Shown piece by piece: positions 1 to 64,000 of a DNA stretch of 64,000 nt. The stretch is taken from positions 115,055 through 179,054 of the IMG/VR virus record IMGVR_UViG_3300010352_001565. One strand, written 5' to 3'. Both the position numbers and the translations under genes were made by a program. The first letter of the stretch is position 1, and every line of letters begins with the position of its first letter. This stretch comes from a virus. Below the pieces are notes generated by a model. The model made no database searches. It saw only the letters and a list, made by a program, of their open reading frames with translations, and was not told the origin of the DNA.

Positions 1-66
1 CACCGCCAACCCATTCATTTGCTGACGAAACCTCAAATTAAACCACAAACCGAAAGGAAACCCATT

Positions 67-414
67 ATGGGAGCAGACGTAGGACAGTTGCTCTTCGGAG
101 CTAAAATATCGGAAAAGATCGCGCAAGAGATCTTCAAAGCGTGCGGACTCGACGAATACGGCCGCAAAGACGACAAGGGCGGTCAAGAAGTCTCTGAAGG
201 AGTCATTGTCGACATGCCGTACGAGACGGACGAGTATTACCTCGCGCTCAACGACGAGACCAATCGTGAGTCGCAAAATGGAGGTGACTTCATTGGCGAG
301 AACATCGAGACGCCTTCGTACGGCCGCGCCAGAATAGAGGCAGCGCTGAAGAAGTTCAATCTGCCGGTCGAGACCGCAAAGATCGGTTGGTATCTGATCG
401 GGCACTATGACTAG
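67..414 (+). CDS. hypothetical protein (ORF 19..414; first ATG at 67)
   Basis: Long ORF, acidic product, same orientation as downstream operon; no recognisable motifs. Confidence 0.4.
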   Translation: MGADVGQLLFGAKISEKIAQEIFKACGLDEYGRKDDKGGQEVSEGVIVDMPYETDEYYLALNDETNRESQNGGDFIGENIETPSYGRARIEAALKKFNLPVETAKIGWYLIGHYD

Positions 415-592
415 AAAGCTCGACCTCAAACCTGATCAAGTTGATCGGCGCATCCACGTCTGGGTGCAGCCGATCAACGGCTACGCGCTGCATGAAGAGG
501 CGCGGAAAGACAGCAGTCTGAAGTACTGCATCTGCCAGCAGATGTTCGTCGCAGCAACCAATCCAAGCTGCACTAAAAGGATTTGTGGCTAA
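407..592 (+). CDS. hypothetical small Cys-containing protein
   Basis: 61-aa ORF overlapping stop of upstream gene by 8 nt (coupled arrangement). Confidence 0.25.
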   Translation: MTRKLDLKPDQVDRRIHVWVQPINGYALHEEARKDSSLKYCICQQMFVAATNPSCTKRICG

Positions 593-779
593 AAAGAAAC
601 CAACCATAATTCGCACCAACGACAAACTGCGGGTTGAAGTCGACAAGAATCACAACTACAACTCCAGGTGCCAGTGCATGGCTTGCCTCCAGTTCTGGCT
701 CGCGTTCGCGAGTGGAGAAATTGAGGTTCTAAGCCCAGATGGGCGCCGCATGGTCCCACCTGGAACGAGACAGGCATGA
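585..779 (+). CDS. hypothetical small protein
   Basis: 64-aa ORF, start overlaps previous stop, CxC..C residues. Confidence 0.25.
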   Translation: MAKKKPTIIRTNDKLRVEVDKNHNYNSRCQCMACLQFWLAFASGEIEVLSPDGRRMVPPGTRQA

Positions 780-957
780 ACGCAAAACACATTTTTCAAG
801 GCCAACCGGCACCTTCACTGGCGCAATGCCAGGCCATGATCGATTGGTATTTCAAGACTTATCCCGAGATGGCGCGCGCAGTCAAGCGCCAGCAGCGCCA
901 ACTCGAGGCTAAAAGACGCGGAATAAAGTAGTCCCGTGATGCGTATCCGACTGGTCG

Positions 958-972
958 TAGTTAGGCCATATG
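958..972 (+). promoter_or_regulatory. late-type motif TAGTTA-N6-ATG (variant spacing) before gene 970
   Basis: gtcgTAGTTAggccatATG; same hexamer as 11 other pre-start sites. Confidence 0.35.
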
Positions 973-3087
973 AAACTACGATCAGTCGCACTGTTAACGG
1001 TTATCGTCCTTCTGGGTACGCGCGCGTTCTGCGGAATTCCGTTCGTCGTCCCACTAGACGAGGAGATCAATTACGAAACTAAGACCAACGTCGCCACCCT
1101 GGCCATCAAGGGCATCAACGAGTTTGGGCAATTACCCATCGACCAGGTAACGGTCGCCTCGAACGTCCTGAACCTCAGAATCGTCACGCTGGAGACCGCC
1201 ACCAAAGCGGACATCACCACGACTTCTAACGCCCTCGACTTCAAGATCATAACTGCATCCAACTTTGTTAGCGCGGCAGTCAATACCGCGTCTAACGAGC
1301 TCAAAGCGGCGATCTCAGGAATTCCAGGAGTGGACGGTTCAGCGTACGTCCCAACTGTAAGTGGCGGAGCTACCAACCTAACGATCTACTCTCAGACCCC
1401 GTCTGGGACTCGCCAGGTGCGCTACCTCGAGGCCAAAACAACAGTCTCTGAGGTCGTCGATGGCACTCAGGTTTTAAACATCGCAGGGGGTCCTGACGGG
1501 CTTATTGGTTCGTACCAGAAGCTGCACGGAATACCAATGCCGGAGCAACGAGCCAGTTCCGGCCCACACCACGTTGTAACGTGGTACTGGAGTGGACCGG
1601 CTCAGCCGTACGGAGTGTTTCCAACTCTTGAGACCGGAGATAAAATCATCAAGGTTGACCAGGTTGGACCGACCTCTGCCATCACTTGGTCTGTTGAAGG
1701 TGACGCAAGCGCCCACATGCAGTGGTCGAGTCTTACAGAGCTGATGAACCAAATGGGTGGCACGTTCGAATCTGGAACGTACGAAATGGCAGTAGAGCAA
1801 GACTACGCCACGTCATCGGATTTTACCGCCGCGTCTGCGTCGCTCTTAGGAACCATCAACGGTCTTCCTGCGGAAGGAACGATGCACAACCTGTCTGTGT
1901 ACAACGTCACGACAAACTTGGAGGTGAATCTAAGCCCTACAATTCCTTCGTCGTACTTTACGTCAATGGGAGTTCCAGTACCTGGAGCGATGGGTCAGTA
2001 CGTCAAAGTTGACGGATCAGACCCATACGCCTTTGAGCAAACATTCGGCGGAATCATGGATCACGCTTACAAGTTTGAAACCCAAGGAGGATCAGTGGCT
2101 CTTGTGCGCCACTCTGACAGCACTGTCATGCATACCTTCACCGTTTCTGAGTGGGAAGCGGCGTTCGCTCAATTCAGAGTGTTTCAGACTAACGCGACCG
2201 TGTCTTCTTCAGGCACCACCTCTACCGCATCTCCTGCAGGTCCAGATCCAAAGACTCGCACCCAGTTTTCTGGAAGTAACGTCGAGCTCGAGCTATATGC
2301 GAACGCTGAGAGCGACTGGACTGGAATCGACTGGATAGCTTCTGACAAGACGACAGTGACGGCCACGATCAAGTACGGAAACTCTACCGTCGTCGGCGAT
2401 CTTCAAAACTCGTTGTTCATCGGACCGAGAAACGGCGGTGACCTCAAGCTAGTCACCGGAGGATACGCAACTCCACGGTTCACCTTGAAGGACAGCGGCA
2501 AGATTGGCATTGGAACGGTTCTAAACCCAGACAGCTTGTTCCAACTTCCTGGATACAACAACGGAGTCTATGGCGCTCTGATGGTAGGAGCCGACAACTT
2601 CACTTGGGATGACGGCGCTGTGGCTTTCGGTATTTGGGCGGACAGCTCGCTTCCTCAGCAGGGTGGAGGATCGTCTCCGCGATTCGCATTTATTCCGAAG
2701 GCTACCGATCACGGTGGCGCTGCAAAGCTGATCATCGGCTGGAATGCACCTTACGGAAGCGTGCTTGACTTTGGAGGCGATGTTTCGATCTACCGCTCGA
2801 CAGACGGCATGTTGGGCTTCTCCATCTACGATGGTTCGAGCGCGGCGTACAACGGCCTCACATTCAGCCAGAGTAAAGTGGCAGACATGACAGCGTGCAC
2901 GACTGTCAAACTTCCTGCGGTTGAGTCATCTGGACCAATCAAGAATGGAAACCTGTATTGGTACACTGCAGCGGACCTGGCTGGGTTAAACGCTGGAGCT
3001 GCCGCGAGTGCTCCTAACGGATCGCTTGGTACGACAGCTGATGGAAACCTCTACCTTCGCACTGGCGGCGCCTGGGTCCAGAAATAA
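970..3087 (+). CDS. large secreted protein (Sec signal peptide), possible fibre/adhesin-like
   Basis: N-terminus MKLRSVALLTVIVLLGTRAFCG (n-h-c signal peptide); N-terminal module after signal similar to gene 30110 (..PLDEEINYETKTNVA.. vs ..PLEEELQDQTRTNIA..). Confidence 0.6.
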   Translation: MKLRSVALLTVIVLLGTRAFCGIPFVVPLDEEINYETKTNVATLAIKGINEFGQLPIDQVTVASNVLNLRIVTLETATKADITTTSNALDFKIITASNFVSAAVNTASNELKAAISGIPGVDGSAYVPTVSGGATNLTIYSQTPSGTRQVRYLEAKTTVSEVVDGTQVLNIAGGPDGLIGSYQKLHGIPMPEQRASSGPHHVVTWYWSGPAQPYGVFPTLETGDKIIKVDQVGPTSAITWSVEGDASAHMQWSSLTELMNQMGGTFESGTYEMAVEQDYATSSDFTAASASLLGTINGLPAEGTMHNLSVYNVTTNLEVNLSPTIPSSYFTSMGVPVPGAMGQYVKVDGSDPYAFEQTFGGIMDHAYKFETQGGSVALVRHSDSTVMHTFTVSEWEAAFAQFRVFQTNATVSSSGTTSTASPAGPDPKTRTQFSGSNVELELYANAESDWTGIDWIASDKTTVTATIKYGNSTVVGDLQNSLFIGPRNGGDLKLVTGGYATPRFTLKDSGKIGIGTVLNPDSLFQLPGYNNGVYGALMVGADNFTWDDGAVAFGIWADSSLPQQGGGSSPRFAFIPKATDHGGAAKLIIGWNAPYGSVLDFGGDVSIYRSTDGMLGFSIYDGSSAAYNGLTFSQSKVADMTACTTVKLPAVESSGPIKNGNLYWYTAADLAGLNAGAAASAPNGSLGTTADGNLYLRTGGAWVQK

Positions 3088-3092
3088 CGAAC

Positions 3093-3968
3093 ATGAAGAC
3101 CATACTGTGCATCGATGGTGGTGGGATGAAGGGACTCATTCCCACCACGTTTCTCGCAAAGCTTGAAGACACGCAAGGAAAGCCATGCTACGAGATCTTT
3201 GACCTAGTTGCTGGCACATCTGTCGGAGGAATCGTTGCGGCGCTGATCGCGAGTGGAAACACCGCTGCGCAGGCGCTTCACTTTTTCGACAAGGACGGTA
3301 CAGACATCTTCAAAAAGAAGCAGTTCATGTCGCTGGACGGGATGTTCAGACCGCGCTACGGCGCCGACAAGATCGAGAAGTGCCTGAAAGCGCGGTTGGG
3401 TGACAACCTGATGAGCAGCGCGAAGATTCCGCTGCTTATCACATCGTTCGACCTGGCGGCGTATGACCCATTCTTCTTCAGGTCTTACGGAAGTGGAATG
3501 TACTACAAGATGTGGGAAGCTTGCCGCGCAACATCCGCAGCGCAGAGCTACTTCCCTGCTTTCAAGCTGACGAATAAAATTCTGTGGGATGGCGGAAGCG
3601 TTTGCAATAACCCGTCGCTAGTTGCGCTATCAGACGCCATCAGCATCTGGGGTAAGGGTGAGGGCTACCGCATCTTGTCGCTTGGGTGCGGCCAGACGTC
3701 AAGCAAGTTCGATCCTGCTTCGATGGCAAACGCTGGTGCCTTGAAAGTTGCGCTTGAAACGGTGTCGCTTATGATTGAAGCGAACGACGACCTCCCAACA
3801 ACTGTTCTCAGCCAGCTGATGGGGAGCAACTACATCCGCGTTCAACCAGAATGCACAGACTTCTCGCTCGATTCTGCCAGTAAAGAAGACATCGAGAAGC
3901 TCAAAGCTGCAGGGGAGGAATGCGCCCGTCTAAACACGGACGTCATTAAGCAGTTCTCAACGAAATAG
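3093..3968 (+). CDS. patatin-like phospholipase
   Basis: N-terminal DGGGMKG oxyanion motif, GTSVGG (GxSxG nucleophile elbow), downstream D in DGG; patatin family hallmarks. Confidence 0.7.
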   Translation: MKTILCIDGGGMKGLIPTTFLAKLEDTQGKPCYEIFDLVAGTSVGGIVAALIASGNTAAQALHFFDKDGTDIFKKKQFMSLDGMFRPRYGADKIEKCLKARLGDNLMSSAKIPLLITSFDLAAYDPFFFRSYGSGMYYKMWEACRATSAAQSYFPAFKLTNKILWDGGSVCNNPSLVALSDAISIWGKGEGYRILSLGCGQTSSKFDPASMANAGALKVALETVSLMIEANDDLPTTVLSQLMGSNYIRVQPECTDFSLDSASKEDIEKLKAAGEECARLNTDVIKQFSTK

Positions 3969-3986
3969 GATTAGGTTATTGGTCAA

Positions 3987-4015
3987 GCCCGAGGCAAAAC
4001 ACCTCGGGCTTTTTA
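3987..4015 (+). terminator. rho-independent terminator
   Basis: gcccgagg-caaaaca-cctcgggc followed by TTTTT, immediately before promoter P1. Confidence 0.6.
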
Positions 4016-4041
4016 GTCTCAAAAATAGTTGCAAATAAATG

Positions 4042-4069
4042 TTTACAAATTTTAGTTTCGTGATATAGT
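4042..4069 (+). promoter_or_regulatory. sigma70-like promoter P1 (TTTACA-N16-TGaTATAGT), ATG 6 nt downstream
   Basis: aaaaatagttgcaaataaatgTTTACAaattttagtttcgTGaTATAGTgccatcATG; conserved upstream 30-bp element present. Confidence 0.6.
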
Positions 4070-4075
4070 GCCATC

Positions 4076-4438
4076 ATGATTACGAACATCCAAGAACGCG
4101 AAGAGCTTGAATTCGTTCACGAGCGTGAAGACCGCATGTGCCTCGAAGAAGCCGCTAGCTCGGTTTCAATGGGCAACGCCGACGCTCGCGCGGAGATCAA
4201 CGCTGCCCTTGCCAAAGGATTGTTCGTAGTGGTCTTTGAGCATCCCGCTTACTGCCGCGCGACTGACGCCATCTGCGGAACGTGGGTTGACGCCCACTCG
4301 ACGCACGCCACTCGCTCCCGCGCTCAAGCCGCCATCGACTCACTTACCAGTAGCGATTTTGACCCTGAGACCAATGTCTACATCCTCCCTCGCGCCGACG
4401 TTCAACCCTCAACCGGAGACGAAGAGCTCCCATTCTGA
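4076..4438 (+). CDS. small acidic protein (early-gene-like)
   Basis: ATG 6 nt after -10 of P1 (leaderless); acidic 120-aa product. Confidence 0.5.
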   Translation: MITNIQEREELEFVHEREDRMCLEEAASSVSMGNADARAEINAALAKGLFVVVFEHPAYCRATDAICGTWVDAHSTHATRSRAQAAIDSLTSSDFDPETNVYILPRADVQPSTGDEELPF

Positions 4439-4441
4439 TTT

Positions 4442-4714
4442 ATGCCTGACATTCCACTGCCACTAAATTTTGAGTCGTTAGCAGAGCAGATTTCCGAAGA
4501 ATACGACGATGACGCTCGCTATTCGCTTAACCGCGACGGAAGCACGCTTTACCTCCAATACTCGGACCACCACAACGGACAGCTCTACGTCGTTGTTTTG
4601 CAGGAGAGCGACGAGCTCTACCAGGCAATTGAGGCCAGAATCGAGGAAGGAGCGTTCTGGGCGACGAAGGAAGAAATGCTGAGACTCGGCGGAAAACTTA
4701 TCGGAGAAGACTAA
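4442..4714 (+). CDS. small acidic protein
   Basis: ORF with AATTTATGCC start context shared by several genes; 90 aa. Confidence 0.5.
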   Translation: MPDIPLPLNFESLAEQISEEYDDDARYSLNRDGSTLYLQYSDHHNGQLYVVVLQESDELYQAIEARIEEGAFWATKEEMLRLGGKLIGED

Positions 4715-4717
4715 TTT

Positions 4718-5032
4718 ATGCCAGAAAAATTACAAATTCAAACCCACCACATCGCCTGGATCTTCGAGTCCGCGCAAGAGCACTTCGCCAAGAAGATTGC
4801 TGAAATGGAACTCGAGATCATGCGCCACGAACACTTCGCGAACGACCCGCTTATCGACGTGCGCATGAGAGTCCGCAAGACCCGCGTCGCTCGAGTTGCC
4901 GAGCTTCGCACGCGCCTTGAGGAATACCGCATGGTGGCTGAGTTCTGTCGCGAAGGTCGCGAGAAAGCGGTCGACGTCTCTGCCGAAGAGTTTGCCAAAG
5001 AATTCAAAAAATCATTCACCAAGGGACAATAG
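4718..5032 (+). CDS. hypothetical protein
   Basis: 104-aa ORF, TAATTTATGCC start context. Confidence 0.5.
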   Translation: MPEKLQIQTHHIAWIFESAQEHFAKKIAEMELEIMRHEHFANDPLIDVRMRVRKTRVARVAELRTRLEEYRMVAEFCREGREKAVDVSAEEFAKEFKKSFTKGQ

Positions 5033-5037
5033 GTAGT

Positions 5038-5301
5038 ATGCCAAAAGAAACCACCATAAAGCACGCGGAGTGGCTTGCGACCGACGAGATCAAGTCGGTC
5101 CACGTCAATAACTCAGAGATGCAGGAGTGCCTTGAGCAGTATCGCAAAACAACGGTGACTGCGTCGACTGACGAAGACTCGAGCGTGCTAGACGCTGCCG
5201 TGTTTGTGGACAACGAGGGATGCATCCAGATCTTCCACAAGAATGGGGGCTGGATTCGCTGCGTGCCGTTCGTCGCTGACGTTGCTCCGTTCGCGGGATA
5301 A
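5038..5301 (+). CDS. hypothetical protein
   Basis: 87-aa ORF in same operon. Confidence 0.45.
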   Translation: MPKETTIKHAEWLATDEIKSVHVNNSEMQECLEQYRKTTVTASTDEDSSVLDAAVFVDNEGCIQIFHKNGGWIRCVPFVADVAPFAG

Positions 5302-5304
5302 TTT

Positions 5305-5619
5305 ATGCCACAGCCATACCTAACCAATCTCAGGGTCAAGAAAGGTCCGCACGGGTGGATCGAGCTTGAAGACTGCAGTGTCCAGGTGGCACAGGCTAGC
5401 GGAGTCATGCGCGAGGACCGAGACGAGACTCAGGCTCGAATCATCCAGTGCATCAACGCCTGCGCCGGAATGCCAGATCCTGTCGCGGACATTCGAAGAC
5501 TCATGGAGGAAAATCGTCGGCTGCGTGAGATGGAGCGCCGCCTTCCAAATGCGGACTCGTCTGACCCCACCCAAGAATTCTGCGATCCGCCTCCCGGCAT
5601 ACAACCGTATGGTATTTGA
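5305..5619 (+). CDS. hypothetical protein
   Basis: 104-aa ORF, TAATTTATGCC start context. Confidence 0.45.
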   Translation: MPQPYLTNLRVKKGPHGWIELEDCSVQVAQASGVMREDRDETQARIIQCINACAGMPDPVADIRRLMEENRRLREMERRLPNADSSDPTQEFCDPPPGIQPYGI

Positions 5620-5935
5620 AAAAGAAGGAAAGAACGTCATCGTCACCGGGCTAGGAAACGGTGACAAGTTCAACATCTCTGAAACTCCGATGCGCGGCAA
5701 GCGCATCTACCGGGTGTGGACCATCTTGGATCGGACCAAGCTCTTGACGCGCTACTGCGACGGCAAACCGTACACCGTTGGAATCAAGGACGCGAATCCG
5801 ATTCACTGGACGAACGCATTCATTGAGGACTGCGTTCACGACTGGACGGTGCGTGGCGACCTTTTCATCTTTCACGCCCACTCGTCATACAAAGGACAAC
5901 AAATCGACCTGCTTATTCAGCTCTACGAGGAATGA
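5609..5935 (+). CDS. hypothetical protein (internal ATG of ORF 5366..5935)
   Basis: Upstream part of ORF 5366 overlaps gene 5305 in another frame; first non-overlapping ATG at 5609 (MVFEKEG..). Confidence 0.4.
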   Translation: MVFEKEGKNVIVTGLGNGDKFNISETPMRGKRIYRVWTILDRTKLLTRYCDGKPYTVGIKDANPIHWTNAFIEDCVHDWTVRGDLFIFHAHSSYKGQQIDLLIQLYEE

Positions 5936-6447
5936 AATACTTTACCGCAATTGCCGCAATGACCCAGGATCGCGTTATAGGCAACGGGGATGCGATACCA
6001 TGGAAGATCAAAGAAGAGTTGGCGTGGTTCAAACGGGTAACAATGGGCCATGCTCTGGTAATGGGCCGGAAGACCTACGAGTCCATCGGGAAACCTCTTC
6101 CAGGTCGCGACACACTCGTATTATCTCGCGCCGGGCGCTGCGGTTTACCGGAGACTCCGAATGGAGTCAAGGTCATCACGTGCCTCGAGTGCGTCAACCC
6201 GAATGACACCTGCAAGACCGTCTTCATCTGCGGAGGCGAGCAGATTTACCGGCAGGCTCTCCCGTATTGCCTCGATCTCTATTTGACCATCGTGCACCGT
6301 TCGTACGAAGGCGACAAATTTTTCCCGAAGTTCGAGCACCTTTTCAAGCGGGTTGAGACGGTAGGAAAGTTCGACGAGTTCACCATCTACCACTACAGAA
6401 ATCTCGCTCCCAGAAACCCACCACGGCTTCAAGGCACAGGTTCTTAA
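5932..6447 (+). CDS. folA: dihydrofolate reductase
   Basis: N-terminal IAAMxxxRVIGxxxxIPW and downstream GRKTYESIG (DHFR NADPH/folate motifs); ~170 aa; ATGA overlap with upstream gene. Confidence 0.8.
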   Translation: MKYFTAIAAMTQDRVIGNGDAIPWKIKEELAWFKRVTMGHALVMGRKTYESIGKPLPGRDTLVLSRAGRCGLPETPNGVKVITCLECVNPNDTCKTVFICGGEQIYRQALPYCLDLYLTIVHRSYEGDKFFPKFEHLFKRVETVGKFDEFTIYHYRNLAPRNPPRLQGTGS

Positions 6448-6612
6448 TAGCGTTCAGATCAGTCAATGCTCCAGAGGAAGCGCCAGCCGCTAGTGCGCTC
6501 TAGAATGAATGCTTGGCCGACTATACTCTCCAAGCGTCCTTGCGGGTTGACGGCAGCCTGAATCATTCACAACTGCGGAGCCGGAGGGTGAGGTGCATAT
6601 TCACCCGTTAAC

Positions 6613-6646
6613 GCCCTGGGTATCTCGAACTACCCAGGGCTTTTTC
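6613..6646 (+). terminator. rho-independent terminator
   Basis: gccctgggta-tctcgaac-tacccagggc then TTTTT; lies 165 nt after DHFR stop. Confidence 0.55.
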
Positions 6647-6667
6647 TTCAAGTTCTTACACCTGACT

Positions 6668-7537
6668 ATGAGCTACGCAAAAATGAGCATTTGGGAGCGC
6701 GCTGGAGATTCAGGGGTTTGGCGCCTGTTTCGAGCTGACGCCAACAGCATCGACCAGCTGAAATCACTGATCACGCTTTGCTACAATGTCAGCTACGACG
6801 CCATCAGCTTTGTTCAAACAGGAAAGGAGTATACTTTCAGCTTCACCGATTTTCGTGAGTCTGACAGTGGAATCAAGTACGACTACACCTACCGCTTCAT
6901 GATTGGTGACAGCGTTGTAGACCCAATTCCAAGCGATGCTGCTGAACCTGGTCACGCGAAGAAAGCGACGCACTACCCTGACCGCATGCGCCGTTCAGTC
7001 TTGCAGGACTGGGTGATGGAGCAAACATTCATGCAGCAGTCTGTCCTCATCGCTGCAATGCGCGGACCTGATGGGGTGGAAAAGAACCACCTGTCAAAGA
7101 AGCTCGCTAAGTGGTATCGCCGTTGCGTGGTCATCTCCGCGTTTGATCGGCGCGCCCTGGACAACCCCTATCATCCCGGTGGCGGATCTTACACAGGACC
7201 AAGCATGGAGGTTGACAGCATGACTCTCCAGGTATTCCAAGACACCGGAAAGGGACTTGACGCCATCAACTGGGAAGCTGCCATGGACGGCGTGGTCAAG
7301 GACTACTTGAAATCCATTGACAGCTTGCCGCACCACTACCACCTTCACTTTCTGCACGCCATCGAGATTCTTGGATACAAGCATAGTGACCTGAGGATCC
7401 GAAAATGGTGGCACAAAACCTATTTGCGCATGGTGCACGACATGCACCTCGCTCCAGAAACCGAACAGCAGCTTGACAACCGACTCGACGATAACGAGTC
7501 GAAATGGAGAGCTGACGAAACACGATTCAAGAAATGA
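6668..7537 (+). CDS. hypothetical protein
   Basis: ORF 6593..7537 trimmed to first ATG after terminator (MSYAKMSIW..). Confidence 0.5.
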   Translation: MSYAKMSIWERAGDSGVWRLFRADANSIDQLKSLITLCYNVSYDAISFVQTGKEYTFSFTDFRESDSGIKYDYTYRFMIGDSVVDPIPSDAAEPGHAKKATHYPDRMRRSVLQDWVMEQTFMQQSVLIAAMRGPDGVEKNHLSKKLAKWYRRCVVISAFDRRALDNPYHPGGGSYTGPSMEVDSMTLQVFQDTGKGLDAINWEAAMDGVVKDYLKSIDSLPHHYHLHFLHAIEILGYKHSDLRIRKWWHKTYLRMVHDMHLAPETEQQLDNRLDDNESKWRADETRFKK

Positions 7538-7902
7538 GAAAAGACTACGTCATCGAGTGCATCTGCGCGGCAGTGACCCTTCAAAAAGGAGCGAGTTCGC
7601 ACAATGTCAACGTGGACAACGCCCTGCAGCTTCTGTCAGACATGATCAGTACTGCGTGGACAGTTGAATACAACAAAAACAAGCAGCTTGAAAAGAGCCA
7701 CGCTGATGTCGTAAATCAAAACTTCTGGAACGCCGTGCATACTGAGCTTGAGTGCACCCAGAAGGTGTACAAGTTCGCCGCCTGGCACGGACCAGTAGTG
7801 AACCCGCCAGGACAAGAGGGCAACGTCCACCTCGAATTTTCAGGAATCAACACCGTCGAGAGAATTTGCTTTGACATAAAACTAGTCGACTTAAAATCAT
7901 GA
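7534..7902 (+). CDS. hypothetical protein
   Basis: 122-aa ORF, ATGA overlap. Confidence 0.45.
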   Translation: MRKDYVIECICAAVTLQKGASSHNVNVDNALQLLSDMISTAWTVEYNKNKQLEKSHADVVNQNFWNAVHTELECTQKVYKFAAWHGPVVNPPGQEGNVHLEFSGINTVERICFDIKLVDLKS

Positions 7903-8402
7903 GAACGTCTACCTGCATAATACGCAAAACCGTATTCAACATAAAAACGCGCAAGTATAAACGTGCAAACAGCCGCCTGTGTGACCAGCACGCCAACTAC
8001 CTGCTGTCTGAGTTTGATTCACCATGCGCCGCTTATCGTCCAACAGGCACTGCGAGATCTGGCAACGTCTATTGGCCGTTCGGAACGCCGAAGGTCGGTG
8101 ACGACTCACAAGTGACCGCAAGCGTTTATCGCGACGAAAACGGAAAGAAGTTCGTCATCTGCCAGACAGAAGCTCAGATGATGGACTGCGGAATCCGTTC
8201 GCCGTTTTTGCCTCTGTTCACTACGCTCCCGCCAAAAGTGGTAACCGTAACACTCACCCCAGAACTGGCGGCATGCGTGAAGAAGCCTCTTCCTGATCCT
8301 ACGCCGATGGCGAAGTTCATGCAGAAGAAGATCAAGTCGATGGAGGCATCCCCAAAGTTTCCAATCTTGACCGAAGGAAAGCGCAACCGCAAAATCAGCT
8401 AG
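7899..8402 (+). CDS. hypothetical protein
   Basis: 167-aa ORF, ATGA overlap. Confidence 0.45.
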   Translation: MRTSTCIIRKTVFNIKTRKYKRANSRLCDQHANYLLSEFDSPCAAYRPTGTARSGNVYWPFGTPKVGDDSQVTASVYRDENGKKFVICQTEAQMMDCGIRSPFLPLFTTLPPKVVTVTLTPELAACVKKPLPDPTPMAKFMQKKIKSMEASPKFPILTEGKRNRKIS

Positions 8403-8403
8403 T

Positions 8404-8661
8404 ATGATTACGGCAAAACAAGCAAGGAAAGCGCTCGCAAGCAGCGCAAAGAAAGAGCCAGATCGGGTTGAGCAGGCGCTCAACAAGATCGACAAAGAGG
8501 TCAGAAAAGCGATTAAGCGCGGTGAATCCAGAATTGTGTTTGCGGATGGCGAACTGAATTCAGGAGAAACTGAGCAGCTTCGATCTGAGCTGCGCAAAAT
8601 TGGATACTCTTTCCAGCGCGAATCAGAAAACGGACTCCACTACGAACTCTTAATTTGGTAA
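8404..8661 (+). CDS. hypothetical protein
   Basis: 85-aa ORF. Confidence 0.4.
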   Translation: MITAKQARKALASSAKKEPDRVEQALNKIDKEVRKAIKRGESRIVFADGELNSGETEQLRSELRKIGYSFQRESENGLHYELLIW

Positions 8662-8849
8662 TGAAAAAGAAACTCCGCCTTAAAATCCGCCGGCACCTCA
8701 TCGCTGGCGGACCAACAGGAGCTTTCGCGGGTATCGCACCGATGTCTGAGATCGAAAAGGTGTGGTCCTCGCTGAGCCAGTCGCAGAGGACGCAAGCATT
8801 CAAAAACACCGTCTCGAGCGTTGAGGCGTACAACAACTCTAAACCATGA
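8655..8849 (+). CDS. hypothetical small basic protein
   Basis: 64-aa ORF bridging two genes. Confidence 0.3.
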   Translation: MVMKKKLRLKIRRHLIAGGPTGAFAGIAPMSEIEKVWSSLSQSQRTQAFKNTVSSVEAYNNSKP

Positions 8850-9526
8850 AATACTTCCTCGACACCGAGTTCGTTGAAAACGGCCAGACCATTGACCTGA
8901 TCAGCATCGCGCTGATCGCTGAAGACGGCCGCGTCTTCTATGCACAAAACGCGATGTGCGACTTCAAGCAAGCTTCAGATTGGGTCTGGCGCAACGTGTT
9001 TCCTCATCTTACTCACTTCGACATGAGCGGGAAGCGCAACTGCTCAAAGTCAGGAGACGCAGACGAGAAATGCTGGGATAAACAAAACTGCCCATGGTCG
9101 TACCGCGGCAAAATAAGAGACAGCATCTTAGAGTTCTGCAACATCGAGAGGTACGGAAAGCCAGAGATTTGGGGATACTTCGCGGACTATGACTGGGTTG
9201 CGTTTTGCCAGCTATTCGGTCGGATGGTCGATCTTCCAAAAGGATTTCCGATGTACTGCCGTGACCTGAAGCAGCTGGCTTCGTCTAAAAACCTGATGAT
9301 AAGCTGCGATGGCACGCACAACGCCAAGAGCGACGCTGAGTGGGTAAAGGCCCAGCACTTCATGGTCGATTCTCTCGACTTAGACTTGCCAAGCGACCGC
9401 ATCAAGCAGATCAGATCTTTAGCGTTGAGCTCAAGGACGACAGAAGCGGCTGTCGCTGCTGCGGCGACTGTCGCCGAGCTTGTGGCGCGTAAGCCTAAGA
9501 AGTGTTCAAAGAAAGCCAATTGTTAA
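8846..9526 (+). CDS. DEDDh-type 3'-5' exonuclease (DnaQ/oligoribonuclease-like)
   Basis: Exo motif I FLDTEF (DxE), motif II YFADYDWVAF, motif III HNAKSDAEW (H-x4-D). Confidence 0.65.
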   Translation: MKYFLDTEFVENGQTIDLISIALIAEDGRVFYAQNAMCDFKQASDWVWRNVFPHLTHFDMSGKRNCSKSGDADEKCWDKQNCPWSYRGKIRDSILEFCNIERYGKPEIWGYFADYDWVAFCQLFGRMVDLPKGFPMYCRDLKQLASSKNLMISCDGTHNAKSDAEWVKAQHFMVDSLDLDLPSDRIKQIRSLALSSRTTEAAVAAAATVAELVARKPKKCSKKANC

Positions 9527-9547
9527 CAGTTTGATGTTCTAACTTGT

Positions 9548-10276
9548 ATGAATTTAAGCTCAATCAAAATTAGCTGTGGAGGACCGAACGTGCTCGTTGT
9601 CGCTGGACCTCCTAAGTCAGGTAAAACGACGGTCGCTCAAGCGATCAGAAAAGCGTTAGCTGAGCTTGGAATGCCCGTTCAGCTTGGAAGTGCTCCTCAT
9701 CCAGGAGTTCATATGGTGAGCATCGTTGAAATGAACGACTCATCAGCTCCAATCATCGATCAAATTCTGAAGATCGCTGCAGATGAGGTGCTGATCAACG
9801 AGCGCAGGTTAAATCCAAACGACAGCGTCAAATCGCTGATGGACAGCCTTGACTGCATCGAGTATGTTATCGCGCTCGAGACCGCGTTCAACATCCAGTT
9901 TAGCGACCAGGAAGCAGACAGCGTCACTGACGCGACTACATTCGTCGATGTCGCAGCTGCAGTTGAAAAGAAAGTTGCGGAGCTTAAAGCAGAGCCTCCG
10001 GTAACCACATCTGCGAGCTCTGACCCAGAGCATCCCGCAAACATCGTTATCTCGATGGCCGAACAGATCGAGAAGACGCGCGTAGGCTGCGGCATTGCGT
10101 GGCGTGACGCGTTCGACAAGACATACGCTGAATTCCCTGACCGCCTCATCATCGCCAAAGGACGCGCAGCCCATCCTGACGCTTGCGAAGAGGTGGTTCT
10201 GATTAACCCATCTGGAATTCGCGACGGTATGATCACTATCAGCGCGCGATTAACCCACTGGGCATTCGTAGCATGA
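9548..10276 (+). CDS. P-loop NTPase with central acyl-carrier-protein-like segment
   Basis: Walker A GPPKSGKTT; segment LMDSLDCIEYVIALETAFNIQFSD resembles ACP helix II with DSL serine. Confidence 0.5.
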   Translation: MNLSSIKISCGGPNVLVVAGPPKSGKTTVAQAIRKALAELGMPVQLGSAPHPGVHMVSIVEMNDSSAPIIDQILKIAADEVLINERRLNPNDSVKSLMDSLDCIEYVIALETAFNIQFSDQEADSVTDATTFVDVAAAVEKKVAELKAEPPVTTSASSDPEHPANIVISMAEQIEKTRVGCGIAWRDAFDKTYAEFPDRLIIAKGRAAHPDACEEVVLINPSGIRDGMITISARLTHWAFVA

Positions 10277-10575
10277 GCAGTAACGAACCAGCAGGAAGTC
10301 GCAGCTCAGGCTTCGCAAAAGTGTACGGAGGAGTGGGTCCTGCGACCGCGCTGACGACTGCGCTCGATCACGACATCGGGATGCAACCCACAAGCACGGA
10401 TTTCTGCATCTCAAACAGCGATCGCGTAGGTTACTTTGATTCGAACTACATGCCTGATAGGATTGATTGCAGCGCGAGGACAGAGTCAGACAAAGAGAGA
10501 CGAGACCGCTTGTCGCGCGATGAAAACAAGAGGGCGCAGCAAGCGCGGTCCGGCAAGAAGAAAAGGTTCTTTTAA
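10273..10575 (+). CDS. hypothetical protein
   Basis: 100-aa ORF, ATGA overlap. Confidence 0.35.
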   Translation: MSSNEPAGSRSSGFAKVYGGVGPATALTTALDHDIGMQPTSTDFCISNSDRVGYFDSNYMPDRIDCSARTESDKERRDRLSRDENKRAQQARSGKKKRFF

Positions 10576-10577
10576 CA

Positions 10578-10826
10578 ATGAACTCAGCAGAGGTTATTGA
10601 AAGCGTTAAGCCGCGCGGGCAGACCCGCATCGGCAGCTTTATCGAGAGCATCACAAATGTCCTTATCGGCTACGTGATCGCCATTCTCACGCAGCTGTTT
10701 GTGTTTCCGCTCTACGGCATCAAGATCCACATTGGCACGAACCTTAAGATCGGGTTCTGGTTTACAATCATCTCGATTATCCGCAGCTACGCCATTCGCC
10801 GCTGGTTCAACTTTAGGAGAAAGTAA
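10578..10826 (+). CDS. small membrane protein (2 predicted TM)
   Basis: Hydrophobic stretches VLIGYVIAILTQLFVFPLYGI and IGFWFTIISII. Confidence 0.4.
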   Translation: MNSAEVIESVKPRGQTRIGSFIESITNVLIGYVIAILTQLFVFPLYGIKIHIGTNLKIGFWFTIISIIRSYAIRRWFNFRRK

Positions 10827-11137
10827 TGAAGATCATATCAGGAAATCAGCGCGACCCAATCATGAGGCTGCTGTTCTGGGTCATCTTCGTGATAATGTGC
10901 GGCGCGTTCACCACAGGAATAGTATGCCTTGCCTGCGAGCACGGTTTTTCGAGGGTTATGGGATTTGCGTTCTTGGTCGTAGGAGGTGGTCTGTTCACCG
11001 ACTTGCACCGCCTACCTTACATCGGAAGGATCGGAGAAGAAAAGGAATACTTCTGCGTACCTGAAAACGCAGCCTGCTTGAAGAACGAGTGCCACCGCTG
11101 GGAGCGCTGCGCCAAGAACCCGGAGAAAAATAAATGA
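10826..11137 (+). CDS. small membrane protein (2 predicted TM), Cys-rich C-terminus
   Basis: LLFWVIFVIMCGAFTTGIVCLA and MGFAFLVVGGGLF hydrophobic segments. Confidence 0.4.
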   Translation: MKIISGNQRDPIMRLLFWVIFVIMCGAFTTGIVCLACEHGFSRVMGFAFLVVGGGLFTDLHRLPYIGRIGEEKEYFCVPENAACLKNECHRWERCAKNPEKNK

Positions 11138-11670
11138 GACTCCCAATCGTCAATAAACTGCTGGTTCGCAGCGTCATAGACAGCATCGCGTCGGTGCAGC
11201 CAATGGCAGGTCCGGCCGAACCTGGCAAGAGCATTCCACTCGAATTCGCATACTACAAAGAGCCGGACAACTTTCGGTCTGGAAACATATTCGCGTGGCC
11301 GCTTCCAAGGTACAAGTGCAAGACATGCGGATCAGTATCAACAGACACTTGCTCCTCTCCGAACCGCAGTGGATGGCTGTGCTGCGACGCCGCTATGGAG
11401 CCTTACCCTGACGACCGCGAGAGCGACATGTCTGGGATTGCCAAGAGAAACTATACTTTTCGGAGTGTCTCTATTGCTGCAGCCACCGAGTATTCGCAGC
11501 GCGTCGCATGGAAGCAGGAGTTCATAAAGGCCATGTCGCAAACGGGCACCAGCATTTGCCTCGCTACGTCTGACGACGCATCATGGGCGCAGATGGCTGG
11601 GCGCGAATTGCTCTTGGTGTTTAACAACGACGGGAATATCCTGTGGCACGCCTGTATAAGATTATCGTAA
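11134..11670 (+). CDS. hypothetical protein
   Basis: 178-aa ORF, ATGA overlap. Confidence 0.45.
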   Translation: MRLPIVNKLLVRSVIDSIASVQPMAGPAEPGKSIPLEFAYYKEPDNFRSGNIFAWPLPRYKCKTCGSVSTDTCSSPNRSGWLCCDAAMEPYPDDRESDMSGIAKRNYTFRSVSIAAATEYSQRVAWKQEFIKAMSQTGTSICLATSDDASWAQMAGRELLLVFNNDGNILWHACIRLS

Positions 11671-11671
11671 T

Positions 11672-11989
11672 ATGAAAAACGTAAATTCAGCCAATTTTGA
11701 AACCGAAGTCATCCAATCGAGCATTCCTGTCGTGCTCGACTTCTGGGCCGAGTGGTGCGGGCCGTGCAAGATGATGCTTCCGGTTCTTGAAGACCTCGAT
11801 CAGTACTACAAAGGACGCCTTGAGATTGCCAAGGTGAACATAGACGAAGACCAGACCTTGGCGTCGCAGTTCGGCATCCGCGCTGTTCCTACTCTGCTGG
11901 TCTTTAAAGGCGGAGTGGTGGTAGAGCAGACTGTCGGTCTGAAGAGCATCCGCGACCTGAAAGAGATCTTTGAACGCGTTACCAAATAG
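11672..11989 (+). CDS. trxA: thioredoxin
   Basis: WAEWCGPCKMM active site (WCGPC), ~105 aa thioredoxin fold length. Confidence 0.8.
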   Translation: MKNVNSANFETEVIQSSIPVVLDFWAEWCGPCKMMLPVLEDLDQYYKGRLEIAKVNIDEDQTLASQFGIRAVPTLLVFKGGVVVEQTVGLKSIRDLKEIFERVTK

Positions 11990-11992
11990 CTT

Positions 11993-12859
11993 ATGCCAAA
12001 ACCCCGCCTTTATGCGTTCGCCACTCCAAACCAGCTTGGCATGGCGAACGCTATGCGAGAATCTGCGGTTGAGTTCGACGTTGTCCTAATTGAAGGAGAA
12101 AGCTCGAATCCATATCTCGACAAAGCGAAGACAATCAAGGCGGGGCTAGAGGCTGAGCTTGAACGAGGATCAGACATCTTTTTCTGGGCCGACAACGACT
12201 GCATATTTCTGCGTCCCGTGGTTCAGGACCTGACGCGCCGGATCCAGGGTGTCCAAGCGGTATTTCAGCAGGACGGTCTCGGCGGCCTTTGCGCCGGGTA
12301 TTTTGCTGCAAAGCCAACCGCGAAGTTTATCGAGTTTTGGGACAAGGTGCTTGGAATGAAAGAGCACTACGTTCCAGGAGACATCGGAGATCAGGCGGCA
12401 CTCAACAAGCTTAGGGGAGAGATATGCTATGACATCCTCCCTCTTGACGAATACTGGACTCCATGCGCGATGCTTCGTGGAGGAGCACAGCACGGGTGGT
12501 CGCTCCCCAACGGGGCAATCAATCCCGACAGAATACGCATGGCGCACATCGCATGCACGTTTGGACCGGACAAGCAGCGGCTGCTAAGTGAAATCAAAGA
12601 GGCTTATATGAACGGACAAGGACCTATGCCGACGCAAGAATCAAACCCGCGTGGGTTTCACCAACGCTTCAATCTCTCTAAAGTGGATGGCACTCCGATA
12701 GATCCTGAAGCTGTCTACTTCGTCCTACGGCTTGACGGAAAAGGAAGAGACCCGAAGCACATCGCCGCTTGCCGCAAAGCGGCGCTTGCTTACGCTGACG
12801 CCATCGAGAGCTCACTTCCAGTTCTCGCCAGTGACCTTCGAAAAATCTGCAATACCTGA
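11993..12859 (+). CDS. hypothetical protein; possible GT-A-like nucleotide-sugar transferase
   Basis: 288 aa; FFWADNDCIF (DxD-like) segment; assignment tentative. Confidence 0.45.
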   Translation: MPKPRLYAFATPNQLGMANAMRESAVEFDVVLIEGESSNPYLDKAKTIKAGLEAELERGSDIFFWADNDCIFLRPVVQDLTRRIQGVQAVFQQDGLGGLCAGYFAAKPTAKFIEFWDKVLGMKEHYVPGDIGDQAALNKLRGEICYDILPLDEYWTPCAMLRGGAQHGWSLPNGAINPDRIRMAHIACTFGPDKQRLLSEIKEAYMNGQGPMPTQESNPRGFHQRFNLSKVDGTPIDPEAVYFVLRLDGKGRDPKHIAACRKAALAYADAIESSLPVLASDLRKICNT

Positions 12860-12863
12860 TCAA

Positions 12864-13271
12864 ATGGAACACAATACCTTTACAAGGAATCCGCAGTGGA
12901 TTCCTCAATCTCAGCACCCAACTGTTGCTGGTTGGTACTACACCAGGCAAGAAGGCGCAGTCAGCGCTCGTTACTTCGACGACTCAGATAAGAGCTGGTG
13001 GCTGTGCTCTGAGGGCGAAATGACCCCGAACAACAGTTTCAGGGTGTGGTACTCAATCCCTGGAGTCAGCGACATTCAGGGACACCGCCGCAGCCCGCAG
13101 GTGGCTGGAGGTTCAATCGAATATAACATCAAGCGCGACGGAAATCAGTGGTGCGCTACCACGAGCATGTTCGTCAATCTTCAAGAATCTCCTGCCGGTT
13201 TTGGAAACTCGCCATCCCGCGCTCTCGAGGAGCTGTTTAAGGCGTTGACAGCGGCCGGAAGGATGTGGTAA
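12864..13271 (+). CDS. hypothetical protein (internal ATG of ORF 12732..13271)
   Basis: Trimmed to first ATG past upstream gene end. Confidence 0.4.
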   Translation: MEHNTFTRNPQWIPQSQHPTVAGWYYTRQEGAVSARYFDDSDKSWWLCSEGEMTPNNSFRVWYSIPGVSDIQGHRRSPQVAGGSIEYNIKRDGNQWCATTSMFVNLQESPAGFGNSPSRALEELFKALTAAGRMW

Positions 13272-13672
13272 TGGGCAACAAGGTTGACAACCACGAAGGA
13301 AAGCCACCGGTCGTAGGAACCGGCATGCCCACTAGCCTATACCTTGAAGAGTTCGGCTCACAGGTGTGGGCAGCTTTTGGAGAACCTCCCTATCTTGTTG
13401 GATCCGCCCTATTTGGCAAGCAGTGGCGCGACGTTGACATTAGGCTCATCCTGGACGACAAGGAGTATGAACGCCTGGGTCTTGGAGATCCTGAGCTACC
13501 GCATCATAACGGGAAGTGGGTCTCGCTGTGCATGGCATACGCAGCTCTCGGAAAGCAGATGACTGGCCTTCCGATTGACTTCCAGATTCAACAGATGACG
13601 CACGCTAACAAGAAGTTCGCAGGCGGGCGTTCTGCCATCGGGTTTGTTTCCCTGAGGATAGTTAAGGAGTGA
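13265..13672 (+). CDS. hypothetical protein
   Basis: 135-aa ORF. Confidence 0.4.
   Translation: MVMGNKVDNHEGKPPVVGTGMPTSLYLEEFGSQVWAAFGEPPYLVGSALFGKQWRDVDIRLILDDKEYERLGLGDPELPHHNGKWVSLCMAYAALGKQMTGLPIDFQIQQMTHANKKFAGGRSAIGFVSLRIVKE
13659..13671 (+). promoter_or_regulatory. late-type motif TAGTTA-N4-GTG
   Basis: gaTAGTTAaggaGTG directly at start of 1410-aa gene. Confidence 0.5.
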
Positions 13673-16600
13673 TTTCACGAGCACTACTCAAAAACATCGT
13701 TAATGAGTCGGTGACCTACCGGTTGCCGACATCAAAAAACGTCCTTTTCTTCGACTTCTACACGCTGGCCTTCCTCAACACGCTCATCCTTGATCCGACG
13801 GCGAAAGGATCGCGGGCCGCATTTACCCAGCGAGACAACGTCACGCACGATATTGAGTACGCTGAGAACCTCCTGGTCCCGCACCTCCGCAAAGAGCTGA
13901 TGGATGCCACGTTCCTGAGCATCTGCGCTGAGATCCGCCACCTTTACGACAACACACAGGACGAGAAAAAGATGCAGCAGATCGTCCAGTCTTCGGTGTT
14001 TAGAAAATACACCAGGAAATACGCTGAGCTGCGATCGTTCTCAGGTCTAGGAGCCGGCGCACAGCAGTACTCCAACGGAGGAAAGCAAGGAGCAGTCGCC
14101 AACGATATTCATCCGCGCCGAATCCGCACCAAGTTTGAGGGATCTCACAATGCCTACACCGTCTCAATGAAGGCGGCTCTATGGGCGATCAAGAAGTCCG
14201 GCCAGAGCGCTCGCGAGTTTGTGACTTTGTGCCGCTATGCTTTCGACAACCTCAGGTGGAGCTCAAGCTACGGCGGCCGCGCCTGGGCAAACATCTGCGA
14301 GGGTTGGCTGATGCTTCAAGACTCGCAGTCTGACAACATCAGGCGAGCCATTGTCAACATTGACCACGTGTTCGACATGCAGCACAACACGGGCACCGTG
14401 CTGAACAAAGTGAAGGAGTATGCGGTCAATGGTGGATACGGATGGCTGTCTGCCGGACTAGATTTTAAGGCTCACGCCACATCTCCGTACCTCCTGGTAG
14501 ACAAATGCTCCAGTGACATGCGCAAGCTTGCTCGGATGGCCTTGAAAGCTGCTGGTTACAGGGACGAGCGCATGGACGCCGCTCTGGCCGACGCTGAAAA
14601 GATGACGAGCAAGACAGCTCCAGTCGACAATGTTGAGTGGCTCGAAAAGTGGATGAAGAAGTCCGGTCAGCAGTTTTCGAACAAACATGGGGTCACACTA
14701 AAGAAGACGGTATCTGATGACGCGATCACCGGACTTGTTATCACAGGCCCCGCAGCTGCAGTTAACGACGCGTACAGTGCGTTCGGGGCGGCTGTTGAGT
14801 ACGCAAAGGGAACTGAAGGGTCTCCAAGCTGGGTTGGACACAGCATCGATCTTGATGGAAAGACCTGGATGATCGAGCTCGCAGCCAGCCACTCTAAATG
14901 GACGAACTGGCAAGCAGCGAACATTGCCGCAAACCACGGATGCACGTTTACTGAGAAAGCTGGAGAGATGTGGCAGGGGAACGCCGTATACTACGAGTTT
15001 ACCGGAAGCAAGGGAGCTGTTGAGTCCGTCATTCATGCATACGCCCAAGGAGACCACGGAAAGGAAATGGTTGTCAGAAAGCATATGCGTCCTGTTGATG
15101 ACAACGAGATTATGTCTGTTGAGTGCAACGCAGGAGCTGGATCGCACGAGTGGGCAGACAAGCATGCCGAAACCTGGCTGAGCGCTCAGGGCATGAACGA
15201 CGTCAAAGCGACAGGAACAAGCTCGGCAGTTGTTTTTACCGGTCCAAAGCACAAGCTTGAAAAGATAGTGAAAAAGTTCTATAGCGGGTATGACACAAAC
15301 ACCCCTGGTGGGAGCAAGCCTTACGTGGATGCCTCAATGCAGACCATGAAACCTGTGCTAAGCGACGATGACCAAGGAGCGGTCACTCTCAGGTCAAGCG
15401 GAGACCTTGCTTACTGGACGATCCACCACGGCCCAAACTTCGAGAAAAAGTTTGGGGTGAAGCTCACGCTTAAAAACGACCACGCGGTAGTCGTTGCTGG
15501 TCCAGTCGGAAGCATCAAAAAGGCGATACAAGACTTCTACGGCTCAGACGCCGTGATGGTCTCTCACTTGACGAAGAGCATCAAGAAGCTTCCTCCACTT
15601 CCAAAACTCCCCGCTGCGCAGAGTGGAGATCAGCAGCATTCGCTGACTCTTTCGGGAGGTCCTCCGAAAGGATACGACACCATGGCAAAATTTGCGGCGC
15701 ACCACGGGTGCACTGTAGATCCGGCTCCTAACATCGTAGACGGAGTCCCGATCTGGACAGTGCGAGGAAGCGCTAAAAGTATGTCAAAGCTTGCGCTGTC
15801 ATACTGCGAAGGTCGCGGAATCGCTCCAGAATCGGCGGCTGCGCACGCCAATAACCTTCTTCATCATGCTAAGCCTCCTATCACTCCGGAAATGTCAGGG
15901 CTGACTAAACCGGATAAACCGGCTGAAAAGAGCGATGGAGCCGTTTACACTGGTATCACAAAGAGCCACCTTTCACTCACTGACGCGAAAGGAATCGCAG
16001 AGACCTACATGTGCGAAATTAACACCGTCTACGCATCAACTGGATTTACGGTGTACCGCATAACTGGGCACAAGGCTCAAGCAAGCGCGGTGCTGTCAAA
16101 GCTCGGAAACAGCACGGAGTACCTGAACAATTTCCATCAAGTAACATTTGCCTCTTACAAGCTCAAAATGTACTGCAGTCCTCACGCCGACACGACAGAC
16201 ATCGAGGGATACGCGCAGCATAGGGGAGTCAAGGTTGTGATAGCGGACCAAGATCAAAACACTAAGCAGCATTTCTGCGAATTTACCGGAGGTCTGGAAC
16301 AGCTTCACGACGTGATCATCAACCTTACAACAGTGCATGACCCGACGACGACGGCGTTTAAAGACATCGCCCAGGGTGGAATCGCACCTCTGAAAAGCTC
16401 TAAAAGCGCTGCAAAGAGTGGGTCTGACGCAGCTAAGCTTGTCATCAAGGGGTTCAAGGTGGCACACTCTAAAGAGTACGCGGAGTACCACATCATTCCG
16501 TGGGCTGATGATCTCGGCGTTGAGTTCAAAATCAACAATCGAAACAAAGCGGGAATTGGCGGAGGAAACTACGCTGACTTGACAGGAACTAAAGAAGCTC

Positions 16601-17901
16601 TCGAAGCTTTCCTGAAGGGCTATTTTGGAACTTCTTTTAGCACTCCTGAGACCAACTACTGGCTGGCCCAAGCATCTCCAGTTCAGGCTCCAGCTCAGGC
16701 TGCTCCGGAGGCTCCTCAGCCAAAAGAAGCGCTTCACAAGCTCACACTCCATCTTCCGGGATACGGGATTGAGCACGCAATAAACTGGTCAGCGCATTTC
16801 GACTGCAAGGCTGAGGATCTTGGAGATGGATCCATACGGTTCACCGGAAATACAGAAGGAATGAAGAAGCTCATCCAAGCGCACCTCGCGAACCGACCTC
16901 AGAAAGTCCCGGAACTTTACGCCAAAGCTGAGCCGCCGATTCCAAGCAGCGACTATTTGGGGGATGGACCGCTTGGCCAATACTCTTACAGCACTAGGGA
17001 TGACAAGTATGCGTATGTTGATGTAAACTGCACGCAAGGCGTCGCAAACTCGGTGTGCGGAAAGTATAACTGTCACGTTCATGTCGGGTCAACTATCCGC
17101 ATATACGGAACTCCTTACCAAATTGAGCTGCTAGTCGGAGCTTACAGCGACATGCTGTCAGGAACGCTGTCTGCGCAAGGGGATCCCTCCAAGCTTAAGA
17201 TTGAGTACACTGAGGCGAGTGAGGTGATTGTGGACTTCTTCAACGGAGACGGGACTATCGCATACGTTGGGAACAAGAATGGATGCGCCGTTTACCACGT
17301 TGGAAACAAGAAATACAGGGTTGTTGGTCCTAAGGGTCTCGTGCACACCGCGCTTAACGAGCTGTTCGACGAGCCCACTGCGGCTAAGCTTGCTAAGGAA
17401 GTCGTTCCTGCGGGGTCAACACCGACAGCCTCAGCGAACAAGAAAAGCACGAGCAGCGCCTCGAGTGACGGCCCTAAATCTCCGTGGATGCGCTACTTCG
17501 GAGATTCGTTTGAAGTCCCTGACCAGCTGTGGACGCATCCCCAAGTCAAAGATTCGTCGAGCACGCCGGATCCGTGCCCGTCATTCATGCTCAAAAACAA
17601 CTTTGCCGTGATAATGTGGGTTGCGCATCCCGATAAAGAGAAGCGCGACACTTTTACAGACCGCTTCACGGTGACAGACGGCGGCCACAAGCCCGCTTAC
17701 GCGGGAGAAGATTTTGAAGCGGCATTCTCCGCCTTTTTAAGCTATCTTCCGAAGAAGCGCAAAAAGGCGGAGCCTGAGCAAAAGCCTGAAGAGCCGAAGT
17801 TTGATCCTCCGTTTGATCCGCCTCCTGGAACTGTAGAAAATGACGGACCGAGCGACGAAGGCGAGAAGCCAGATCCGACAGGTGGAAAACCCCCGGCATA
17901 G
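13669..17901 (+). CDS. large (1410 aa) protein, N-terminal ~450 aa paralogous to gene 49588; probable virion-associated
   Basis: GTG start after late motif; N-terminal blocks (SVTYRLP.SKNVLF.DFY.., FLSICAEIRHL, DHVFDMQHNTGTVLNKV) near-identical to 49588; C-terminal half holds ~5 repeats of a ~60-aa HHGC/.FTG module. Confidence 0.6.
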   Translation: MISRALLKNIVNESVTYRLPTSKNVLFFDFYTLAFLNTLILDPTAKGSRAAFTQRDNVTHDIEYAENLLVPHLRKELMDATFLSICAEIRHLYDNTQDEKKMQQIVQSSVFRKYTRKYAELRSFSGLGAGAQQYSNGGKQGAVANDIHPRRIRTKFEGSHNAYTVSMKAALWAIKKSGQSAREFVTLCRYAFDNLRWSSSYGGRAWANICEGWLMLQDSQSDNIRRAIVNIDHVFDMQHNTGTVLNKVKEYAVNGGYGWLSAGLDFKAHATSPYLLVDKCSSDMRKLARMALKAAGYRDERMDAALADAEKMTSKTAPVDNVEWLEKWMKKSGQQFSNKHGVTLKKTVSDDAITGLVITGPAAAVNDAYSAFGAAVEYAKGTEGSPSWVGHSIDLDGKTWMIELAASHSKWTNWQAANIAANHGCTFTEKAGEMWQGNAVYYEFTGSKGAVESVIHAYAQGDHGKEMVVRKHMRPVDDNEIMSVECNAGAGSHEWADKHAETWLSAQGMNDVKATGTSSAVVFTGPKHKLEKIVKKFYSGYDTNTPGGSKPYVDASMQTMKPVLSDDDQGAVTLRSSGDLAYWTIHHGPNFEKKFGVKLTLKNDHAVVVAGPVGSIKKAIQDFYGSDAVMVSHLTKSIKKLPPLPKLPAAQSGDQQHSLTLSGGPPKGYDTMAKFAAHHGCTVDPAPNIVDGVPIWTVRGSAKSMSKLALSYCEGRGIAPESAAAHANNLLHHAKPPITPEMSGLTKPDKPAEKSDGAVYTGITKSHLSLTDAKGIAETYMCEINTVYASTGFTVYRITGHKAQASAVLSKLGNSTEYLNNFHQVTFASYKLKMYCSPHADTTDIEGYAQHRGVKVVIADQDQNTKQHFCEFTGGLEQLHDVIINLTTVHDPTTTAFKDIAQGGIAPLKSSKSAAKSGSDAAKLVIKGFKVAHSKEYAEYHIIPWADDLGVEFKINNRNKAGIGGGNYADLTGTKEALEAFLKGYFGTSFSTPETNYWLAQASPVQAPAQAAPEAPQPKEALHKLTLHLPGYGIEHAINWSAHFDCKAEDLGDGSIRFTGNTEGMKKLIQAHLANRPQKVPELYAKAEPPIPSSDYLGDGPLGQYSYSTRDDKYAYVDVNCTQGVANSVCGKYNCHVHVGSTIRIYGTPYQIELLVGAYSDMLSGTLSAQGDPSKLKIEYTEASEVIVDFFNGDGTIAYVGNKNGCAVYHVGNKKYRVVGPKGLVHTALNELFDEPTAAKLAKEVVPAGSTPTASANKKSTSSASSDGPKSPWMRYFGDSFEVPDQLWTHPQVKDSSSTPDPCPSFMLKNNFAVIMWVAHPDKEKRDTFTDRFTVTDGGHKPAYAGEDFEAAFSAFLSYLPKKRKKAEPEQKPEEPKFDPPFDPPPGTVENDGPSDEGEKPDPTGGKPPA

Positions 17902-17927
17902 CAGTTCTACACGCCATGCCCGTAACT

Positions 17928-17961
17928 GGCCCCAGACGAAAGTCTCGGGCCAGGCACTTTT
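17928..17961 (+). terminator. probable rho-independent terminator (imperfect stem)
   Basis: ggccccagac-gaaa-gtctcgggcc then cacTTTTaaaa after the 1410-aa gene. Confidence 0.4.
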
Positions 17962-17967
17962 AAAATT

Positions 17968-18225
17968 ATGGAAAATCCACGCGAGACATTCGCAGAGGAG
18001 CTTTTGAGAGTCGGACAAGAGCAGATCAAGAAACAGACTCAAGAGCAAACGAAGAGACCGTACCCATGCTGGTATGAGTGTGAGCACATTAGAGCTCTGA
18101 AGTCGCTCAAACCCCCACCGCGCAGCTACGGATCTCCGATTGGAAGGTCGAGGTGCGGAATCATCGGAGCAGTTCTTATCGCATTTTCAGTTGGAGTTGC
18201 TGTCGGATTTGTGGCATTCCACTAA
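17968..18225 (+). CDS. small tail-anchored membrane protein
   Basis: C-terminal IIGAVLIAFSVGVAVGFVAF TM segment. Confidence 0.4.
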   Translation: MENPRETFAEELLRVGQEQIKKQTQEQTKRPYPCWYECEHIRALKSLKPPPRSYGSPIGRSRCGIIGAVLIAFSVGVAVGFVAFH

Positions 18226-18231
18226 AAAATG

Positions 18232-18260
18232 TTTACAAACTGCGGAAAAGTTGATATACT
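18232..18260 (+). promoter_or_regulatory. sigma70-like promoter P12 (TTTACA-N17-TGaTATACT), ATG 6 nt downstream
   Basis: aaaaatgTTTACAaactgcggaaaagtTGaTATACTctttccATG. Confidence 0.5.
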
Positions 18261-18266
18261 CTTTCC

Positions 18267-18524
18267 ATGAACATCAACACCGCCATTGCGGTAATGGAGA
18301 AGATTCTCTACGCAATTGAGGCTCTGTGCGGAGCTGCTATCACAGCAGTTGGTCTTAGCCACCTGATTGTGGTCCTCTCTGGGCAATTCCTGTGGTGCGA
18401 ACCTTTGGTCGGAGCCTCCGTGTTCTGGGCAGGACTTTACTGGCTAATTCGAATGCACAAATACTATGAAAACAAAAAATCTGAAAAAATCGCAGAAGCC
18501 GAAGAAGAAACAGCTGAAGCTTAA
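18267..18524 (+). CDS. holin-like small membrane protein (2 TM + charged C-terminus)
   Basis: Two hydrophobic helices then KYYENKKSEKIAEAEEETAEA charged tail; class-II holin-like topology. Confidence 0.45.
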   Translation: MNINTAIAVMEKILYAIEALCGAAITAVGLSHLIVVLSGQFLWCEPLVGASVFWAGLYWLIRMHKYYENKKSEKIAEAEEETAEA

Positions 18525-18996
18525 GGAAATCGCTGAAGCCGTTCACGCCGCTGGCGGCGAAATGAGCATCAGCCTGAATCCGTCTAAGCTGCCTGAGATC
18601 TTCCCGAATGATAACCCGCACGTGAAAATGATTCTCGAGGAAGCGGCTCGCTGGAACAAGCTGGCGACCGACATGAGGAACGCCAAGAACCCAAATCCGA
18701 TCGCCATTGAACAGTTTTACCGCGACGGTTGGTCCCACATGCTGGTCGGCGCCTGGCTGCGCTGCAAGCTGGCGGGAGAGCTCCTTGGAGGAGACCGCTG
18801 CAACGAGCGCGAGGGAGTCGCCGAGCCTGTCCTTCCTCCTCACGAAGAGCTGCTAAAGTGCGCCAAAGCTGCTCTGCTCGAGCTCCAGGCTTACAGCAAG
18901 CAAGGAGAAGCCGGTCGGCGTCTTGAGCGCGCCATCTTCCGCGTCGAACGCGAGAACCTGGCCAAGAAGTGCGGTGCTAAGCTCTCCAAACCATGA
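18466..18996 (+). CDS. hypothetical basic protein, start overlaps gene 18267 by 59 nt in another frame
   Basis: 176-aa ORF MKTKNLKKSQKPKKKQ..; out-of-frame overlap. Confidence 0.4.
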   Translation: MKTKNLKKSQKPKKKQLKLKEIAEAVHAAGGEMSISLNPSKLPEIFPNDNPHVKMILEEAARWNKLATDMRNAKNPNPIAIEQFYRDGWSHMLVGAWLRCKLAGELLGGDRCNEREGVAEPVLPPHEELLKCAKAALLELQAYSKQGEAGRRLERAIFRVERENLAKKCGAKLSKP

Positions 18997-19499
18997 GTCA
19001 AGACCTACCAGGCGAATGGATTCCTTATCAGCCAAAACGCGAGCGCGATAAGGAATACTACGACATCAAGCTCCGCGACGGCACCGTTGTCCCGTGCTGC
19101 TACCCGAACGGGACCCACTGGACATTTATGCACCCGGTGTTCAGACCTCCTCGGGCCTACAACGGTCCTGTCGCTGACTACCGCGTGGTGGCTATCCGTC
19201 GTTGCCAGAGCCCGGTTGACATAAGACACGAGCGATCGTCGCGAGATTCAGCTGCGCGCGAGTCAGAGGCTGAGAGGCTCAGCGCGAGGTTCAAGGACCA
19301 TCCAGTGATGGCCATAGTGGGAGCGCTTGGAGCGCCACATCTCTCAGTCGGTACGTGCGGGATCGGCACAAGCACGCTCGTCAGGTCGCTCATCATGGCT
19401 TCTGAGAGGCTTGAGTGCATTGCTCTTGAACCTCCGCAGCCAAAGGTTGATCTGGTATCGTTAATAAAACCGAAGCATATTGACATTCCAAAGGTATGA
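18993..19499 (+). CDS. hypothetical protein
   Basis: 168-aa ORF, ATGA overlap. Confidence 0.45.
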   Translation: MSQDLPGEWIPYQPKRERDKEYYDIKLRDGTVVPCCYPNGTHWTFMHPVFRPPRAYNGPVADYRVVAIRRCQSPVDIRHERSSRDSAARESEAERLSARFKDHPVMAIVGALGAPHLSVGTCGIGTSTLVRSLIMASERLECIALEPPQPKVDLVSLIKPKHIDIPKV

Positions 19500-19996
19500 T
19501 GCATCCTCTCATCGGCCTCATGTTCCCGTCGCTCAGCGGCGGAGTGGACATTCCGTACGGAGCTTGCTACCAGACGCCAAGGCAGGAAGTCTCTGAAGAG
19601 ATGAAGTCGATCAACCGCAAGCTCGACGCCGCTCGAGAGCGGGATGACAGGGCGCGACAGAATAGCGCGTGGGCAAAGCAGTTTAAGAAGTTCTTAAAAC
19701 GAAAGCAGACAAAGTCTATGCTAACAGTGTCTCAAGCGATTGCTTTGTTCGAAGAAGGAAAGATGACAGTCAGCGCGAAGCTTATTGAGGAGCTTCGAAG
19801 ACACCCAGGTGACCATCTTCTCGGTCTGGTTGAGAACGACAACCTTCCTCCAACTCTCGCTGTGATTCCACCGACACCTGAGAATGTCGCCGTTCTAAAG
19901 CGCCAAGATGCGGTCCTCGAAAATCTTGAGCCGTGGTGTCCCGCCGCTGGACTTCAGCGCGGCAAAATAGAGATCTCCCCCTCCGCGCTTCAGTAG
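19496..19996 (+). CDS. hypothetical protein
   Basis: 166-aa ORF, ATGA overlap. Confidence 0.45.
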   Translation: MMHPLIGLMFPSLSGGVDIPYGACYQTPRQEVSEEMKSINRKLDAARERDDRARQNSAWAKQFKKFLKRKQTKSMLTVSQAIALFEEGKMTVSAKLIEELRRHPGDHLLGLVENDNLPPTLAVIPPTPENVAVLKRQDAVLENLEPWCPAAGLQRGKIEISPSALQ

Positions 19997-20157
19997 GAAA
20001 CCAAGCACCACCTGACATACTATTAACACTTAATTGCTGTTTCAGGAATAGCCTAAAGCTACTCTTTTTGTAGGGGGTCGATTTAGGACGCTAGGCTGCG
20101 CACCAATTGCACAGCGGGACAAGGAGAAAACGAAGCGCGGGGGATGTTCTTTAATGG

Positions 20158-20763
20158 GTGAATACTCATGCCATCTTACGCGAGAGGATCCTCATCAAGG
20201 CGGGAATCACCCCAAAACCAAATCCGGCGCTGCTGTACGAGAAGCTTGCCAAGTCTGAGTGGAGCGTCCAGTTTGAGCAGCTCATGCGCAATCGACTTGG
20301 TCCCTACGCGTGGAGCTCAAAGTTCGAGCAGCTCATGCGGAACCGGTTAATAATGGGAGCGTTCAGATACGGGCTTCTCGGCTATCACAAGAAACCGCAG
20401 TATGACCGAATCGCCAGCGCTTTGCGCCGTCTTGAAAAATACGCTGAATTTGGAAATCTAGAGCTTCTTGTCGACGTCGCGAATATGTGCCTGGTCGAGT
20501 TTGTTGAAGGAAAGCACCCGGATAGGCACTGGGACGTCGCATCGGCATTCAAAAACGATCTATTTTGTATAAAAAATTCGACTGGAATTGGCACGCCATG
20601 CATCAGAGAGGCTCTTGACTGCTACACAAGCACAAAGGATCTTGAGGCACTCGTATTGGCAGCCGACTGGTCCATGGTTGAATTTGTTGAAGAAAACCAT
20701 ACGAACAGCCATTGGGAGGCAGCCGATGACGGAGAGCACGCCACAGCGATAGTTAACGCGTGA
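20158..20763 (+). CDS. hypothetical protein with internal duplications (GTG start)
   Basis: Tandem FEQLMRNRL..FEQLMRNRL and two EFVE(G/E)xH..HW(D/E) segments. Confidence 0.45.
   Translation: MNTHAILRERILIKAGITPKPNPALLYEKLAKSEWSVQFEQLMRNRLGPYAWSSKFEQLMRNRLIMGAFRYGLLGYHKKPQYDRIASALRRLEKYAEFGNLELLVDVANMCLVEFVEGKHPDRHWDVASAFKNDLFCIKNSTGIGTPCIREALDCYTSTKDLEALVLAADWSMVEFVEENHTNSHWEAADDGEHATAIVNA
20272..20345 (+). repeat. tandem duplication (~24-bp core repeated at 51-bp period) inside CDS 20158
   Basis: ttYgagcagctcatgcgSaaYcgRYt occurs twice. Confidence 0.5.
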
Positions 20764-21101
20764 ACGCGCGAATGCTAATCGAATCTGCCATGCCTGCTCG
20801 CCGGCGCAAGAAGAAAAAGAGCGACGGAACTTCTCACCAGCCAACCGGTGAGACGTTTGTAGATCACGTCATCGAAAATCAGGAAATCCGCGTCGGTAGC
20901 ATCGTCCGCGTTACGCGCAAGACATCTCCTTCGTACGGAAAGACTGGCCAAGTGTCCTTGGTCTCTGACTACGACAGAGCGCTGGGTGGGCCATCTGCTA
21001 CAGTTAAGATGGGGATGGAACACGCGCTTGGCCTGATTCCTGTACGCTTTGCGCTGTCTGATTTAACCGTCATTGACCAATCGAATGAACAACCTGGTTG
21101 A
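20760..21101 (+). CDS. hypothetical protein
   Basis: 113-aa ORF with RRRKKKK N-terminal basic patch. Confidence 0.4.
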   Translation: MNARMLIESAMPARRRKKKKSDGTSHQPTGETFVDHVIENQEIRVGSIVRVTRKTSPSYGKTGQVSLVSDYDRALGGPSATVKMGMEHALGLIPVRFALSDLTVIDQSNEQPG

Positions 21102-21375
21102 ACAAGTCCTCGGGGAAAAGAAAGAAAAAGACGGGTACGAGACTCGAACGTACACTATCAATGCCCACAAAGATCACCTTGACCTGCTTGAGCAGTTTTT
21201 CAGGTGGATCAACTCTACGCGATCAGGGCACTCTGGCTCTGCTAAGCTCTTCGTCGATGGCGACGGGAGAGCCCGCGTGACAATCGAGAAAAAAGGCGGC
21301 GAGCTTGCGACCTCTGAAAAAGATTTCAAGACGCACAAATCTGATGGGCCAGAGTTTGCTGTGGGATTGGATTAG
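21073..21375 (+). CDS. hypothetical protein
   Basis: 100-aa ORF. Confidence 0.35.
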   Translation: MTNRMNNLVEQVLGEKKEKDGYETRTYTINAHKDHLDLLEQFFRWINSTRSGHSGSAKLFVDGDGRARVTIEKKGGELATSEKDFKTHKSDGPEFAVGLD

Positions 21376-21389
21376 TAAAGCCAACAGCG

Positions 21390-21402
21390 TAGTTAGGGTG
21401 TG
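21390..21402 (+). promoter_or_regulatory. late-type motif TAGTTA-N4-GTG
   Basis: cgTAGTTAgggtGTG at start of gene 21400. Confidence 0.45.
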
Positions 21403-21738
21403 ATCGTACACGCACTAGCATGGGACTATCCCTATACGAATAACGTTCAAGCTCTGGAGTTTGTCGTTGAGAGCTCTCCAGATCTGATTCACTGGAGATG
21501 CCGGGCCACCCTTCCGTTGACTGTCCAAATGTACGTCATCTCCGACCAAGACGCCATCGCGTTTTACCGCGTGGGCGTTCAACCCATTGGAACTCCGCTG
21601 AGAAACGACCCTGTTCCTCCGCCTCCTCCGCCACCCCCTACTGAGGAAACTGAGCACGTTGCTGGAATTTCTGGGAACATCGATTTGCCGCCTCTTCCAG
21701 TCACAACAAATGCCGTCCAGAGTCAGGCCAGAAAATAG
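21400..21738 (+). CDS. hypothetical proline-rich protein
   Basis: GTG start after late motif; PPPPPPPP tract. Confidence 0.4.
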   Translation: MIVHALAWDYPYTNNVQALEFVVESSPDLIHWRCRATLPLTVQMYVISDQDAIAFYRVGVQPIGTPLRNDPVPPPPPPPPTEETEHVAGISGNIDLPPLPVTTNAVQSQARK

Positions 21739-21751
21739 TTGCAAAAAAGTG

Positions 21752-21779
21752 TTTACATTTATGCGTAGCATGATATAGT
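21752..21779 (+). promoter_or_regulatory. sigma70-like promoter P2 (TTTACA-N16-TGaTATAGT), ATG 6 nt downstream
   Basis: gaaaatagttgcaaaaaagtgTTTACAtttatgcgtagcaTGaTATAGTgctaccATG. Confidence 0.6.
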
Positions 21780-21785
21780 GCTACC

Positions 21786-22208
21786 ATGATTAACGCATTT
21801 GACCGTTCGAACCTGGGTCTGATTAACGAAGAAATCAAGACCGCTTTAAAAGCGATTGCTGAAAAGCACGGAGTCAAGCTTGGTGGAATCCGAATCTCGT
21901 TCAGTCCTCAAAACGCCGGTTTCCGCTTCGACCTGTCCACCGTTAGCGAGAACGGAGTGGTAAACGACCGCTACCGCCAATCCTTCATCGCCAACGCTTT
22001 CCAGTATGGCCTTGAGGCCTCCGATCTTGACAAGACCTTCAGCTATGGTGGAAAAACTTACACGATCACCGGTCTGAACACCCGCCGCCACTCGCGTCCG
22101 ATCATCACAAAGCGCTCCGACGGAATGGGAACTGTATTCCCTGCAGCCGCCGTGAAAACCGCTCTCATGCTTGACCGCGCCAAAGCAACCGCTACCAACG
22201 CCCAATAA
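21786..22208 (+). CDS. hypothetical protein
   Basis: 140-aa ORF starting 6 nt after P2 -10. Confidence 0.5.
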   Translation: MINAFDRSNLGLINEEIKTALKAIAEKHGVKLGGIRISFSPQNAGFRFDLSTVSENGVVNDRYRQSFIANAFQYGLEASDLDKTFSYGGKTYTITGLNTRRHSRPIITKRSDGMGTVFPAAAVKTALMLDRAKATATNAQ

Positions 22209-22209
22209 C

Positions 22210-22485
22210 ATGAGTACTGAATCTAAAATCAAAGCAGTGACTGCAATATGGGTTGTTCTTGCACTCGGGTTTTTCGGTACTGCAGTCAAGAGATACTTTT
22301 GCGGCGGTGAAGAAGCGGTGCTCGTCATCTGCGGATGGTTTGCGCTGGTCATCGCCAGGATGGTCTACAAGAGCGAGCATTACGCCCAGGAAATACTGGA
22401 ACTGCGCAGCTCTTACGGCTGCGCAAGGATGAAGGTCGACATGCTCGAAGACAAAATCGAACGCCTTGAACGCGAACAACAATAA
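22210..22485 (+). CDS. small membrane protein (2 TM) with C-terminal coiled segment
   Basis: Internal ATG of ORF 22171; AVTAIWVVLALGFFGTAV and VLVICGWFALVIARMV helices. Confidence 0.4.
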   Translation: MSTESKIKAVTAIWVVLALGFFGTAVKRYFCGGEEAVLVICGWFALVIARMVYKSEHYAQEILELRSSYGCARMKVDMLEDKIERLEREQQ

Positions 22486-22491
22486 AAATTT

Positions 22492-23043
22492 ATGCCACAC
22501 GCTAAACCACGCCAGGACTACCTCAAACTGGTAGTCGAAACTATCGCCAGGCACGGCAACAGGGGAGTGTCTGAGTTCATCGAAGCCTTCTCGGAAGCCC
22601 AGGATGCACTGACTCGCTTCGAGCACGTCGACGAAATCACAGCCGAGAAATTCATGCGCGACGAGGGAACTGTGGGCGTCGTTTGCGACTGCCTCGAGCG
22701 CGGTCTTAAAGCTCACAAGGCTTCTCGCTTTTTCGACGCCGCAGTTGACAAAGCTTACGCAGATTTGAGGCGCGCAGGAGAGGCTGTTGTCGCCACTGAC
22801 ATCGCTGAAGAGCACGCGGAACAAGAATCAGTCTACACCGCGGAAGTTCCGAAGCTAATTCAGGCCGTCGTCTTGGGAATCTCGCAAAACTTGCCGGGAA
22901 CAAAGCCCGGTGAAAAAGACCCACAGCGTGATGACTGGATCAGGCAGACGACCCGCGCGTGGATGACACTCGCTCGATCTAGGAAACAAAATGACCTGGC
23001 GCGGCTGTACAGCGAGATCGAAACCGCAATCGCCCAGAGATGA
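22492..23043 (+). CDS. hypothetical protein
   Basis: 183-aa ORF, AAATTTATGCC start context. Confidence 0.5.
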   Translation: MPHAKPRQDYLKLVVETIARHGNRGVSEFIEAFSEAQDALTRFEHVDEITAEKFMRDEGTVGVVCDCLERGLKAHKASRFFDAAVDKAYADLRRAGEAVVATDIAEEHAEQESVYTAEVPKLIQAVVLGISQNLPGTKPGEKDPQRDDWIRQTTRAWMTLARSRKQNDLARLYSEIETAIAQR

Positions 23044-23249
23044 TCTACCTCTGTGACACCAAGCGGCACTTGATTTGCGCGCCGTACTCGATCCCGAACT
23101 TGCATATAATGGCCCAGGAACTCGGAATCAACAGATGCTGGTTCCACAAGGACCACTACGATGTGCCCAAGCGGCGGATCTTTGAGGTCGCACAGAAATG
23201 TCAGCTCGTTAGCAGTAAAACCATAGCAACCATTGTGAGGAAAAAATGA
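23040..23249 (+). CDS. hypothetical small protein
   Basis: 69-aa ORF, ATGA overlap. Confidence 0.3.
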   Translation: MIYLCDTKRHLICAPYSIPNLHIMAQELGINRCWFHKDHYDVPKRRIFEVAQKCQLVSSKTIATIVRKK

Positions 23250-23926
23250 ACGTATTAAACGTTGATGCAAAATGTCCGGCGTGCGGAAAAACCATCCAGG
23301 TCAAGTACACCCCACCTCGATCGGCGCCACCATGCTCAAATCCAGATTCTTCCGCGTTCTCTGATAGCGGAGACCCATCTGAAGTCGAACTTCCAGAGTC
23401 GTGCCCGCACTGCCTTGTCAAGCTCGCCGAGAGCGACGACTTTGTCGACCAGGTTGCGGCGTGGTGCGATGAGAATGTCAAGTTTCCGGACCCTGGCCCT
23501 GAGCTTGAACCTGACACCACCGAGGACTGGGTGCCTCACACCGACACGGAGTATGCGCTGCTAGCATCAAACTACGCAGAGCTTCAGCGCGTCAGGAACG
23601 GTCTGCACACCGACATCGCGGCTATCTGCAAGACCTGGGCAGAGGCAAATGGAAGCGGCCAGCTCGACTGGAATGGCAGTAAGACTGAGAGCCTTATTAA
23701 ATTCCTGTCAAATGCAATGAGGCGCGACGCCGCCAGGATCAAGCTCATGGACGAGGCACTTGAGCTGATCGCCGGAGAAAACATGATCTGCCGCAGGCTC
23801 GGTTACTCCGAATCTGCAGAACTCGCAAGCAAAGCAAGGAAGACTCAGTTTAAACGCGTAGACGAGATTCAAACAATGGCAGTCGACATCATGACACCGT
23901 TTGAAAGCCACAAACCAATATGCTAA
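23246..23926 (+). CDS. hypothetical protein with N-terminal zinc-ribbon
   Basis: CPACGK..(50 aa)..CPHC. Confidence 0.45.
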   Translation: MNVLNVDAKCPACGKTIQVKYTPPRSAPPCSNPDSSAFSDSGDPSEVELPESCPHCLVKLAESDDFVDQVAAWCDENVKFPDPGPELEPDTTEDWVPHTDTEYALLASNYAELQRVRNGLHTDIAAICKTWAEANGSGQLDWNGSKTESLIKFLSNAMRRDAARIKLMDEALELIAGENMICRRLGYSESAELASKARKTQFKRVDEIQTMAVDIMTPFESHKPIC

Positions 23927-24486
23927 GTCTAAAAACCAGTAGAGACCACCCGCTGTGGGTAAAGGCTCGCCAATTCGCCGAGCTTGCTCATAGCGGCGAA
24001 TTCCGGAAGTTCACCAAGGCGCCGTATCACGTTCATCCACACCACGTGGCTGAGATGCTGGCCGAGGAGATCGACGACCCTGAAGTTGTCGCCGCCGGAG
24101 AGACTCACGACGTCATCGAGAACGAGCGCGATACCTACGAAGGAATAGCAGCGCATTTGGGAGAGCCTGTAGCGAATCTTACCATTGAGCTCACCCATAC
24201 CCACAAGAAAGTCAACGGCGTTTATGTCGGGACTCGAGAGGAGCGCGCCGCTAACGAGCTTGCGCGATTGTCAAAAATATCGCCGCGAGCAGCGTCTATC
24301 AAGATTTGCGACATCATGGAAAACGTGCCGTCGATGGCGCAGTACAATCCCGACTTCGCTCGCAGAGTGTACGTCCCCGAGAAGCTTGCTCAGCTTGAAG
24401 TCCTGAAGGGCGGAAACCGCATTTTGTGGGAGCGTGCGAGCGCGATGCTAAACTCTATCGCCATCCAGCTTCGTGTCCGCCGGTAA
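23920..24486 (+). CDS. HD-domain phosphohydrolase, SpoT/RelA-hydrolase-like (possible (p)ppGpp hydrolase)
   Basis: HVHPHHVAEMLAEE .. GETHDVIEN .. TYEGIAAHLGEPVANLTIELT matches H..H / HD / FG..VA.LV pattern of RelA-SpoT hydrolase domain. Confidence 0.55.
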   Translation: MLSLKTSRDHPLWVKARQFAELAHSGEFRKFTKAPYHVHPHHVAEMLAEEIDDPEVVAAGETHDVIENERDTYEGIAAHLGEPVANLTIELTHTHKKVNGVYVGTREERAANELARLSKISPRAASIKICDIMENVPSMAQYNPDFARRVYVPEKLAQLEVLKGGNRILWERASAMLNSIAIQLRVRR

Positions 24487-24499
24487 TTAAATCGAATTT

Positions 24500-24916
24500 A
24501 TGAAAAGCACAAAAGACATGATAAACGAGATGGTCCCCGAAGGAGGAGCACCTCAAAATCGCGCACTGATTGCGTTTGACGGCTCTGGAGGCGTTGAGGC
24601 CATTGGCACGATGACTGTCGACGGAGAGACGTACCAAGGTGGAAAAGCTGACGGACCTGGATACGGCATCGCTGCCATGTACGCTGACTTGTGGCCCGAC
24701 AATGAAGCTGCCAACATCACAGCCGAGTACGGAGATCCTGACGGAGACCTGATGATTCAAAAGTCAGGAAGCTGGGAGGTTAAATCAGAGGATGTCATGG
24801 AGCTTGTAAAAGTTATGAGCTCAACTCCTGGAGATGGCACAGTGTGGGGAGACATGGCGCAGCATGTCGTTGACAACATGGACGCCGTTGTCGCGGCTTT
24901 AAACGCCCGGCAATAG
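24500..24916 (+). CDS. hypothetical protein
   Basis: 138-aa ORF, AATTTATG start context. Confidence 0.45.
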   Translation: MKSTKDMINEMVPEGGAPQNRALIAFDGSGGVEAIGTMTVDGETYQGGKADGPGYGIAAMYADLWPDNEAANITAEYGDPDGDLMIQKSGSWEVKSEDVMELVKVMSSTPGDGTVWGDMAQHVVDNMDAVVAALNARQ

Positions 24917-24926
24917 TCCAACTCAC

Positions 24927-24955
24927 GGCGTGGCAAAACAGCCACGCCATTTTTG
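24927..24955 (+). terminator. rho-independent terminator
   Basis: ggcgtggc-aaaaca-gccacgcc then ATTTTTG; followed by promoter P3. Confidence 0.6.
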
Positions 24956-24980
24956 TCTCAAAAATAGTTGCAAGTAAATG

Positions 24981-25008
24981 TTTACAAATCTCCGTGGCGT
25001 GATATAGT
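24981..25008 (+). promoter_or_regulatory. sigma70-like promoter P3 (TTTACA-N16-TGaTATAGT), ATG 6 nt downstream
   Basis: aaaatagttgcaagtaaatgTTTACAaatctccgtggcgTGaTATAGTatcgccATG. Confidence 0.6.
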
Positions 25009-25014
25009 ATCGCC

Positions 25015-26004
25015 ATGATGACAAACGACGTTGAAACAAATCAGAGCTCGACGAGCGTGGCCCCGATGACTGATCGCACCATGCACAACGAGACGAATTT
25101 CAACCCGGGCGACTACCAAGTGCTCGAGTATCTCGACAACGAACCTCCCAAATGGCAGATGTTCGTCCCGTTTGTTTTCGGCTGCAGCGCTGAGGCGTAC
25201 AACCACCTCATGGAAGAGGCCCGCACCGAGTATAACGCCGCGCTCCGCCACTGGAACGAGCAGATGGACCGTTACTTTCCTTTCCGCAGCCAGAACCAAC
25301 CCAACATCCATAAGTGCACCCATTGCGGCAACGTTCAAGTGCGCTACATCGTGGCTGTCCGCCACATCCCCACGAACCAAAATGTAGTGTTCGGCGACGT
25401 GTGCGTTGCCCGCCTCGAGTTTGCCAACCGCAATGAGTTTGTCGCTGCTCAGGTCCGCGCCCGTGCCGCTCAAGGAAACGCGCGCATCCAGCTATTCCTA
25501 GCTCGCGAACGTTTCCTGACTGCGAACCCCGAATTTGCCGCCATCGTCAACAACGAGGCGGAGGTGACCAATCCTTGCCATGCCAACAACGCCTTCGTAA
25601 AGGACATCATCGCCAAGTTCAACAAATATGGCAAGCTGAGCGACGCCCAAGTTTCGGCGTTCATTCGCTCGATACAACGCGACCACGAGTTTGCAGCCCG
25701 TCGCGCTGCTCAGGCTGCGGCTGCTCCTGCAGGACCTGTCCCGACTGGCGAGCGCATCAGCGTCGAGGGCGAGATCGTCAGCGTGAAGGTGGTCAATACA
25801 AATTTCGGCTCGGCGACCAAGATGCTAGTCAAACTCGCGAACGGCTCCAAAGTCTGGACTACCGTTCCCACCACTCTCCAAAACCCTCAGAGGAACGGCC
25901 GCGTGACACTGCGCGTCTCTGTCGTGGCGAGTCGCGACGATGTGACGTTCGGCATTGGAAAGCGCCCGCATCTCATCTCTTACACGGCGCCCGCCCAGAA
26001 CTAG
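25015..26004 (+). CDS. hypothetical protein
   Basis: 329-aa ORF starting 6 nt after P3 -10; CTHCGN Cys pair. Confidence 0.5.
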   Translation: MMTNDVETNQSSTSVAPMTDRTMHNETNFNPGDYQVLEYLDNEPPKWQMFVPFVFGCSAEAYNHLMEEARTEYNAALRHWNEQMDRYFPFRSQNQPNIHKCTHCGNVQVRYIVAVRHIPTNQNVVFGDVCVARLEFANRNEFVAAQVRARAAQGNARIQLFLARERFLTANPEFAAIVNNEAEVTNPCHANNAFVKDIIAKFNKYGKLSDAQVSAFIRSIQRDHEFAARRAAQAAAAPAGPVPTGERISVEGEIVSVKVVNTNFGSATKMLVKLANGSKVWTTVPTTLQNPQRNGRVTLRVSVVASRDDVTFGIGKRPHLISYTAPAQN

Positions 26005-26005
26005 T

Positions 26006-26467
26006 ATGAACACCGACTCACTCACTACCGGAACCACTGCCGACCACGTTCGGCAGCGGATGATGCTAATCCCAAGAAACGGTCATTGCCACGTCATTCC
26101 CAGATACAGCGGAGGCTCGCCAGCCATGGTGGATGATGGCACTGCCTTTCAAGTTGCCCTACAGGAGTTCGAGGGATACGAGATGGCACTCTCTGGATCA
26201 TACGGGGAGGAAGCTAAGCAGCGCGCCACAACTCTCGGGCTGGCCAACATCGTTTATGGCCGGTGGGAGAAAGGGCGACAGGTGTGGCGGGTTGACCTGC
26301 TGACAGGCGACATGTTTGTTGAACCTCCCCGCCTTGAGACTCTTGACATTGCCAGAGCTTACAACCTGCAGCTTCAGCGCGCTTATCTTAGTAGAAGTCA
26401 AGCCCAAGAGCTAGCCGATCTCGAGCAGCGCGCAAAAATTCACCGCCAGGAGATCCGAAACGTTTAA
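26006..26467 (+). CDS. hypothetical protein (first ATG of ORF 25955..26467 beyond upstream stop)
   Basis: 154 aa. Confidence 0.4.
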   Translation: MNTDSLTTGTTADHVRQRMMLIPRNGHCHVIPRYSGGSPAMVDDGTAFQVALQEFEGYEMALSGSYGEEAKQRATTLGLANIVYGRWEKGRQVWRVDLLTGDMFVEPPRLETLDIARAYNLQLQRAYLSRSQAQELADLEQRAKIHRQEIRNV

Positions 26468-26534
26468 CACTTTGAGATGAGGCGGGCCGCGTGGCCCAGG
26501 GTGAACAACGACTCCCGTCAAGCCTACATCTCTT

Positions 26535-26590
26535 GTCGGGAAGCCGTCCTTCCGAAGTAGGACTGAGACTGTTTCTCAAGGCTTCCCGAC
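26535..26590 (+). ncRNA. structured intergenic element: 11-bp perfect inverted repeat enclosing an inner hairpin
   Basis: gtcgggaagcc ..(34 nt incl. gtcct-tccgaagta-ggac).. ggcttcccgac, then gTTcaacTTTT; within 139-nt gap. Confidence 0.4.
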
Positions 26591-26601
26591 GTTCAACTTT
26601 T

Positions 26602-26757
26602 ATGAAAGACCTAGTCAAAAAACTCGAGCTCATCCTCACGATCGATGGGTCCGGGAGACCAGAAAAGGCAAAGCGGCTGCTTGAGCTGCTCAACTCCGTC
26701 CCTCAGGAAGAGCTGCGCGCCGCTATTGAGGAACTCTCCAAACGAAAGCACTTCTAA
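26602..26757 (+). CDS. hypothetical small protein
   Basis: 51-aa ORF after structured element (MKDLVKKLELILTIDGSG..). Confidence 0.3.
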   Translation: MKDLVKKLELILTIDGSGRPEKAKRLLELLNSVPQEELRAAIEELSKRKHF

Positions 26758-27281
26758 TGAAATACGTCGTCGTAACGCTACCAGGAGGAATCCGCCTCCC
26801 GGTCATATTCCCAGATCAAATCGCGCACGCCCAGGTTAAAATTGAGGGGTGTGACATCGTGTCGGCTGGATTCGTCACTCCGCTGGCGAAGGTCCATGGA
26901 AAATCTGAGTCGCTGAAGCTCGGACCAGCTAAGGGCGACAACCTGCTGTGCGGCTACTTGCTGTCTGGAGCAGAAGCATTGCTCAACGGACAACTCGATC
27001 TGTTCGACATCGACCCAGGTGAGCTATTCAAACCGCGCCGAAAGTCTGAAAAGTCGGATGATCCGCCTGCAAGCATTTCTCCGCGGGCGTCATCTCAGGC
27101 TAAAGCAGAGATGGACTGTCCGCGCTGCAAGGCTAAGGCTGGAACTGGCTGCGTTACTCCAACGGGTCACAGGGCAAAGTGGAACCATATTGAGAGAGGC
27201 CGAGTCTATCTCGAAAAGATTGGAAAAGAGGAATGGACCAGGCGGCATAACCGAACATCGCTAACAAAACAAAAAAGCTGA
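26757..27281 (+). CDS. hypothetical protein with C-terminal zinc-ribbon
   Basis: DCPRCKAKAGTGC near C-terminus. Confidence 0.45.
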   Translation: MKYVVVTLPGGIRLPVIFPDQIAHAQVKIEGCDIVSAGFVTPLAKVHGKSESLKLGPAKGDNLLCGYLLSGAEALLNGQLDLFDIDPGELFKPRRKSEKSDDPPASISPRASSQAKAEMDCPRCKAKAGTGCVTPTGHRAKWNHIERGRVYLEKIGKEEWTRRHNRTSLTKQKS

Positions 27282-27294
27282 TTCTACCCCGCGT

Positions 27295-28272
27295 ATGATT
27301 TTAACGCTTAGCACCAAAACGCCGGAACAAGCCGGATTCGACGAAGTAACCCGCGCCAGAGCTCACCGCATCCTCGAAAACAGGATGCCAGGCGTGACCC
27401 TGCCATACGTTCCTCTCGGGACCCACCTCTCAAGCGGAGAAGGAGCGCTGATTCACCACACCGGGATTTTTGGCTACTTGATCGCAGCGTGGTCAAACCA
27501 CTACTCGATCGTTATTCGACCTGACGACATTTGGTTTGCGGTTCTGTCTGAGATTGGAGCGGAGATCAAGCGCACTCCGAAAGTCTTTGAAAAGATGTTT
27601 ACCACATCCGACAAGAAGGAGCTGATCGTCATCCCAACTCTTGATCCGACAACTATCGATCCATCCGCCCTCGTTGACGCTTTGAGATCCAGAATGCCAA
27701 CAAACGTGGATGATTTCCTTGTCGAGTTCAGCACCACTACGGTATCGTCACGATTTGCCATGCAAGTTGCACTCTGCGACGCCGTTGATCCTTACTACTT
27801 GTACGGCACTATGCTATGCGGTTTCCCAGCCGTCGACATCTCAGGAACAAAAGAGGATTGGCACAAGCTCGTCGGAAAGCTTTCGAAGCTCGCGTATGCG
27901 TTCGAGCCAACCAGCAGCAAGGTTTGCGGATACTGCGCGAGAGTGGCTCGCATGGTTGACACAAAATTCAGAGCAGCGTTTGACCAGGACATGACTGCTG
28001 AGTTTGAGACCATGCTAAAACTTCGCAGGTGCGGAAGTGGATCGGACAAAGAAGTCAACGGCTGGATCACAGAGCTTTCAATTGGAAAGCGGACGGATTG
28101 GACTGATGCCGGGGAGCTTCCAACTCAGATCGCAATGATCAACTACAAGAATCTCGACACAGGCCGCACGTTCAAAATGTACTGCGGTCTGACCGAGAGC
28201 CGTTTCGCTGAAGGTGGCTTTCTAGTCCCTGATTACAAGGCCTACCGGGTCGAAACGACTCCGCGCAAATAA
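27295..28272 (+). CDS. hypothetical protein
   Basis: 325-aa ORF. Confidence 0.5.
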   Translation: MILTLSTKTPEQAGFDEVTRARAHRILENRMPGVTLPYVPLGTHLSSGEGALIHHTGIFGYLIAAWSNHYSIVIRPDDIWFAVLSEIGAEIKRTPKVFEKMFTTSDKKELIVIPTLDPTTIDPSALVDALRSRMPTNVDDFLVEFSTTTVSSRFAMQVALCDAVDPYYLYGTMLCGFPAVDISGTKEDWHKLVGKLSKLAYAFEPTSSKVCGYCARVARMVDTKFRAAFDQDMTAEFETMLKLRRCGSGSDKEVNGWITELSIGKRTDWTDAGELPTQIAMINYKNLDTGRTFKMYCGLTESRFAEGGFLVPDYKAYRVETTPRK

Positions 28273-28275
28273 GTG

Positions 28276-28304
28276 TTTACAAAATCGCGAATTCATGCTA
28301 TAGT
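28276..28304 (+). promoter_or_regulatory. sigma70-like promoter P4 (TTTACA-N17-TATAGT), ATG 6 nt downstream
   Basis: aagtgTTTACAaaatcgcgaattcatgcTATAGTgggggtATG. Confidence 0.5.
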
Positions 28305-28310
28305 GGGGGT

Positions 28311-28721
28311 ATGAGAAAAGCACCGCATTATGCAGTTGGAGATGTGATCAGCGTCATCAGAGGAAACCACGTCTTTGCTGAAGTTCCTGCAGCGTACGCT
28401 CGCAAGAATCACGCGTACAGCGCTGACAAACTTGGAATGCTGATCACAGTTGGAGAACCGCTGCGGTTAAAGTCGAATCCTGACGCAGAACGGCGCGCAG
28501 TGATCCTTGCCGTTGCAAAGGCGGTCGAGACAAACACTGGCGCAAGACTGCATCCTGACGTCATTGGAGACTTTATGCGCGCCAACCTGAATGAGCAGAA
28601 TCTCAGTGAATCTTACAACACGGCGTATCTTGCCGGCGACTACAGAGTCACGGAAGTCAGCTCAGGATTTGTGCGCGCAGCTAAGATCGACGGCGGAGAA
28701 ACCATCTCGGTATACTGCTAG
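28311..28721 (+). CDS. hypothetical protein
   Basis: 136-aa ORF 6 nt after P4. Confidence 0.45.
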   Translation: MRKAPHYAVGDVISVIRGNHVFAEVPAAYARKNHAYSADKLGMLITVGEPLRLKSNPDAERRAVILAVAKAVETNTGARLHPDVIGDFMRANLNEQNLSESYNTAYLAGDYRVTEVSSGFVRAAKIDGGETISVYC

Positions 28722-28729
28722 CTGCATGG

Positions 28730-28742
28730 TAGTTAGCGCGTG
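28730..28742 (+). promoter_or_regulatory. late-type motif TAGTTA-N4-GTG
   Basis: ggTAGTTAgcgcGTG. Confidence 0.5.
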
Positions 28743-29570
28743 ACTGGAGTAGAAAATGCTACTACGCACGGCGTTAAAGTGCAACTTCGTGGCTACGAGG
28801 GACGGCTCGCTGCATCCACCCACAAAGCAGTCGTTCTCGTGCGCCGCACCGACCCACCCGTAGAAGCTGAGGAACCTCCCGCAGCACCAGAACTTTCTGG
28901 GTCACTCATCGGCGGAAAGCCCGTCCTCACCTGGACCGTCCCGAGCGGAGCCATTGGATTTAAACTATTGCGCGCCAGCGCATTCGATGGGATCTACACC
29001 ACCATCGCTTCAACTTATCTCGTTATGCCAACCTATACCGACAACACTGCTGTGAAGGGAACTCACTACTGGTACAAAGTCATCGCGACCACAGGCGTTG
29101 GAGGTACTGGCACAAATAGTTCCGATTCAAACGTCGTTGACCTTCTTCTGATTCCTGCCATTCCGACAAACGTCGTGGTGACCACGAATGGTCAAGGCGG
29201 TCTAACGATCAGCTGGACTGGATCCACTGGAGCGACATCGTACACCGTGAAGCGCGGCACATCTTCAGGTGGTCCTTACAGCACTGTTGTTGGTAACCCG
29301 TCTGGGACTAGCATCAACGACTCTGGTCTTGCCGACTCGACCACGTACTACTACGTGGTGTGCGCCACGAATGCGACCGGGTCAAGCGCAGATTCGGCCC
29401 AAGGATCTGGGACAACTCTCGCCCCCGCGGCTCCGAACGCTCCGGTGCTCACTGGAGTCCTTCAGGGAGGAGTTCCTAAGCTCGACTGGACTTCGCCATC
29501 TGGCGCTAACGGCTACGTGTTGAAGCGCTCGACTGATGGATCAAACTTCACCGACGTCTATACGGTTTAG
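28740..29570 (+). CDS. fibronectin type III repeat protein (structural/decoration-like)
   Basis: Three ~85-aa repeats with PSGA.G(F/Y).L.R and YYY(V/K)V.ATN FN3-like signatures. Confidence 0.6.
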   Translation: MTGVENATTHGVKVQLRGYEGRLAASTHKAVVLVRRTDPPVEAEEPPAAPELSGSLIGGKPVLTWTVPSGAIGFKLLRASAFDGIYTTIASTYLVMPTYTDNTAVKGTHYWYKVIATTGVGGTGTNSSDSNVVDLLLIPAIPTNVVVTTNGQGGLTISWTGSTGATSYTVKRGTSSGGPYSTVVGNPSGTSINDSGLADSTTYYYVVCATNATGSSADSAQGSGTTLAPAAPNAPVLTGVLQGGVPKLDWTSPSGANGYVLKRSTDGSNFTDVYTV

Positions 29571-29583
29571 TAGTTAGGGTATG
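29571..29583 (+). promoter_or_regulatory. late-type motif TAGTTA-N4-ATG
   Basis: gTAGTTAgggtATG. Confidence 0.5.
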
Positions 29584-30090
29584 AACGGCGTCCAAGTACA
29601 GATATGTGGCCAGGTAGGGTGGCGCGCGTCGCTAGCAGCGAGTGCGCTTGTCCCGGTGTCTGACGACCACGGAGGCACAGGCAATCCTGTCGACGTAACG
29701 GCTGAGCAGGTCGCCGCCAGCCTTGAGTTTCTCTTCTCAAGTCCAAATCGCGTCTTCACAAGAAGCATTGGAGTGACTGAGAGCGGAGAGATGTTCGACA
29801 ACATTGTTTCGAATGGGTCGTACAGCAGCTCGGTCAACGTCAACATTATCAAGGCTTTCTTCCTATCTCCAAATGGGGAGTATCTCAGAGTCGTCACCAC
29901 ACAGAATGATGGGACGCGCATCGATGACGTCATACCGGCTCCTGCTGGAATCGACCGCTCGATTGAATCTCCGATTGTCAGCGCGCTGATACGCAAGGCG
30001 ATGTCTGGAGGCCAGTACTACTTCTTTATGGGGGTTGACAACAACGGACAACGGATTGACGAAGTCCGGGACTATCCTCCTCTAGTGTAA
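29581..30090 (+). CDS. hypothetical structural-module protein
   Basis: 169-aa ORF after late motif. Confidence 0.5.
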   Translation: MNGVQVQICGQVGWRASLAASALVPVSDDHGGTGNPVDVTAEQVAASLEFLFSSPNRVFTRSIGVTESGEMFDNIVSNGSYSSSVNVNIIKAFFLSPNGEYLRVVTTQNDGTRIDDVIPAPAGIDRSIESPIVSALIRKAMSGGQYYFFMGVDNNGQRIDEVRDYPPLV

Positions 30091-30099
30091 AGCTCCTGG

Positions 30100-30112
30100 T
30101 AGTTACGCTATG
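30100..30112 (+). promoter_or_regulatory. late-type motif TAGTTA-N4-ATG
   Basis: ggTAGTTAcgctATG. Confidence 0.5.
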
Positions 30113-31825
30113 ATACGGCGTATACTGCTTGCAGCAATTCTCTTAACGGCTCTCACCGCACGCGCAGGAACTCCCGCAGTTTTCCCTCTTGAAGAGGAGC
30201 TGCAGGATCAGACGCGCACCAATATCGCGAACTGGATGGTGGACGGGATTAACAAGTACGCGACAACTCCGCTTGACGTTCAGCTGATCAACTGGTTCGA
30301 CACGGCCGACACTGTCATGACAAACATCCTTCCTGTCGGGATGCTTGGCTACACCATCGACACCATGCAGCTTAGAGTTGGAGACGGATGCACTCCCGGT
30401 GGCCTTCCGTGCTCCCCGATAAGCATTCGTCCGGCGACGAGAAACAACGGGTACGACACGGCTCCGATGACCGGAATAAAAGGTCTTATTTATGATCCAG
30501 TGTGCGTAATAGTGGACGATCCTCTGTATGCTGCGTATCGGCGGATGGAGTCTGGGATGCTCTCTGAGCGCGGAGGAGTTATACCATTTGCAACTCACAC
30601 AGGAATACCTGGAATCAACTCTACCAACTTTAGCCAAACTGGAGGGTTTAATCTGACGTACGGAACTGACTCCAGTGGAGGAGAATACGCTGGGGGTTAT
30701 CCGATGCTGCTGTCGCTCATAGGAGGAAACTCGTCCTCTGGAACGCTGCTTCGAGGAACCGGAGGGTTAGGACTGCAGGTTTATGCTAGAGGAGGAATGG
30801 GAGGATCAGGTTTTTACACTACAAACGATCAAGATGTGGTGACGCGACATCCTGGAGGAGCTGGAGGTCCAGGATTCGTTATAAGTGGGTTTGCAGGAAA
30901 CGGAGGAGCGACCACAACAAACAAGGATACTGGTGAAGAATACGTAGGAATTTACGCTCTTCCTGCGTTTACCATAGCTTCAAAAAGTGGAAATTCATGG
31001 ACAACGAACAGAGGAGGCCGCGGAGGAGAGATACGCGCATCCGGAGGAAACGCTTCCATAAACGGAAAAAGACGAGGGTACAACGGAGGAATAATCTCGA
31101 TGCAGTCTGGAACTTATGGAGACGCTGGGTGCTTGATCCTTGACGGAGGATGGACTAACGGAGGAACGCTTCAATCCGTACTAAGCACATACGTCTCCTC
31201 AACCATCTTTTCGTCATCCAGCCCATCAGGTCCAATCTTAACCACGGATGAAATAACGCTTTTGGATGGATTTTCTTGTTACTCGAACAACGTTGCAGGA
31301 CTTAGCAAGCCCGCTGGAGGTTTGATCAACTCAATGGATCAAGCTGACCAGCCGCTCGGGTACGAAGCTAAAAATATCCTTAGGATAGCTTCTATGGCGC
31401 ACGAGGGGAGAGTCATTAGGTTTAAGCTCAGCGGATACATGAAAACGTCGGGGACTCCGATGCTTAACGTCAAGCTTAAAATAGGGAGCGCAATAATGTT
31501 TGAAACAGGTCCGCAGCAACTCGCCCAAGCATCCGGGTCTGGACAGCAGAACACTTGGACATACTCAGGAGAGATTGTGTCCACGCACACATTCGGGTAC
31601 GAAAACGTAAGCGACTATTCGACATATTACATCGAGGCGGTAGGACAAGCGTCATTTCAGTACAACACGTCTCACAGCTCTCCGCTTCAATCAATATCTG
31701 TTCCAAAACTAGATTCGACTAGGATCCACTATCTTATCGACAACACTATTGACGTCACAGCGGCATTCTCGGAACCAGGGAACACGCTGATCTGCACCTG
31801 CTCACTATTTGAACTTGTAAACTAA
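30110..31825 (+). CDS. secreted Gly-rich fibre-like protein (signal peptide)
   Basis: MIRRILLAAILLTALTARA signal peptide; N-terminal module like gene 970; Gly-rich GGxGG segments. Confidence 0.55.
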   Translation: MIRRILLAAILLTALTARAGTPAVFPLEEELQDQTRTNIANWMVDGINKYATTPLDVQLINWFDTADTVMTNILPVGMLGYTIDTMQLRVGDGCTPGGLPCSPISIRPATRNNGYDTAPMTGIKGLIYDPVCVIVDDPLYAAYRRMESGMLSERGGVIPFATHTGIPGINSTNFSQTGGFNLTYGTDSSGGEYAGGYPMLLSLIGGNSSSGTLLRGTGGLGLQVYARGGMGGSGFYTTNDQDVVTRHPGGAGGPGFVISGFAGNGGATTTNKDTGEEYVGIYALPAFTIASKSGNSWTTNRGGRGGEIRASGGNASINGKRRGYNGGIISMQSGTYGDAGCLILDGGWTNGGTLQSVLSTYVSSTIFSSSSPSGPILTTDEITLLDGFSCYSNNVAGLSKPAGGLINSMDQADQPLGYEAKNILRIASMAHEGRVIRFKLSGYMKTSGTPMLNVKLKIGSAIMFETGPQQLAQASGSGQQNTWTYSGEIVSTHTFGYENVSDYSTYYIEAVGQASFQYNTSHSSPLQSISVPKLDSTRIHYLIDNTIDVTAAFSEPGNTLICTCSLFELVN

Positions 31826-31826
31826 C

Positions 31827-33203
31827 ATGAAACTTAAACTAACGCTTCTGTTGCTGCTCGGTCTTACTTCAGCGCTTCCTGCTGTGGTGGTTAAATCCCG
31901 TCCTCCAACTCCAGTTCAGTGGTCAGTAACGAATTTGGATTGGAAAGTGGCCGATCCAGCTTCGTTTACCATGCCTCCGTTCACAAAAGATGTGTCGTAC
32001 GGAGTTGTTAAAAAGATCCTCTATTTTAGAGACTATGCCATAACGCGCAATCCTCAGTGGGGAATCTCCACCATAGGGAGCACTTTCGTTTTAAACGAAG
32101 ACGGAAGCAAAGCGATTCAGATTGGAAATGAACCTGGAAGACTAATTTTAGTTTATACCACTCCGCACGGGACGATGACCGCTAGGCTGTCATCCTCACC
32201 GGTTGGAGGTCAGCTTGAGGAATACAAGGACTACAAGCCTGGGACGCTAGGATACGACCTAAAGCACGGGATGTACCCATACTACGCCGGAAAAACAAAC
32301 CTTAGCACTCAATGGAGCTACTGGAGAACGTTTTACAGAAACAGAAACTGCTGGATGTACGGAATGGACATGTCGGGTCTCGCTACAGGCGGTCCTGACC
32401 ACCAACCTTGGACGGCCCAGAACCACGGACCAGACCTCACTTTGATTTCACCGAGTTATGCAGTAACTGCAAAGCACTGCTTAGCATATCCAGGTCTCAC
32501 AGACAAGGTCACAGGATGGACTTGCTACAACGAGGCGCGCTTCACATTTGACAACCATGGCATCGAAGAGGTTGAAAGAGTCACCCACTTCGAAAGCGAA
32601 TCTGGAGAGGTATTCGAAAACTTCATGGACGAGATCGTCTCGTGCCCAGACTCAGCGAAACAATCTGACCTGGTGCTTATCCACTTCAGATACCCATGCC
32701 CGTCATACATCCATCCATTCCAGGTGTTTACAATGGCTTACCATGACTATATCACCACCCCAATGAGCAGCGTTCCAGTCATGTGGCTCAAAAATAACGA
32801 CATCCACGGAAAAAGCGACTACTACTGGGGAGGTCTTATGGTTCTCGGGTATGGAACGGTAGAAGGAGGAAGCTGCAGTGCTAAAATGGTAGACTACACA
32901 TTCAAAGCAGTTCCGAACGAGTGGTACGACGTCAACGAGCTAGACCCCTACATGAATGGACCTTTTGCCCCGTTTGGTTTTAACGCTGCATGGGGAGGAG
33001 ACAGTTCTGGCCCTGTCTTTACCATCCTTAAGGACAACCCACTCCCAGTATTTTTGTTCGCGGTTCAGTCAGCGTCGATCAGCGGACCTGCAATAACAAA
33101 TGAAAGAGAGCTAGAGTGGATTGTAAAAGAGCTCGCTGACCACGGAGAGCACCTTAACGAAGTTGATTTGTCAAAATACCCTAAACTGAGCGAACTTCCA
33201 TGA
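31827..33203 (+). CDS. secreted trypsin-like (S1) serine protease, paralog 1
   Basis: Signal peptide MKLKLTLLLLLGLTSALPA; His motif VTAKHC (cf. TAAHC); Ser motif GDSSGP (cf. GDSGGP); C-terminal DLSKYPKLSELP shared with paralog 2. Confidence 0.65.
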   Translation: MKLKLTLLLLLGLTSALPAVVVKSRPPTPVQWSVTNLDWKVADPASFTMPPFTKDVSYGVVKKILYFRDYAITRNPQWGISTIGSTFVLNEDGSKAIQIGNEPGRLILVYTTPHGTMTARLSSSPVGGQLEEYKDYKPGTLGYDLKHGMYPYYAGKTNLSTQWSYWRTFYRNRNCWMYGMDMSGLATGGPDHQPWTAQNHGPDLTLISPSYAVTAKHCLAYPGLTDKVTGWTCYNEARFTFDNHGIEEVERVTHFESESGEVFENFMDEIVSCPDSAKQSDLVLIHFRYPCPSYIHPFQVFTMAYHDYITTPMSSVPVMWLKNNDIHGKSDYYWGGLMVLGYGTVEGGSCSAKMVDYTFKAVPNEWYDVNELDPYMNGPFAPFGFNAAWGGDSSGPVFTILKDNPLPVFLFAVQSASISGPAITNERELEWIVKELADHGEHLNEVDLSKYPKLSELP

Positions 33204-34516
33204 GAACACTAGTCGCACTGCTATTTTCTGCATACGCCGCCGTCGGCGGTCAGCTCGTGATGAAAGGAAAGGCTCCCGTTCCAGTAAACACAAAGCTGGA
33301 CCTAGCCCTTCGAAGGATCGACGTTCCGTTTACTGAAACGCGCGGCGAGACTATTAAAGGAGCGTTCACTCGCACGAGGGTCAGCCCTATCTGGTACCGC
33401 GAATACAACCCGCAGGTCGTTTGGCCGATGACTTCGATCGGTCCTGTCAGCGTTTCTGGAAATAAAGTGTCTGAGCTTGCGGACGGAAACGCTGTTGTTT
33501 GCTTTAGCACTCCTTACGGGATTATGACAAAACGGTGGTGCATAAAAACGGGAGGAGGGCTTTCATTCACAGACACTGGGTATGCTGAAGGAACGCTTGG
33601 CTACAGCCTTCAAAACGGAATGACCCCGCACTACGCCGGAAAATACGACGAGTCGCAGTGGAGGTTCACGAACACCTACAACAGGAATCCGAACTGCTGG
33701 ATGAAGGACCTTGACATGACCGGGCTGTCGACAGGAGCTTACGCAAACAGGTACGTTTACGACACCCCTCCAGTTCCAGACGCCGGTCCTAACAGGTCTG
33801 GGTTTGACTGCATCCTCATATCTCCGAGCTGCGCAATCACCGCCTGGCACTGCATAAACGGAACAGACGTGGATGTTGTCGGATATGCTCCTGGAAACGG
33901 AGAGACGACTCCATTCATAGCTGCCGACGGAACTGTGCACATAAGCAAAGCCACAACATTCTGGAATGTCTCTAAGGCCGTTAAAGCGTCAGATCCTGGA
34001 AACCCGGGCTACGACCTTTGCCTCGTCATACTCGACACCCCTCTTCCTCCAGATATTCACCCGTTCCAGATGATTCCTCCATGCTTCACAAACTATGTTC
34101 CAAACACTGGATCTTCCGGATACCCAATCCTAAACGGAATTCCAGTTATGTGGTTGAGAAACAACACTCAGAAGATGAATATTCAGTACCTTGGAGGAGA
34201 GAGCATAAATTGGCCGTGGATGGACTACGATCGTGACCCATACTCGGACAGCTACGAGCTCGGGTCCTCAGCAACGTATCCTCGGGTGTTATTTACAGAG
34301 CATGACGCAAACGGGGGAGACAGCGGCGGCCCTGCATTTGCAGTGCTTAAAGATGATCCACTTCCAGCGCTTGTCCTTGTAATTCACGGTCCAGTGTTTG
34401 GACCGACATACTGGTCCTCATACGATTGGATTACGAACAAGATATTCCAGACGTGCGGAGAGAAAGTTCACGAGATCGATTTGTCAAAGTACCCAAAGCT
34501 GGAAGATCTTCCATAA
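33200..34516 (+). CDS. secreted trypsin-like (S1) serine protease, paralog 2
   Basis: Signal peptide; ITAWHC His motif; canonical GDSGGP; C-terminal IDLSKYPKLEDLP; ATGA overlap with paralog 1. Confidence 0.7.
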   Translation: MRTLVALLFSAYAAVGGQLVMKGKAPVPVNTKLDLALRRIDVPFTETRGETIKGAFTRTRVSPIWYREYNPQVVWPMTSIGPVSVSGNKVSELADGNAVVCFSTPYGIMTKRWCIKTGGGLSFTDTGYAEGTLGYSLQNGMTPHYAGKYDESQWRFTNTYNRNPNCWMKDLDMTGLSTGAYANRYVYDTPPVPDAGPNRSGFDCILISPSCAITAWHCINGTDVDVVGYAPGNGETTPFIAADGTVHISKATTFWNVSKAVKASDPGNPGYDLCLVILDTPLPPDIHPFQMIPPCFTNYVPNTGSSGYPILNGIPVMWLRNNTQKMNIQYLGGESINWPWMDYDRDPYSDSYELGSSATYPRVLFTEHDANGGDSGGPAFAVLKDDPLPALVLVIHGPVFGPTYWSSYDWITNKIFQTCGEKVHEIDLSKYPKLEDLP

Positions 34517-34521
34517 AAGTG

Positions 34522-34550
34522 TTTACAAATCCATGGAAGCGCTGTACTGT
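34522..34550 (+). promoter_or_regulatory. sigma70-like promoter P5 (TTTACA-N17-TACTGT), ATG 6 nt downstream
   Basis: aaaagtgTTTACAaatccatggaagcgctgTACTGTgcttccATG. Confidence 0.45.
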
Positions 34551-34556
34551 GCTTCC

Positions 34557-35072
34557 ATGAAGTCATTCATCAGCGTAACGCCGATCCCGTCTGCGGACAC
34601 CGATCTCACTCGGTACGCCGCCGTGGTCAATGTCTCAGATAGCCCTGGGCGGGCGTTTAGCAGCCCAGTTCCACACTTCTGGTTTCCGATTCATGAGACC
34701 GGCTTTTGGGGATACCACGCTTTCTACGGTGCTGCGAAAGTATTTGACAAGTTTCGAGACCAAGGCCAGATTCTGATCCACTGCCACGGCGGCATAAGCC
34801 GCAGCCCATCAGTCGCGTTTGCCATTGCGCTGTCTGAGTTTCAGTCCTGGGTTCAAGCTGAGGAGGCTTTTGGTTATTACGGCAAGCGATACGGAGACGC
34901 TTACCGAGTAGAGCTTAACAGAAAGCGCATTCCAAAGGACGTGGTCAGGTTTCTAATTGAAAGGAAGGTGCATCCTACGTTCAGCCTAGGGGGTCTTCTT
35001 ACATCGATCAAGTCTCCAGATGCTTTCCCTCCAGGATGCAACAGAGGTCATAAGGGGCTCATTGCGGCATGA
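34557..35072 (+). CDS. dual-specificity/tyrosine protein phosphatase
   Basis: Active-site loop IHCHGGISRS (HCx5R(S/T)); ~170 aa DSP size; taken from the in-frame ATG 6 nt after P5 -10 rather than ORF-track start 34398. Confidence 0.65.
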   Translation: MKSFISVTPIPSADTDLTRYAAVVNVSDSPGRAFSSPVPHFWFPIHETGFWGYHAFYGAAKVFDKFRDQGQILIHCHGGISRSPSVAFAIALSEFQSWVQAEEAFGYYGKRYGDAYRVELNRKRIPKDVVRFLIERKVHPTFSLGGLLTSIKSPDAFPPGCNRGHKGLIAA

Positions 35073-35446
35073 ACGGCGTTAAGTCATCAGACAGAGCTTG
35101 GTACGCACCCGACGGAAGGGTGGGTCTGATGCCCATTCGCGGCATAAAGTTCGTTGAGCTCCCTAAAGTTGGGCAGTACGTCCAGGCTTTGCAACCGTGC
35201 GGCACCGGAGAGACGTCAAAGGCTACGTTCTCAATTTATTCTCCTGTAAGCGGCAAAGTGGCAGAGGTTAATCACAAAGCAATTTCAGACCCGTCAAAAA
35301 TATCGACCGACCCGTACGGAACGTGGCTGTTCAAAGTAGCCGCAACAAGCGGGACAGGTCACCTTAAAGCATGCAAGCCCTACCAAATAAAAATCACCGG
35401 ATCTACCTCGTCACACCCGAAACGATTCCTCCGCCGTCCGTTGTGA
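35069..35446 (+). CDS. glycine-cleavage H-protein-like lipoyl/biotinyl carrier domain protein
   Basis: IKFVELPKVGQYV.....GETSKATFSIYSPVSGKVAEVN...DP..I..DPYGTWLFKV parallels GcvH VFVELPEVG..ESVKAASDlysPvsGevvevN..DPygeGWl with Lys at lipoylation position. Confidence 0.55.
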   Translation: MNGVKSSDRAWYAPDGRVGLMPIRGIKFVELPKVGQYVQALQPCGTGETSKATFSIYSPVSGKVAEVNHKAISDPSKISTDPYGTWLFKVAATSGTGHLKACKPYQIKITGSTSSHPKRFLRRPL

Positions 35447-35883
35447 TACGCCACATAACTCGCGAGGTCGCGGATCTTAAGGCTTCGGTATTCTCTGGAG
35501 TTGGAGTTCCGCCACATCTCATCAACCCGCAATCGTTGGACATGAGGGCCGCTGAGCAGCTGTTCGTGGCAGCGGCGTCTGAAGCAATCACGCGAGAAAT
35601 TGCGAACAATCCTGACATTGAGAAGGATCACGCCTGCCGAGTAATGGGGATGCGAAAGTCAGACTACGACGCGGCAGTTCGAGCTTACAGGTCGGATGGC
35701 TACAAGCGCTCGTCTCGAAAACGAAAGAGGCACTGGAAGCGCCAGGTCTACCTCATCATACAGAAGAGGAAGGCTGGATGGGTTTCGAACTTCGCGTCAG
35801 TGTACGGTCATCCAAGCAAAGAAATCTCCGTTCTAATCGGGCATGGAAAACCTCGAAACGGAAGCGCTTCAGTCTGTCCTTGA
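35371..35883 (+). CDS. hypothetical basic protein (true start probably internal)
   Basis: ORF overlaps gene 35069 by 75 nt; basic C-terminal part. Confidence 0.3.
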   Translation: MQALPNKNHRIYLVTPETIPPPSVVIRHITREVADLKASVFSGVGVPPHLINPQSLDMRAAEQLFVAAASEAITREIANNPDIEKDHACRVMGMRKSDYDAAVRAYRSDGYKRSSRKRKRHWKRQVYLIIQKRKAGWVSNFASVYGHPSKEISVLIGHGKPRNGSASVCP

Positions 35884-36127
35884 GATAAACAGGCAGCTGT
35901 ACGAATGCATCCCGCAATTTATTGAAGAAAACGGTCCGCTTGTTGAGTTTGTCAGCATCGGCGAAGACTGCGCGGTGAACTTTATGGGAATCTCGATCTT
36001 TGACTCGGCGGTTGACGAGCGGGAGTGGAAGGACGAGGAAAACGGAGAGCGCGAACCGATTGGTCCATATCTGAAGCGACGGGTTTACGAAGTCGCAGGA
36101 GAACTCGTCAAAATAGAGCTGAAATAG
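35843..36127 (+). CDS. hypothetical acidic protein
   Basis: 94-aa ORF. Confidence 0.35.
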   Translation: MENLETEALQSVLEINRQLYECIPQFIEENGPLVEFVSIGEDCAVNFMGISIFDSAVDEREWKDEENGEREPIGPYLKRRVYEVAGELVKIELK

Positions 36128-36465
36128 TGTACACAACGCCACCAGGATCAACTGTCGCTCGCTGCGCGAGTTACTGCTCGCACTGTGAGGACTACCACTT
36201 TAGTGAGCCTTGGCCGTGCGCCAAAGAGCGCAAATCTGAAGTTAAAAAGGAAGTGAAGGGTCTCGCAAAGTCTGATCTGTGCGAGGAGAGCAAGGCTTAT
36301 CTTAAGGAAACCCGCCGAGCGCGGGCTGCAGCCCATCCGACTTCTGCATCAATCGCTCTGGCCGAGTCTGAGCCAGAGCCGCAGAAGAATCCTGTCATGT
36401 TTAAAAACAGTGGCTTTCTAAGCCTCATTCTTGGAGGAGCGAAAGCCAACAGCATCTCTGACTAG
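36127..36465 (+). CDS. hypothetical Cys-rich protein (GTG start candidate within ORF 36025..36465)
   Basis: CASYCSHCEDYHF..PWPC. Confidence 0.3.
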   Translation: MYTTPPGSTVARCASYCSHCEDYHFSEPWPCAKERKSEVKKEVKGLAKSDLCEESKAYLKETRRARAAAHPTSASIALAESEPEPQKNPVMFKNSGFLSLILGGAKANSISD

Positions 36466-36470
36466 GTCGC

Positions 36471-36483
36471 TAGTTAGCGCATG
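36471..36483 (+). promoter_or_regulatory. late-type motif TAGTTA-N4-ATG
   Basis: gcTAGTTAgcgcATG. Confidence 0.5.
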
Positions 36484-39273
36484 CAGCGACATGATGCTCC
36501 GGGAGTCTACTTAAAGGTTGAGGATCGCAGCCAAGTGATTGGCGGCGAACTTGACGAGTTTGGCTCGAACCTGCGCTACCACCCGAAACCAAGACCAGAG
36601 AAGAGCCCGTTTGCTCCCATCATACTGGTTCAACCTGCCGATCTATTCATTGAGCGAGGCCAGGCCGCGGCGTTCTCTGTGTTTGCGACCGGATCTAAGC
36701 CTCTTCGCTACACATGGTACATCAACTCTGAGCCTGTCCCAAACAATGATACGCCAGAGCTGTCACTCACCAACGTGAGAAACACCACCGACGTCTGGGT
36801 GGACGTCGAGAATGCATACGGAGCCGTGAGGAGCAACCCCGCTTCAGCGAAAGTCCACGTCCCGGTAATAATTCCTCCCTCGATTCGGACGCAGCCTTCC
36901 AGTATCCATGACGCGATTCCGCACATCGAAGTAACGTTTACGGTTGACGCTCGTGGGACAGACCCAGACTACCAGTGGTACGCCGATGGCCAACCTGTGG
37001 GCACAAACAGCAGCGTTCTGAAAGTTCTTGCGGACGCCAACGCCGACTATACCGTGGAGGTCTACAACGAGGCTGGAAGCGTCACAAGCAACGTCGCAGA
37101 GCTTCGTCTTATGGAGGCTCCGATAATCCTCGTTCAACCAGTGGCAGTGTCAGCTCCGAAGGGAAGCCAAGCCACTTTCAGAGTTACGGCATCCGGGGCT
37201 CAGATGTCGTACCAGTGGTTCCGCAACGGAACTCCCGTTGGGATAGACAGCAACGAGCTTGTCGTGAACGCAACCGCATCAGCGAACTTTTGGGTGGTCA
37301 TCACGAATCCTGCAGGACACACCCAGAGCGCGACGGTTCACCTTTCAATTCAGACCGTCATCACATCACAGCCAGCAGACACAACAGTGGCTCCTGGAGA
37401 CTCTGCAATGTTTGCAGTAACGGCAACGGGAGAAGGACTAAGCTACCAGTGGTGCTACGAAAATGGAACTGCAATAAGTGGCGCGACATCGAGCGTGTAC
37501 CAAGTCATAGGAACATCTGGAGCTGGATTCAAGGTCAAAGTCACAGGGTCTGACGGAGTCACTGTGACTAGCAGGGTGGCGCGGTTAACCGTGCAAGCGC
37601 TAGCAACGCGGATCGTCACCCAGCCGGTTGACTCGTTTTCGAACACGTACCATCCAGAAGGGAGATACGATCCGAGCGATCCGTTTCGGAATCCTCCAAC
37701 GGTACAGTTTACTGTAGGCGCCGTGGGCACCAACTTAAGGTACCAATGGTACTGCAACGGGGTTACAACCGAGGATTACGATGGAAGTCCAGGAACATCT
37801 GCTACGTTTGTTCACCCGCGGGCAGACTACCCGAACTGGGAGAATAACGGAGACGTATTTACGTGCAAAGTTACTGGAGATGACGGAGTCACTGTAACAA
37901 GCCAGCCAGCGACGCTTCACCTTACTCCAGATGGAACGTCTCTTGGTCTTGCCACCGGAGGGGCGGACGCCATAGAAGGAACGACAGGATTTGGAATCAT
38001 TTACTACGTTGGTGGAGACGGCCTACTTCTGAAGGTCACAAATAATAGCGGGACTGTCCTGTTTAACGGCGCGCTAAACAGCCGCATAAACAATCCTGGA
38101 ACTTTTGGCGTTCCGGCAGTAGCGCTCGGCACTACCACGTACACATTTGAGCTTAAAGGAGCCGACGGCGTCACGATAACTAAAAGCGCGACGTACACTG
38201 GCAGTCCTTTAACCATAAGTCTGGCTACTCCTCTGACTCCTGCGACCACAACTGTGCTCGGACAAGTGCTGTTTACAGTCGGTGTCACGTCTAACATGAT
38301 ACCAGTCCCAAGTTCTCACGGAGTTGGTGACGGCTGGAATGAAGGCACATACAGCGTCGAGTACACAGTTTGTCCAGCTTCGTACTCGTACTGGTATAGA
38401 GGGAGCGTGGAAACTCCAACACCAGTATTCTTCGCCCACGGGAGCTCGATGAGCGACAACCTTTCTTGCAACACCTGGACGACCAAGTTTTTCCCTCAGA
38501 GCATTGCTGACAATGGAATGGTTGTGACATGCAAGATTACGGCCGTGAATGGAACTGTGCAAAAATCAGTGACAACGACCGCGCTGCTGACGGTAAGACC
38601 TCGTCCTCCACAAATAGTCACAAACCCATCTGCGGTCACGATAGACACGACGCAGACTGCAACATTCACCATAGGCGCGGTAGCTCCCGATGGAGACACA
38701 CTAGCGTATCAGTGGTACAGAGGGTACCTCGACTGGCTTTGGTGGGGAAATCCGATTTCAGGAGCCACGTCACCAACGCTTAACCTGTCAGGACTTAGCT
38801 CATGCGAGGACTGGATAGGGTGCGTGGTAACTGGAACTGGAGGGAACGCCGTCATGACCGTTGGAGTTCCGCTTCACGTTCAGCAAGCACTTCCGCTCTC
38901 TAAGTCATTCACATCCGTAAACCAAAAAGTGGTAGACCTGAGTTTCGGATTTCTTCCTGCTGGAACGTACCACGTCAAGTATACAGGGGGCTTGCTGAAG
39001 TTTAGCCCTGATGGAAACTGGAGAATTGACCAGGCCAACGCCGGGTTTGTAGTTTGGAACAACTTTAACAAGCACACCGACTACCCTCCAGAGTACGTCT
39101 TCTACTACCGGGTTAAAATTCTCGTCAATGAGGGAGGATGGTACGACCACAGCGAAATTGACTTCTACCATGATGGGACCGGAGAAGTGTTCGTCAGGTT
39201 CGTTGACTGGAGCGCTGAGGACAACATTATCGGATCTCCTGCTCCGACCTTCCTGATGACGAGGGTCTCTTAG
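36481..39273 (+). CDS. 930-aa protein with multiple Ig-like repeats (fibre/decoration/receptor-binding candidate)
   Basis: At least five repeats carrying YQW(Y/F/C)..G..(I/V).G(A/T).S..(L/Y) signature typical of bacterial Ig-like domains. Confidence 0.65.
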   Translation: MQRHDAPGVYLKVEDRSQVIGGELDEFGSNLRYHPKPRPEKSPFAPIILVQPADLFIERGQAAAFSVFATGSKPLRYTWYINSEPVPNNDTPELSLTNVRNTTDVWVDVENAYGAVRSNPASAKVHVPVIIPPSIRTQPSSIHDAIPHIEVTFTVDARGTDPDYQWYADGQPVGTNSSVLKVLADANADYTVEVYNEAGSVTSNVAELRLMEAPIILVQPVAVSAPKGSQATFRVTASGAQMSYQWFRNGTPVGIDSNELVVNATASANFWVVITNPAGHTQSATVHLSIQTVITSQPADTTVAPGDSAMFAVTATGEGLSYQWCYENGTAISGATSSVYQVIGTSGAGFKVKVTGSDGVTVTSRVARLTVQALATRIVTQPVDSFSNTYHPEGRYDPSDPFRNPPTVQFTVGAVGTNLRYQWYCNGVTTEDYDGSPGTSATFVHPRADYPNWENNGDVFTCKVTGDDGVTVTSQPATLHLTPDGTSLGLATGGADAIEGTTGFGIIYYVGGDGLLLKVTNNSGTVLFNGALNSRINNPGTFGVPAVALGTTTYTFELKGADGVTITKSATYTGSPLTISLATPLTPATTTVLGQVLFTVGVTSNMIPVPSSHGVGDGWNEGTYSVEYTVCPASYSYWYRGSVETPTPVFFAHGSSMSDNLSCNTWTTKFFPQSIADNGMVVTCKITAVNGTVQKSVTTTALLTVRPRPPQIVTNPSAVTIDTTQTATFTIGAVAPDGDTLAYQWYRGYLDWLWWGNPISGATSPTLNLSGLSSCEDWIGCVVTGTGGNAVMTVGVPLHVQQALPLSKSFTSVNQKVVDLSFGFLPAGTYHVKYTGGLLKFSPDGNWRIDQANAGFVVWNNFNKHTDYPPEYVFYYRVKILVNEGGWYDHSEIDFYHDGTGEVFVRFVDWSAEDNIIGSPAPTFLMTRVS

Positions 39274-39277
39274 CAGG

Positions 39278-39290
39278 TAGTTAAGCCATG
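39278..39290 (+). promoter_or_regulatory. late-type motif TAGTTA-N4-ATG
   Basis: ggTAGTTAagccATG. Confidence 0.5.
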
Positions 39291-39575
39291 AAAACAGCTT
39301 TCATTTTAGCTGGCGGATTGGTTTCGCTGCTGATGCTCTCGGCGTGCAACACAACGGTTGTTGATCAGACGATTGTGGTCAACGGAGTCACAAATCATGT
39401 CCATGTCGCCAACAGCCGGTTTCTCTGGAAGACAGAAGGATACAAGGCTACACCGACAACCAACGGCTACTACTCCATCGACTGTAAAGGAAGCGGAACT
39501 GATGCAGACAGCATTAAAGCTGCCGCTCAGGGAGCCGCTGAAGGAACCGCTCGCGGCCTCGGCGTTGCAAAATAG
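39288..39575 (+). CDS. small lipoprotein
   Basis: MKTAFILAGGLVSLLMLSAC: signal peptide with lipobox L-S-A-C. Confidence 0.55.
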   Translation: MKTAFILAGGLVSLLMLSACNTTVVDQTIVVNGVTNHVHVANSRFLWKTEGYKATPTTNGYYSIDCKGSGTDADSIKAAAQGAAEGTARGLGVAK

Positions 39576-39578
39576 TTT

Positions 39579-39827
39579 ATGAGCATAGAGCGCCTAAAAT
39601 CAGTCCGAGTGTGGGCTCACGGCCTTGGCGCGGCCGCGGTTGGCGGAGGAGCCTCAGCCATTACAGCCATGGTGCTCGATCCAGAGAAGTTCAATTTGAG
39701 CGATCTTTGGATGCTCGCAAAGGCGTTCCTGGTTTCAGCAATTGTCAGCTCTGCGTTTTATCTTGTCAAGTCCCCTCTACCTCCACTTCCAAAGGAAGCC
39801 ACGGAACCCCAGCAGCCTCAGCAATAA
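39579..39827 (+). CDS. small membrane protein
   Basis: Two hydrophobic segments; PLPPLPKE C-terminus. Confidence 0.4.
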   Translation: MSIERLKSVRVWAHGLGAAAVGGGASAITAMVLDPEKFNLSDLWMLAKAFLVSAIVSSAFYLVKSPLPPLPKEATEPQQPQQ

Positions 39828-39834
39828 AAATTTG

Positions 39835-39863
39835 TTTACATTTTGCTGAAAACATGATATAGT
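39835..39863 (+). promoter_or_regulatory. sigma70-like promoter P6 (TTTACA-N17-TGaTATAGT), ATG 7 nt downstream
   Basis: aaatttgTTTACAttttgctgaaaacaTGaTATAGTcagtggtATG. Confidence 0.55.
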
Positions 39864-39870
39864 CAGTGGT

Positions 39871-40260
39871 ATGATGACTGTATCAGAAACTGTGAAGGAA
39901 AAGCCAAAGACTCGCGTATTCCAATACGTTGGTCCTTGCGTTGAGTGTGCATTCAGAGGCGCTCCACCTGGGTACCAAATCCCAGACGACGTCGAACCTG
40001 AGAAAAACAAGCGGCTTGTGCTTCTTCGCGAAGAAAACGGGATCGCAACGTATGGCGTGTTGGACAAGCGCTTCAACCAAGAAGTGACCAACAAGCCGCA
40101 ATTCGCCACTCCGCGCTCGATCACTCCAGCCAGAGCTTCCAGAATGATCGATCTGCTTATCGAGGCGTGCGACAAGTCGATCCGCCATCTGCGCATATCC
40201 CCTCATTTCGTTTCTGCCAGGCCGACAACGGCATCATTCAGAAGGTACATTTCGGAGTAG
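39871..40260 (+). CDS. hypothetical protein
   Basis: 129-aa ORF. Confidence 0.45.
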   Translation: MMTVSETVKEKPKTRVFQYVGPCVECAFRGAPPGYQIPDDVEPEKNKRLVLLREENGIATYGVLDKRFNQEVTNKPQFATPRSITPARASRMIDLLIEACDKSIRHLRISPHFVSARPTTASFRRYISE

Positions 40261-40270
40261 TTAAAGCATG
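40258..40270 (+). promoter_or_regulatory. late-type motif TAGTTA-N4-ATG (TAG is stop of upstream gene)
   Basis: gagTAGTTAaagcATG. Confidence 0.5.
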
Positions 40271-40627
40271 AACAATAGGACGATTGCAAGACAGATCGTT
40301 GAGGAACTCGTTGACGGAGACGACAATTTCAAATATGGAGGGATCGTTGTCATCATTGACGGTGGAGAGCCTGCTAAACCCGAGATCAGGGAGTGCGACG
40401 CTTTCAAAGTTCCGGATGATGTCAACGTCGACCCGTACACCTGCGATGAGTTCGGGTGCGACGACACCGAAGGAATCATCAACTTCTGCCGCAGCTTGAG
40501 ATCAGGAGAATTGGGCCAACCGCTTGGAAAAGCAAAGGTTCAGTTTTTCGGGCTTGACGGTCGCGAAGAACCAGAGGTGCTGACGCCCGAGCACGCCGGT
40601 GCGACGTTGATCTACAACCAGGAGTAG
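40268..40627 (+). CDS. hypothetical acidic protein
   Basis: 119-aa ORF after late motif. Confidence 0.45.
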   Translation: MNNRTIARQIVEELVDGDDNFKYGGIVVIIDGGEPAKPEIRECDAFKVPDDVNVDPYTCDEFGCDDTEGIINFCRSLRSGELGQPLGKAKVQFFGLDGREEPEVLTPEHAGATLIYNQE

Positions 40628-40637
40628 TTAGCGCATG
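40625..40637 (+). promoter_or_regulatory. late-type motif TAGTTA-N4-ATG (TAG is stop of upstream gene)
   Basis: gagTAGTTAgcgcATG. Confidence 0.5.
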
Positions 40638-40991
40638 ACATCGAGAAATGATAAGCTTGCAGAGCGGATTGTTGAAAGCCTTCTTGGCCACAATGAAGCT
40701 GAACCTGGTCCGATTCAACTTCGCCCGTTTACCGAGAGCGACTGGACTGGATACAGCGGCGCTGAACGGCCAGACGGTGGAGAGCCGCTGATCGGCGAGG
40801 TCTCTATTGGCCAGCAAGAGGCCGTGGTGATTGTCAGCAAAAACTCAGTCCAGGTGCTGCTTGGAGAGGATGGAGATACCGTTTACGACTTAGCAACGCC
40901 ATTCAGCCAAGGAAAAGCCGTTGCTGCGTCGCTCGGTCGGGTCAAAAGCACTGCTGAGCTGAAAACGTTAGGATTCCAGCGGATCAATTAA
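40635..40991 (+). CDS. hypothetical protein
   Basis: 118-aa ORF after late motif. Confidence 0.45.
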   Translation: MTSRNDKLAERIVESLLGHNEAEPGPIQLRPFTESDWTGYSGAERPDGGEPLIGEVSIGQQEAVVIVSKNSVQVLLGEDGDTVYDLATPFSQGKAVAASLGRVKSTAELKTLGFQRIN

Positions 40992-41019
40992 CCAGTTCTT
41001 TAAGCGGGGACGAAAATGA

Positions 41020-41053
41020 AAGGCGTGCTGCTACGAGGTGGCACGCCTTTTTA
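41020..41053 (+). terminator. rho-independent terminator
   Basis: ggcgtgc-tgctacgaggtg-gcacgcc then TTTTT; followed by promoter P7. Confidence 0.6.
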
Positions 41054-41078
41054 GTCTAAAAATAGTTGCAAATAAATG

Positions 41079-41106
41079 TTTACATTTTTCCGAAGAATGA
41101 TATAGT
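41079..41106 (+). promoter_or_regulatory. sigma70-like promoter P7 (TTTACA-N16-TGaTATAGT), ATG 8 nt downstream
   Basis: aaaaatagttgcaaataaatgTTTACAtttttccgaagaaTGaTATAGTgcttgtgtATG. Confidence 0.6.
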
Positions 41107-41114
41107 GCTTGTGT

Positions 41115-41996
41115 ATGCCAGATCAAAACAACACTGAACTCGTTACGACCGTCGGCGTCGAGATCGAGATGGAAAACACACGGAATGTCAACTCAGATGT
41201 CCGTTTCATCTCTGACAAGCTCTCCCGTGCCGGTCTCAACTGGGTCGTTAAAACAGACGCTTCTTGCGGCCGCTCTGGAGCGGGAGTTGAGCTAAACTCT
41301 CCCATTCTGCGCACCGACGCTGATCTCAATTCTGTGTCGAGAGTCTGCGAAATGATGGATGAACTTGGTTATAAGGTGACGAAGAAATGCGGGTTGCACG
41401 TCCATATCGACGTCCGCCGTCTCACTGAGGACGAGAGAAACCGCCTTATCCGCTTCTTTGTCCAATACCAAGACTGCTTCTTTGAGCTCGCTCCTGGACG
41501 CCGCGCGGTGCACTACTGCGCGCCGCTGACGGCAGACGTGCTTGCTAAGCTGCGGCAAAACCGCGGTTGGTCTGCGTGGTCTACCCGCTATTTCTGGATG
41601 AACGGGTGCGCTTACACGGAACACGGCACTGTTGAGTTCCGCCTGATGAGTGGCAGCCTCAACCCGAATCATGTGACTGGATGGGTCAACTTCTTGCTTT
41701 ATGTCTATGACAAGGTTGTGAACCACGGAGCTTTCGGAGACGCCACATTCTTCCATCCAGATGCTTCGACTGGACGCGACTGCTTTGACAAAATGCTGCA
41801 CGTCACTGGACTTGACAACCTCGAGGTTGAAGGTCGAGCTGAAGTTGCTCGCAGCTGGGTGACCGCTCGCTGGGACGACGCTCACTCAGATGTCCAGTCA
41901 ATTCGCGCCGAACGACGCCGCCGCCTCCAAGCTGCTTGGCGCGGTGAAGCCCCGTATGTGAAAATCGTATCGCCTAACACCACAATGGCTGACTAG
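41115..41996 (+). CDS. glutamine-synthetase-fold amidoligase (Amidoligase_2/GCS2-like), paralog A
   Basis: TVGVEIEM first strand, GLHVHIDV, VEFRLMSGSLN; same three blocks in genes 43378 and 56981; ORF track start 41109 is alternative upstream codon. Confidence 0.6.
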   Translation: MPDQNNTELVTTVGVEIEMENTRNVNSDVRFISDKLSRAGLNWVVKTDASCGRSGAGVELNSPILRTDADLNSVSRVCEMMDELGYKVTKKCGLHVHIDVRRLTEDERNRLIRFFVQYQDCFFELAPGRRAVHYCAPLTADVLAKLRQNRGWSAWSTRYFWMNGCAYTEHGTVEFRLMSGSLNPNHVTGWVNFLLYVYDKVVNHGAFGDATFFHPDASTGRDCFDKMLHVTGLDNLEVEGRAEVARSWVTARWDDAHSDVQSIRAERRRRLQAAWRGEAPYVKIVSPNTTMAD

Positions 41997-41997
41997 T

Positions 41998-42186
41998 ATG
42001 GGAGACATGGGAGACACATTCAGAGAATTGAAGGACGAACGAAAGCGACTCCGTGAAGAGCACGGAGTCAGCTGTCCTCAGTGCAACGTCAAGCAGCCGA
42101 AGCGGATTCCGACTACCCTTCTGCCGGGACAGCGGTGCAAGGTTTGCGGGTACGTCGACCCGCGTCCGCGACTTCCGTGTTCTTAA
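41998..42186 (+). CDS. small zinc-ribbon protein
   Basis: CPQC..(18 aa)..CKVC. Confidence 0.35.
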   Translation: MGDMGDTFRELKDERKRLREEHGVSCPQCNVKQPKRIPTTLLPGQRCKVCGYVDPRPRLPCS

Positions 42187-42303
42187 AAGCATGGCAGACT
42201 TGAAAGAACTTTTAGAGAAGCTCGCGCAAAGCTCGCAAAGCTAATTTCGCGCCGTGACAGAGAACCCGTTTGACTGGAGCGGTATCCGCATCGCAGTTGA
42301 AGA

Positions 42304-42822
42304 TTGGTCATGCTGTCACGGCGTGTTCTTCTGCTCATGAGCAGACTCTACGCTTTGAGCAAAATAATCTCGTTCCATGACTTGCGCACCTGGAGATCTC
42401 ACCAAGCCGGAAAGGTGGTCGCGACCAATGGAGTCTTCGACATACTTCACGCCGGTCACTGCTCATATCTTCAGCAGGCAAAAGAGCTCGGAGACCGCCT
42501 TGTCGTAGGAATCAACAGCGACTTCGCCGTCAAGTCCCTTAAAGGACCGGCACGCCCAGTAAACTCCCAAGACCACCGCGCCCAGGTACTTGCAGCTCTC
42601 GAGTGCGTTGACGCAGTTTGCATTTTCGACAGCACAAACGCTTCCCTATTTCTTATGCTTGCCGACCCGACCATCTGGGTGAAGGGAAGCGACTACAATA
42701 TCGACAAGGTGAATAAAGAAGAGCGGGATGTGCTTCAGAGCCTCGGGACTGAGATCAAATTCATTCCTTTAGTGGTCGGACTTTCAACAACTTCAACCAT
42801 CGCCAAGATCAATGGACTTTAA
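42304..42822 (+). CDS. sugar-1-phosphate nucleotidyltransferase, RfaE domain II/HldE-like (ADP-heptose synthase-type)
   Basis: TNGVFDILHAGHCSYLQQAKELGDRLVVGINSD..VKSLKG..RPVN..R..VLAALE.VD.V..F...KG.DY parallels RfaE-II FTNGCFDILHAGHVSYL..A..LGDRLIVAVNSD.S.KRLKG..RPVN; HxGH motif. Confidence 0.7.
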   Translation: MVMLSRRVLLLMSRLYALSKIISFHDLRTWRSHQAGKVVATNGVFDILHAGHCSYLQQAKELGDRLVVGINSDFAVKSLKGPARPVNSQDHRAQVLAALECVDAVCIFDSTNASLFLMLADPTIWVKGSDYNIDKVNKEERDVLQSLGTEIKFIPLVVGLSTTSTIAKINGL

Positions 42823-43381
42823 GAAGGATCCGAAGTGCGCCCCGATCGAAATGCGCCGAGATGTGGAGCACCTGGTTGAGATGATCTACACCAACCTGAA
42901 GCAGCCGTATGCATCAATCTGGATCTCCCAGGTGACCCTCCTGGCTCCTCGGTGCAACACAACTAAGCTGTGCAAGGCCATGACATTCTGGATCCTTAAC
43001 GAGCTTACTGGGATGGTCGATTCAATTCGCGCTAGACGCCTAAAAAGGACGATTGCGTTTTACTACAAAATCCATACATCCGAGGCGGCGCACTGCAAGG
43101 CGCTTGTTCATCGGAAAACAAAGAAAGCGGCTCTCCGGTCCAGGGGATACGCCCAGAAGTTCGCCGTTCAGGCCATGGCGTTTGCAATTAAAAACGGGTA
43201 CCGCTCATCAGCCCAGGCTCTTAGGGCGTGCATGCTGTCGCGAATCGCGGTCCGCTCAGGGTCTAAGAAGCACTATCAGCTCAGGCCACATCTTGCTCCT
43301 CACACAGATCCGTTCGGATGCTACACCCATGCCGCCGTAACACTTCTGGTGATGCTTAACCGCTTTGTAGTTAAGCAGTGA
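42812..43381 (+). CDS. hypothetical basic protein
   Basis: 189-aa ORF. Confidence 0.4.
   Translation: MDFKKDPKCAPIEMRRDVEHLVEMIYTNLKQPYASIWISQVTLLAPRCNTTKLCKAMTFWILNELTGMVDSIRARRLKRTIAFYYKIHTSEAAHCKALVHRKTKKAALRSRGYAQKFAVQAMAFAIKNGYRSSAQALRACMLSRIAVRSGSKKHYQLRPHLAPHTDPFGCYTHAAVTLLVMLNRFVVKQ
43368..43380 (+). promoter_or_regulatory. late-type motif TAGTTA-N4-GTG
   Basis: tgTAGTTAagcaGTG. Confidence 0.45.
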
Positions 43382-44373
43382 ACGCCAGACGCGAAATTTG
43401 CAATCTGTTTGAGGACGCTGATCTCAATCTTGGCAGCGTTGGAATTGAGATCGAGATGCTTGCCAGGAAGGACTTGGTTGCAAACCGAGAGCTTGAAGCA
43501 GTTGTCCGCCAGCTCGATTTCACGTACGGGTTCGACGATTCTGTCACTCCAATGGCAGGAAGCCTTGAGGAGCTTTACACAAACGTTGAAATCTCAATCG
43601 GTCCTGATAGGTGGGACTGGATCTCCAAGCGGTTGATGAAGATGCTGGCGTACCTCAAGCACGAGGACTACGTCGCGGTTTCTCGAAAGCACTCAAACAG
43701 CCCTGTCTCAATTTCAACTGAAACGGATCTCTACTCTGATGGCGCAAAGAAAATCAGGCTCGCAAGAGCAAGGGTCCCTCAAAATTTCTCCGCCGGAGTT
43801 CACATCCACTTCGACGCCAACAGCTGGTTTTCAGGAACAGAGCACGCAGCTCGGTTTGTCAAGGTGCTAAATCGCTGGATTGAAGATGTTCCGAGACACC
43901 TGCCAGTTCAGCGTTACGGAAACGACGGCGAGCGAGGCCACGAGTTCGCCAGGATCCAAGGTTATCACGAATTGAACGGGGACAACTGGGGATCAGGATA
44001 CATCAAGCCAGCGGAGTATTTCCACAGAATAGGAAAGAATGTTGACAGGTTCATGGCGCTCAACGTTAAACCAGCTCTGAAACGCGGCGACATTGAGTTC
44101 AGATTCATGCACGGAACTCTCAACTACGCAACAATCGCGGGTTGGTTTGAAACCCTGGCAGAGCTTATGACATACGCGCAGCGCGAGCATGGAGGGTTTT
44201 CGGACTTCGTAGCTTGGTCTGCAAAGAAAGCTCCTGAGACCAAGAAGTTCATCGAGAAATCGTACAAGCTGAGCAAGGCGTCAAAAGAGCCGATCAGAAT
44301 TTCCCCATCAAGAGCCGCTAAAAAGATCCTCAATCCGCGGGCGGCTGACGCGCCTGTGTCAAACCCGGCATAA
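43378..44373 (+). CDS. GS-fold amidoligase, paralog B
   Basis: SVGIEIEM, GVHIHFDAN, IEFRFMHGTLN. Confidence 0.6.
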   Translation: MNARREICNLFEDADLNLGSVGIEIEMLARKDLVANRELEAVVRQLDFTYGFDDSVTPMAGSLEELYTNVEISIGPDRWDWISKRLMKMLAYLKHEDYVAVSRKHSNSPVSISTETDLYSDGAKKIRLARARVPQNFSAGVHIHFDANSWFSGTEHAARFVKVLNRWIEDVPRHLPVQRYGNDGERGHEFARIQGYHELNGDNWGSGYIKPAEYFHRIGKNVDRFMALNVKPALKRGDIEFRFMHGTLNYATIAGWFETLAELMTYAQREHGGFSDFVAWSAKKAPETKKFIEKSYKLSKASKEPIRISPSRAAKKILNPRAADAPVSNPA

Positions 44374-44375
44374 GG

Positions 44376-44404
44376 TTTACAAACTTAAGCAAGCGTGCTA
44401 TGTT
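44376..44404 (+). promoter_or_regulatory. sigma70-like promoter P13 (TTTACA-N17-TATGTT)
   Basis: ggTTTACAaacttaagcaagcgtgcTATGTTagacaaagccATG. Confidence 0.35.
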
Positions 44405-44414
44405 AGACAAAGCC

Positions 44415-44660
44415 ATGGTACTGTTTTTCATACTTCTGCTGGTTTGGACATTTGCGATCGTAATGGCCGCGGCCCTGCTGTGGCTTATTTTTGCCGGACT
44501 TAAACCAGCGCTGAAAGGAATGGCAAACTACTCCGGATTGATTTGGCTAGCTATTGTCATCTCTCTTATCACGCTTTTTGTGGCGCATGACGACCGTGTC
44601 ACCGGATGGGTATTCGTCGTGATGATAGCCATCAGCCTTATTGCTTCGCATCGCAAGTAG
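44415..44660 (+). CDS. small membrane protein (3 hydrophobic segments)
   Basis: MVLFFILLLVWTFAIVMAAALLWLIFAG..; second in-frame ATG of ORF 44400..44660. Confidence 0.35.
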   Translation: MVLFFILLLVWTFAIVMAAALLWLIFAGLKPALKGMANYSGLIWLAIVISLITLFVAHDDRVTGWVFVVMIAISLIASHRK

Positions 44661-44941
44661 TTCTTTTTGACATGCAAGTGTGGGAACTCAGACAGATCCT
44701 TGAAGGACTTGACGGAAACACCGAAATTGTGGCGGGGCAGAAGGGCAGAATCGGCGGCGTTCACCTCTTTGTAGACTGGCAGATTGAACCAGGACGCCGC
44801 GTTGTCTCAGTTGTTCCAGACCAGCCGATGTCTGGTCTGCTTGGAAGGCAGCAAGCGCAAATAACCGCCATGATTGATAAAAAGAAAGCTGATGACGCAG
44901 CTCGCGCGCAAAACACTATCCTCCCTGGCGAGGAGGAATAA
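44606..44941 (+). CDS. hypothetical protein (start uncertain, possibly ATG 44672)
   Basis: ORF 44606..44941. Confidence 0.3.
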   Translation: MGIRRDDSHQPYCFASQVVLFDMQVWELRQILEGLDGNTEIVAGQKGRIGGVHLFVDWQIEPGRRVVSVVPDQPMSGLLGRQQAQITAMIDKKKADDAARAQNTILPGEEE

Positions 44942-45766
44942 CTAGATCACGTGGGGCTCAATCTTTCCAAGAGCTCCGGCCAGCTGTGTAAACGACGACC
45001 CTCTCGTTCCGATAATTTCCTCACACGCTCCTAGGGAGTAGAGATCACACAGCGCTTCAAACATCCCTTCTTTCGACGAGCGATCAACTCCGTTTTCTCC
45101 CCACGCCAGCTTGTTCTGAACCGTTACTCTGCTTCCGTATCTCCTGACAAAGTCTCGAGTCACATCCATGCTGTCTGTCGAGAGAAAGATTGGACGGCCG
45201 GCACAGGCATGATCGATCCTGCAGAAAAATGGCGTTGGCTTGTTTTCATGCCAGTTGACCGACCGCGCGTGGACCCCGACTGACCCGGGTTTCACTCGCG
45301 CGACGCTTGAGTCGATCAGCTTTTGAAGCGCGTCTGTCGGGACAAGCTTGCGAATCCGACTATGGATTTCTCCCATGGCCGTCCCATAGTCGTCGCCGCT
45401 AAACCTCGGGCTTCCCCACGAGCGGATCAGCACGATCGTCTCCCGGTCACGAACGTCTATCGGCTGCTCTGGGTTGTACACCTTCAGAGAGTGCGCAGTA
45501 TCGAGCATCCAGTAGAAGTCCCACTCGCTTATAAGGTGAACGTCCATCTTAAACAAATCGTTGAAGTTGCACCCCACACCGTCGCTTCCGTTTACCGGCC
45601 AATAGAGTGCCAAGTTTCGGCGTGTAACCTCGGCGATCCTCTGGCATCCTGCGAGAGTAAAGATTCTGTTGGATAGACCCGCGCTGCAAGTTGCATACAA
45701 GATCTCGTTTAATCCACTCGGATTCGTGTAGAAAGGCCACACCGCTTTTTCTTTGTAGTGATGCAT
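44942..45766 (-). CDS. GT11/GT23-like (fucosyltransferase-type) glycosyltransferase
   Basis: Minus-strand ORF trimmed to internal ATG (MHHYKEK..); N-terminal CSAGLSNRIFTLAGCQRIA resembles G-x-G-N-x-(L/M)F motif I; C-terminal GTRGSSFTQLAGALG resembles motif III (S-T-F-S..A). Confidence 0.5.
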   Translation of the reverse strand: MHHYKEKAVWPFYTNPSGLNEILYATCSAGLSNRIFTLAGCQRIAEVTRRNLALYWPVNGSDGVGCNFNDLFKMDVHLISEWDFYWMLDTAHSLKVYNPEQPIDVRDRETIVLIRSWGSPRFSGDDYGTAMGEIHSRIRKLVPTDALQKLIDSSVARVKPGSVGVHARSVNWHENKPTPFFCRIDHACAGRPIFLSTDSMDVTRDFVRRYGSRVTVQNKLAWGENGVDRSSKEGMFEALCDLYSLGACEEIIGTRGSSFTQLAGALGKIEPHVI

Positions 45767-45812
45767 CAGAGTATGAGAACGTGTACGTATATAGACTGCA
45801 CCGGAAAGATTT

Positions 45813-46121
45813 ATGAGCGAGAAGATGCGAGAGTTGTTGACCGAGGGCGGGCTGGTTAAGACCCCGTTGGTCGCGGTTTCAGGATGGTTCACCCGGAAGT
45901 GCATAATGCTTTCGGACTGGATGACTTGGGACCACTTTAAAATGTACGCAGAACGCTTTATTCTTATCGCCACTGCAGTCACAGTTGGGATTCATCTGCT
46001 AAACGCTCTCATAAAGCAATACTGGTGCAAGGCGAGACTTTCCGGGAAAAAAGGCGATTGCAAGTTGTGCAAGCTGTACGGCCGCTCTCTGTGCCCCAAA
46101 GGGATAAAAGACGAGGATTAA
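45813..46121 (+). CDS. small membrane protein, Cys-rich C-terminus
   Basis: FILIATAVTVGIHLLNALI TM; CKLCKLYGRSLCP. Confidence 0.35.
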   Translation: MSEKMRELLTEGGLVKTPLVAVSGWFTRKCIMLSDWMTWDHFKMYAERFILIATAVTVGIHLLNALIKQYWCKARLSGKKGDCKLCKLYGRSLCPKGIKDED

Positions 46122-46140
46122 AAATTCTCGCAAAAAAGTG

Positions 46141-46168
46141 TTTACATTTTTCCGTGGCGTGATATAGT
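46141..46168 (+). promoter_or_regulatory. sigma70-like promoter P8 (TTTACA-N16-TGaTATAGT), ATG 8 nt downstream
   Basis: caaaaaagtgTTTACAtttttccgtggcgTGaTATAGTgctctcatATG. Confidence 0.6.
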
Positions 46169-46176
46169 GCTCTCAT

Positions 46177-47310
46177 ATGAGTAACGTATCACCGCAGCAA
46201 GTCGCCTCTGTAATGAGGCTCACGGACAACCAGCTCAAAGCCGAATATTGGATCGGCAATAAGACTGGCCACTTGTTCAGGATCATCCGTATCGAAGGAA
46301 ACGGTTCCGCCCGCGAGGTCACCTACTGCGCTCCCGGCCAGCAAGAGACCTATACGAAGCCTCTTGACAAGTTCGCCAAAATCTTCCACCAAGCTGATCG
46401 CGACGAGATCTACTCTATTCTCGCTCCGCTGATTCAGCCTGTCGGTGAGGATGAAGCTGTTGGTCTGCTTATTGAACCCGACCAACGCCACGACTTCGGC
46501 CGCATCATCCTCCACGAGGAAACCCGCTTAGCCATCTCCACCGGTCTGAAGCGCATTCAAAACCGCGACGCCATGGAGCAAGTTTGGGGTCTGAGCGCCA
46601 TTGAGCCTCTCGGCAACCGCTGCATCTTGAACGGCTGGGGATTGCCCGGCACCGGCAAGACGCTCGCCTGCTACTGCATCGCTCGCATGCTTGAGAAGAA
46701 AGTCTATCAGGTCGACTACTCTGCCATCATTTCAAAGCAGCTTGGTGACACTGCCAAGCACATTGTGGCTGCGTTCGCTGCTGCCAAAAAACACGACGCC
46801 ATCTTGCTTTTCGACGAAGCAGACTCTCTTGTGTCTCGCCGCATCGAGATAGCCATGAGCACGTCGTTCGCGACCAGCATCAACCAAAACCGCAACGTGT
46901 TCATGCAGGAGCTTGACCGCTATGACGGGATCGTTTACTTGACCACCAACATGTTCGAGAACTACGACCCAGCCATGCTGCGCCGCATTGCTCGTCACAT
47001 CCCGTTCAATCTGCCCAATGCAGAAATGCGCCGGCAACTCTTTGCATGGCACCTCCCTCGCGTCGAGCGCGTCCGCATTAGCGATTGGACGAACATCTGC
47101 GCTTCGACAGAGGGCTTCTCTGGCGGCGACATCAAGAATGTTGTCATGAATTCGATCGACCGCGTCAGCATGAGCGAGGACCCGGAAACGTGGTATCTGA
47201 CTGAGGACGCTGTTCTCACTGAGGTTGGACTCATCAAGAGCTCCAAGGAACGCCACGCCCGGAACAACGGCCGCAATGACGAAGCCATCGCCGCAGCCAC
47301 CTTGAAATAA
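46177..47310 (+). CDS. AAA+ ATPase
   Basis: Walker A GLPGTGKT, Walker B ILLFDEADSL, sensor-1 TTN, arginine finger region MLRRI. Confidence 0.7.
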   Translation: MSNVSPQQVASVMRLTDNQLKAEYWIGNKTGHLFRIIRIEGNGSAREVTYCAPGQQETYTKPLDKFAKIFHQADRDEIYSILAPLIQPVGEDEAVGLLIEPDQRHDFGRIILHEETRLAISTGLKRIQNRDAMEQVWGLSAIEPLGNRCILNGWGLPGTGKTLACYCIARMLEKKVYQVDYSAIISKQLGDTAKHIVAAFAAAKKHDAILLFDEADSLVSRRIEIAMSTSFATSINQNRNVFMQELDRYDGIVYLTTNMFENYDPAMLRRIARHIPFNLPNAEMRRQLFAWHLPRVERVRISDWTNICASTEGFSGGDIKNVVMNSIDRVSMSEDPETWYLTEDAVLTEVGLIKSSKERHARNNGRNDEAIAAATLK

Positions 47311-47645
47311 TGCGAGTCGTCCAAACAGTTTCTCACTACGACGGTCGCGTCAGAAAGCGCGACAAGTGGACCTGGGCCGTCCGTCTCGACGGAACGGCCC
47401 AGGAGCTTAAAACCGTCCAGTATGTGGTCTATGAGCTGCACGAGTCCTACCGCGACCCGATTCAGATCGTGGACGACCCGCGGAACAACTTTAGGCTCTT
47501 CGGGGCATCCTACGGCTCATTTACGATTGGAGTTGAGATCTACTTCAAGCACGGGACTCCCGGCATGTCTGGGAAGAAACTGAAAGCGAAGATAAAGCTC
47601 CGCCTGTTTTACCCGACGGGGCTTTATCACCGAATTGAAGACTAG
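47310..47645 (+). CDS. hypothetical protein
   Basis: 111-aa ORF, ATGA overlap. Confidence 0.4.
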   Translation: MRVVQTVSHYDGRVRKRDKWTWAVRLDGTAQELKTVQYVVYELHESYRDPIQIVDDPRNNFRLFGASYGSFTIGVEIYFKHGTPGMSGKKLKAKIKLRLFYPTGLYHRIED

Positions 47646-48526
47646 TCCGCCATGATGGCCTGGACTTTAACCTTTCCAGTCGAGGCCTCTGATTCTCCGT
47701 AGTAGAAACGGAGCCACACCGCGCCGGTCGGTTTAGGAGGACCGCCGCGCTCGATGTGCCAGCCTTCAGAACCATCCGCAAACTCATCCTTGTAACCCGG
47801 CGTCTTAATGTGAAGCTGGGTGTCTTTGTAAATCACGCCAGAGTTGCTCAACCTCAACCTCTCGATCGGGAAGATCCATTCGTTGTGGGTGTGGCCTGTG
47901 CACACAATGTCGGCGTCAGGCAGGTACACCGACATGCGGTTTGTTTGGATCGTTCCTTTGGTAACCGGAGCGTCGCCTCCGTAGCCATGGTGGTAGTACA
48001 GTCGCTTGCTGAGCCGCTGCGTGCCGTGCACGGTAAACATGAACCGCATCCATCCAGAGAATCCTCCGATATAGATCGGGTTGTCGACAGGACGCATTGT
48101 GTTTAGGATCTGAACGAACCTCTCTGTCAGGTTTGTCTGATGATGCTTGAGAATGCTTCCCTCGTGGTTTCCTGGGGCAACAAGAGCAAAATTCTTAGCG
48201 TACGGTTTGTAAAAATCGGCGTTGTAGTTGACGAGCCTGTCGAGGTAGTTCGCTCCTCGAAGCTCGGGACGCATTTGACTTTCGTCAGCGCGCTTATCCC
48301 ATTTTCCTTGCATCGCACAGAAAAGATCCCCGTACTTCACGATCAGCGCGTCGCGCTTAAGCGCCTCATCGAGATGTTTCTTTTCAAGAGCATGATCGCA
48401 ATGAATGTTGTCGTGGTGTTCGTCAGATGAAAGTAAGACCCACTGTTCCCATCCCAATTTAACGTCATCGATGTACACTGACAATACATTCCGGGACTCC
48501 GACCTTAGCTGAATGGAGTTTTTCAT
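47642..48526 (-). CDS. calcineurin-like metallophosphoesterase
   Basis: SSDEHHDN, APGNHEG and GHTHNEWIF blocks (GDxHG / GNHE / GHxH metallophosphatase motifs); convergent with gene 47310. Confidence 0.65.
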   Translation of the reverse strand: MKNSIQLRSESRNVLSVYIDDVKLGWEQWVLLSSDEHHDNIHCDHALEKKHLDEALKRDALIVKYGDLFCAMQGKWDKRADESQMRPELRGANYLDRLVNYNADFYKPYAKNFALVAPGNHEGSILKHHQTNLTERFVQILNTMRPVDNPIYIGGFSGWMRFMFTVHGTQRLSKRLYYHHGYGGDAPVTKGTIQTNRMSVYLPDADIVCTGHTHNEWIFPIERLRLSNSGVIYKDTQLHIKTPGYKDEFADGSEGWHIERGGPPKPTGAVWLRFYYGESEASTGKVKVQAIMAD

Positions 48527-48593
48527 TAGGCGTTACGGTTCGTATTAACTACGCGTCTTTTTCTATTCGCTGAAAATAAACGAATTAAGGGGG

Positions 48594-48622
48594 TTTACAA
48601 GGTTTTGTTAACGTGCTACAGT
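48594..48622 (+). promoter_or_regulatory. sigma70-like promoter P14 (TTTACA-N17-TACAGT), uncertain
   Basis: gggTTTACAaggttttgttaacgtgcTACAGTATG; ATG abuts -10; divergent from minus-strand gene 47642..48526. Confidence 0.3.
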
Positions 48623-48946
48623 ATGAGGGTGGGCAAACAACTTAAACACCAAGTTGAAAGGAAACATATGAACATGACTGATCAAATAATCGCGGGTAAA
48701 CCGGCGGATGAAAAACTTCCTCCGCAGGCAAGGGAGATCGTAAAAGCAGTACGGGCGACGCACGGTGTTACGCTTGACCGGCTAGCCACCAAGTTGGATG
48801 GAAAGCTGAAGACTAAACAGCCTGTCAAGCGTATCATTTCGTTTTACATGCCCAGGCTGAAAAAAGGCGGATACTTGAAAGTCGCACACGCCAAGAAACA
48901 AGAGCCTCGCTCGAAGAAAATTCACGCTTCAGCGAAAGCAGCGTAG
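48623..48946 (+). CDS. small basic protein
   Basis: ATG within ORF 48605..48946; lysine-rich C-terminus. Confidence 0.4.
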   Translation: MRVGKQLKHQVERKHMNMTDQIIAGKPADEKLPPQAREIVKAVRATHGVTLDRLATKLDGKLKTKQPVKRIISFYMPRLKKGGYLKVAHAKKQEPRSKKIHASAKAA

Positions 48947-48956
48947 GTGTGGGGTG

Positions 48957-48986
48957 GGCCAGGGAGTTCGTCTCCCTGGCCTTTAT
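48957..48986 (+). terminator. rho-independent terminator
   Basis: ggccagggag-ttcg-ctccctggcc then TTTAT. Confidence 0.55.
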
Positions 48987-49157
48987 AGTCTACAAAACCA
49001 AATATGAAAAATCAGTTTACAAACAATCCGCGTGAACACAACAACGAAAACAACAATCCTGGTCGAACGCCCAGCATGGCTTGTCAACCTGCTGAAACTT
49101 CGAAAGACTCACCGATACAAACGGAAGATGCCTCGCAAGATCAAAGGTAGATAGTCT

Positions 49158-49580
49158 GTGAATGCGCGCACCATCATCGAGAATCTTGACATATTCGGAC
49201 GGACATTTGCCAGCGCTCCGCGGCACCGGACGCAAGCCGCTGTCGACCCGAACGACGCAAGGATGATGAGGCGCCTGACACCGGCCTCGACCGGAGCTCC
49301 GTACGGGCGCCGCCAACGGACCAGTGAGCCTCAGGCCGCTGGTTCGGCGGTGTGCTCAGAGTGCGGCGTCAGAACCGAGAAGATCGCATTCCGCAAGGAT
49401 GCTAAAAACTGGATCTGCAATCAGTGCTACAGCCCGATCTCCGAGTCGATATTCACCGACAACGAGTTTGTGAGATCCACCATTGCGGCTGGGTACAACC
49501 GTAAACCAGCCCCATTCAAATCCGAACCTCAGACAATTTCCGACTTTCAGGCAAAGCTCGCCGCTCTTAAAGGTGCGTAG
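49158..49580 (+). CDS. zinc-ribbon protein
   Basis: CSECG..(19 aa)..CNQC. Confidence 0.4.
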   Translation: MNARTIIENLDIFGRTFASAPRHRTQAAVDPNDARMMRRLTPASTGAPYGRRQRTSEPQAAGSAVCSECGVRTEKIAFRKDAKNWICNQCYSPISESIFTDNEFVRSTIAAGYNRKPAPFKSEPQTISDFQAKLAALKGA

Positions 49581-49590
49581 TTAGGGGGTG
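49578..49590 (+). promoter_or_regulatory. late-type motif TAGTTA-N4-GTG (TAG is stop of upstream gene)
   Basis: gcgTAGTTAgggGGTG. Confidence 0.5.
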
Positions 49591-51444
49591 AGCTCAGCCA
49601 AAGCACTGCTCGAAGGCCTTGTACAGGAGTCGGTAACGTACCGACTTCCAGCGTCTAAAAACGTCCTGTTTTACGATTTCTACGCCCTCGCCTATCTTCA
49701 GAGCCTTCAACTCGATCCTGAAGCGAAAGGTTCAGACTCTTTCAAAGGAGCTTCTCAAACGTCGTTCACTACCAGAGACTCTGTTTCGCGCGATGTTGAA
49801 CACGCTGCTGGGGTGCTAATTCCGTACCTTAGAAAAGAGCTTAGTAACGCCACCTTCTTGAGCATCTGCGCCGAGATCCGGCACCTGTTTGACAACCATC
49901 AAAGTCCAGAGTTCTGGCAGACGATGACGAATCACCGCCTGTTCAGGTTGTACGCGAGGAAGCAGGCGGAGGCTGTTAGTAGCATATCAAACCTTCCAGG
50001 AGTCAACCGTCCAGTTAGGACACCTCCCGTTTCAGGAACTCAGCCAGGATACGACAAGGCCATGAAAGCGGCCATCTGGGCCATCAAGAAAGGTGGCTCC
50101 ACGATGGGCGAGTTTGTCAGGCTGGCTAGGTATGCGTTCCAGCGCGGTCACTGGAGCTCGTCATACGGCGGTAAGGCGTGGGCTAACATCTGCGATGGAT
50201 GGGAGATGCTCAACTCGGACAAGTCAAACGACCTCAAGTCTGCCGCTGTCGCGATAGACCACGTGTTCGACATGCAGCACAACACGGGCACGGTGCTCAA
50301 CAAAGTCCAGGAGTATGCAATCAACGGCGGCTATGGCTGGCTTTCAGGAGCGTTGAACTACAAGGCAAGCGTTAAATCGATACATGCGCTCCTTGACAGG
50401 TGCTCGAGTGACATGCGCAAACTTTCTAAGGTGGCGTTGAAATCAGCTGGAATACCTGATGAGCACGAGCCTCCTCCGAAGACTCTCAAGCTTGCTGGGT
50501 ATAACGCACAGCCTCCTGACCCTCCGTTGCACGGCAAAGTTGGAGTGGTAGACTCCGCAGGAAACTTCCAGACCACCGCCATAAACCTTACCGGAAGATT
50601 CAAATTCCCGGAAGGAGCGATCGGAAACATTGACGCTCCCGCATGCACGGTTATCAGCGGACCTATAACGTTCCCTGAAAAGTGCAAGAGGCTTTACTTT
50701 CCGAATCTCGTAGCAGCGTCGTTTGACATCGTGTTTCCTCACGAGTGCGAGACCATCAGCATGCCGCGCATTCAACATCCTCACTTTAAAAATCTCCCAT
50801 TTAAGTGCCAAGACTTAAATTTTCTTGGCGCTCTAAGCTTACCGTCGGGATTCGCATTTCCAAAAGTGTGCGGCGACGTCTATCTGAAAAGCTTGAAGCA
50901 CTTTCCGATGAATGTGGTATGGCCAGAAAAGTGCGGCTCTTTTCATCTTGACAGCATGAAAAGCGAAGAGCTTTTGAAGTTCGAAAACCTTCCACAAGCA
51001 CACTTTCTATGCCAGGACAAAATGGTGAACGGGATAGCTCAGGTGGCGCCTAAAGGAGACGAGCCCAAAACTGAAAAGACGCCTCACTGGGTTAAGGAGT
51101 TCGGACCTGAGTACGCTGTTCCTATTGAGCTATACAACAACTCTGATTTTGTGGATGGCTCGTGGCACAACGATGCATGCCCTAGTTTTTACTACCACCT
51201 GAGCGAAGACCTTATAATTTACTGCGAGCACCCTGATCCAGACAAGCGCGAAGATACCTGCAGCGCAAGGTTCACGGCGTGCAGTACCAACGAGTTCTCA
51301 GGCTTTGTTACTTTCTACGAAGGGGACGACGTGCGACGCGCCATGGAAGCGATCAAGAAGGCGTACAAAGAAGGACCACCGAAACAGCAGGAACCGCCAA
51401 GCCAAGAGCCTCCGGCTGGACCCAACCTAAACATCAAAATCTAG
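49588..51444 (+). CDS. 618-aa paralog of gene 13669 N-terminal module, with C-terminal Cys-containing leucine-rich-type repeats
   Basis: N-terminal ~450 aa collinear with 13669 (many identical blocks); C-terminus has repeated F(P)xxC..L..(I/V)..P units (BspA-type LRR-like). Confidence 0.6.
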   Translation: MSSAKALLEGLVQESVTYRLPASKNVLFYDFYALAYLQSLQLDPEAKGSDSFKGASQTSFTTRDSVSRDVEHAAGVLIPYLRKELSNATFLSICAEIRHLFDNHQSPEFWQTMTNHRLFRLYARKQAEAVSSISNLPGVNRPVRTPPVSGTQPGYDKAMKAAIWAIKKGGSTMGEFVRLARYAFQRGHWSSSYGGKAWANICDGWEMLNSDKSNDLKSAAVAIDHVFDMQHNTGTVLNKVQEYAINGGYGWLSGALNYKASVKSIHALLDRCSSDMRKLSKVALKSAGIPDEHEPPPKTLKLAGYNAQPPDPPLHGKVGVVDSAGNFQTTAINLTGRFKFPEGAIGNIDAPACTVISGPITFPEKCKRLYFPNLVAASFDIVFPHECETISMPRIQHPHFKNLPFKCQDLNFLGALSLPSGFAFPKVCGDVYLKSLKHFPMNVVWPEKCGSFHLDSMKSEELLKFENLPQAHFLCQDKMVNGIAQVAPKGDEPKTEKTPHWVKEFGPEYAVPIELYNNSDFVDGSWHNDACPSFYYHLSEDLIIYCEHPDPDKREDTCSARFTACSTNEFSGFVTFYEGDDVRRAMEAIKKAYKEGPPKQQEPPSQEPPAGPNLNIKI

Positions 51445-51508
51445 CCAAAAATGGCCAAAACCGGCTAAGTTGTTCATTTCGAACATACCTTTTGTCAACC
51501 CGGGCATG

Positions 51509-51537
51509 TTTACATTATTTTGGATTCGTGCTATTAT
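51509..51537 (+). promoter_or_regulatory. sigma70-like promoter P16 (TTTACA-N18-TATTAT)
   Basis: catgTTTACAttattttggattcgtgcTATTATtacgagtATG. Confidence 0.4.
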
Positions 51538-51544
51538 TACGAGT

Positions 51545-51751
51545 ATGAGCACGATCAAAAAGACTCAAAGAAGTTCGGGTGGAACATCAGTACTCTCTTT
51601 CAGAATCCCTGACGACCAGCGCACAACTCTTAACCAGCTGGCCGCAACAAGTCTAATCGTCGGGGTTCATTCTGGAGAGCAGCTCGCCCGGCAGATTGTG
51701 ACTGACTTCATTGCTGGAAAAATACGCTATCCGCAAACTCAGCAAGCGTAA
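51545..51751 (+). CDS. small putative ribbon-helix-helix DNA-binding protein
   Basis: 68 aa; SFRIPDDQRTTLNQLA (beta-strand + helix typical of RHH/CopG/MobC-type N-termini). Confidence 0.4.
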   Translation: MSTIKKTQRSSGGTSVLSFRIPDDQRTTLNQLAATSLIVGVHSGEQLARQIVTDFIAGKIRYPQTQQA

Positions 51752-51779
51752 ACGTTTTGAAGCTCAGAACCAAAAAGTG

Positions 51780-51808
51780 TTTACATTTTAGCGTTAATGT
51801 GGTAGTAT
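51780..51808 (+). promoter_or_regulatory. sigma70-like promoter P9 (TTTACA-N17-TAGTAT), ATG 6 nt downstream
   Basis: caaaaagtgTTTACAttttagcgttaatgtggTAGTATtaccgcATG. Confidence 0.5.
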
Positions 51809-51814
51809 TACCGC

Positions 51815-52255
51815 ATGACGTTAAAACAAACTATATTGGTCACTGCTGTATCCATCACTTTACTTAGTTCGATGGACTCAACTGCAAAATCACAAGAAAT
51901 CGTAGCGGCTGTCCTGATCGCTGAAGCTGGGGGAGAAGGAGTTCAGGGAATGGAAGCCGTCTACGAGATCATCAACAACAGGTCCGTTCGTGGAAAGAAA
52001 TCGTACGAAGACGTAGTCACGCAGCCCGCACAGTTCTCGTGCTTGAACGGAGTCACCACCGACGATCTGATCGCAAAGTCAAAGCAGCATCCTCGCTGGG
52101 AACAAGCGCTTCAGATGGTCAAGTCGCCTCCGACTACTCGATATGCGAATGGGGCGACTCACTATTACGCGAACTGGATCAAGAAGACTCCGAAGTGGGC
52201 AGTGGGAAAAACCCCCGTTGCTACACTTGGAAAGCACCTCTTCTTCAGGATCTAG
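51815..52255 (+). CDS. SleB-like cell-wall hydrolase (Hydrolase_2 family) with N-terminal signal/anchor; endolysin candidate
   Basis: Signal-like N-terminus; AEAGGEGVQGMEAVYEIINNR .. QPAQFS .. THYY blocks typical of SleB/CwlJ cell wall hydrolase domain. Confidence 0.6.
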   Translation: MTLKQTILVTAVSITLLSSMDSTAKSQEIVAAVLIAEAGGEGVQGMEAVYEIINNRSVRGKKSYEDVVTQPAQFSCLNGVTTDDLIAKSKQHPRWEQALQMVKSPPTTRYANGATHYYANWIKKTPKWAVGKTPVATLGKHLFFRI

Positions 52256-52267
52256 TTCTTAGGTCGC

Positions 52268-52771
52268 ATGAACACAAAGTGGTCGACGTTCGTGCGACTA
52301 GATCTTCAAGACAGAGACCTCAAAGGTCTTGGTGCAGCTGGGATCATTTCCCAGAAAGCAGATGAAACATGGGTCAACTCCACCTACATGGTGACCCTAA
52401 CCCGAGACGTTCCTGTTGGTCAAGGCTGGACATCCAAGATGATCCGGCTCACCATCAAGCGTCGCGACAAGAAACCCATCCATGACTGGCGCGACATGCA
52501 GCGCATCAAAAACGAGCTTGTCGGTGCTGAGCACGAAGCCATGGAAATGTTCCCTGCCGAGGAGCGCCTGGTAGACACTTCAAACGTCTTCTTCCTGTTT
52601 GTGTTCGCTGACCCAAAGGTTCGCTGGCCGTTCGGCTTCGCGACCAGGTGGGTCAACAACGTTTCGGAGAATGGAAGTGTCCAACGCCCATTCCCTCTCG
52701 ACGACATGCCAAAGGATTGCATGACCGCCGCGCAATATCAGGAATTCCGTGCAACGCAAAAGGAACAATGA
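52268..52771 (+). CDS. hypothetical protein
   Basis: 167-aa ORF, ATGA overlap with thyA. Confidence 0.45.
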
Positions 52772-53697
52772 AGCAATACCATGACCTCCTTCGCTTGATT
52801 CTCAACGAAGGAAAAATAACAACCGACCGCACTGGCACAGGCACGCAGTCTGTGTTTGGTGCTCAAGCCCGCTTTCCTCTGAAAGATGGCTTCCCACTTC
52901 TCACCACCAAGAAGCTTTACACGAAAGCTATCATCCACGAGCTTCTTTGGTTTATACGCGGGGTCGCAAAGCCAGGCGACCCGATGATGCTCAACTACCT
53001 GAAAGATAACGGCGTCACCATCTGGGATGAGTGGGCAGATGAAAACGGAAGCCTTGGCCGCGTCTACGGCGCCCAATGGCGAGATTGGATCGGCGTTGAT
53101 CCTAACACTGGAAGCGTGACGCATACCGACCAGCTCGATGCTTTGATCAAGCGCCTGATCAGTAAGCCAGACGACCGCCGCCTCATCGTCACTGCCTGGC
53201 AGCCTTCTGAGGTCCACTGCATGGGGCTCCCCTCGTGCCACTGCTTCTTCCAGCTGAAAGCGTATCCGCTGACGCTTGAAGAGCGGATCGCCGAATTCCA
53301 TCGCCGAAATCCTTCTGTCGACGCGTTTATCAGCAATGACTCTGACCTCGAGCGCTACGACATTCCGAAGCACAGTCTCGATCTTCAGCTATACCAGCGC
53401 AGCTGCGACACTTTCCTTGGCGTGCCATTCAACATTGCATCATACGCGCTGCTGACCATGATGATTGCCCAGGTCGCCAATATGATGCCCGGAACTTTCA
53501 TTCACACCTATGGTGACCTTCACCTGTATCTCAATCACATCGAACAGGCTAAGCTGCAGCTCACCCGCGATTGCCGCCCGCTTCCGAAGATGGTTATCAA
53601 CCCGAATGTCAAAGACATTAACCAGTTCACCTACGAGGACTTCAAACTCGAAGGATATGATCCCCACCCAACCATCAAAGGCGAAGTCTCTGTATAG
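52768..53697 (+). CDS. thyA: thymidylate synthase (canonical ThyA type)
   Basis: [16 protein letters not shown], catalytic LPSCHCFFQ (Cys), [21 protein letters not shown]; ORF 52648 trimmed to MKQYHDL with AAGGAA SD-like 4 nt upstream. Confidence 0.8.
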
Positions 53698-53700
53698 CAT

Positions 53701-54057
53701 ATGTTTCGCGAAAAAATACTAGCCGTAGTTCGCGTTGAGTTTGCTGAACCCGTCACTGTAAACCTGACGGCTGCAAGCTCGCACGAGCCGGATCTTGTCA
53801 CTATCAATTTCGGATCTGCTTCCGAATTTCCGCTGAACCGCCTTGAGAATCTCAAGAAAGGATCGATTGTCACGATTTACACTCGTCTTCCAAAGAGCCG
53901 CGTGTTGTGGCCCTGGTCTTTTCGCGTGAACCGCCAAGGCCAATCGATGGCATCGCGCCATAAACCGGCAGGATGGCAAGTAGCATTTTCTCCATCCGTA
54001 GGAGATCCTGTCACAATTGAGATTGTGAGCATGGACATAACCGCATCAACTGTATAA
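53701..54057 (+). CDS. hypothetical protein
   Basis: 118-aa ORF. Confidence 0.4.
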   Translation: MFREKILAVVRVEFAEPVTVNLTAASSHEPDLVTINFGSASEFPLNRLENLKKGSIVTIYTRLPKSRVLWPWSFRVNRQGQSMASRHKPAGWQVAFSPSVGDPVTIEIVSMDITASTV

Positions 54058-54075
54058 GTAGTTCTTTAGTACTTT

Positions 54076-54891
54076 ATGTCAAAACAATTCTTCGCGCTAA
54101 ACGACGGGTCAAACCCTCTTGCTTGTAACCTAACAGAGTTGAACGCCGCTGAGTCGGTCGATAATGGCTTCATGAGCCACAACGACTGGATCGCCCACGT
54201 TAACCGTTATGCTTACACCGGCAAGGTCATCCAGAAATCAAAACCTGGCACGATCCTTGACGTGGGATGCGGAAAGCTCCAGCTTCCGTACTACCTGTGG
54301 CGCAACCGCCTACATCTGGAAGAAAACGGGTCCTACTGGGGTATCGAACTCCGCGCCAAGCAGGCGTGGCTTGAACCGATCAACTGGAAGACCAGCATGA
54401 ATCTCATCAAGGCTGACATCATTCTTGACGAGATCAACGAAGACAACATTGAATTCTGGCCTGGCCAGTTCGACCTTGTCACCTGCTTCGAGACGTGGGA
54501 GCACGTTCCGCGCGACAAAGCCATCATTCTGGCCGAGCGCTTGTTCAACTGGACGAAGCCAGGAGGAATCCTGTTGTTCAGCTCTCCGAATGCCGGAGTG
54601 TCCGATTCAACGGCTGACAACCACACGGACGCAGAAGGCGAAAGCCGCGAGTGGGAGATGGAGTCGAAGATTGAAGTTCTCGAAGACGCTGGATTCAGCC
54701 TGCACGAGAACTTTGGAACGTTTTGCGGCATCACTCGCCTTCCTGAGGAGTTCCAGGAGCGCCTGCGCACCGACGCCTTGCTGATCCAGGCGAAGAAGTT
54801 CCTGAACCACGCAAACTTCACGGCGCTTGTGGCCGCGGCATACCCGCAGTTCAGTAACAACAGCCTGATGCACTTTGTGCGCAGAGCGTAA
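54076..54891 (+). CDS. class I SAM-dependent methyltransferase
   Basis: Motif I ILDVGCGKLQ, downstream DLVTCFETWEHV (motif II/III), Rossmann-MTase length. Confidence 0.6.
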   Translation: MSKQFFALNDGSNPLACNLTELNAAESVDNGFMSHNDWIAHVNRYAYTGKVIQKSKPGTILDVGCGKLQLPYYLWRNRLHLEENGSYWGIELRAKQAWLEPINWKTSMNLIKADIILDEINEDNIEFWPGQFDLVTCFETWEHVPRDKAIILAERLFNWTKPGGILLFSSPNAGVSDSTADNHTDAEGESREWEMESKIEVLEDAGFSLHENFGTFCGITRLPEEFQERLRTDALLIQAKKFLNHANFTALVAAAYPQFSNNSLMHFVRRA

Positions 54892-55091
54892 TGTTTAAAG
54901 TTCAGTTCATAGACTCAGTCCCACGGTGGGCGAACGACGCCCGGTATTTTGCGCGAGGTCCTAGCGGTCCTTATAGCCAGCGCGAGATTCACCGGGTGTT
55001 TCGCCGCCGTGGGTTTTTTCCGATTGGTAGAGAAGTGTTCGACAGCGAGTCGAGCACAAAAAGGTTGGTAGCAAAGCTAGTCCCAGCGTAA
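54891..55091 (+). CDS. hypothetical small protein
   Basis: 66-aa ORF. Confidence 0.25.
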   Translation: MFKVQFIDSVPRWANDARYFARGPSGPYSQREIHRVFRRRGFFPIGREVFDSESSTKRLVAKLVPA

Positions 55092-55093
55092 TC

Positions 55094-56107
55094 GTGAAAG
55101 CAAAGTTGTTTTTGGTAGATGGAGCAGACGGAACCGGAAAATCTACCCTTGCAGAGGAGATCCGGAGACAGACAGATGGAGTCATCCTTCACCAGAGTTA
55201 CCGCTGGCGCGACATGATGTTTGTCTACCACACAGCCGCCCTCCACTTCGCCGAAAAGTTCATCGCTAAAGGAAAGACGGTCATCCTCGACCGCCACTGG
55301 CCGTCAGAGATGGTATATGGTAAAGTGTTCAGGAACGGATCCCGTTGGCCTCTTGAAGGACGCATGATGGACCGAGTCATACTCAAGATGGCAGGAACGT
55401 ATATCTTCACCCTTGGAGATCCAGAGGCCATCGCCAAGCGCCATGCCCAGCTTCAGTGCGTCCGAAGGGAAGAGTATTCGCACTCGATTTCTCAAGTAGC
55501 CACAGAATACAACAACCTATTTTATGGGTTTCCGCACAAAGTTGCCAAAGACCACGCCGAATTTATTGCAAGCACCGGAGGCTTCATACACAGGAAAGAT
55601 GCGTTCGCTTATCGTATGGAGATCGAAGGACAGGATGTCTGCGGTTTTGTTGAAGCTCTGATAAACAAGGCTGGAAAATACACCGCAGTGCAGTATCAGC
55701 CAGCTCTTCAGTCCCGATTTCGAAATGTGCTAGGCCACATCGAGTCTGCTCGCTTTCTAATCGTCGGTGACGAGGCAAACCCGAAGATGAACCACATCTT
55801 TTGGCCGTTTCATGACTACGGTCACTCTAGCTTGTTTTTGGCCCGCACCTTGCACAACATCAACTTCCGCGAAGAAGATGCGATGTGGACCAACGTGAAT
55901 CACTCTGACCATGCTGACGCGCACATTCGCGCAATACTAGAGATGAAACCACTCCGCGTGGTAGCTCTCGGCAAGAATGCTGAAGCTGGATTGAAGAAGA
56001 TTGGGGTCAACGACTTTGTGACTGTCAGGCACCCGCAAGCGGCAATGCGATTTTCGTCGCTTTCGGATGTGTCTTACAAGGACGAATTGAGCCGAGCATT
56101 GTTCTAA
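55094..56107 (+). CDS. fusion of P-loop (d)NMP-kinase-like domain and UDG-superfamily-fold domain (5-hmdU DNA kinase / aGPT-Pplase-like candidate)
   Basis: GTG start; N-terminal LVDGADGTGKST (Tmk-like P-loop) and ILDRHW lid region; C-terminal VGDEANPK..WPF.D.G..SLFLARTL (cf. UDG family-4 motif A GEAPG..E...G.PF.G..G.LL) and RHPQAAMR (cf. motif B HPSPL). Confidence 0.55.
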   Translation: MKAKLFLVDGADGTGKSTLAEEIRRQTDGVILHQSYRWRDMMFVYHTAALHFAEKFIAKGKTVILDRHWPSEMVYGKVFRNGSRWPLEGRMMDRVILKMAGTYIFTLGDPEAIAKRHAQLQCVRREEYSHSISQVATEYNNLFYGFPHKVAKDHAEFIASTGGFIHRKDAFAYRMEIEGQDVCGFVEALINKAGKYTAVQYQPALQSRFRNVLGHIESARFLIVGDEANPKMNHIFWPFHDYGHSSLFLARTLHNINFREEDAMWTNVNHSDHADAHIRAILEMKPLRVVALGKNAEAGLKKIGVNDFVTVRHPQAAMRFSSLSDVSYKDELSRALF

Positions 56108-56112
56108 TAGGA

Positions 56113-56928
56113 GTGCAAAAATTTAGAACCCCGAGCGAGGCTTATTTGGCTGTCCTCGCCGACGTTGTAGACAACCCAGAATACCGCGTTTCTCCACGCG
56201 GGCAGCCGATAGCCGAGAAGACAGACTACTCGTTTGAGGTAGCTCTCCCAGATGCAAGCCCGATCGTCACCCGTTCAGAGTCCCGCAACAAAACCATTGC
56301 CGACTACACCCACAAGGAGTTTGAGGTTTACGAGAGCGGATCTCGCAGAGTTGAGGATTTCGCGAAGATCAGCAGCTTCTGGAAATCACTCGCAAATCCA
56401 GATGGAACGATCAACTCGTCTTACGGACACTTGATCTTCAAAAACCAGTCGTGCGGAAATCCAACGTACGAAGTTCAGCGCAAGTTTCTGAACGAGCACG
56501 ACGGCAATGGCGGATCGGAAGGAGTGAACCTCAGCGAGCTTGAGCGAACACCATGGGAGTGGGCTTCCGAGTCTCTCATCCAGGACAAAGATACCCGCCA
56601 AGCCATCATGCACTTTAACCTTCCTGAACACTGTTGGGTCGGCAACCGTGACGTCACATGCACGATGCATGGAATCTTCCAGATACGCCAGGACAAACTC
56701 AACCTCTCAGTGGTCATGCGGTCAAATGACGTCGTTCTTGGTCTCGTATTCGATCTACCATGGTTCATGCACCTGATCGACAGGATGGTCGCAGCGCTGA
56801 AGCCAACGTATCCTGCCCTCACAAAAGGCCACTACCGCCACATGGCGCACTCAATGCACGTCTACGGACGCGACATGGAAAAGGTGAATATGATGCTCGG
56901 CAGGGGTATGCTCAGCGGCGCTCAGTAA
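56113..56928 (+). CDS. divergent thymidylate-synthase-family paralog (pyrimidine hydroxymethylase candidate)
   Basis: GTG start; DVTCTMHGIFQ aligns to ThyA PCHAFFQ (Cys retained); VVMRSNDVVLGLVFDLPWFMHL aligns to [23 protein letters not shown]; far more divergent than thyA at 52768. Confidence 0.55.
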   Translation: MQKFRTPSEAYLAVLADVVDNPEYRVSPRGQPIAEKTDYSFEVALPDASPIVTRSESRNKTIADYTHKEFEVYESGSRRVEDFAKISSFWKSLANPDGTINSSYGHLIFKNQSCGNPTYEVQRKFLNEHDGNGGSEGVNLSELERTPWEWASESLIQDKDTRQAIMHFNLPEHCWVGNRDVTCTMHGIFQIRQDKLNLSVVMRSNDVVLGLVFDLPWFMHLIDRMVAALKPTYPALTKGHYRHMAHSMHVYGRDMEKVNMMLGRGMLSGAQ

Positions 56929-56946
56929 AATAGTTGCAAATAAATG

Positions 56947-56974
56947 TTTACAATTTTCCGTATCGTGATATAGT
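56947..56974 (+). promoter_or_regulatory. sigma70-like promoter P10 (TTTACA-N16-TGaTATAGT), ATG 6 nt downstream
   Basis: taaaatagttgcaaataaatgTTTACAattttccgtatcgTGaTATAGTtctgatATG. Confidence 0.6.
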
Positions 56975-56980
56975 TCTGAT

Positions 56981-57961
56981 ATGAACGCTGTACTACCAGT
57001 CACGGTCGGTTTTGAGCTTGAGTTTGGCTCGCCGAACCAGCAGATACTTTCTGTGATTGCCGACGCCATGGCGAGGAACAACTACCCCGTCACCAACTTC
57101 GGCCGCTGGCGCCACACTCCTGCCAACCCATCAACGTGGGATCTCAAAACCGATTCGAGCTGCGGATACCGCGAAGGCGTGGGCGGGTTTGAAGTTGTGA
57201 GCCCCGTGATTCGCACGTACGACGAGCTCGTGCACGCCGTCAAGGTTGCCAACATCGTCACCCGTTGTGGCGGAAGTGCGAATCGCCGCTGCGGTCTGCA
57301 CGTCCACATCGGGTTTCGCCAGTTCAACACTCCCGAAATTCGGGAGCGCCTGTTTCGATTTCTGTCTCGCTACGAGGAGGCATTCTACATGCTCGTTCCA
57401 GAAACCCGCCGCAACAACCCCTACTGCAAACCGATGAACGTGCGAATCATCGAGTCGGTTAAAGCGAAGCATGGGCGCGTTGACGTGGGAATGGCATGGC
57501 AAGACAAGAACACCTGGATCAACTTCGCGACTCTGAACCGCATCGGCACCGTAGAGTTTCGCTTCATGGAAGGAACTCTCGACCCAAATCTCATCCTCAA
57601 CTATGTGATGTTCCTCGTCCATGTTATGGACACGATTATCGCTGGGAAGCGGGTGTCCTGGGGTCGCGCCAGCGCCAAGAGCAACCGCATGCTGTTTTTC
57701 ACCATGCTGCAGCAGCTCAATCTCTACGGAAAGAAATCCAAGTCGCAAGACGAAGACCGCGCCAAGACAGTTCGAAAATGGACGGTCAAGAGGTTTGCCG
57801 CGTTCAACCCAAATCCAAATCAGCCTCGGCAAGAGCTGACGGGTCGCGCAGAAGACCGTCCTGCTTTGACTGAAGCAGACATTGCGAACCGCGCACAGGC
57901 TGAGGCCGTCCCAACACCAGCGCCCGCCAACCCGGGTCAACCTAATGGAGGTGTGCAATGA
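56981..57961 (+). CDS. GS-fold amidoligase, paralog C
   Basis: TVGFELEF, GLHVHIGFR, VEFRFMEGTLD. Confidence 0.6.
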   Translation: MNAVLPVTVGFELEFGSPNQQILSVIADAMARNNYPVTNFGRWRHTPANPSTWDLKTDSSCGYREGVGGFEVVSPVIRTYDELVHAVKVANIVTRCGGSANRRCGLHVHIGFRQFNTPEIRERLFRFLSRYEEAFYMLVPETRRNNPYCKPMNVRIIESVKAKHGRVDVGMAWQDKNTWINFATLNRIGTVEFRFMEGTLDPNLILNYVMFLVHVMDTIIAGKRVSWGRASAKSNRMLFFTMLQQLNLYGKKSKSQDEDRAKTVRKWTVKRFAAFNPNPNQPRQELTGRAEDRPALTEADIANRAQAEAVPTPAPANPGQPNGGVQ

Positions 57962-58305
57962 TGTCAAACCCAATGGGCTCTCCCGGAGAGGAGAGCAGCG
58001 AAGAGAAGTTTCGCAGGCACGAAGAGATCAAGAAGACGGTGTTCACCATCAGCGCCACTGATGGCCCATGCATGGCATGCATGAGCGCGAGAAACCGCAT
58101 CGGAGCTAAGCCAGGTGACATACTTCGAATCGAGCACGACCGCTCTGTGATCCACCGCAGGGTGTTTAAAATTCCGCAGATGGCGGTGCCAATGGCAAAC
58201 AAGAATATGATCTGGCTTAACGTGTCAGACATGGGGCTGCTTGAAGCTGAAAACGGCTCACAAGCACTCGTGACCGTCTCTGAAGAAACTGACGAATTCC
58301 CATGA
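57958..58305 (+). CDS. hypothetical acidic protein
   Basis: 115-aa ORF, ATGATG overlap. Confidence 0.4.
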   Translation: MMSNPMGSPGEESSEEKFRRHEEIKKTVFTISATDGPCMACMSARNRIGAKPGDILRIEHDRSVIHRRVFKIPQMAVPMANKNMIWLNVSDMGLLEAENGSQALVTVSEETDEFP

Positions 58306-58496
58306 ACTCGATTATTAAAGCATCTTTAAGGCTGACTGATTGCGAAGGCTGGAGAATCGGCGACCGCTTTCTTTACGACGGAGTGCGGTACACATTCACC
58401 GGCAAGGATCAAGTCGGAGGACTGCACGCGAGCCGTGACGACGCGCCAAAGCAGGATGTTTTCGAGTCGTCTGGCGCGTGGGAGGGAGTTGGATGA
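58302..58496 (+). CDS. hypothetical small protein
   Basis: 64-aa ORF, ATGA overlap. Confidence 0.3.
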   Translation: MNSIIKASLRLTDCEGWRIGDRFLYDGVRYTFTGKDQVGGLHASRDDAPKQDVFESSGAWEGVG

Positions 58497-58721
58497 CCGA
58501 CAGCGAGAAAATCATTGACTGGTATCTCAGAATAAGGAGGGTAGTCTTCTCGCTGCAGATCTCAAAAACTCTGTGGTGGATTAAGAGCGAGCATGGCTAC
58601 CGCCATTACATTCCGCTTGGAACGACGTACTGCCGCATCGACCGCGAGAAAGGCTATGGACACCAGTTCGCGCTTATCGCCGGTCCGCTGCGGCTTGGAA
58701 TCCTTCGCGTTAAAAAATATG

Positions 58722-58883
58722 AACCAAATCATAGTTTATCACAGTCAATCTGACGCAAACAGCGACTGGTACTGGAATCAGATATTCTGGCCGTGGGTGT
58801 ACAACCACTGGTTTGCATGTTTCGTTGCCGGGTTTGTCATCGGTTTCACCATCATGCTCATTCGAAGGATTGTTCGAAAATAG
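58722..58883 (+). CDS. small membrane protein
   Basis: Internal ATG of ORF 58593; WFACFVAGFVIGFTIMLI TM helix; its stop TAG lies in the upstream element of P11. Confidence 0.3.
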   Translation, partial: NQIIVYHSQSDANSDWYWNQIFWPWVYNHWFACFVAGFVIGFTIMLIRRIVRK

Positions 58884-58896
58884 TTGCAAATAAATG

Positions 58897-58924
58897 TTTA
58901 CAAATTTCCGTAGCGTGATATAGT
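58897..58924 (+). promoter_or_regulatory. sigma70-like promoter P11 (TTTACA-N16-TGaTATAGT), ATG 6 nt downstream
   Basis: cgaaaatagttgcaaataaatgTTTACAaatttccgtagcgTGaTATAGTcctcccATG. Confidence 0.6.
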
Positions 58925-58930
58925 CCTCCC

Positions 58931-59518
58931 ATGAACGACAAACTTTTGGTGATACCCGGCGTCCAAATGCCGTTTTTCCCGATGCGCCCGACAACGGGTT
59001 CGATGATCAGGGGAATCGAGCAGATTGACACCATAATGGAAATGATCTCCTCCCACACCTGGGAGGTTCAACCCAAGCTTAACGGTGACCGCGTGACGGT
59101 GGCTGTGATTGACGGCAAAGCTTACGCCCAAAACCGCCACGGAAAGTGGTACAGCTACACCATCGAAAATCTCAAGTCTTACCTGGCGCTTCCAAACCGC
59201 ACACTGCTTGACGGAGAAGTCTACGAGAAGATGTTTTATCCGTTTGAAGCTCTTGCTATCGGCGGCGAATCCCTGATGCGCGAGTGCCCGTCAGTCCGAA
59301 TCGGGACTGCCAAAGCGTTCTCTCACGTCATTGGCGTCGAGTGGAAATTTGAAACCCCTACTCGCGAGTGGCTGATCAAAAATTTTCAGGAGCAGACCAA
59401 GCTGCGTGTTCCCGTGTGGGAAGGAATCGTTCGCAAGAAAGTCGGCACGCCGTACGCGATTCTCGGATCTGATAGCCAAGAGAGCACTAACGTCTTCAAA
59501 AACAAATGGATCAAGTAA
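58931..59518 (+). CDS. minimal ATP-dependent ligase-like nucleotidyltransferase domain protein
   Basis: KLNGDR (motif I-like KxDGxR variant), LLDGEVY (motif III), WEGIVRKK (motif IV EGxVxK); only ~195 aa. Confidence 0.5.
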   Translation: MNDKLLVIPGVQMPFFPMRPTTGSMIRGIEQIDTIMEMISSHTWEVQPKLNGDRVTVAVIDGKAYAQNRHGKWYSYTIENLKSYLALPNRTLLDGEVYEKMFYPFEALAIGGESLMRECPSVRIGTAKAFSHVIGVEWKFETPTREWLIKNFQEQTKLRVPVWEGIVRKKVGTPYAILGSDSQESTNVFKNKWIK

Positions 59519-59519
59519 T

Positions 59520-60134
59520 ATGATTGCATTCCAAATTCAAGCTGTGACAACAGGGTGCCAACCGTGGGTGTTTAACGGGGTGCACCGTGTAGAAAGCCAC
59601 AAGCAGCTCAAGCAGGAGCTCGGTCGGTTGATGACCCAGATGAACGCTGGGACGACCATCTCGCTCGCCATCAACGCAGATTTCACGCGGCATCAGGTGT
59701 GCAATTACATCGCGCTATGCCGCAAAAGCTGGGACAACCTGCAGTTCATGGCAGGTCACGAAGGCTCTGCACCGGCAAATCCGTGGAGGTCGATGCGCAA
59801 CAACGAAGCGCTCGATCTTTCAGAATTAAGCACCCGCAGCGTCACCATTACTCCGACAAATGGCGTCATCATCTACCTGCTCTGCGGGGTGACAACCGTC
59901 GAGGTTATTTGCGCCTTCGCTTATCGAATGCTGAACATGGCAGAGTGGTGCATCAAATACGGAAGTGAAATCAAGCTGACGTCGGATACCGTTCTTAAGC
60001 GCGAGACATTTGACGCGATAACTCGCGATGTGAAGCCAGCGCTCACCCCGCAAGCCAGGGCAGAGTCCAGAGTGGAGCCCGTAGAGCCCGAGGATGAAGA
60101 CGAGAGCGAAGGCGAGGACCCAGAAGAGAATTAG
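59520..60134 (+). CDS. hypothetical protein with acidic C-terminal tail
   Basis: First ATG beyond gene 58931 within ORF 59406..60134; C-terminal EPEDEDESEGEDPEEN. Confidence 0.45.
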   Translation: MIAFQIQAVTTGCQPWVFNGVHRVESHKQLKQELGRLMTQMNAGTTISLAINADFTRHQVCNYIALCRKSWDNLQFMAGHEGSAPANPWRSMRNNEALDLSELSTRSVTITPTNGVIIYLLCGVTTVEVICAFAYRMLNMAEWCIKYGSEIKLTSDTVLKRETFDAITRDVKPALTPQARAESRVEPVEPEDEDESEGEDPEEN

Positions 60135-60162
60135 TCAGCCAACCCAATAAACCCAGAGATCA

Positions 60163-60190
60163 GCCGGCGATTAACTTCGCCGGCTTTTTT
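60163..60190 (+). terminator. rho-independent terminator
   Basis: gccggcga-ttaact-tcgccggc (8-bp perfect stem) then TTTTTTATT. Confidence 0.65.
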
Positions 60191-60202
60191 ATTCTGCAAT
60201 AG

Positions 60203-61750
60203 ATGATCGATTTAAAGCGCGTAACATACTTCCTTGCAGACGGCCGTCCAGTAACTGACAGCTTCATTCGAAATGTCACAAAGCTCGTTGACACCGCGAG
60301 AAAGCACTTCAACTTCAGCGCTGTTAAAATCGGGTGTCCAACCGATCCAAAAATACCAGGAGCCGAATGGGTCGAAACTCCGGTGATGCTCAATCTTGAT
60401 GCGTACAGCAGATTTTGCTTGTATGAGATGGCCGACCATGTAGACTCAGAGTTTGTGCTGGTCTTTCAGGAGGATGGTTTCATCGTCAACCCTGACACCT
60501 GGGACGACAGCTTCTTGAACTACGACTATATCGGATCTCCGTGGCCGCAGCTCGGCATGAGAGTCGGAAACGGAGGATTCAGCCTTAGGAGCAAGCGCCT
60601 GCTCCAGGAGGTCAAGAAGCTCGGAGAGTTTGTTGGAAACGAGGACTGGATCATGTGCTTCCAGCTCAAAGATCAGCTCGAGAAAGCTGGGATGAAATGG
60701 GCTCCTCTAGAGGTAGCCCGTAAGTTCTCAATCGAGTATCCCGTTGATGACAGCCACCTTGTGTCGACCAGCTTTGGTCAGCACTCGCGCAGGCCTTCTA
60801 ACGTTCTGGGCGAGATCAGGCACCAGAACATTAGCGCCGAAGTTCGCGAGGTGCTAAACGACATCGTGGAGCTTGGGTACGCGGTATTTGACAGCGACGG
60901 CGCGTATCGGTACATTGCGCCAAAGGTAAATCTGTGGTCTGGCCGCTGGAGACAGATGTCGCAGTTTTTGCAGGGGCTCAACGGCGCTGGAAAGCTTTCT
61001 GGAGAGTTCTTTGTCTGCTTGTTCGACGGCTGGAGAGAGTACGCGCATCCGAGTGACGAGAAAGTCTTCGTGCCGTGGAGTTCAGTCGACAAGAGCTTGT
61101 TCCTTGGAAAAGGAACGTGTGAAGAGCCGCGGTTTGTGCATGCCTGCCAAGACACGAACATTTTTCCAATCATGCCACATCCGGTCATCGCGTTCAACCG
61201 CCACACCGACGACGCCAACACCCTAGTCATTCCTGACCCCGACTTTATAGACACTGGGTTCAAGGAATTCGCGAAGGAGGTTGCTGACAACGACATTCCA
61301 TGGGAGCGAAAAGTAGACCTGGCCATCTGGCGCGGAAGAAGGCACGTTTCAGACTACAAGGTTGATCCAGTTTTGCATGCGCGAGACAGAATCACGCGCC
61401 TAGACGATTCCCTCCTGAGCGCATCGTACTCGTACGACACACCTATTAGCGAGCAGCTCAAGTACAAGTTCATCGTTGACGTTGAAGGAACGACCTCGTC
61501 GTGGAGTGGGCTTTATTGGAAGCTCCTGTCCAACTCGCTGGTCATCAGGATCAAGTCACACTGGGAAAACTGGTATTCCTCTAGCCTAATCAACGGCGAA
61601 AATTGCGTGGTAACAACAATTGAGGACCTTCCAAAGTGCATCCGCTGGTGCGTAGACCACCCGGTCGCTTGCGAGCGCATGGCTGCCAACGGCACCAAGC
61701 TGGCCCGCAAGCTCAATTACCAGCACGCCATCGAGCGCTTCCCGCGCTGA
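60203..61750 (+). CDS. two-domain glycosyltransferase: DUF5672-like N-terminal domain + GT90 (CAP10-type) C-terminal domain
   Basis: N-terminal DGFIVNPDTWDDSFLNYDYIGSPWP..GNGGFSLRSK (DUF5672-like); C-terminal DLAIWRGRR .. KYKFIVDVEGTTSSWSGLYWKLLSNSLVIRI (GT90 signature KY..IDiDG...S.RL..LL.S.SVVL). Confidence 0.6.
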   Translation: MIDLKRVTYFLADGRPVTDSFIRNVTKLVDTARKHFNFSAVKIGCPTDPKIPGAEWVETPVMLNLDAYSRFCLYEMADHVDSEFVLVFQEDGFIVNPDTWDDSFLNYDYIGSPWPQLGMRVGNGGFSLRSKRLLQEVKKLGEFVGNEDWIMCFQLKDQLEKAGMKWAPLEVARKFSIEYPVDDSHLVSTSFGQHSRRPSNVLGEIRHQNISAEVREVLNDIVELGYAVFDSDGAYRYIAPKVNLWSGRWRQMSQFLQGLNGAGKLSGEFFVCLFDGWREYAHPSDEKVFVPWSSVDKSLFLGKGTCEEPRFVHACQDTNIFPIMPHPVIAFNRHTDDANTLVIPDPDFIDTGFKEFAKEVADNDIPWERKVDLAIWRGRRHVSDYKVDPVLHARDRITRLDDSLLSASYSYDTPISEQLKYKFIVDVEGTTSSWSGLYWKLLSNSLVIRIKSHWENWYSSSLINGENCVVTTIEDLPKCIRWCVDHPVACERMAANGTKLARKLNYQHAIERFPR

Positions 61751-61766
61751 TACTTAGTCTAGACTT

Positions 61767-64000
61767 ATGGCATCAGAAAACTCATTACGCTACCTGAAAC
61801 TTGACTTCCAGTCCCACAAGGACGCTTTGATTCAACGCGTTCGGTCTCGGTGGCCAACCGTATGGAATGACTTCCTGGCTAACAGCCTTGGAATCCTGCT
61901 GATTGACATCATCGCCTGGTCAACTGCGACTTTGGCGTACGTCATCAACCGAGCTGCTGCCGAGAATTTCATCACTACGATGACCCTACGCGAATCGGCA
62001 ATACGGCTTGGGTCGTTTGTCGGCTACAACCTCAGGGGACCCACTCCGGCCACCCTGCAATGCGAGGTGGTGCTTCCTGGACCCGCCACGTCTCAAGTTA
62101 AGATCTCAAAGGGAACTCTGATCCGCGCCGGTGACGACGCTCTTCCGTTTGAAGTCATTCAGGACTACGCCATCATGGTTGGAAAGACCACGCCTGAAAA
62201 CACGGCGGCGGCGTTCTCGCAAGGGCTTACTGGAACAAAGACAGTGTCTAGTAACGTGGTTGTGACTGGCGGATCCGCGTACGTCGACGTGATCGACAGC
62301 ACCGTTGACCTCACCCAGCTCATCCAGCCTGGCATGACATTCAGAGTGAGCCCGTCAGTGGCCGGAGAGCAGATTTATACTGTTCAAGCCATCGAGTCGT
62401 CTCCTGGCGCTATCAGCAAAAATCGCATGGTCATTACTCCTCCATGGTCGGGTCAGATCGCTGACGCAGTTGAGGACGGGGCGACATCTGAAGTTCAGGC
62501 TGAAGTCTATGACAGGCGCATCGCCCTTATCCAGGGACAGACAATCTCTGATCGCTACGTCACGCCAGCTGTCGAAGTTCCTGGCTACACCGCCAAGCTG
62601 AGCCGCACACCCGTCATCGACGGGTCTGTTTCGGTTACTGTCAACGGCGAGGCGTGGACTCAAGTTCAATCTGTCCGAATCGAGCCTGGAGACTCGAAGG
62701 TTTATCAGGTCAGCACGCTCCCATCCGGGGATACCGTTGCGCAGTTCGGAGACGGACAGTTCGGGTCGATTGTACCCACTGAAGGTTCAGTGGTCATCAC
62801 TTATCGCATTGGCGGCGGCGTCGCTGGAAACCTTGCCATTGGCACGGTCAACACGTCCATCACGGCGACTTCAGGCAAAAACGTAATCAGCGTCACGCTT
62901 CGCAACGATACGTCCCAGGGGCAAGGCGGGCGCAACCCAGAAAGTCTTGAAGAAGCGCGCGTGAGCATTCCGTATCACATTCGCACAAATGGAAGGGCTG
63001 TTACTCTCGACGACTACCAGACGCTTGCTCAGCAGTACAGCCACCAGCAGTATGGGTCAGTGGCCTACGCCAGAGCGCACGTCCGCACTGAAAACTCGCT
63101 CCTTGAAGGAAACATCGTCTTCATCTACGCTTGGACGACTGGGGCGAGTGGACTGACCACTCTCCAACCTCAGCTGAAGACCGCGCTCAAGGAATATCTC
63201 CAAACCAAGGCAGTTGGAACAGACTACATCGTCATCGGTGACGGAACAAGCCGGCCTGTTCCACTGAGCCTTCGCTTCAAAACGTACAGCGGATTTGACG
63301 TGTTTGCAACCACTAACCTGGTCACAGACACTATTAAGAGCATGGTTGAGACCCTTCGCCCTGGAAGCCCACTGGTTTACTCTGATCTCGTCCGCAAGCT
63401 TGACGAGGTTTACGGAGTCGACTCGGTCAACATGGCCTCTCCTATTTCCGACCTCATGACCACAACTCCGATGGAGCTTTTCACGGCTCCTGACGACTCC
63501 TTCAACTATGTCTTGGACGCTGTTACCAACGAGGAAGACGGCACTGGGGGTTACTTCTCGCAGATGCCCGTCTCTCCGCTCCGCGCCTGGTCATTCCAAA
63601 TGTTCCTTAACGGATCGCAACTTACTGTCATCCCTCATACCATAGCGGGTCAGGCGCGCATCCTCTGTAACGGAATCATCGACGAGACCCGCGGCCCGTC
63701 TTATGTCAACCTCCTAACAGGAAAGATCAAATGGTACCCTGTTCAGTCTGGAAGCAAGCTGACGGTGCGCTTGATCTCGGTTCAAGGTTATGACCGCGAG
63801 CGCCCGATCGACGTTTTCATCGGGTACACTGGCGACAACACCATCGTCAAACGCCGCGAAATCAGGGCTGCTTTGAGGTCGTGGAGCGACAATCTGACGA
63901 TCGGTGGAGCAATGTTTGCTGGAGATCCTACGAACCTTCCGAACTACGACACCCACGGCATTCCAGCATCAATGAGCAACATCGCGGCAGTTGTGAAGGC
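61767..64000 (+). CDS. Baseplate J / gp6-like baseplate wedge protein (3' end beyond window)
   Basis: Open frame from ATG 61767 to window end, not in ORF track because no stop; contains IRTNGRAVTLDDYQTLA, the RAVT..DY..LA hallmark of Baseplate_J family. Confidence 0.65.
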   Translation, partial: MASENSLRYLKLDFQSHKDALIQRVRSRWPTVWNDFLANSLGILLIDIIAWSTATLAYVINRAAAENFITTMTLRESAIRLGSFVGYNLRGPTPATLQCEVVLPGPATSQVKISKGTLIRAGDDALPFEVIQDYAIMVGKTTPENTAAAFSQGLTGTKTVSSNVVVTGGSAYVDVIDSTVDLTQLIQPGMTFRVSPSVAGEQIYTVQAIESSPGAISKNRMVITPPWSGQIADAVEDGATSEVQAEVYDRRIALIQGQTISDRYVTPAVEVPGYTAKLSRTPVIDGSVSVTVNGEAWTQVQSVRIEPGDSKVYQVSTLPSGDTVAQFGDGQFGSIVPTEGSVVITYRIGGGVAGNLAIGTVNTSITATSGKNVISVTLRNDTSQGQGGRNPESLEEARVSIPYHIRTNGRAVTLDDYQTLAQQYSHQQYGSVAYARAHVRTENSLLEGNIVFIYAWTTGASGLTTLQPQLKTALKEYLQTKAVGTDYIVIGDGTSRPVPLSLRFKTYSGFDVFATTNLVTDTIKSMVETLRPGSPLVYSDLVRKLDEVYGVDSVNMASPISDLMTTTPMELFTAPDDSFNYVLDAVTNEEDGTGGYFSQMPVSPLRAWSFQMFLNGSQLTVIPHTIAGQARILCNGIIDETRGPSYVNLLTGKIKWYPVQSGSKLTVRLISVQGYDRERPIDVFIGYTGDNTIVKRREIRAALRSWSDNLTIGGAMFAGDPTNLPNYDTHGIPASMSNIAAVVK

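Follow-up and report, generated by a model that had tools for sequence, protein, structure and literature searches.

The stretch of viral DNA analysed here (the window) is 64 kb long and comes from a genome that measures 222 kb or more, elsewhere in which partner genes could sit. The window holds a cassette that forms a true transcription unit of a jumbo phage (Table 1). One of the phage's standard promoters would give rise to a leaderless mRNA that begins at 34557 and encodes five tightly packed genes, for a phosphatase, a protein resembling the glycine-cleavage H protein (GcvH), and three orphan ORFs. The initial annotation had given the phosphatase its own promoter and a leaderless start, a proposal that the rest of the window supports: the + strand has 13 matches to TTTACA-N15-19-TAnnnT-N4-9-ATG, with not one on the − strand, against 0.035 occurrences expected from Markov-1 simulations, and an ORF of 68-377 aa lies behind every one of the 13 copies. 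The cassette copy has the weakest −10 box among them (TACTGT, not TATAGT), and a generic sigma-70 scan, in which the thresholds differ, missed the phage promoter. The ATG at 34557 sits 6 nt past this box, and the mRNA is predicted to be leaderless from a start deduced from the promoter sequence.

Table 1. Positions within the 64-kb window of the cassette, of its sequence elements and of the other genes discussed
Feature	Position	Strand	Remarks
Phage sigma-70-like promoter	34522..34550	+	-35 TTTACA 34522-34527; 17-nt spacer; -10 TACTGT 34545-34550
Cys-dependent DSP-fold phosphatase, 171 aa	34557..35072	+	Alternative start 34533 (179 aa)
WFPIHE of the phosphatase	34680-34697		
P-loop HCHGGISRS of the phosphatase	34779-34805		aa 75-83; Cys76 at 34782-34784
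ATGA overlap, phosphatase stop and GcvH-like start	35069-35072		
Derived GcvH-family lipoyl-carrier protein, 125 aa, pI 9.96	35069..35446	+	Pfam, PDB, Foldseek
Lys51 of ETSKAT	35219-35221		Putative lipoylation site
Orphan ORF146, 146 aa, pI 10.2	35443..35883	+	Called on 2 of the 4 identical contigs retrieved
Orphan acidic ORF94, 94 aa, pI 4.2	35843..36127	+	Called on all contigs
Orphan ORF112, 112 aa	36127..36465	+	Called on 2 of 4 contigs
DHFR	5932-6447		142.8 bits
Amidoligase_2 gene 1	41109-41996		Family match
Amidoligase_2 gene 2	43378-44373		Family match
ThyA	52648-53697		339 bits
Divergent TS-like enzyme	56113-56928		
Amidoligase_2 gene 3	56981-57961		Family match

The ATGA overlap between the phosphatase and GcvH-like genes, read earlier as translational coupling, is real though commonplace: of the window's 83 pairs of neighbouring genes, 15 share an overlap of this type, and such an arrangement is the default gene packing in this phage genome. 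The GTG start of ORF146 likewise overlaps the stop of the GcvH-like gene (GTGA), an alternative ATG at 35371 giving an overlap of 76 nt, and the GTG of ORF112 overlaps the preceding stop by 1 nt. ORF146 carries a KRSSRKRKRHWKRQ stretch, and a database search with it returned only itself. Neither ORF146 nor ORF94 matches a Pfam, PHROG, NCBIfam or PADLOC family, ORF112 has no family match, PADLOC returned nothing for any of the five cassette proteins, and the PHROG scan gave no match for the GcvH-like protein or the orphan ORFs. A 94-aa ORF downstream of a phosphatase homologue at another locus, L007, was considered as a counterpart of ORF94 and rejected as unrelated. The DNA of positions 34000-36500 has no similarity match among 50,697 phage records, and the window contains no tRNAs. 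The GcvH-like protein itself is found, identical, on six contigs of up to 222,710 bp, and the four that were retrieved come from four different samples. The placement of the cassette inside a structural module was not confirmed. It is flanked by two signal-peptide trypsin-like paralogues and by a 930-aa Ig-repeat protein, before which ORF112 is the last gene; the latter matches 'tail' and 'Hoc-like' PHROGs solely via its Ig domains. PHROG and Pfam comparison of the window brought up no family typical of a capsid, portal, terminase or tail, and the large ORFs gave Ig and fn3 domains only.

The first gene would encode a CX5R phosphatase of the DSP fold. The HCxxGxxR[ST] P-loop is invariant in an alignment of 25 family members, as are WFPIxE, a W, an F and LIHCHxGxxRS, and the AF2 model (pLDDT 87, pTM 0.84) has the DSP/PTP fold, in agreement with the earlier identification of a DSP/PTP-type enzyme with an HCxxGxxRS loop. 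Foldseek matches the model to ShufPTP, DUSP5, Tk-PTP, MKP5 and PRL-1 at probability 1.0, and the best PDB match is DUSP5 (2g6z, E=8.9e-6). The P-loop and the fold are thus held in common with DUSP5, Tk-PTP (5z5a) and vaccinia VH1 (2rf6). The phage enzyme differs from these in that it scores 26.6 bits against Pfam DSPc (E=5.9e-6), below the gathering score of 33.5; in that the invariant Glu of WFPIHE aligns with the general-acid Asp of DUSP5, a residue that in such enzymes precedes the Cys by some 30 positions; in TM scores of only 0.4-0.5; and in a family-specific C-terminal helical extension. Most members of the family carry a precomputed DSPc match. Gene callers picked the ATG at 34533; the start at 34557 is favoured because of the promoter geometry, the family alignment and a pLDDT below 50 for residues 1-7. 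No match was found by tblastn in 50,697 GenBank phage records, and the homologues are confined to phage-like metagenome contigs. The phosphatase is a member of a small phage-borne family whose genes lie mostly amid small accessory or nucleotide-metabolism genes, and it adds a phage-specific branch to the DSP fold.

The second gene descends from a cellular glycine-cleavage H protein that was then remodelled. Its product scores 55.5 bits against Pfam PF01597 GCV_H (E=6.5e-15; cut-off 22.2), 3tzu leads its PDB matches (E=9.4e-16), and the 21 best Foldseek matches are all GcvH, with a TM score of about 0.75 for the top one. The core, predicted with confidence (pLDDT 80-93 over residues 11-90), is 34-53% identical to cellular GcvHs. 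Hence the GcvH-like carrier of the initial annotation, and the lipoyl-domain fold on which it depended, are upheld by profile, PDB and Foldseek comparison alike. The lysine of ETSKAT, K51, is in register with the lipoyl Lys64 of Escherichia coli, as had been claimed, and the AF2 model puts it at the tip of a beta-hairpin, between strands 43-49 and 53-58 (pLDDT 87-93). The hairpin keeps the Glu at K-3, Lys51, Tyr57, SPVSG and the Gly at K+11, so that the fold and the E-x-x-K...Y-x-P-V-x-G signature are common to the phage protein and cellular GcvH. The Glu at K-3 and the Gly at K+11 are reportedly important for lipoylation, according to Fujiwara and colleagues. Lys51 is a putative lipoylation site whose sequence determinants are present.

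In other respects the protein is not a canonical H protein. It fails the NCBIfam GcvH models, TIGR00527 (equivalog; 54.2 against 115.85 bits) and NF002270 (subfamily; 62.6 against 117 bits), which the viral GcvHs of two metagenomic loci, L021 and L023, pass with 138-169 bits, among them scores of 150 bits for L021 and 169 for L023. Against 146 GcvH homologues (119 cellular-type and 27 viral), it carries H13R, E14A, S67F and D68S (E. coli numbering). H13 is conserved in 119/119 cellular-type and 26/27 viral homologues, E14 in 118/119 and 26/27 and S67 in 116/119 and 25/27, and position 68 is D or E in all 146; overall, the arm-binding positions are 97-100% conserved in the cellular-type set and 93-100% in the viral one. 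The alpha1 helix (E30-G37) is missing as well, through an 8-aa deletion that none of the 146 homologues shares, and in the AF2 model strands 17-20 and 26-30 follow each other with no helix in between. Twenty of the 30 columns with at least 90% conservation are retained, E61, K64, Y70, P72, V73 and G75 among them, and the remaining 10 are lost; the losses concentrate in the arm cavity and in alpha1, and the fold-defining Pro, Gly and Trp are retained. An exhaustive HMMER search of 1.84 billion representative proteins left the protein a singleton, with no close relative and a next best match of 67 bits and 45% identity, and it is equally a singleton in the other protein library compared. P0287, from the same HMMER search, has an alpha1 gap yet retains HEW. 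The few 'basic' matches were rejected as relatives, being mostly canonical cores with Arg-rich tails that are seemingly out of frame. A single-sequence scan of IMG/VR found no relatives, an alignment-based one found canonical GcvHs only, and tblastn against phage records gave 13 weak matches; the one inspected, in the Staphylococcus 'phage' ISU935, proved to be host chromosomal DNA (ABC transporter, aroD, arsC) and was not counted.

A singleton that has lost a third of its highly conserved positions and suffered an internal deletion could be a captured host gcvH decaying under relaxed selection into a functionless remnant. We regard this as quite improbable: the ORF is intact, belongs to an operon that has a promoter, and overlaps the genes on either side; the core is confidently modelled and the losses fall mostly within alpha1 and the arm cavity; the lipoyl hairpin and the residues that define the fold are kept; and the same protein recurs on six contigs, from four samples for the four retrieved.

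The charge of the protein is inverted as well. All 146 homologues have a pI of 5.0 or less (cellular median 4.49, maximum 5.0; viral maximum 4.77), and the phage protein carries a net charge of +10.7, a pI of 9.52 for the core alone and a 14-aa basic extension at its C-terminus. Domains that LplA and LipB recognise as lipoyl acceptors are as a rule acidic. This contrast speaks for an explanation in which Lys51 stays unmodified and a basic beta-barrel, together with the basic ORF146 product, binds nucleic acid or an acidic partner and is perhaps injected or virion-associated. The phosphatase (pI 9.45) is basic too, and ORF94 is acidic. Such a role seems unlikely to us, because the residues of the lipoylation hairpin were retained while others drifted and because the searches turned up neither a nucleic-acid-binding family nor a virion hallmark. 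The proteome encoded by the window is itself skewed somewhat basic (12 of 68 proteins have a pI above 9.5, and that of DHFR is 9.15), and a trend across the genome may account for part of the shift in charge. The charge-inverted surface could also block recognition by LplA, LipB or LipM, which would speak against a carrier.

In canonical H proteins, E12, H13 and E14 lock the aminomethyl arm in place, a gate formed by S67, D68 and Y70 controls when it is released, and the T protein pulls alpha1 and beta7 of the H protein (PMC7733448). In a model of human GCSH, His57 and Phe74, the latter in alpha1, form part of the P-protein clamp (PMC9990993). The phage protein has lost its acidic surface and the residues that cage the aminomethyl-lipoyl arm, together with a helix that is pulled by the T protein and belongs to the modelled clamp. 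E12A, E14A, S67A and other cavity mutants of E. coli H protein nevertheless remain shuttles with P, T and L (bioRxiv 10.1101/2021.03.28.437365), some S67 mutants being faster ones (bioRxiv 10.1101/2021.03.28.437365; PMC7733448). Because such mutants still shuttle, the loss of arm residues alone would leave room for a function in glycine cleavage. It is the failed NCBIfam cut-offs, the lost arm residues and alpha1 and the inverted charge, taken together, that make a role outside the glycine cleavage system very probable.

Viral GcvH genes of the canonical kind offer a view of what such a gene may do in a phage. Our set comprises 33 IMG/VR metagenome loci (L013-L045) in 21 clusters; BFVD holds no viral GcvH-fold model. 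The viral GcvH is solitary, unaccompanied by gcvP or gcvT except for a gcvT at L018. In 4 of the 21 clusters folate-dependent pyrimidine enzymes lie beside it: the gene order is GcvH, CTP_transf_like, TS-like at L021 and TS-like, dCMP deaminase, GcvH at L040-L044; ThyX overlaps GcvH at L023; and a dCMP deaminase lies 1.5 kb upstream at L037. The other clusters have DNA or nucleotide-metabolism surroundings. For the copies beside TS-type genes this points to one-carbon supply. The window phage, too, has a solitary H gene in a large genome with TS-type enzymes. The window protein differs from the viral GcvHs in that these are acidic, all possess alpha1 and keep the HEW and S-D residues in 26/27, 26/27, 25/27 and 27/27 cases; it is 29-42% identical to them and shows no specific relatedness.

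By extension, the window protein could be an extra H shuttle, lipoylated by the host, that works with host P, T and L proteins and increases the flux from glycine to 5,10-methylene-THF on which the phage thymidylate synthase and TS-like (hydroxy)methylase draw, the phage DHFR recycling the folate. DHFR, ThyA and the TS-like enzyme are all encoded in the window, which accords with this scheme, as do the company kept by the canonical viral GcvHs and the competence of the E. coli cavity mutants. It is rather unlikely, given that the protein fails cut-offs which the acidic viral GcvHs tested pass, that alpha1, H13, E14, S67 and D68 are gone and the charge is strongly positive, that the TS genes are 17-21 kb from the GcvH-like gene, and that no GCV_T (gcvT) or GDC-P (gcvP) family came up when the ORFs of the window were scanned. 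ThyA, the TS-like enzyme and DHFR consume 5,10-methylene-THF or recycle the dihydrofolate produced by ThyA, and in a phage they would suit one-carbon supply; this consideration runs counter to a loss of the glycine-cleavage role.

The initial annotation had joined the phosphatase, the GcvH-like carrier and three amidoligases into a possible post-translational modification or decoy module, a reading with its analogue in the operon that encodes GcvH-L, SirTM, a macrodomain protein and LplA2. The non-canonical carrier at its centre is supported; the pairing, the analogy with SirTM and the link to the amidoligases are not. GcvH was absent from all seven distinct contexts of phosphatase homologues examined, on phage-like contigs, and an HMM search of the 33 viral GcvH loci found the phosphatase family within about 6 kb of none. 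An apparent link between P0002 (the top GcvH match) and P0131 (a phosphatase homologue), both on contigs of 3,966 bp, was rejected as accidental; P0002 belongs to a gcvT-gcvH operon, and P0131 shows no relationship to the 263-aa protein encoded beside P0002. With the adjacency found at no other locus and ATGA overlaps being the default in the genome, the position of the phosphatase most likely reflects gene order in a single lineage and no conserved two-component system. All three amidoligases are indeed Amidoligase_2 proteins, but they lie 6-22 kb away from the cassette, inside a set of nucleotide-modification genes. Pfam scans found no sirtuin (SirTM), macrodomain or LplA family among the ORFs of the window. 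GcvH-like carriers regulated by ADP-ribosylation do exist outside the glycine cleavage system (PMC12440151), and one phosphatase homologue, P0133, is encoded within a phage NAD-salvage/ADP-ribose cluster together with NAMPT, an NMNAT-like gene, NADAR, PRPP synthetase and NUDIX. Set against the missing partner families, the unrepeated adjacency, the distance of the amidoligases and the poor resemblance to GcvH-L described below, these points leave the module highly improbable. The GcvH-like protein by itself may still be a decoy, in view of its failed cut-offs, its lost arm residues and alpha1 and its inverted charge.

The reading that we favour, at somewhat less than an even chance, is that of a repurposed lipoyl carrier, uncoupled from glycine cleavage, which stands beside the phosphatase by an accident of gene order. 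Under this reading, host lipoyl or octanoyl transferases would still modify Lys51, and the protein would no longer move aminomethyl groups among the P, T and L proteins; its new task would be to carry or accept a lipoyl (dithiol) group for another partner, or to act as an acceptor with no onward relay. The option without relay fits the human H57R protein, which has the same substitution, is lipoylated and passes no lipoate to E2 proteins. A bolder variant, which we hold to be improbable, makes it a new kind of swinging-arm carrier, basic and lipoylated by the host, that has ceased to interact with the glycine cleavage enzymes. It would then act either as a trap for lipoyl or octanoyl groups, or for host enzymes that handle lipoyl groups, or as a means of delivering the arm to a nucleic-acid pathway of the phage. 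The arm could then be a dithiol, an acyl or an aminomethyl group, and trapping would rewire host metabolism. The pyrimidine-modification genes of the phage are a candidate target for delivery, and the basic surface would suit binding to DNA or RNA.

Lipoyl carrier proteins belong to the textbook picture of central metabolism. Repurposing has, to our knowledge, been demonstrated for only a few of them: GcvH-L with SirTM, and LbpA in sulfur oxidation. Our literature search found no study of a phage-encoded lipoyl carrier, the sole mention being that of gcvH as an auxiliary gene in archaeal prophages. With its hairpin kept, its arm cavity and alpha1 lost and its charge inverted, the window protein amounts to a natural 'separation-of-function' H protein, a possible probe of recognition by lipoyl transferases, by P and T proteins and by the enzymes of lipoyl relay. 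If functional, it would represent a new type of phage effector, one that acts on lipoate metabolism. The solitary viral GcvHs beside ThyX, TS-like and dCMP-deaminase genes, for their part, suggest an undescribed auxiliary route by which viruses would boost 5,10-methylene-THF for the synthesis of thymidylate or modified pyrimidines.

Compared with cellular GcvH, then, the window protein reaches about half of the NCBIfam cut-off scores, has four arm residues replaced and alpha1 deleted, is basic where the family is acidic, bears a basic tail and has no gcvT or gcvP neighbours. It resembles GcvH-L, the carrier of the SirTM/macrodomain/LplA2 operon (Streptococcus pyogenes, 5a35; Staphylococcus aureus), in that both would be GcvH-derived carriers outside glycine cleavage, and a similarity of fold to 5a35 is detectable (rank 22, TM 0.62). 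The phage protein nevertheless falls outside TIGR03077 'not_gcvH' (27.2 against 144.05 bits); the SirTM, macrodomain, LplA2 and LLM genes are absent from the window, and in their place a DSP phosphatase and three orphan ORFs share the operon. LbpA proteins of the sHdr sulfur oxidation pathway are GcvH-like single-domain carriers that cannot replace GcvH and have dedicated partners (PMC6067878). From LbpA and 'GcvH_rel_desulf' the phage protein is set apart by its score against NF045810 (22 bits, cut-off 150) and by the lack of hdr, dsrE or lplA neighbours. A functional parallel to one of its changes is human GCSH p.His57Arg, the same His-to-Arg replacement at the H of HEW as R9 of the window protein, in which lipoylation and glycine exchange are kept and lipoyl transfer to DLST and DLAT is lost (PMC9990993). 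The human variant is a single change in a canonical, acidic H protein, whereas the phage protein has many more.

The cassette is best read, tentatively and with slightly less than even confidence, as a five-gene operon driven by a leaderless promoter, in which gene 1 would encode a phage-family phosphatase of the DSP fold and gene 2 a lipoyl-carrier domain that derives from GcvH, has been neofunctionalised and probably still receives lipoate from the host. Gene 2 would be uncoupled from glycine cleavage, serving a new partner as carrier or acceptor, or accepting lipoyl groups without relaying them, and its adjacency to gene 1 would be incidental. The three ORFs that follow are orphans.

The promoter, the leaderless phosphatase gene and the GcvH-like gene are present as the initial annotation described them (see the table). 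The promoter is one copy of a repeated phage element with the consensus atagttgcaaataaaTGTTTACAAAtttccgt.gcgTGATATAGT-N6-8-ATG; the -10 box of the phosphatase copy is the weakest of all. The pattern TTTACA-N15-19-TAnnnT-N4-9-ATG occurs 13 times on the + strand of the window and never on the - strand, against 0.035 expected from Markov-1 simulations, and the 10-mer TGTTTACAAA, one mismatch allowed, is found 13 times where 2.8 occurrences are expected. Because the copies so exceed expectation, and because an ORF (68-377 aa) follows every one of them, the promoter and leaderless architecture is well supported by the sequence, from which the transcription start is predicted; the 13 copies look as if they served a set of leaderless transcription units throughout the genome. 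Metagenome gene callers start the phosphatase at 34533 (179 aa). We favour 34557 (171 aa), on the basis of promoter geometry, the family alignment and the disorder of model residues 1-7.

Gene 1 is predicted, from sequence and model, to encode a Cys-based phosphatase of the DSP fold. The protein carries HCHGGISRS at residues 75-83, its top PDB sequence match is DUSP5 (E=8.9e-6), and Pfam DSPc matches it with E=5.9e-6 and 26.6 bits, below the gathering score of 33.5. The AF2 model is confident (pLDDT 87, pTM 0.84) and matches PTP/DUSP folds with probability 1.0, at a TM of only 0.4-0.5. A search of 5.8 billion proteins returned 24 relatives, all metagenomic; WFPIxE, a Trp, a Phe and LIHCHxGxxRS are invariant in their alignment, the Glu of WFPIxE being aligned to the general-acid Asp of DUSPs. 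This putative phosphatase family is a divergent DSP-fold branch found only in phage-like metagenome contigs. DSP-fold phosphatases are already known in viruses.

Gene 2 clearly encodes a relative of GcvH. Pfam GCV_H scores 55.5 bits (cut-off 22.2), phmmer against the PDB finds the GcvH of M. marinum (9.4e-16) and of E. coli (4e-12), and in the latter alignment K51 of the segment ETSKAT falls exactly on lipoyl-Lys64. In the AF2 model (core pLDDT 80-93), K51 lies in a turn between strands 43-49 and 53-58. All 21 best Foldseek matches in the PDB are GcvH (best TM about 0.75), GcvH-L (5a35) is in 22nd place, with biotinyl and E2 lipoyl domains far lower; the likeness to lipoyl domains noticed in the initial annotation is thus borne out by the fold. 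By its sequence, however, the protein is not a normal H protein. It reaches about half of the required NCBIfam scores (NF002270, 62.6 bits, cut-off 117; TIGR00527, 54.2 bits, cut-off 115.85), whereas two viral GcvH controls pass at 138-169 bits. In a comparison with 119 cellular-type and 27 viral homologues and E. coli GcvH (E. coli numbering), His13 is replaced by Arg (His in 119/119 cellular-type and 26/27 viral proteins), Glu14 by Ala (Glu in 118/119 and 26/27), Ser67 by Phe (Ser in 116/119 and 25/27) and Asp68 by Ser (Asp or Glu in all homologues). Asp38 has become Gly and Val63 Ser, and eight residues (E30-G37) are deleted, as in none of 146 homologues. Among the 30 columns conserved at 90% or more, 10 are lost and 20 are kept, including E61, K64, Y70, P72, V73 and G75 of the lipoyl hairpin and the fold-defining W15, P45, G48 and W100. 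A decaying remnant, which is how the lost columns might also be read, is to us an improbable description of the gene.

The protein is also strongly basic (pI 9.96, net charge +10.7; core alone pI 9.52), in a window proteome with a partly basic skew, while the homologues reach a pI of at most 5.0 (cellular, median 4.49) and 4.77 (viral). It could instead be an unmodified basic binding or virion protein, a reading that we regard as rather unlikely. In an exhaustive HMMER search of 1.84 billion representatives, no relative scored more than 67 bits, and none of the top matches has a basic core together with the alpha1 deletion and a missing His-Glu pair; the protein is, by this search, a singleton.

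In the E. coli H protein the aminomethyl-lipoyl arm is locked in a surface cavity by Glu12, His13 and Glu14, its release is gated by Ser67, Asp68 and Tyr70, and the cavity opens when the T protein pulls helix alpha1 away from strand beta7 (PMC7733448). Cavity alanine mutants lose stand-alone activity but still shuttle with P, T and L (bioRxiv 10.1101/2021.03.28.437365), and cavity loss alone is therefore not decisive. In the HEW motif, Arg9 of the phage protein (35093-35095) takes the place of the His, the same exchange as in the pathogenic human GCSH variant p.His57Arg. This numbering, which we take to be that of the human sequence, agrees with the Phe53, Phe74, Gln76, Asp98 and Lys107 of PMC9990993. 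The human variant is lipoylated normally and has 151% glycine-exchange activity, but DLST and DLAT do not regain their lipoylation with it, its relay of lipoyl groups to E2 proteins being lost; His57, Phe53, Phe74 (in alpha1), Tyr164 and Tyr167 form the modelled clamp of GCSH on the P protein (PMC9990993). Since features with these roles are missing and the charge is inverted, docking of the phage protein onto P, T and L proteins and relay enzymes seems unlikely. The hairpin modified by lipoyl transferases is retained.

The initial annotation had suggested that phosphatase, carrier and three amidoligases may form one modification or decoy module. GcvH is absent from all seven distinct contexts of phosphatase homologues that were read (among them one phage-like contig of 220 kb and another contig of 45 kb), and a family HMM search of 33 IMG/VR loci detected no such phosphatase up to about 6 kb from GcvH; a functional pairing is thus without comparative support. 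Fifteen of the 83 adjacent gene pairs of the window overlap by four nucleotides, the ATGA of these two genes included. In the window (64 of at least 222 kb), Pfam scans of ORFs of at least 85 aa gave no sirtuin, macrodomain, LplA, LipA, LipB, GcvP or GcvT. With neither a phosphatase-GcvH system nor a sirtuin, macrodomain or LplA in evidence there, we consider such a module very improbable. Neighbours of the phosphatase homologues are mostly small, function-unassigned ORFs, besides genes of nucleotide metabolism, namely a CTP_transf_like-CoaE fusion, a nucleoside deoxyribosyltransferase, DNA ligase and NT5C. One homologue (P0133) sits in an NAD-salvage/ADP-ribose phage cluster (NMNAT-like, NAMPT, NADAR, PTH2, PRPP synthetase, NUDIX, His_Phos_1), a possible sign that the family's substrates are phosphates derived from nucleotides or ADP-ribose, not proteins.

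The 33 viral GcvH loci form 21 clusters at 70% identity, and gcvT adjoins GcvH in a single locus (L018). Pyrimidine-nucleotide enzymes lie near GcvH in four clusters, whose GcvH genes are acidic, canonical and located in large viral contigs without gcvT or gcvP; neighbours in other clusters include family-B DNA polymerase, UvdE, GIY-YIG, an NT5C-like nucleotidase and a C5-cytosine methylase. The pyrimidine-nucleotide neighbours suggest that canonical viral GcvH raises the supply of 5,10-methylene-THF and, beside TS-like, ThyX or dCMP deaminase genes, may represent an undescribed viral auxiliary route to it. The main rival for the window gene, an extra H-protein shuttle for one-carbon supply, draws on these loci and on the ThyA, DHFR, CTP_transf_like and TS-like enzyme of the window phage, the last being a homologue of the L021 and L041 enzymes. 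Yet it is precisely the window copy that lacks the canonical features, and its gene is not adjacent to TS genes, which makes an extra shuttle unlikely. In the region 41109-61750, the three Amidoligase_2 genes, CTP_transf_like, ThyA, the SAM methyltransferase, the kinase-UDG fusion, the TS-like enzyme and the glycosyltransferase, taken with the DHFR gene, resemble a pyrimidine or DNA hypermodification module. A record entitled 'Staphylococcus phage ISU935, complete genome' (PV200784.1, 30114-41181) contains chromosomal aroD, arsC, thioredoxin, gcvH and a methionine ABC transporter, so that a GcvH match in a phage collection may come from host DNA.

Features of the window and of viral loci with pyrimidine-nucleotide genes near GcvH
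Sequence	Feature	Coordinates	Strand	Remarks
Window	Cassette promoter	TTTACA 34522-34527; TACTGT 34545-34550	+	17-nt spacer; ATG 34557, 6 nt on
Window	Promoter copies	4042, 18232, 21752, 24981, 28276, 34522, 39835, 41079, 46141, 51509, 51780, 56947, 58897	+	ATG 6-8 nt past -10 box
Window	Phosphatase	34557-35072		
Window	GcvH-like protein	35069-35446		125 aa
Window	Trypsin-like paralogues	31827-33203, 33200-34516		Directly upstream of cassette
Window	Ig-repeat protein			930 aa; flanks cassette
Window	Patatin-like phospholipase	3093-3968		
Window	DHFR	5932-6447		
Window	Amidoligase_2 (three)	41109, 43378, 56981		
Window	CTP_transf_like	42304		
Window	AAA+ ATPase	46177-47645, with the YEATS-domain gene		
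Window	YEATS-domain protein	47310-47645		
Window	Canonical ThyA	52648-53697		
Window	SAM methyltransferase	54076-54891		
Window	P-loop kinase fused to UDG-like domain	55094-56107		
Window	Divergent TS-like enzyme	56113-56928		
Window	DUF5672+GT90 glycosyltransferase	60203-61750		
L021 (220 kb)	Cupin, GcvH, CTP_transf_like, TS-like	5902-7475 (GcvH and adjoining genes)		dCMP deaminase further on
L040-L044	TS-like, dCMP deaminase, GcvH	L041: 4361-6177		
L023	ThyX overlapping GcvH	5331-6357		T4-like, with UvsX and gp41-like helicase
L037	dCMP deaminase, GcvH	3834-6246		Deaminase 1.5 kb upstream

The identical GcvH-like protein is recorded on six contigs of one phage, and because the longest has 222,710 bp, the window belongs to the genome of a jumbo phage (GC content 52.7%); gene order is the same in all returned loci carrying the exact protein. 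A position inside a structural module, as proposed earlier, is not established: the 64 kb yielded no match to a capsid, portal, terminase or tail-hallmark family, and the Ig-repeat neighbour owes its 'tail' and 'Hoc-like' PHROG matches to its Ig domains. Each of the two tandem trypsin-like paralogues (458 and 438 aa) has a segment resembling a signal peptide at its N terminus and matches the trypsin fold weakly, and both share the C-terminal motif DLSKYPKLxxLP. The patatin-like phospholipase (Pfam, 82.6 bits; 213 bits on PADLOC CBASS phospholipase effector models) is an unusual gene for a phage. An AAA+ ATPase resembling IetA/TRIP13 (PADLOC, 97.5 bits) has its own leaderless promoter and is directly followed by the prokaryotic YEATS-domain protein.

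The derived features of the GcvH-like protein are striking and directly testable, yet it is a singleton without conserved partners, and the suggested link to the phosphatase is not borne out. We found no paper studying a phage lipoyl carrier, one that lists gcvH among auxiliary genes of archaeal prophages, and no viral GcvH-fold model in BFVD. GcvH-like carriers that work outside glycine cleavage are already known, namely GcvH-L (PMC12440151) and LbpA (PMC6067878).

Follow-up and report, generated by a model that had tools for sequence, protein, structure and literature searches.

How much of the enzyme-rich region at 41-62 kb in this jumbo-phage DNA works as one DNA-modification pathway, and which base does it modify? 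The region lies in a 64,000-nucleotide stretch, referred to here as the window, of the IMG/VR record IMGVR_UViG_3300010352_001565. It was originally predicted to be a single ~20-kb system acting on thymine (or cytosine). Searches of 41-62 kb with Pfam, PHROG, and NCBIfam profiles upheld nearly all of the domain assignments of that prediction at their positions, and a conserved pyrimidine-modification cassette, with partner enzymes that are uncharacterised so far, is indeed present. Its core is probably a pre-replicative cytosine-replacement cassette of the T4/RB69 type that occupies 52.8-58.0 kb and not the whole 20 kb. The cassette is predicted to swap cytosine, not thymine, for a 5-hydroxymethylcytosine (5hmC) derivative in the phage DNA. 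The ~20 kb around it has mixed content and does not form a single pathway.

The target base can be read from two ThyA-family genes. A canonical thymidylate synthase (52768..53697, +; Pfam 1.5e-101) carries the L143/C146/D169/N177 signature of E. coli ThyA. Its paralog (56113..56928, +) matches Pfam Thymidylat_synt at 7e-14, and its active-site signature is that of a predicted dCMP hydroxymethylase (5-hm-dCMP synthase). The best PDB matches of the paralog are hydroxymethylases (MilA, 2e-13; T4 gp42, 2e-12), not thymidylate synthases. Diagnostic active-site residue rules have been described for ThyA-family enzymes (PMC13326640). All 12 of the 12 active-site positions of the paralog, including L143D, C146, D169, and N177D, are those of T4 gp42, and D143/C146/D169/D177 occur in all 70 hydroxymethylase genes adjoining kinase homologues. 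These signature residues suggest that the enzyme converts dCMP to 5-hydroxymethyl-dCMP. The Xp12 dCMP methylase has N143, and position 143 appears to be a correlative discriminator between hydroxymethylation and methylation. A separate thymidylate synthase is always encoded as well, either ThyA as in the window or ThyX as in the related loci L003, L006, and L092 and in Stenotrophomonas phage AXL3. Because the canonical ThyA maintains dTMP synthesis, thymine is not the replaced base. Together, the dCMP-type signature and the retained ThyA point to cytosine as the target.

The gene at 55094..56107 (+) was predicted to encode a P-loop kinase fused to a UDG-fold domain, and both folds were confirmed. 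The N-terminal part (residues ~1-195) is a Tmk/YorR/RB69-gp45-like nucleotide kinase, and the C-terminal part (residues ~200-337) is a family-4-UDG-like domain. Pfam finds a Thymidylate_kin-type domain and a weak UDG match. In the AF2 model (pLDDT 94, pTM 0.93), Foldseek matched the N domain to 3kb2 (YorR), deoxynucleoside kinases, and Tmk, and the C domain to 1l9g and UdgX. The kinase family has a Tmk-type P-loop and a DRxWxSExxY motif, and the C-domain family conserves the UDG-type motifs G-[DE], WPF, TN, and HP..RF. At E<=1e-10, the family of the fusion protein comprises 1,031 cluster representatives (50% identity). The gene does start at the GTG, and the shorter public call (P0001, 297 aa) loses the P-loop.

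Which genes belong with these enzymes? A methyltransferase, the kinase (fused to the UDG-like domain or not), and the hydroxymethylase occur as a set across ~90 viral loci, most often accompanied by MazG and dCMP deaminase. The gene order methyltransferase, MazG, kinase(+/-UDG), hydroxymethylase, dCMP deaminase is kept across loci. Neither a MazG/dCTPase nor a dCMP deaminase is detectable in the window, which weakens the case for exclusion of canonical dCTP, but both may be encoded in other parts of the 222.7-kb genome. The SAM-dependent methyltransferase of the window (54076..54891, +) is a small-molecule/O-methyltransferase-like Methyltransf_23 protein (Pfam 2.4e-11) whose closest PDB and NCBIfam match is UbiG (~1e-5). 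No N6/N4 amino-methyltransferase motif was found in it. Among complete loci, the methyltransferase is present in 35 of 37 with the fusion and in 19 of 23 with the kinase only, always at the same operon position. Its identity is 51-58% in L003, L004, L006, and L092. A baseplate-J-like gene is likewise conserved adjoining the cassette, and shared ancestry may be a partial cause of the synteny with the closest loci. The pairing of the same kinase with a ThyA homologue also occurs in DLP3, RB69, and RL38J1. Co-occurrence with the core does not extend to glycosyltransferases, RfaE-II, the AAA/pYEATS pair, the phosphoesterase, or the endolysin, although one jumbo contig is a partial exception. Thus, the idea of the 20 kb as one system falls away: only the methyltransferase, kinase/UDG, and hydroxymethylase widely co-occur, and one amidoligase and a ligase-like gene join them in close relatives only.

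A phenotype is available for one cultured phage with this core. AXL3 encodes the same five genes plus ThyX. Of 37 restriction enzymes, 35 failed to cut AXL3 DNA; the two that did cut it have A/T-only sites (PMC7504290). Since AXL3 and window proteins are only 21-33% identical, transfer of this phenotype to the window is indirect. AXL3 and Pseudoxanthomonas phage PW916 share with the window family the order methyltransferase, NTP-PPase, kinase/UDG fusion, hydroxymethylase, dCMP deaminase, and their proteins match HMMs built from this family. However, they are small siphoviruses in which amidoligase, ligase-like nucleotidyltransferase, and glycosyltransferase genes are not nearby. Their genes are labelled thymidylate synthase/kinase or dUMP hydroxymethyltransferase.

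The amidoligases are linked to the core on a narrower scale. Three paralogous GS-fold amidoligases had been predicted, and two are clear Amidoligase_2 proteins: AL1 (41109..41996, +; Pfam 1.4e-18), previously placed at 41115, and AL3 (56981..57961, +; Pfam 7e-21). They are 30% identical (blastp 5e-38). The third, AL2 (43378..44373, +), is a highly divergent amidoligase-like paralog whose Pfam match (5e-5; 23.7 bits) only narrowly passes the cut-off of 22, and it aligns with AL1 at blastp 1e-5 over 54 residues. A promoter-like site lies just upstream of AL1 (41079-41106), and AL3 has its own (56947-56974). In L004/5, L006/7, L091, and L092, an AL3 orthologue (40-47% identity) adjoins the hydroxymethylase; L093 does not show this arrangement, and AL3 is absent from ~80 podovirus-type loci. 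The linkage of AL3 to the hydroxymethylase is limited to large phages of the clade to which the window belongs. There is no evident chemistry by which 5hmC would acquire a carboxylate or amine handle for a GS-type amidoligase. The ligase-like gene (58931..59518, +) also lies repeatedly near the cassette in related large phages, with homologues 38-46% identical in L003, L091, L092, and L093. It encodes a minimal ligase/capping-type covalent nucleotidyltransferase without an OB domain; the Pfam match is weak (DNA_ligase_A_M, 1e-4), yet motifs I, III, IIIa, IV, and V can be made out in the sequence as KLNGDR, LLDGEVY, FYPFEAL, EGIVRKK, and KNKWIK.

Nucleotide-sugar and glycosyltransferase genes are present near the cassette, as the original prediction stated. 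An RfaE domain II-like sugar-1-phosphate nucleotidyltransferase (42304..42822, +) matches TIGR02199 at 1.3e-48 with 164.5 bits, just below the 181.5 cut-off, and is a candidate source of a nucleotide-heptose donor. A two-domain DUF5672 + GT90 glycosyltransferase (60203..61750, +; Pfam 9e-19 and 2.5e-12) follows a terminator-like hairpin (60162-60185) and forms a separate transcription unit; its co-occurrence with the cassette was not found in other loci. Phage homologues of both proteins are located in cyanophage sugar-gene clusters. The GT11/23 assignment at 44942..45766 (-) is the weakest of the domain calls. The protein is possibly a GT-B fucosyltransferase-superfamily enzyme (NodZ, E=0.011), with the fucosyltransferase-type motifs AGLSNR, HVRRxD, FLSTDS, and SSFT. 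The motifs are visible in an alignment, only three homologues were found, and its AF2 model is unusable (pLDDT 47.5). The block also holds an AAA ATPase (46177-47310) that forms an IetA-like pair with a previously missed pYEATS gene (47310-47645), a Metallophos phosphoesterase (47642-48526, -; 1.5e-4), and an endolysin (51815-52255). The endolysin, the IetA-like pair, a DUF7694 gene, and several ORFs without a family match had not been weighed before.

A parts list similar to that of the window, with a ThyA-like gene, P-loop kinase, and glycosylase-like domain side by side, would also fit thymidine hypermodification, in which a dUMP hydroxymethylase leads to 5-hmdU, a P-loop 5-HMUDK phosphorylates 5-hmU in DNA, a glycosylase-fold aGPT-Pplase adds an amine, and amidoligases and glycosyltransferases decorate the product. 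The 5-hmdU systems of M6, ViI, and PaMx11 (PMC5889632, PMC8989533) likewise have a ThyA-like hydroxymethylase followed by further enzymes, and amidoligase and glutaminotransferase Pfam matches occur on some 5-HMUDK/aGPT-Pplase contigs (Lee et al., PMC8989533). However, the modified base there is U/T, not C, and the kinase and transferase families are unrelated. The dUMP-specific control, the M6 hydroxymethylase gp58, retains N177 where the window enzyme and all 70 neighbouring homologues have N177D, and canonical ThyA is retained. The predicted 5-HMUDK role of the kinase does not survive hhalign, in which M6 gp54 aligned only over the 25-column Walker A motif whereas the RB69 gp45 nucleotide kinase aligned with 95% probability over 95 columns. 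The predicted aGPT-Pplase role of the C domain fares no better. aGPT-Pplase has a helix-hairpin-helix glycosylase-like fold with catalytic Cys/Glu (PMC8989533), whereas the window copy has a UDG alpha/beta fold and no Cys; M6 gp51 aligned to it at 1.8% probability, and no aGPT-Pplase Pfam match was found even at E<=10. Together with the cutting of AXL3 DNA at A/T-only sites, this makes the thymidine route very improbable. Equally improbable is ordinary nucleotide metabolism and repair, in which the paralog would be a second thymidylate synthase and the fusion a thymidylate kinase with a uracil-DNA glycosylase, raising dTTP supply and removing uracil while the DNA stays unmodified. The Pfam matches bear these names, as do AXL3 gp28, gp29, and many phage records. 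On the other hand, the active site of the paralog is of dCMP-hydroxymethylase type, and a true thymidylate synthase is already encoded. The Tmk 'AYQ' motif reads the base, and its Gln is replaced by G/A/S in the kinase family. Furthermore, AXL3 DNA is resistant at G/C-containing sites.

Does the cassette stop at bare 5hmC? A hydroxymethylase and a kinase suffice for a T4-like first stage, and the methyltransferase, UDG-like domain, amidoligases, and glycosyltransferases could serve other ends, among them repair, methylation of RNA or small molecules, and modification of the virion or host envelope. The UbiG-like character of the methyltransferase, the lack of co-occurrence of the glycosyltransferases and RfaE-II with the core, and the cyanophage sugar clusters agree with this. 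However, the methyltransferase is linked as tightly as the hydroxymethylase itself, which is hard to explain without a shared pathway, and C5-hydroxylated cytosine is further glycosylated in the published T-even and RB69-type phages compared. Bare 5hmC is thus an unlikely end point. Somewhat less likely still is the opposite extreme, in which all of 41-62 kb makes a 5hmC that is both glycosylated and amidated, such as heptosyl-5hmC with an amide-linked group, and employs all four amidoligases, RfaE-II, and both glycosyltransferases. The fourth amidoligase paralog lies just outside the window and carries a WGR domain, a proposed nucleic-acid-binding domain according to its Pfam description. The genes fall within 21 kb and, except for the 44942..45766 gene, on one strand; copies of one promoter motif precede several of them. 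On the 225-kb contig L035, a GT9 heptosyltransferase-like gene is adjacent to the kinase/UDG gene, and a gene 35% identical to RfaE-II is located 8 kb away from those for the kinase/UDG and the hydroxymethylase. There is also a precedent, as heptosyl-5hmC is produced by a phage gene cluster with a CTP_transf enzyme (bioRxiv 2023.12.21.572611). Against this, of all these genes only AL1/AL3-type amidoligases, the ligase-like gene, and that one RfaE-II homologue were found within 10 kb of the cassette elsewhere. The endolysin, IetA-like pair, and phosphoesterase interrupt the block, the promoter motif also occurs five times upstream of it (4-40 kb of the window), and the GT90 gene comes after the hairpin.

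In the favoured reading, a cytosine-replacement cassette, the ThyA paralog would convert dCMP to 5-hydroxymethyl-dCMP, as its active-site signature suggests. The Tmk-like N domain would phosphorylate this product to the diphosphate, judging from its fold, motifs, and RB69 gp45-type homology, and host NDK would supply the triphosphate to the phage polymerase while canonical ThyA continues to provide dTMP. The UDG-like domain keeps its pyrimidine-pocket and catalytic motifs and might act, speculatively, as a uracil/5-hmU glycosylase for quality control of DNA or as a base-flipping reader. For the methyltransferase, the simplest guess is that it O-methylates the hydroxymethyl group. Because this gene is nearly always present, the virion base is probably a tailored rather than a bare 5hmC, though this too is speculative. 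In the jumbo-phage lineage, AL3 and the minimal ligase-like nucleotidyltransferase would have joined the cassette. RfaE-II and the glycosyltransferases might decorate 5hmC with a sugar, for instance heptose, but conserved linkage in favour of this is confined to a single relative.

The T4 pathway (gp42, dNMP kinase, dCTPase, dCMP deaminase, td, glucosyltransferases) shares with the window the identical 12-residue active-site signature, a dedicated kinase, and a separate thymidylate synthase, and with most related loci a MazG-type pyrophosphohydrolase and dCMP deaminase in the same operon. Unlike in T4, the window kinase is Tmk/YorR-like rather than gp1-type and is fused to a UDG-like domain, and the constant partner is a SAM methyltransferase, not alpha/beta-glucosyltransferases; no T4-type glucosyltransferase was detected. 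The clusters of RB69, DLP3, and RL38J1 (Lee et al., NAR 2026, PMC13326640) also place a ThyA homologue beside a Tmk/YorR-like 'nucleotide kinase', with nucleotide-sugar and glycosyltransferase genes nearby. However, D169N defines their ThyA homologues as 5-hydroxy-dCMP synthases, whereas the window enzyme keeps D169, and these clusters are without the UDG-like domain, SAM methyltransferase, and amidoligase. In 5hmC carbamoyltransferase clusters (MetaGPA, PMC8670742), cytosine-modified contigs carry one tailoring enzyme alongside a ThyA-like gene, PRA-PH/MazG, and dCMP deaminase; the constant tailoring candidate here is Methyltransf_23 instead. In heptosyl-5hmC clusters (bioRxiv 2023.12.21.572611), the CTP_transf-type enzyme supplies activated heptose to a DNA glycosyltransferase; the HAD/APH bifunctional enzyme and T4-beta-GT-like GT-B enzyme of these clusters were not found in the window. 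A small 118-aa protein without a family match is encoded after the thymidylate synthase (53701..54057, +). Its homologues (33-37% identity) likewise lie near a thymidylate synthase, directly after ThyX in L003 and ~1.7 kb from ThyX in L006.

The core of the 41-62 kb block appears to be a pathway that modifies cytosine, not thymine. The gene at 56113-56928 encodes a divergent ThyA, and the profile search agrees with the original prediction that this protein is a second ThyA-family paralog. The two readings differ in its substrate. Diagnostic positions in ThyA homologues have been described: N177D marks a dCMP substrate, L143D/E marks a hydroxymethyl product, the acidic residue being associated with water access, and D169N marks a 5-hydroxy-dCMP synthase of the RB69 gp48 type (Lee et al., NAR 2026, PMC13326640). 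In an active-site comparison, the 56113 protein displayed D143, C146, D169, and D177, and thus carries an acidic residue, Asp, at the L143 position. The 12 active-site residues no more than 6 A from C5 were all the same as in T4 gp42, and the best PDB matches of the protein were the MilA and T4 hydroxymethylases. The catalytic Cys (E. coli C146 position; DVTCTMHG) was present in the 56113 protein and in 70/70 neighbouring homologues, and Asp occupied the N177 position in the 56113 protein and in 69/69 alignable homologues. In other words, the D/C/D/D signature is common to all 70 hydroxymethylase genes that adjoin homologous kinases elsewhere (position 177 being alignable in 69). Three controls retained Asn177, namely E. 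coli ThyA, the canonical ThyA of the window, and M6 gp58, the dUMP hydroxymethylase of a 5-hmdU phage; both ThyA proteins read L/C/D/N at positions 143/146/169/177. The 56113 protein is therefore predicted to be a T4 gp42-type dCMP hydroxymethylase whose product would be 5-hm-dCMP.

Further evidence on the target base comes from thymidylate synthesis. The phage of the window keeps a true ThyA (52768-53697; Pfam 1.5e-101), and its relatives keep ThyX. T4 likewise has a dCMP hydroxymethylase beside a separate thymidylate synthase, whereas the arrangement differs from that expected of thymine-replacing phages. Because the D143/C146/D169/D177 signature occurs together with a retained ThyA or ThyX, sequence comparison points to cytosine as the target base. 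The proposed hydroxymethylation of thymine by a dUMP-type paralog does not fit, since 56113 has the N177D substitution, M6 gp58 keeps N177, and the canonical ThyA is retained. Two other cytosine chemistries were considered. A 5-hydroxy-dCMP synthase was ruled out as D169 is kept by the 56113 protein and by every homologue. A dCMP methylase module of the Xp12 type was set aside; the Xp12 enzyme has N143, and Xp12 is without the methyltransferase and kinase/UDG genes.

The gene directly upstream (55094-56107) encodes a Tmk-like and UDG-like protein by profile match. An AF2 model (pLDDT 94, pTM 0.93) bore out the predicted fusion of a P-loop kinase with a UDG-fold domain. In Foldseek searches with this model, the N-domain resembled YorR, deoxynucleoside kinases, and thymidylate kinases. 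The kinase domain conserves the P-loop GxDxxGK[ST] and a Tmk-type DRxWxSExxY motif, and its family aligned with RB69 gp45 in hhalign at 95% probability (E 3e-8). The kinase adjoins the hydroxymethylase in 77/87 loci. The cytosine clusters of RB69, DLP3, and RL38J1 contain an RB69 gp45-type "nucleotide kinase" beside a ThyA homologue, and the window shows the same pairing. By these family features of sequence and context, the N-domain is assigned to the Tmk/RB69 gp45-type nucleotide kinases. The alternative, that it is a 5-HMUDK acting in a 5-hmdU pathway, finds a P-loop kinase where one would be expected. However, the alignment with M6 gp54, a 5-HMUDK like ViI gp67, covered 25 columns and the Walker A motif only, compared with 95% probability for RB69 gp45. 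A tblastn search at E<=1e-3 had no M6 or ViI-type phages (ViI being another 5-hmdU phage) among the matches listed. The 5-HMUDK identity was rejected because homology to M6 gp54 does not extend beyond the P-loop and the partner hydroxymethylase is of the dCMP type.

What is the C-domain of this protein? Foldseek matched it with probability 1.0 to 1l9g (T. maritima family-4 UDG) and 6iod (UdgX). Family 4/UdgX-like enzymes are marked by motif A (G-E-x-P-G ... P-F), an Asn that reads the base, and motif B (H-P-S). The C-domain keeps variants of these, with G-[DE]-x-x-N-P-K and W-P-F for motif A, the base-reading T-N, and H-P-Q..R-F for motif B. These variant motifs are invariant or nearly so among homologues, and the profile aligns to motif A and the TN motif of UdgX. 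The 4Fe-4S cysteines of family-4 UDGs are absent from the C-domain of the window, which has 0 Cys in ~135 residues. The modelled structure thus places the C-domain in the UDG superfamily with a family 4/UdgX-like alpha/beta fold. The original prediction had equated this domain with an aGPT-Pplase. The equation fails, as aGPT-Pplases have a helix-hairpin-helix glycosylase-like fold with a catalytic Cys and a neighbouring Glu (PMC8989533). The identity was rejected on the UDG alpha/beta fold, the lack of Cys, the lack of an aGPT-Pplase Pfam match for the 55094 protein even at E<=10, and an hhalign probability of 1.8% against M6 gp51, the aGPT-Pplase of M6. No match to the aGPT-Pplase family was found among the scanned ORFs of the block either.

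The kinase/UDG fusion family is large: clustered at 50% identity, it counts 2,084 representatives at E<=1e-3, of which 1,031 remain at E<=1e-10. Among the best-scoring matches listed, nearly all are ~330 aa with the UDG-like domain C-terminal, and in about 90 loci the UDG-like domain was not found as a stand-alone ORF. Alignment with 29 homologues shows translation to begin at the GTG at 55094. The public gene call (P0001, 297 aa) begins 40 codons late and so omits window positions 55094-55213, with loss of the Walker A P-loop.

The extent of the system was examined in 87 loci gathered around kinase homologues, with more added later, by tblastn of 30 island proteins against the loci, de novo clustering, and then HMMs. 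In the tblastn comparison, only two proteins co-occurred widely, the hydroxymethylase in 70 loci and the methyltransferase in 54. The clustering gave a conserved order of DUF932, methyltransferase, MazG/PRA-PH, kinase (with or without UDG), hydroxymethylase, dCMP deaminase, and DNA polymerase. Among loci with enough flanking sequence, HMMs detected the methyltransferase in 35 of 37 with the fusion and 19 of 23 with the kinase alone, making it as constant a partner as the hydroxymethylase. MazG and dCMP deaminase were not found in the window by tblastn and HMMs. The closer relatives of the window (comparison loci L003, L004/5, L006/7, L035, L091, L092, and L093; 36-58% identity) share more. Among them, an amidoligase of the type encoded at 56981-57961 (AL3) adjoins the hydroxymethylase in four independent arrangements, and the minimal ligase-like gene is present in four of the loci. 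A baseplate-J-like gene is likewise kept near the cassette in these relatives, which means that common descent rather than function may account for some of the synteny. The GT90 gene, the GT23-like gene, AAA/pYEATS, the phosphoesterase, and a second amidoligase (AL2, 43378-44373) were never near the cassette in the other loci examined. The proposal that 41-62 kb forms one system is thus at odds with a co-occurrence limited to the core, the glycosyltransferases, AAA/pYEATS, and phosphoesterase being absent near the cassette elsewhere.

The transcription signals also divide the block. A promoter-like motif TTTACA-N16/17-TATAGT (28-29 nt) occurs in 9 copies, all on the + strand, where 0 are expected by chance in shuffled sequence. 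The copies carry an extended -10 TG and a common spacer, ..TTTyCGTrGCGTGA... Four lie just upstream of the first amidoligase gene (AL1; motif at 41079, the position taken earlier as the start of the island), the AAA gene (46141), AL3 (56947), and the ligase-like gene (58897). The remaining five (4042, 21752, 24981, 28276, and 39835) fall between 4 and 40 kb. Between the ligase-like unit and the GT90 gene lies a strong terminator-like hairpin (60162-60185). The promoter-like copies and the hairpin therefore indicate that the block consists of several transcription units, not one operon.

The core module is also present in two cultured phages, Stenotrophomonas phage AXL3 and Pseudoxanthomonas phage PW916. 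In AXL3 (MT536174) it comprises gp31 (methyltransferase), gp30 (NTP-PPase), gp29 (fusion of the kinase and the UDG-like domain), gp28 (hydroxymethylase, D/C/D/D at the diagnostic positions), and gp27 (dCMP deaminase), and gp50 is a ThyX; these identities were verified with HMMs built in this analysis. AXL3 DNA was refractory to 35 of 37 restriction enzymes. TasI and Tru1I alone cut it, and their sites consist of A/T only, a pattern that the authors attributed to altered G/C bases (PMC7504290). This resistance fits a replacement of cytosine by the core module. Identity between the window and AXL3 proteins is low (21-33%), which makes transfer of the phenotype to the window indirect. A literature search found nothing identifying the chemistry of the AXL3 modification and no description of the core module as a kinase/UDG fusion with a dCMP hydroxymethylase; nor was a description of the module found in the literature searched on methoxymethylcytosine and on pelagiphage hydroxymethylcytosine modules. 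The PW916 gene at 43663-44481 (OL960029) is annotated as "deoxyuridylate hydroxymethyltransferase" and carries the dCMP-hydroxymethylase signature. AXL3 gp28 and gp29 are annotated as "thymidylate synthase" and "thymidylate kinase" and show the dCMP-hydroxymethylase signature and the kinase/UDG fusion, respectively. Judged by their sequences, the PW916 and AXL3 annotations look wrong. The module is widespread, and its mis-annotation appears to be routine in the phage records examined.

A pathway can be proposed from the hydroxymethylase signature, kinase family, UDG fold, and co-occurrence pattern established by sequence and structure comparison. dCMP would be converted to 5hm-dCMP and then to the diphosphate, followed by incorporation. 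The methyltransferase (54076-54891; Methyltransf_23 SAM methyltransferase by profile match) is UbiG-like with EVLEHV-type motifs and no amino-methyltransferase motif; speculatively, it might tailor the hydroxymethyl group. The UDG-like domain might, equally speculatively, remove U or 5hmU, or flip the modified base. The best reading of the core is a variant of the T4/RB69-type cytosine pathway within a mixed region of a jumbo phage. What had been observed in the block stands, and its interpretation is partly supported: a conserved pyrimidine-modification cassette is present, but the evidence does not favour the thymine/5-HMUDK/aGPT-Pplase mechanism or a single 20-kb pathway.

Do the amidoligases and sugar enzymes act on the same base? 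Action of the amidoligases on DNA is speculative, and the one pointer to it is a fourth paralog encoded shortly beyond the end of the window (comparison locus L090 19146-20141, corresponding to ~64359-65354 if the window were extended along contig k141_348389). This paralog has an N-terminal WGR domain (Pfam 3.6e-5) ahead of Amidoligase_2 (5e-21, 76 bits). WGR is a proposed nucleic-acid-binding domain according to its Pfam description, a hint that one or more of the amidoligases could be targeted to DNA. 5hmC offers no obvious carboxylate or amine for a GS-type ligase. The one hint of sugar chemistry on cytosine is the gene layout of L035 (IMGVR_UViG_3300006931_000029, 225 kb). Here a GT9 heptosyltransferase-like gene (7923-9404, - strand) adjoins the kinase/UDG gene divergently, and an RfaE-II-like nucleotidyltransferase gene (1785-2216, + strand) lies 8 kb from it, making L035 a candidate heptosyl-5hmC phage. 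Heptosyl-5hmC was shown in a preprint to be made by a phage cluster with a CTP_transf enzyme and a GT-B glycosyltransferase; on contig 53 the cluster consists of a HAD/APH bifunctional enzyme, CTP_transf, and a T4-beta-GT-like GT-B DNA glycosyltransferase (bioRxiv 2023.12.21.572611). CTP_transf alone of these components was found in the window, and no HAD or APH matches were present among the scanned ORFs of the window region.

One further possibility, to which we give a rather low probability, is that the module makes a previously undescribed cytosine derivative (e.g., 5-methoxymethylcytosine or another methylated 5hmC) that GS-type amidoligases extend on DNA in this phage. If so, no amidoligase-dependent modification of a DNA base would precede it, and a UDG-fold domain would for the first time have a part in making, not removing, a modified base.

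Phage DNA hypermodifications decide the success of restriction enzymes, CRISPR, and other nuclease defences, and are a source of epigenetic sequencing tools. The module, very common in viromes, appears to be a cassette built around a dCMP hydroxymethylase, and its two constant partners, a SAM methyltransferase and a UDG-like domain fused to the kinase, are as yet uncharacterised. AXL3 is a culturable carrier with a G/C-specific DNA modification on record since 2020, so the chemistry of the module is directly accessible in a phage that can be obtained. The jumbo-phage version in the window further contains amidoligases, through which this chemistry might be extended.

Profile searches agreed with nearly all of the domain names proposed for the block. 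Against a PF12224 gathering cut-off of 22 bits, Amidoligase_2 was clear in AL1 (41109-41996, 68 bits) and AL3 (76 bits), and marginal in the very divergent AL2 (23.7 bits); all three predicted GS-fold amidoligases score above the cut-off. The predicted RfaE-II-like nucleotidyltransferase at 42304 matched TIGR02199 (E 1.3e-48) with 164.5 bits versus an equivalog cut-off of 181.5, and by sequence clearly belongs to the RfaE domain II family; it is a candidate heptose-1-P adenylyltransferase. Profile matches were also obtained for the AAA ATPase (46177, + strand), Metallophos (47642-48526, - strand), and DUF5672 with GT90 (60203). In the sequence of the ligase-type nucleotidyltransferase (58931-59518), motifs I, III, IIIa, IV, and V can be made out. 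The GT11/23-like glycosyltransferase (44942-45766, - strand) is a candidate: motif-like strings were seen in its alignment (A3), but the NodZ match was weak (E=0.011 over 70 residues), and an AF2 model from 3 sequences reached pLDDT 47.5. An endolysin (51815), a DUF7694 gene, and a pYEATS gene paired with the IetA-like AAA gene are also in the island and had been left out of account.

The window lies on contig k141_348389 (68,022 bp, ENA ERZ27257423) at about positions 84-64083. The 56981 amidoligase is encoded in identical form on a 222,710-bp contig as well, and the phage is therefore taken to be a jumbo phage. It is new, with no close DNA relative among GenBank phages, where the search for near-identical DNA gave a 49-bp thyA match only. 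Over 1-41 kb, PHROG matches were few, and no close AL3 relatives were found in an IMG/VR scan.

Several other genes recur near the cassette. In kinase-only loci of marine/freshwater podovirus type (e.g., L077 8985-10019, L063 13701-14972), the surroundings of the hydroxymethylase repeatedly include two further proteins. One, of 343 aa and without a family match, is encoded directly upstream of the kinase in 16 loci, and the other is a UDP-glucose/GDP-mannose dehydrogenase, in 11 loci. These loci may be sugar-tailoring variants of the module. A ~113-aa protein (window 48605-48946) is homologous to a family that recurs in at least 9 other loci, upstream of the genes for the methyltransferase and the kinase and no more than a few kb away from them; this family (podovirus loci, e.g., L049 4105-4518) has weak Sigma70_r4-like matches only. 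A 118-125-aa protein without a family match directly follows thymidylate synthase in the window (53701-54057, after ThyA) and in L003 (13255-13632, after ThyX), and lies ~1.7 kb from ThyX in L006 (4522-4899); it may be a thymidylate-synthase-associated factor. The 787-aa protein that had been named "baseplate" (61767-64000, to 64130 on the contig) itself has no Pfam match. It is 57% identical to an L004 protein that itself weakly matches Baseplate_J_C, its identity to an L035 protein is 44%, and both homologues lie no more than a few kb from kinase/hydroxymethylase genes.

A PADLOC match (2.7e-28) relates the AAA ATPase to IetA of the IetAS defence system. Its gene overlaps by one base the next gene, which encodes a prokaryotic YEATS domain in place of the IetS protease (pair at 46177-47645, + strand), and the metallophosphoesterase gene is convergent with this pair. 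A 1410-aa protein (13669-17901) and a 618-aa island ORF (49588-51444) have in common a ~70-residue stretch that matches phrog_20946 in each.

Follow-up and report, generated by a model that had tools for sequence, protein, structure and literature searches.

Carboxylate-amine ligases of the glutamine synthetase (GS) fold use ATP to form an acyl-phosphate, which is then attacked by an amine. GS-like amidoligases of phages and plasmids were reportedly predicted by Iyer et al. in 2009. The Amidoligase_2 family (Pfam PF12224) is widespread in phages, neither a function nor an activity was found reported for any of its members in the literature searched, and its presence in DNA-hypermodification clusters has been noted before without explanation. 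Thymidine-hypermodification clusters, which combine 5-HMUDK and aGPT-Pplase with or without PLP and rSAM enzymes, carry amidoligase and amidotransferase genes of unassigned function (Lee et al. 2021, PMC8989533). In cytosine systems, phage clusters with a cytidylyltransferase-like enzyme and a glycosyltransferase put heptose on 5-hydroxymethylcytosine (5hmC), and others add Kdo or uronic acids, with free carboxylates; 5hmC glycosylation clusters are without an amidoligase (bioRxiv 10.1101/2023.12.21.572611). A different reading comes from LUZ24-like phages, in which a similar gene set has been called a putative peptidoglycan-modification module, and the AIG2/Ntn-amidotransferase neighbour pattern has been taken to indicate peptide, gamma-glutamyl or cell-wall chemistry, not DNA (PMC11945000).

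The DNA described here belongs to a roughly 220-kb uncultured myovirus-like phage carrying five Amidoligase_2 paralogues and an Ntn-type amidotransferase, and five paralogues in one genome set it apart from other PF12224 systems. Three of them were read directly, all on the plus strand, in the window, the 64,000-nucleotide stretch of DNA that was analysed: amidoligase A (41115..41996, 293 aa), amidoligase B (43378..44373, 331 aa) and amidoligase C (56981..57961, 326 aa). Against the PF12224 profile (gathering score 22 bits), A and C score 68.2 and 75.6 bits and B, from a divergent clade, scores 23.7 bits, marginally over the threshold; matches to PHROG amidoligase families and to NCBIfam are concordant with the Pfam call. 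The three blocks that the initial annotation had described as shared are legible in every translation, as GVEIE, GLHVH and VEFRLMSGSL in A, GIEIE, GVHIH and IEFRFMHGTL in B, and GFELE, GLHVH and VEFRFMEGTL in C, with ExE, HxH and ExR present in each. Numbered as in C, residues G10, E12, E14, W53, G105, H107, N181, E192 and R194 do not vary among 28 sequences drawn from clades A to D, and H109 and R143 are almost invariant there.

Structure models of B and C have the GS/YbdK/PafA fold, and structure comparison places the gamma-glutamyl ligases YbdK, GCL and GS closest. The blocks align to GIELE, GQHVHVG and GTVEVRVM of YbdK, an alignment that is weak alone (profile E=1); sequence similarity to YbdK/GCS2, glutamate-cysteine ligase and GS is otherwise negligible (phmmer against the PDB returned nothing), and in comparison the proteins here are smaller (about 300 aa) and without the GS N-terminal domain. 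PafA and Dop are no closer than GS or GCL, and the ligases here have neither a Pup-like partner nor a proteasome context. The HMM match, the GS-like fold, the three catalytic blocks and the occurrence in the genome of a class-II (Ntn) amidotransferase partner are all shared with other PF12224 members. The earlier assignment to the GS-like amidoligases is borne out, all three scores lying above the gathering threshold. These sequence and model data support A, B and C as GS-fold carboxylate-amine ligases with conserved metal/ATP-site Glu, His and Arg residues, for which ligation is predicted.

The relationship among the copies is less simple than a triplication with successive ligation steps, as had been proposed. 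The A and C proteins share 30% identity across 289 aa (E 1e-38), and B is far more divergent (E 3e-6 against A and 2.5e-4 against C). The source contig holds five Amidoligase_2 genes, of which two lie past the window end: D, about 360 bp beyond it, combines a WGR domain (24.2 bits) with an Amidoligase_2 domain (PF12224, 76.1 bits), and E, about 1.7 kb beyond it, encodes 472 aa (PF12224, 38.8 bits). A GATase_6 gene (Ntn glutamine amidotransferase), also outside the window, follows and adjoins D and E and has none of A, B and C as an immediate neighbour. The five copies belong to separate clades, and for every one of them other phages have orthologues; judged by sequence, the paralogues are ancient and occupy three distinct conserved surroundings, with no recent triplication. 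Three paralogues do lie in the window, as had been said, and with five on the contig, in old clades and distinct conserved contexts, the idea of successive steps falls; the paralogues would serve different modules, not three steps on one substrate.

Among phage Amidoligase_2 genes, the commonest neighbours are AIG2/GGCT-like genes (33 loci) and Ntn-amidotransferase/class II genes (16 loci), and a module of this kind is made up of D, E and GATase_6, both here and in the related lineages L007 and L019. Along with the LUZ24-like module (PMC11945000) and the gamma-glutamyl ligases as closest folds, this neighbour pattern favours the classical role of the family: with an Ntn amidotransferase/thiol-peptidase, the ligases would, in the course of infection, build or remodel a small metabolite of peptide-like or gamma-glutamyl type or a precursor of the cell wall, with muropeptide, glutathione-like or polyamine conjugates as candidate products. 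There would then be no DNA link, and the nucleotide genes would be neighbours through inheritance of gene order. Neither the window nor its close relatives yielded a GGCT-like gene, and we regard this explanation as somewhat unlikely, also in view of the surroundings of B and C described below.

Amidoligase A lies beyond a terminator-like hairpin (41021..41053, plus strand; AGGCGTGC, a 12-nt loop, GCACGCCT, then TTTTT), read from the sequence and overlapped by weaker matches in a terminator scan, which would close the upstream unit just before the A promoter. That promoter (41062..41106, plus strand) is sigma70-like and consists of the 23-mer ATAGTTGCAAATAAATGTTTACA, N16 and TGATATAGT; an identical 45-bp element precedes C (56930..56974, plus strand), and six copies were observed in the window against zero expected. 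The ATG of A is placed 8 nt after the -10 element, so that its mRNA is predicted to be leaderless or nearly so, and that of C follows after 6 nt. Each copy had been credited with its own promoter or late motif; a promoter of this type does precede A and C, and B has none. Directly after A is a 62-aa Cys4 zinc-ribbon-like ORF (CPQC...CKVC; 41998..42186, plus strand), for which profile searches gave no family match. A has orthologues at 36-48% identity and no cassette partners here, and its orthologues in L007 and L019 adjoin the WGR-amidoligase/GATase module. It may be a sister paralogue of C that is transcribed early and on its own, and its orthologues elsewhere accompany the WGR-amidoligase D, amidoligase E and the amidotransferase.

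Other PF12224 genes usually neighbour AIG2 or amidotransferase genes, whereas here B accompanies an HldE-type nucleotidyltransferase and C a dCMP-hydroxymethylase-type gene. The B operon opens with an HldE-domain-II-like sugar-1-phosphate nucleotidyltransferase (CTP_transf_like, Pfam 60.6 bits; 42382..42822, plus strand), which scores 164.9 bits against TIGR02199 rfaE_dom_II, below the cutoff of 181.5, and which is kept beside B in L008 and L104. A 189-aa protein (42812..43381, plus strand) overlaps both the nucleotidyltransferase gene and B; it has an L104 orthologue at 45% identity and no family match in Pfam, PHROG and further profile searches. The GTG start of B overlaps the TGA stop of this gene (GTGA). 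A motif scan found no promoter of the A/C type between A and B, and the single weak terminator-like match there (42309-42325) falls within the transferase ORF. B may therefore be carried on the A transcript, and the view that it is separately transcribed is not supported. The motif TAGTTAA (43368..43374, plus strand), 10 nt before the B GTG and formerly called a late motif, is a real positional motif, since all five plus-strand occurrences lie exactly 10 nt before a start codon, a spacing found at only 10 of 505 TAA sites; it may be a putative promoter or coupling signal.

Adjoining the B operon on the minus strand is a putative glycosyltransferase with a weak NodZ-like match (44942..45982; E 0.011, below threshold); L104 and L008 have its orthologues next to B, at 54% and 38% identity respectively. 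B occurs with both the HldE-type nucleotidyltransferase and the NodZ-like protein in three of four B lineages, the module being missing in the fourth (L102/L103). A cytidylyltransferase-like enzyme beside a putative glycosyltransferase is also the arrangement of the heptose-5hmC cluster, although the glycosyltransferase assignments here are weak. B would be co-transcribed and translationally coupled with the nucleotidyltransferase, next to the putative glycosyltransferase, and its most likely role would be to put an amide, amino-acid or ammonia-derived group on a nucleotide-activated sugar (acid) or on the transferred glycan. The coupling of B to a sugar-phosphate nucleotidyltransferase is left unexplained by the classical peptide or cell-wall role.

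The C cassette is, in order, a kinase/UDG-like protein, a thymidylate-synthase homologue and amidoligase C. The first gene (55094..56107, plus strand) encodes a Tmk/dNMP-kinase-like P-loop domain, with matches to Tmk and YorR-type kinases, fused to a C-terminal domain resembling the UDG superfamily, the UDG match being sub-threshold (19 bits against 24.3). The window, L003, L014 and L107 have the Tmk-like P-loop domain, which is degenerate in L001, L020 and L022. The thymidylate-synthase homologue (56113..56928, plus strand) has a dCMP-hydroxymethylase signature (L143D, D169, N177D). A class I SAM methyltransferase (Methyltransf_23, Pfam; 54076..54891, plus strand) travels with the cassette; L003, L014 and L107 have its orthologues, and PW916 has a weaker relative. 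A DUF5672/Glyco_transf_90 gene (60203-61750; 68 and 47 bits), 2 kb downstream of C, is a candidate glycosyltransferase. The cassette is kept in at least seven lineages and in two orientations (the window, L001, L003, L014, L020/21, L022, L023/24 and L107), and among about 80 viral amidoligase loci the thymidylate-synthase-like neighbour is exclusive to the C clade. The classical role does not explain why this clade alone keeps the hydroxymethylase homologue adjacent through inversions and gene insertions. The relatives do resemble one another in overall genome layout (the baseplate wedge gene is one example), so part of the conserved adjacency could be inherited synteny.

The initial annotation had proposed hmU-DNA as a substrate, and the cassette does not support this. 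Aligned with T4 gp42, the thymidylate-synthase homologue keeps the catalytic Cys and D169 and has L143D and N177D, which under published signature rules (PMC13326640, PMC8670742; D or E accepted at L143) is the dCMP-hydroxymethylase pattern. Position 177 (E. coli ThyA numbering) is Asp in all cassette homologues and Asn only in the canonical ThyA (52768-53697), which the phage retains together with DHFR. The modified base is unlikely to be hmU because of this signature and the presence of canonical ThyA and DHFR. Pfam annotation of the whole window gave no aGPT-Pplase family, no 5-hmU DNA kinase was recognised, and the kinase domain had no tblastn match in phages with known 5-HMUDK. The thymidine clusters (PMC8989533) share the logic of a hydroxymethylase plus tailoring enzymes; here, in contrast, the signature is the Asp177 cytosine type, aGPT-Pplase and a recognisable 5-HMUDK are lacking, and the kinase, of Tmk-like type, is joined to a UDG-like domain. 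There is likeness also to 5hmC glycosylation clusters (T4 gp42 plus glucosyltransferases), which share a dCMP-hydroxymethylase-type enzyme accompanied by a kinase, here a candidate for the cognate one. The most likely role of C would be to tailor 5hmC, as nucleotide or in DNA. Ligation on a nucleic-acid base adduct, as suggested earlier, is plausible for C alone, the only copy with supporting gene context.

Since the cassette enzyme belongs to a folate-dependent family and DHFR is encoded in the same genome, C might instead add glutamates to, or otherwise amidate, the folate cofactor of the hydroxymethylase, and the gamma-glutamyl ligases as closest folds fit this. T4 has phage-associated folyl-polyglutamates, yet known folylpolyglutamate synthases have the Mur-ligase fold and not the GS fold. 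Nothing ties C to folate specifically, the UDG-like domain points to nucleic acid, and the proposal is very improbable.

Protein substrates have also been considered. The GcvH-like carrier (35069-35446) that the initial annotation put forward is real and keeps its modifiable lysine; its proposed part as a substrate finds no link to the ligases, since its gene lies 6 kb away from A and, across the loci examined, is a conserved neighbour of no amidoligase. The case for an ACP-like segment at 9548 is weak, its PP-binding match being sub-threshold (E 0.026, 15 bits, cutoff 20.8) in a protein that begins with a P-loop. PafA-like tagging would have at least one copy ligate a carboxylate (an amino acid, a small-protein C-terminus or a cofactor) to lysine residues in proteins of the phage or of its host, or charge a carrier, for instance the GcvH-like protein. 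A small conserved protein of 115 aa (57958..58305, plus strand), whose start overlaps the C stop and which is translationally coupled to C, would suit such a scheme; however, it is kept after C in L003 and L014 only and absent from most C lineages, has no family match in profile searches, and ends in ...DEFP, without a Pup-like C-terminus. The fold cannot tell these roles apart, as PafA and Dop do not outscore GS or GCL, and we judge tagging to be quite improbable.

The working model, in which C tailors 5hmC, B acts on an activated sugar or glycan, the five paralogues serve separate modules and the end product is an amide-decorated 5hmC-based DNA, is put forward tentatively, at somewhat less than an even chance. 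Given its conserved cassette with a hydroxymethylcytosine-type enzyme, C may help to decorate phage DNA, and what is decorated may be 5hmC-derived DNA or the sugar donors for it; the substrates and the end product are suggested by gene context. As 5hmC has neither a carboxylate nor a good amine, an extra step, through a sugar acid or an amino-acid adduct, must be assumed. Observations that count against the working model are the sub-threshold NodZ and UDG matches, the degenerate kinase P-loop in three cassette lineages, the absence of the B module from one of four B lineages, and the placing of most phage Amidoligase_2 genes beside AIG2/GGCT-like or Ntn-amidotransferase genes. A bolder form, a new cytosine hypermodification with an amide-linked group (possibly an amino acid or a carboxamide) on 5hmC or an attached sugar acid, made by the C cassette with the other amidoligases, the amidotransferase and the HldE-type/NodZ-like module, is unlikely; if true, it would give DNA its first amide-tailored cytosine and PF12224 its first biochemical function.

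The comparison of gene neighbourhoods identifies a C clade consistently paired with a dCMP-hydroxymethylase-type enzyme and a B clade coupled to a sugar-phosphate nucleotidyltransferase. These pairings point to 5hm-dCMP, 5hmC-DNA and NDP-sugar acids, together with amino acids or ammonia, as candidate substrates. If the link to DNA is false, the region is an ordinary case of a known but uncharacterised phage enzyme family. If it is true, phage DNA chemistry would extend to amide-decorated cytosines, with a bearing on resistance to restriction and CRISPR and on enzymatic tools for DNA labelling.

Amidoligases A (41115-41996; 293 aa), B (43378-44373; 331 aa) and C (56981-57961; 326 aa) are almost certainly genuine Amidoligase_2 enzymes, as judged from their sequences. 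All three exceed the gathering score of 22 bits for Pfam family PF12224 (68.2, 23.7 and 75.6 bits, respectively), and the PHROG 'amidoligase' families are concordant. The three blocks pointed out in the initial annotation are present on translation, as GVEIE, GLHVH and VEFRLMSGSL in A, GIEIE, GVHIH and IEFRFMHGTL in B, and GFELE, GLHVH and VEFRFMEGTL in C. In an alignment of 28 amidoligases taking in paralogue clades A to D, residues G10, E12, E14, W53, G105, H107, N181, E192 and R194 (C numbering) are invariant, and H109 and R143 almost invariant. Neither an unrelated fold nor a loss of the Glu, His and Arg residues was found, and the family assignment therefore stands. A profile-to-PDB search returned YbdK as its sole match (E=1, not significant alone), with the YbdK segments GIELE, GQHVHVG and GTVEVRVM aligned to the three blocks, and a PDB sequence search with C gave no match. 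In PADLOC, no defence-system family fits any of the amidoligases, and the searchable literature gave no experimental demonstration of function for any member of PF12224.

The phage, which is uncultured, encodes five intact GS-fold ligases; promoters and conserved gene contexts are also evident among them. One ENA contig spans window positions 31115 onward and continues beyond the window end, and contigs carrying the same proteins reach 222,710 bp. Amidoligase D, just past 64000, fuses a WGR domain (24.2 bits), which suggests nucleic-acid binding, to Amidoligase_2 (76.1 bits) in 331 aa; it is followed by a 124-aa gene, by amidoligase E (472 aa, Amidoligase_2 38.8 bits) and by a GATase_6 glutamine amidotransferase of class II (Ntn, N-terminal Cys) that starts MCAIIG. 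This module occupies approximately 64359-68000 in window coordinates, corresponding to 17379-20959 and 8854-12456 on two contigs that reach past the window end (L012 and L013), and is also found in the related phage loci L007 and L019. A and C are plainly paralogous (30% identity over 289 aa, E 1e-38) and form sister clades in a rough neighbour-joining tree, in which D, E and B each branch off separately at a deeper level; B is much more divergent from A and C than these are from each other. Orthologues in other phage contigs are closer to each of the five copies than the paralogues are among themselves, with identities of 36-48% for A, 34-56% for B and 37-66% for C, and with counterparts of D and E in L007. 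In a relative from run SRR26268931, A, D, E and the amidotransferase apparently share one contig, and the C cassette is on another. The copies thus number five instead of the three noted earlier, each has its own orthologues, and they do not stem from a recent triplication; the idea of a triplication acting in series is unsupported. INPHARED holds no near-identical phage (a single match of 49 bp), and a scan of GTDB genomes found no relatives of C, and hence no representative in a bacterium or prophage. The window also has genes for a patatin-like phospholipase (3093-3968), DHFR (5932-6447) and an HD_4 domain protein (23920-24486). The PhuZ-like tubulin and class II ribonucleotide reductase of the relative L001 are consistent with a jumbo-phage lineage.

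Each copy had been thought to have its own promoter or late motif. A and C do lie directly behind an identical element (ATAGTTGCAAATAAATGTTTACA, 16 nt, TGATATAGT), at 41062 and 56930, and a terminator-like hairpin and its T-run (41021-41053) lie ahead of the promoter of A. The element belongs to a sigma70-like promoter that recurs in the window (TTTACA, N16/17, TGnTAnnnT), frequently accompanied upstream by the 23-mer ATAGTTGCAAATAAATG.... With up to three mismatches allowed, the 23-mer has six copies in the window (4025, 21735, 24964, 41062, 56930 and 58880), four of them exact, vs none in 100 shuffles; the looser TTTACA-N16/17-TGnTAnnnT form has about fourteen copies, including those at 18232, 28276, 39835, 44376, 46141, 48594, 51509 and 51780. 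The -10 hexamer ends 6-9 nt before the start codon, so the early mRNAs are predicted to be leaderless or nearly so. B, however, has no P-type promoter of its own: its GTG overlaps with the TGA that ends the 189-aa gene before it, and this gene itself overlaps the nucleotidyltransferase gene. Since a sequence scan of the interval between A and B found no P-type promoter and a single weak terminator-like match (42309-42325, within the transferase ORF), B may be read from the promoter of A, and its separate transcription is unsupported. The late motif noted at 43368 is real as a positional motif, in that all five plus-strand copies of TAGTTAA (13659, 20750, 39278, 40258 and 43368; one more on the minus strand) lie exactly 10 nt ahead of a start codon, vs 10 of 505 TAA sites. 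Its extended form, RTAGTTAA-N3-RTGAA, is frequently found at GTGA stop/start overlaps. The RTAGT core resembles the -10 hexamer TATAGT and has the same 6-nt spacing to the start codon, and the motif could therefore act as a late promoter that lacks a -35 element and gives leaderless mRNA; a signal for translational coupling is an equally possible reading.

Directly upstream of C lies a thymidylate-synthase homologue (56113-56928), for which T4-type dCMP hydroxymethylases are the best matches among phages, preceded by a fusion (55094-56107) of a Tmk/dNMP-kinase-like P-loop domain with a UDG-superfamily-like domain. This trio is repeated in L003, L014, L020/21, L022, L023/24 and L107, in two orientations and with unrelated flanking genes; in L001 a distance of 4 kb separates the kinase-like gene from the others. 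Among approximately 80 viral loci with an amidoligase, the thymidylate-synthase-like neighbour is confined to C-clade genes. The kinase half matches Thymidylate_kin, AAA_33 and TIGR00041, and a PDB profile search matched this half alone, to SPbeta YorR, with no UDG match. The UDG-like label rests on a sub-threshold Pfam match (19 bits) and conserved GD/E...HPQ-type motifs (VGD..WPF..WTN..HPQ..RF); in three lineages the P-loop is degenerate and the C-terminal domain still conserved. In Pseudoxanthomonas phage PW916 (OL960029.1) an unannotated kinase/UDG-like gene (2319-3299 of locus L105) is flanked by the genes for MazG and a pyrimidine hydroxymethylase.

An alignment to T4 gp42 and to the phage's canonical ThyA shows that the thymidylate-synthase homologue has the catalytic Cys, and Asp at positions L143, D169 and N177 (E. 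coli numbering). N177D denotes a dCMP substrate, L143D/E a hydroxymethyl rather than a methyl product, and retention of D169 an enzyme other than a 5-hydroxy-dCMP synthase (PMC13326640, PMC8670742). PW916 does not provide a clean dUMP-specific test of the N177 rule, because its 'deoxyuridylate hydroxymethyltransferase' has Asp as well. For the modified base, the prediction is 5hmC and not 5hmU. The canonical ThyA (339 bits, Asn177, Leu143) and DHFR are kept, as is ThyX in relatives, and thymine is therefore probably not replaced. The hmU-DNA substrate of the initial annotation finds no support, N177D being of the dCMP type and ThyA and DHFR being present; its interpretation was partly right as to the family, ATP-dependent ligation and, for C, a possible nucleic-acid link. 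Uncharacterised amidoligase and amidotransferase genes have been described in thymidine-hypermodification clusters by Lee et al. 2021 (PMC8989533), but aGPT-Pplase and a 5-hmU DNA kinase are part of those clusters, and this phage was found to have neither.

Further genes accompany the C cassette. A Methyltransf_23 methyltransferase (54076-54891) travels with it in L003, L014 and L107 and has a weaker relative in PW916, a hint that the pathway also involves methylation. A 195-aa ligase/capping-type nucleotidyltransferase (58931-59518; KLNGDR motif, DNA_ligase_A_M 22 bits, sub-threshold) has a 23-mer promoter to itself and is kept near the cassette in L001, L014, L020-24 and L107, and a 115-aa protein is coupled to C in two lineages. 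A candidate glycosyltransferase of 515 aa (60203-61750; DUF5672 68 bits, Glyco_transf_90 47 bits) lies 2 kb downstream of C. The 787-aa gene from 61767 to the window end, a frequent amidoligase neighbour, was rejected as a partner because it encodes a baseplate wedge protein, its adjacency reflecting synteny only.

The B operon begins with an HldE-domain-II-like sugar-1-phosphate adenylyltransferase gene (TIGR02199, 164.9 bits vs a cutoff of 181.5), and a weak NodZ-like match (E 0.011) lies just downstream of B on the opposite strand. In a comparison drawn from three contigs, both genes flank the B orthologues in L104 (56% identity) and L008 (34%), and neither flanks those in L102/L103. The B clade is small: of 1.84 billion proteins, those matching at E<=1e-30 fall into approximately 27 representative clusters; an IMG/VR scan for its relatives gave no loci and a metagenome scan one short locus. 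An AAA+ ATPase (IetA/TRIP13-like in PADLOC) directly followed by a prokaryotic YEATS (pYEATS) domain protein occupies 46177-47645, and the pair recurs in L014. Phage clusters are reported to put heptose on 5hmC with a cytidylyltransferase-like enzyme and a glycosyltransferase, and others to add Kdo or uronic acids (10.1101/2023.12.21.572611), which bear a free carboxylate, as an amidoligase requires.

A different function is suggested by the neighbours of PF12224 genes in phages at large, among which AIG2/GGCT-like proteins and class-II amidotransferases are the most frequent. Phage papers have proposed that such sets might modify peptidoglycan (PMC11945000). An HMM built from 33 loci found no GGCT/AIG2 partner here. 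A has no conserved neighbour within the window, and its orthologues in L007 and L019 adjoin the D/E/amidotransferase module. A classical small-molecule or cell-wall role for the amidoligases is less likely than not, but nearly as probable as DNA or sugar tailoring. Carrier proteins had also been offered as substrates. The GcvH-like protein (35069-35446; 55.5 bits) is real and keeps the lipoyl-type modifiable lysine (..GETSKATFS..), but nothing ties it to the ligases; its gene follows a dual-specificity-phosphatase-like gene (weak match), the two spanning 34398-35446. The supposed ACP-like segment at 9548 belongs to a P-loop protein whose PP-binding match (E 0.026) falls below threshold. Protein tagging by the amidoligases is improbable, and cofactor tailoring more so.

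DNA or sugar tailoring by the amidoligases is the reading that we favour, tentatively and at less than even odds, and the remaining probability falls to none of these four readings. Under DNA or sugar tailoring, the phage would make 5hm-dCMP and incorporate 5hmC, and C would act on the 5hmC base or an attached group. The substrate of B may be a nucleotide-activated sugar (acid) or the glycan after its transfer, and D, E and A, with the amidotransferase, could supply further amide-forming steps. The chemistry would be standard for the family, namely ATP-dependent formation of an acyl-phosphate and subsequent attack by an amine or by glutamine-derived ammonia. A, B and C are new members of a known, functionally uncharacterised family, and the C-clade cassette and B-clade operon represent new versions of the gene clusters with which phages modify DNA.
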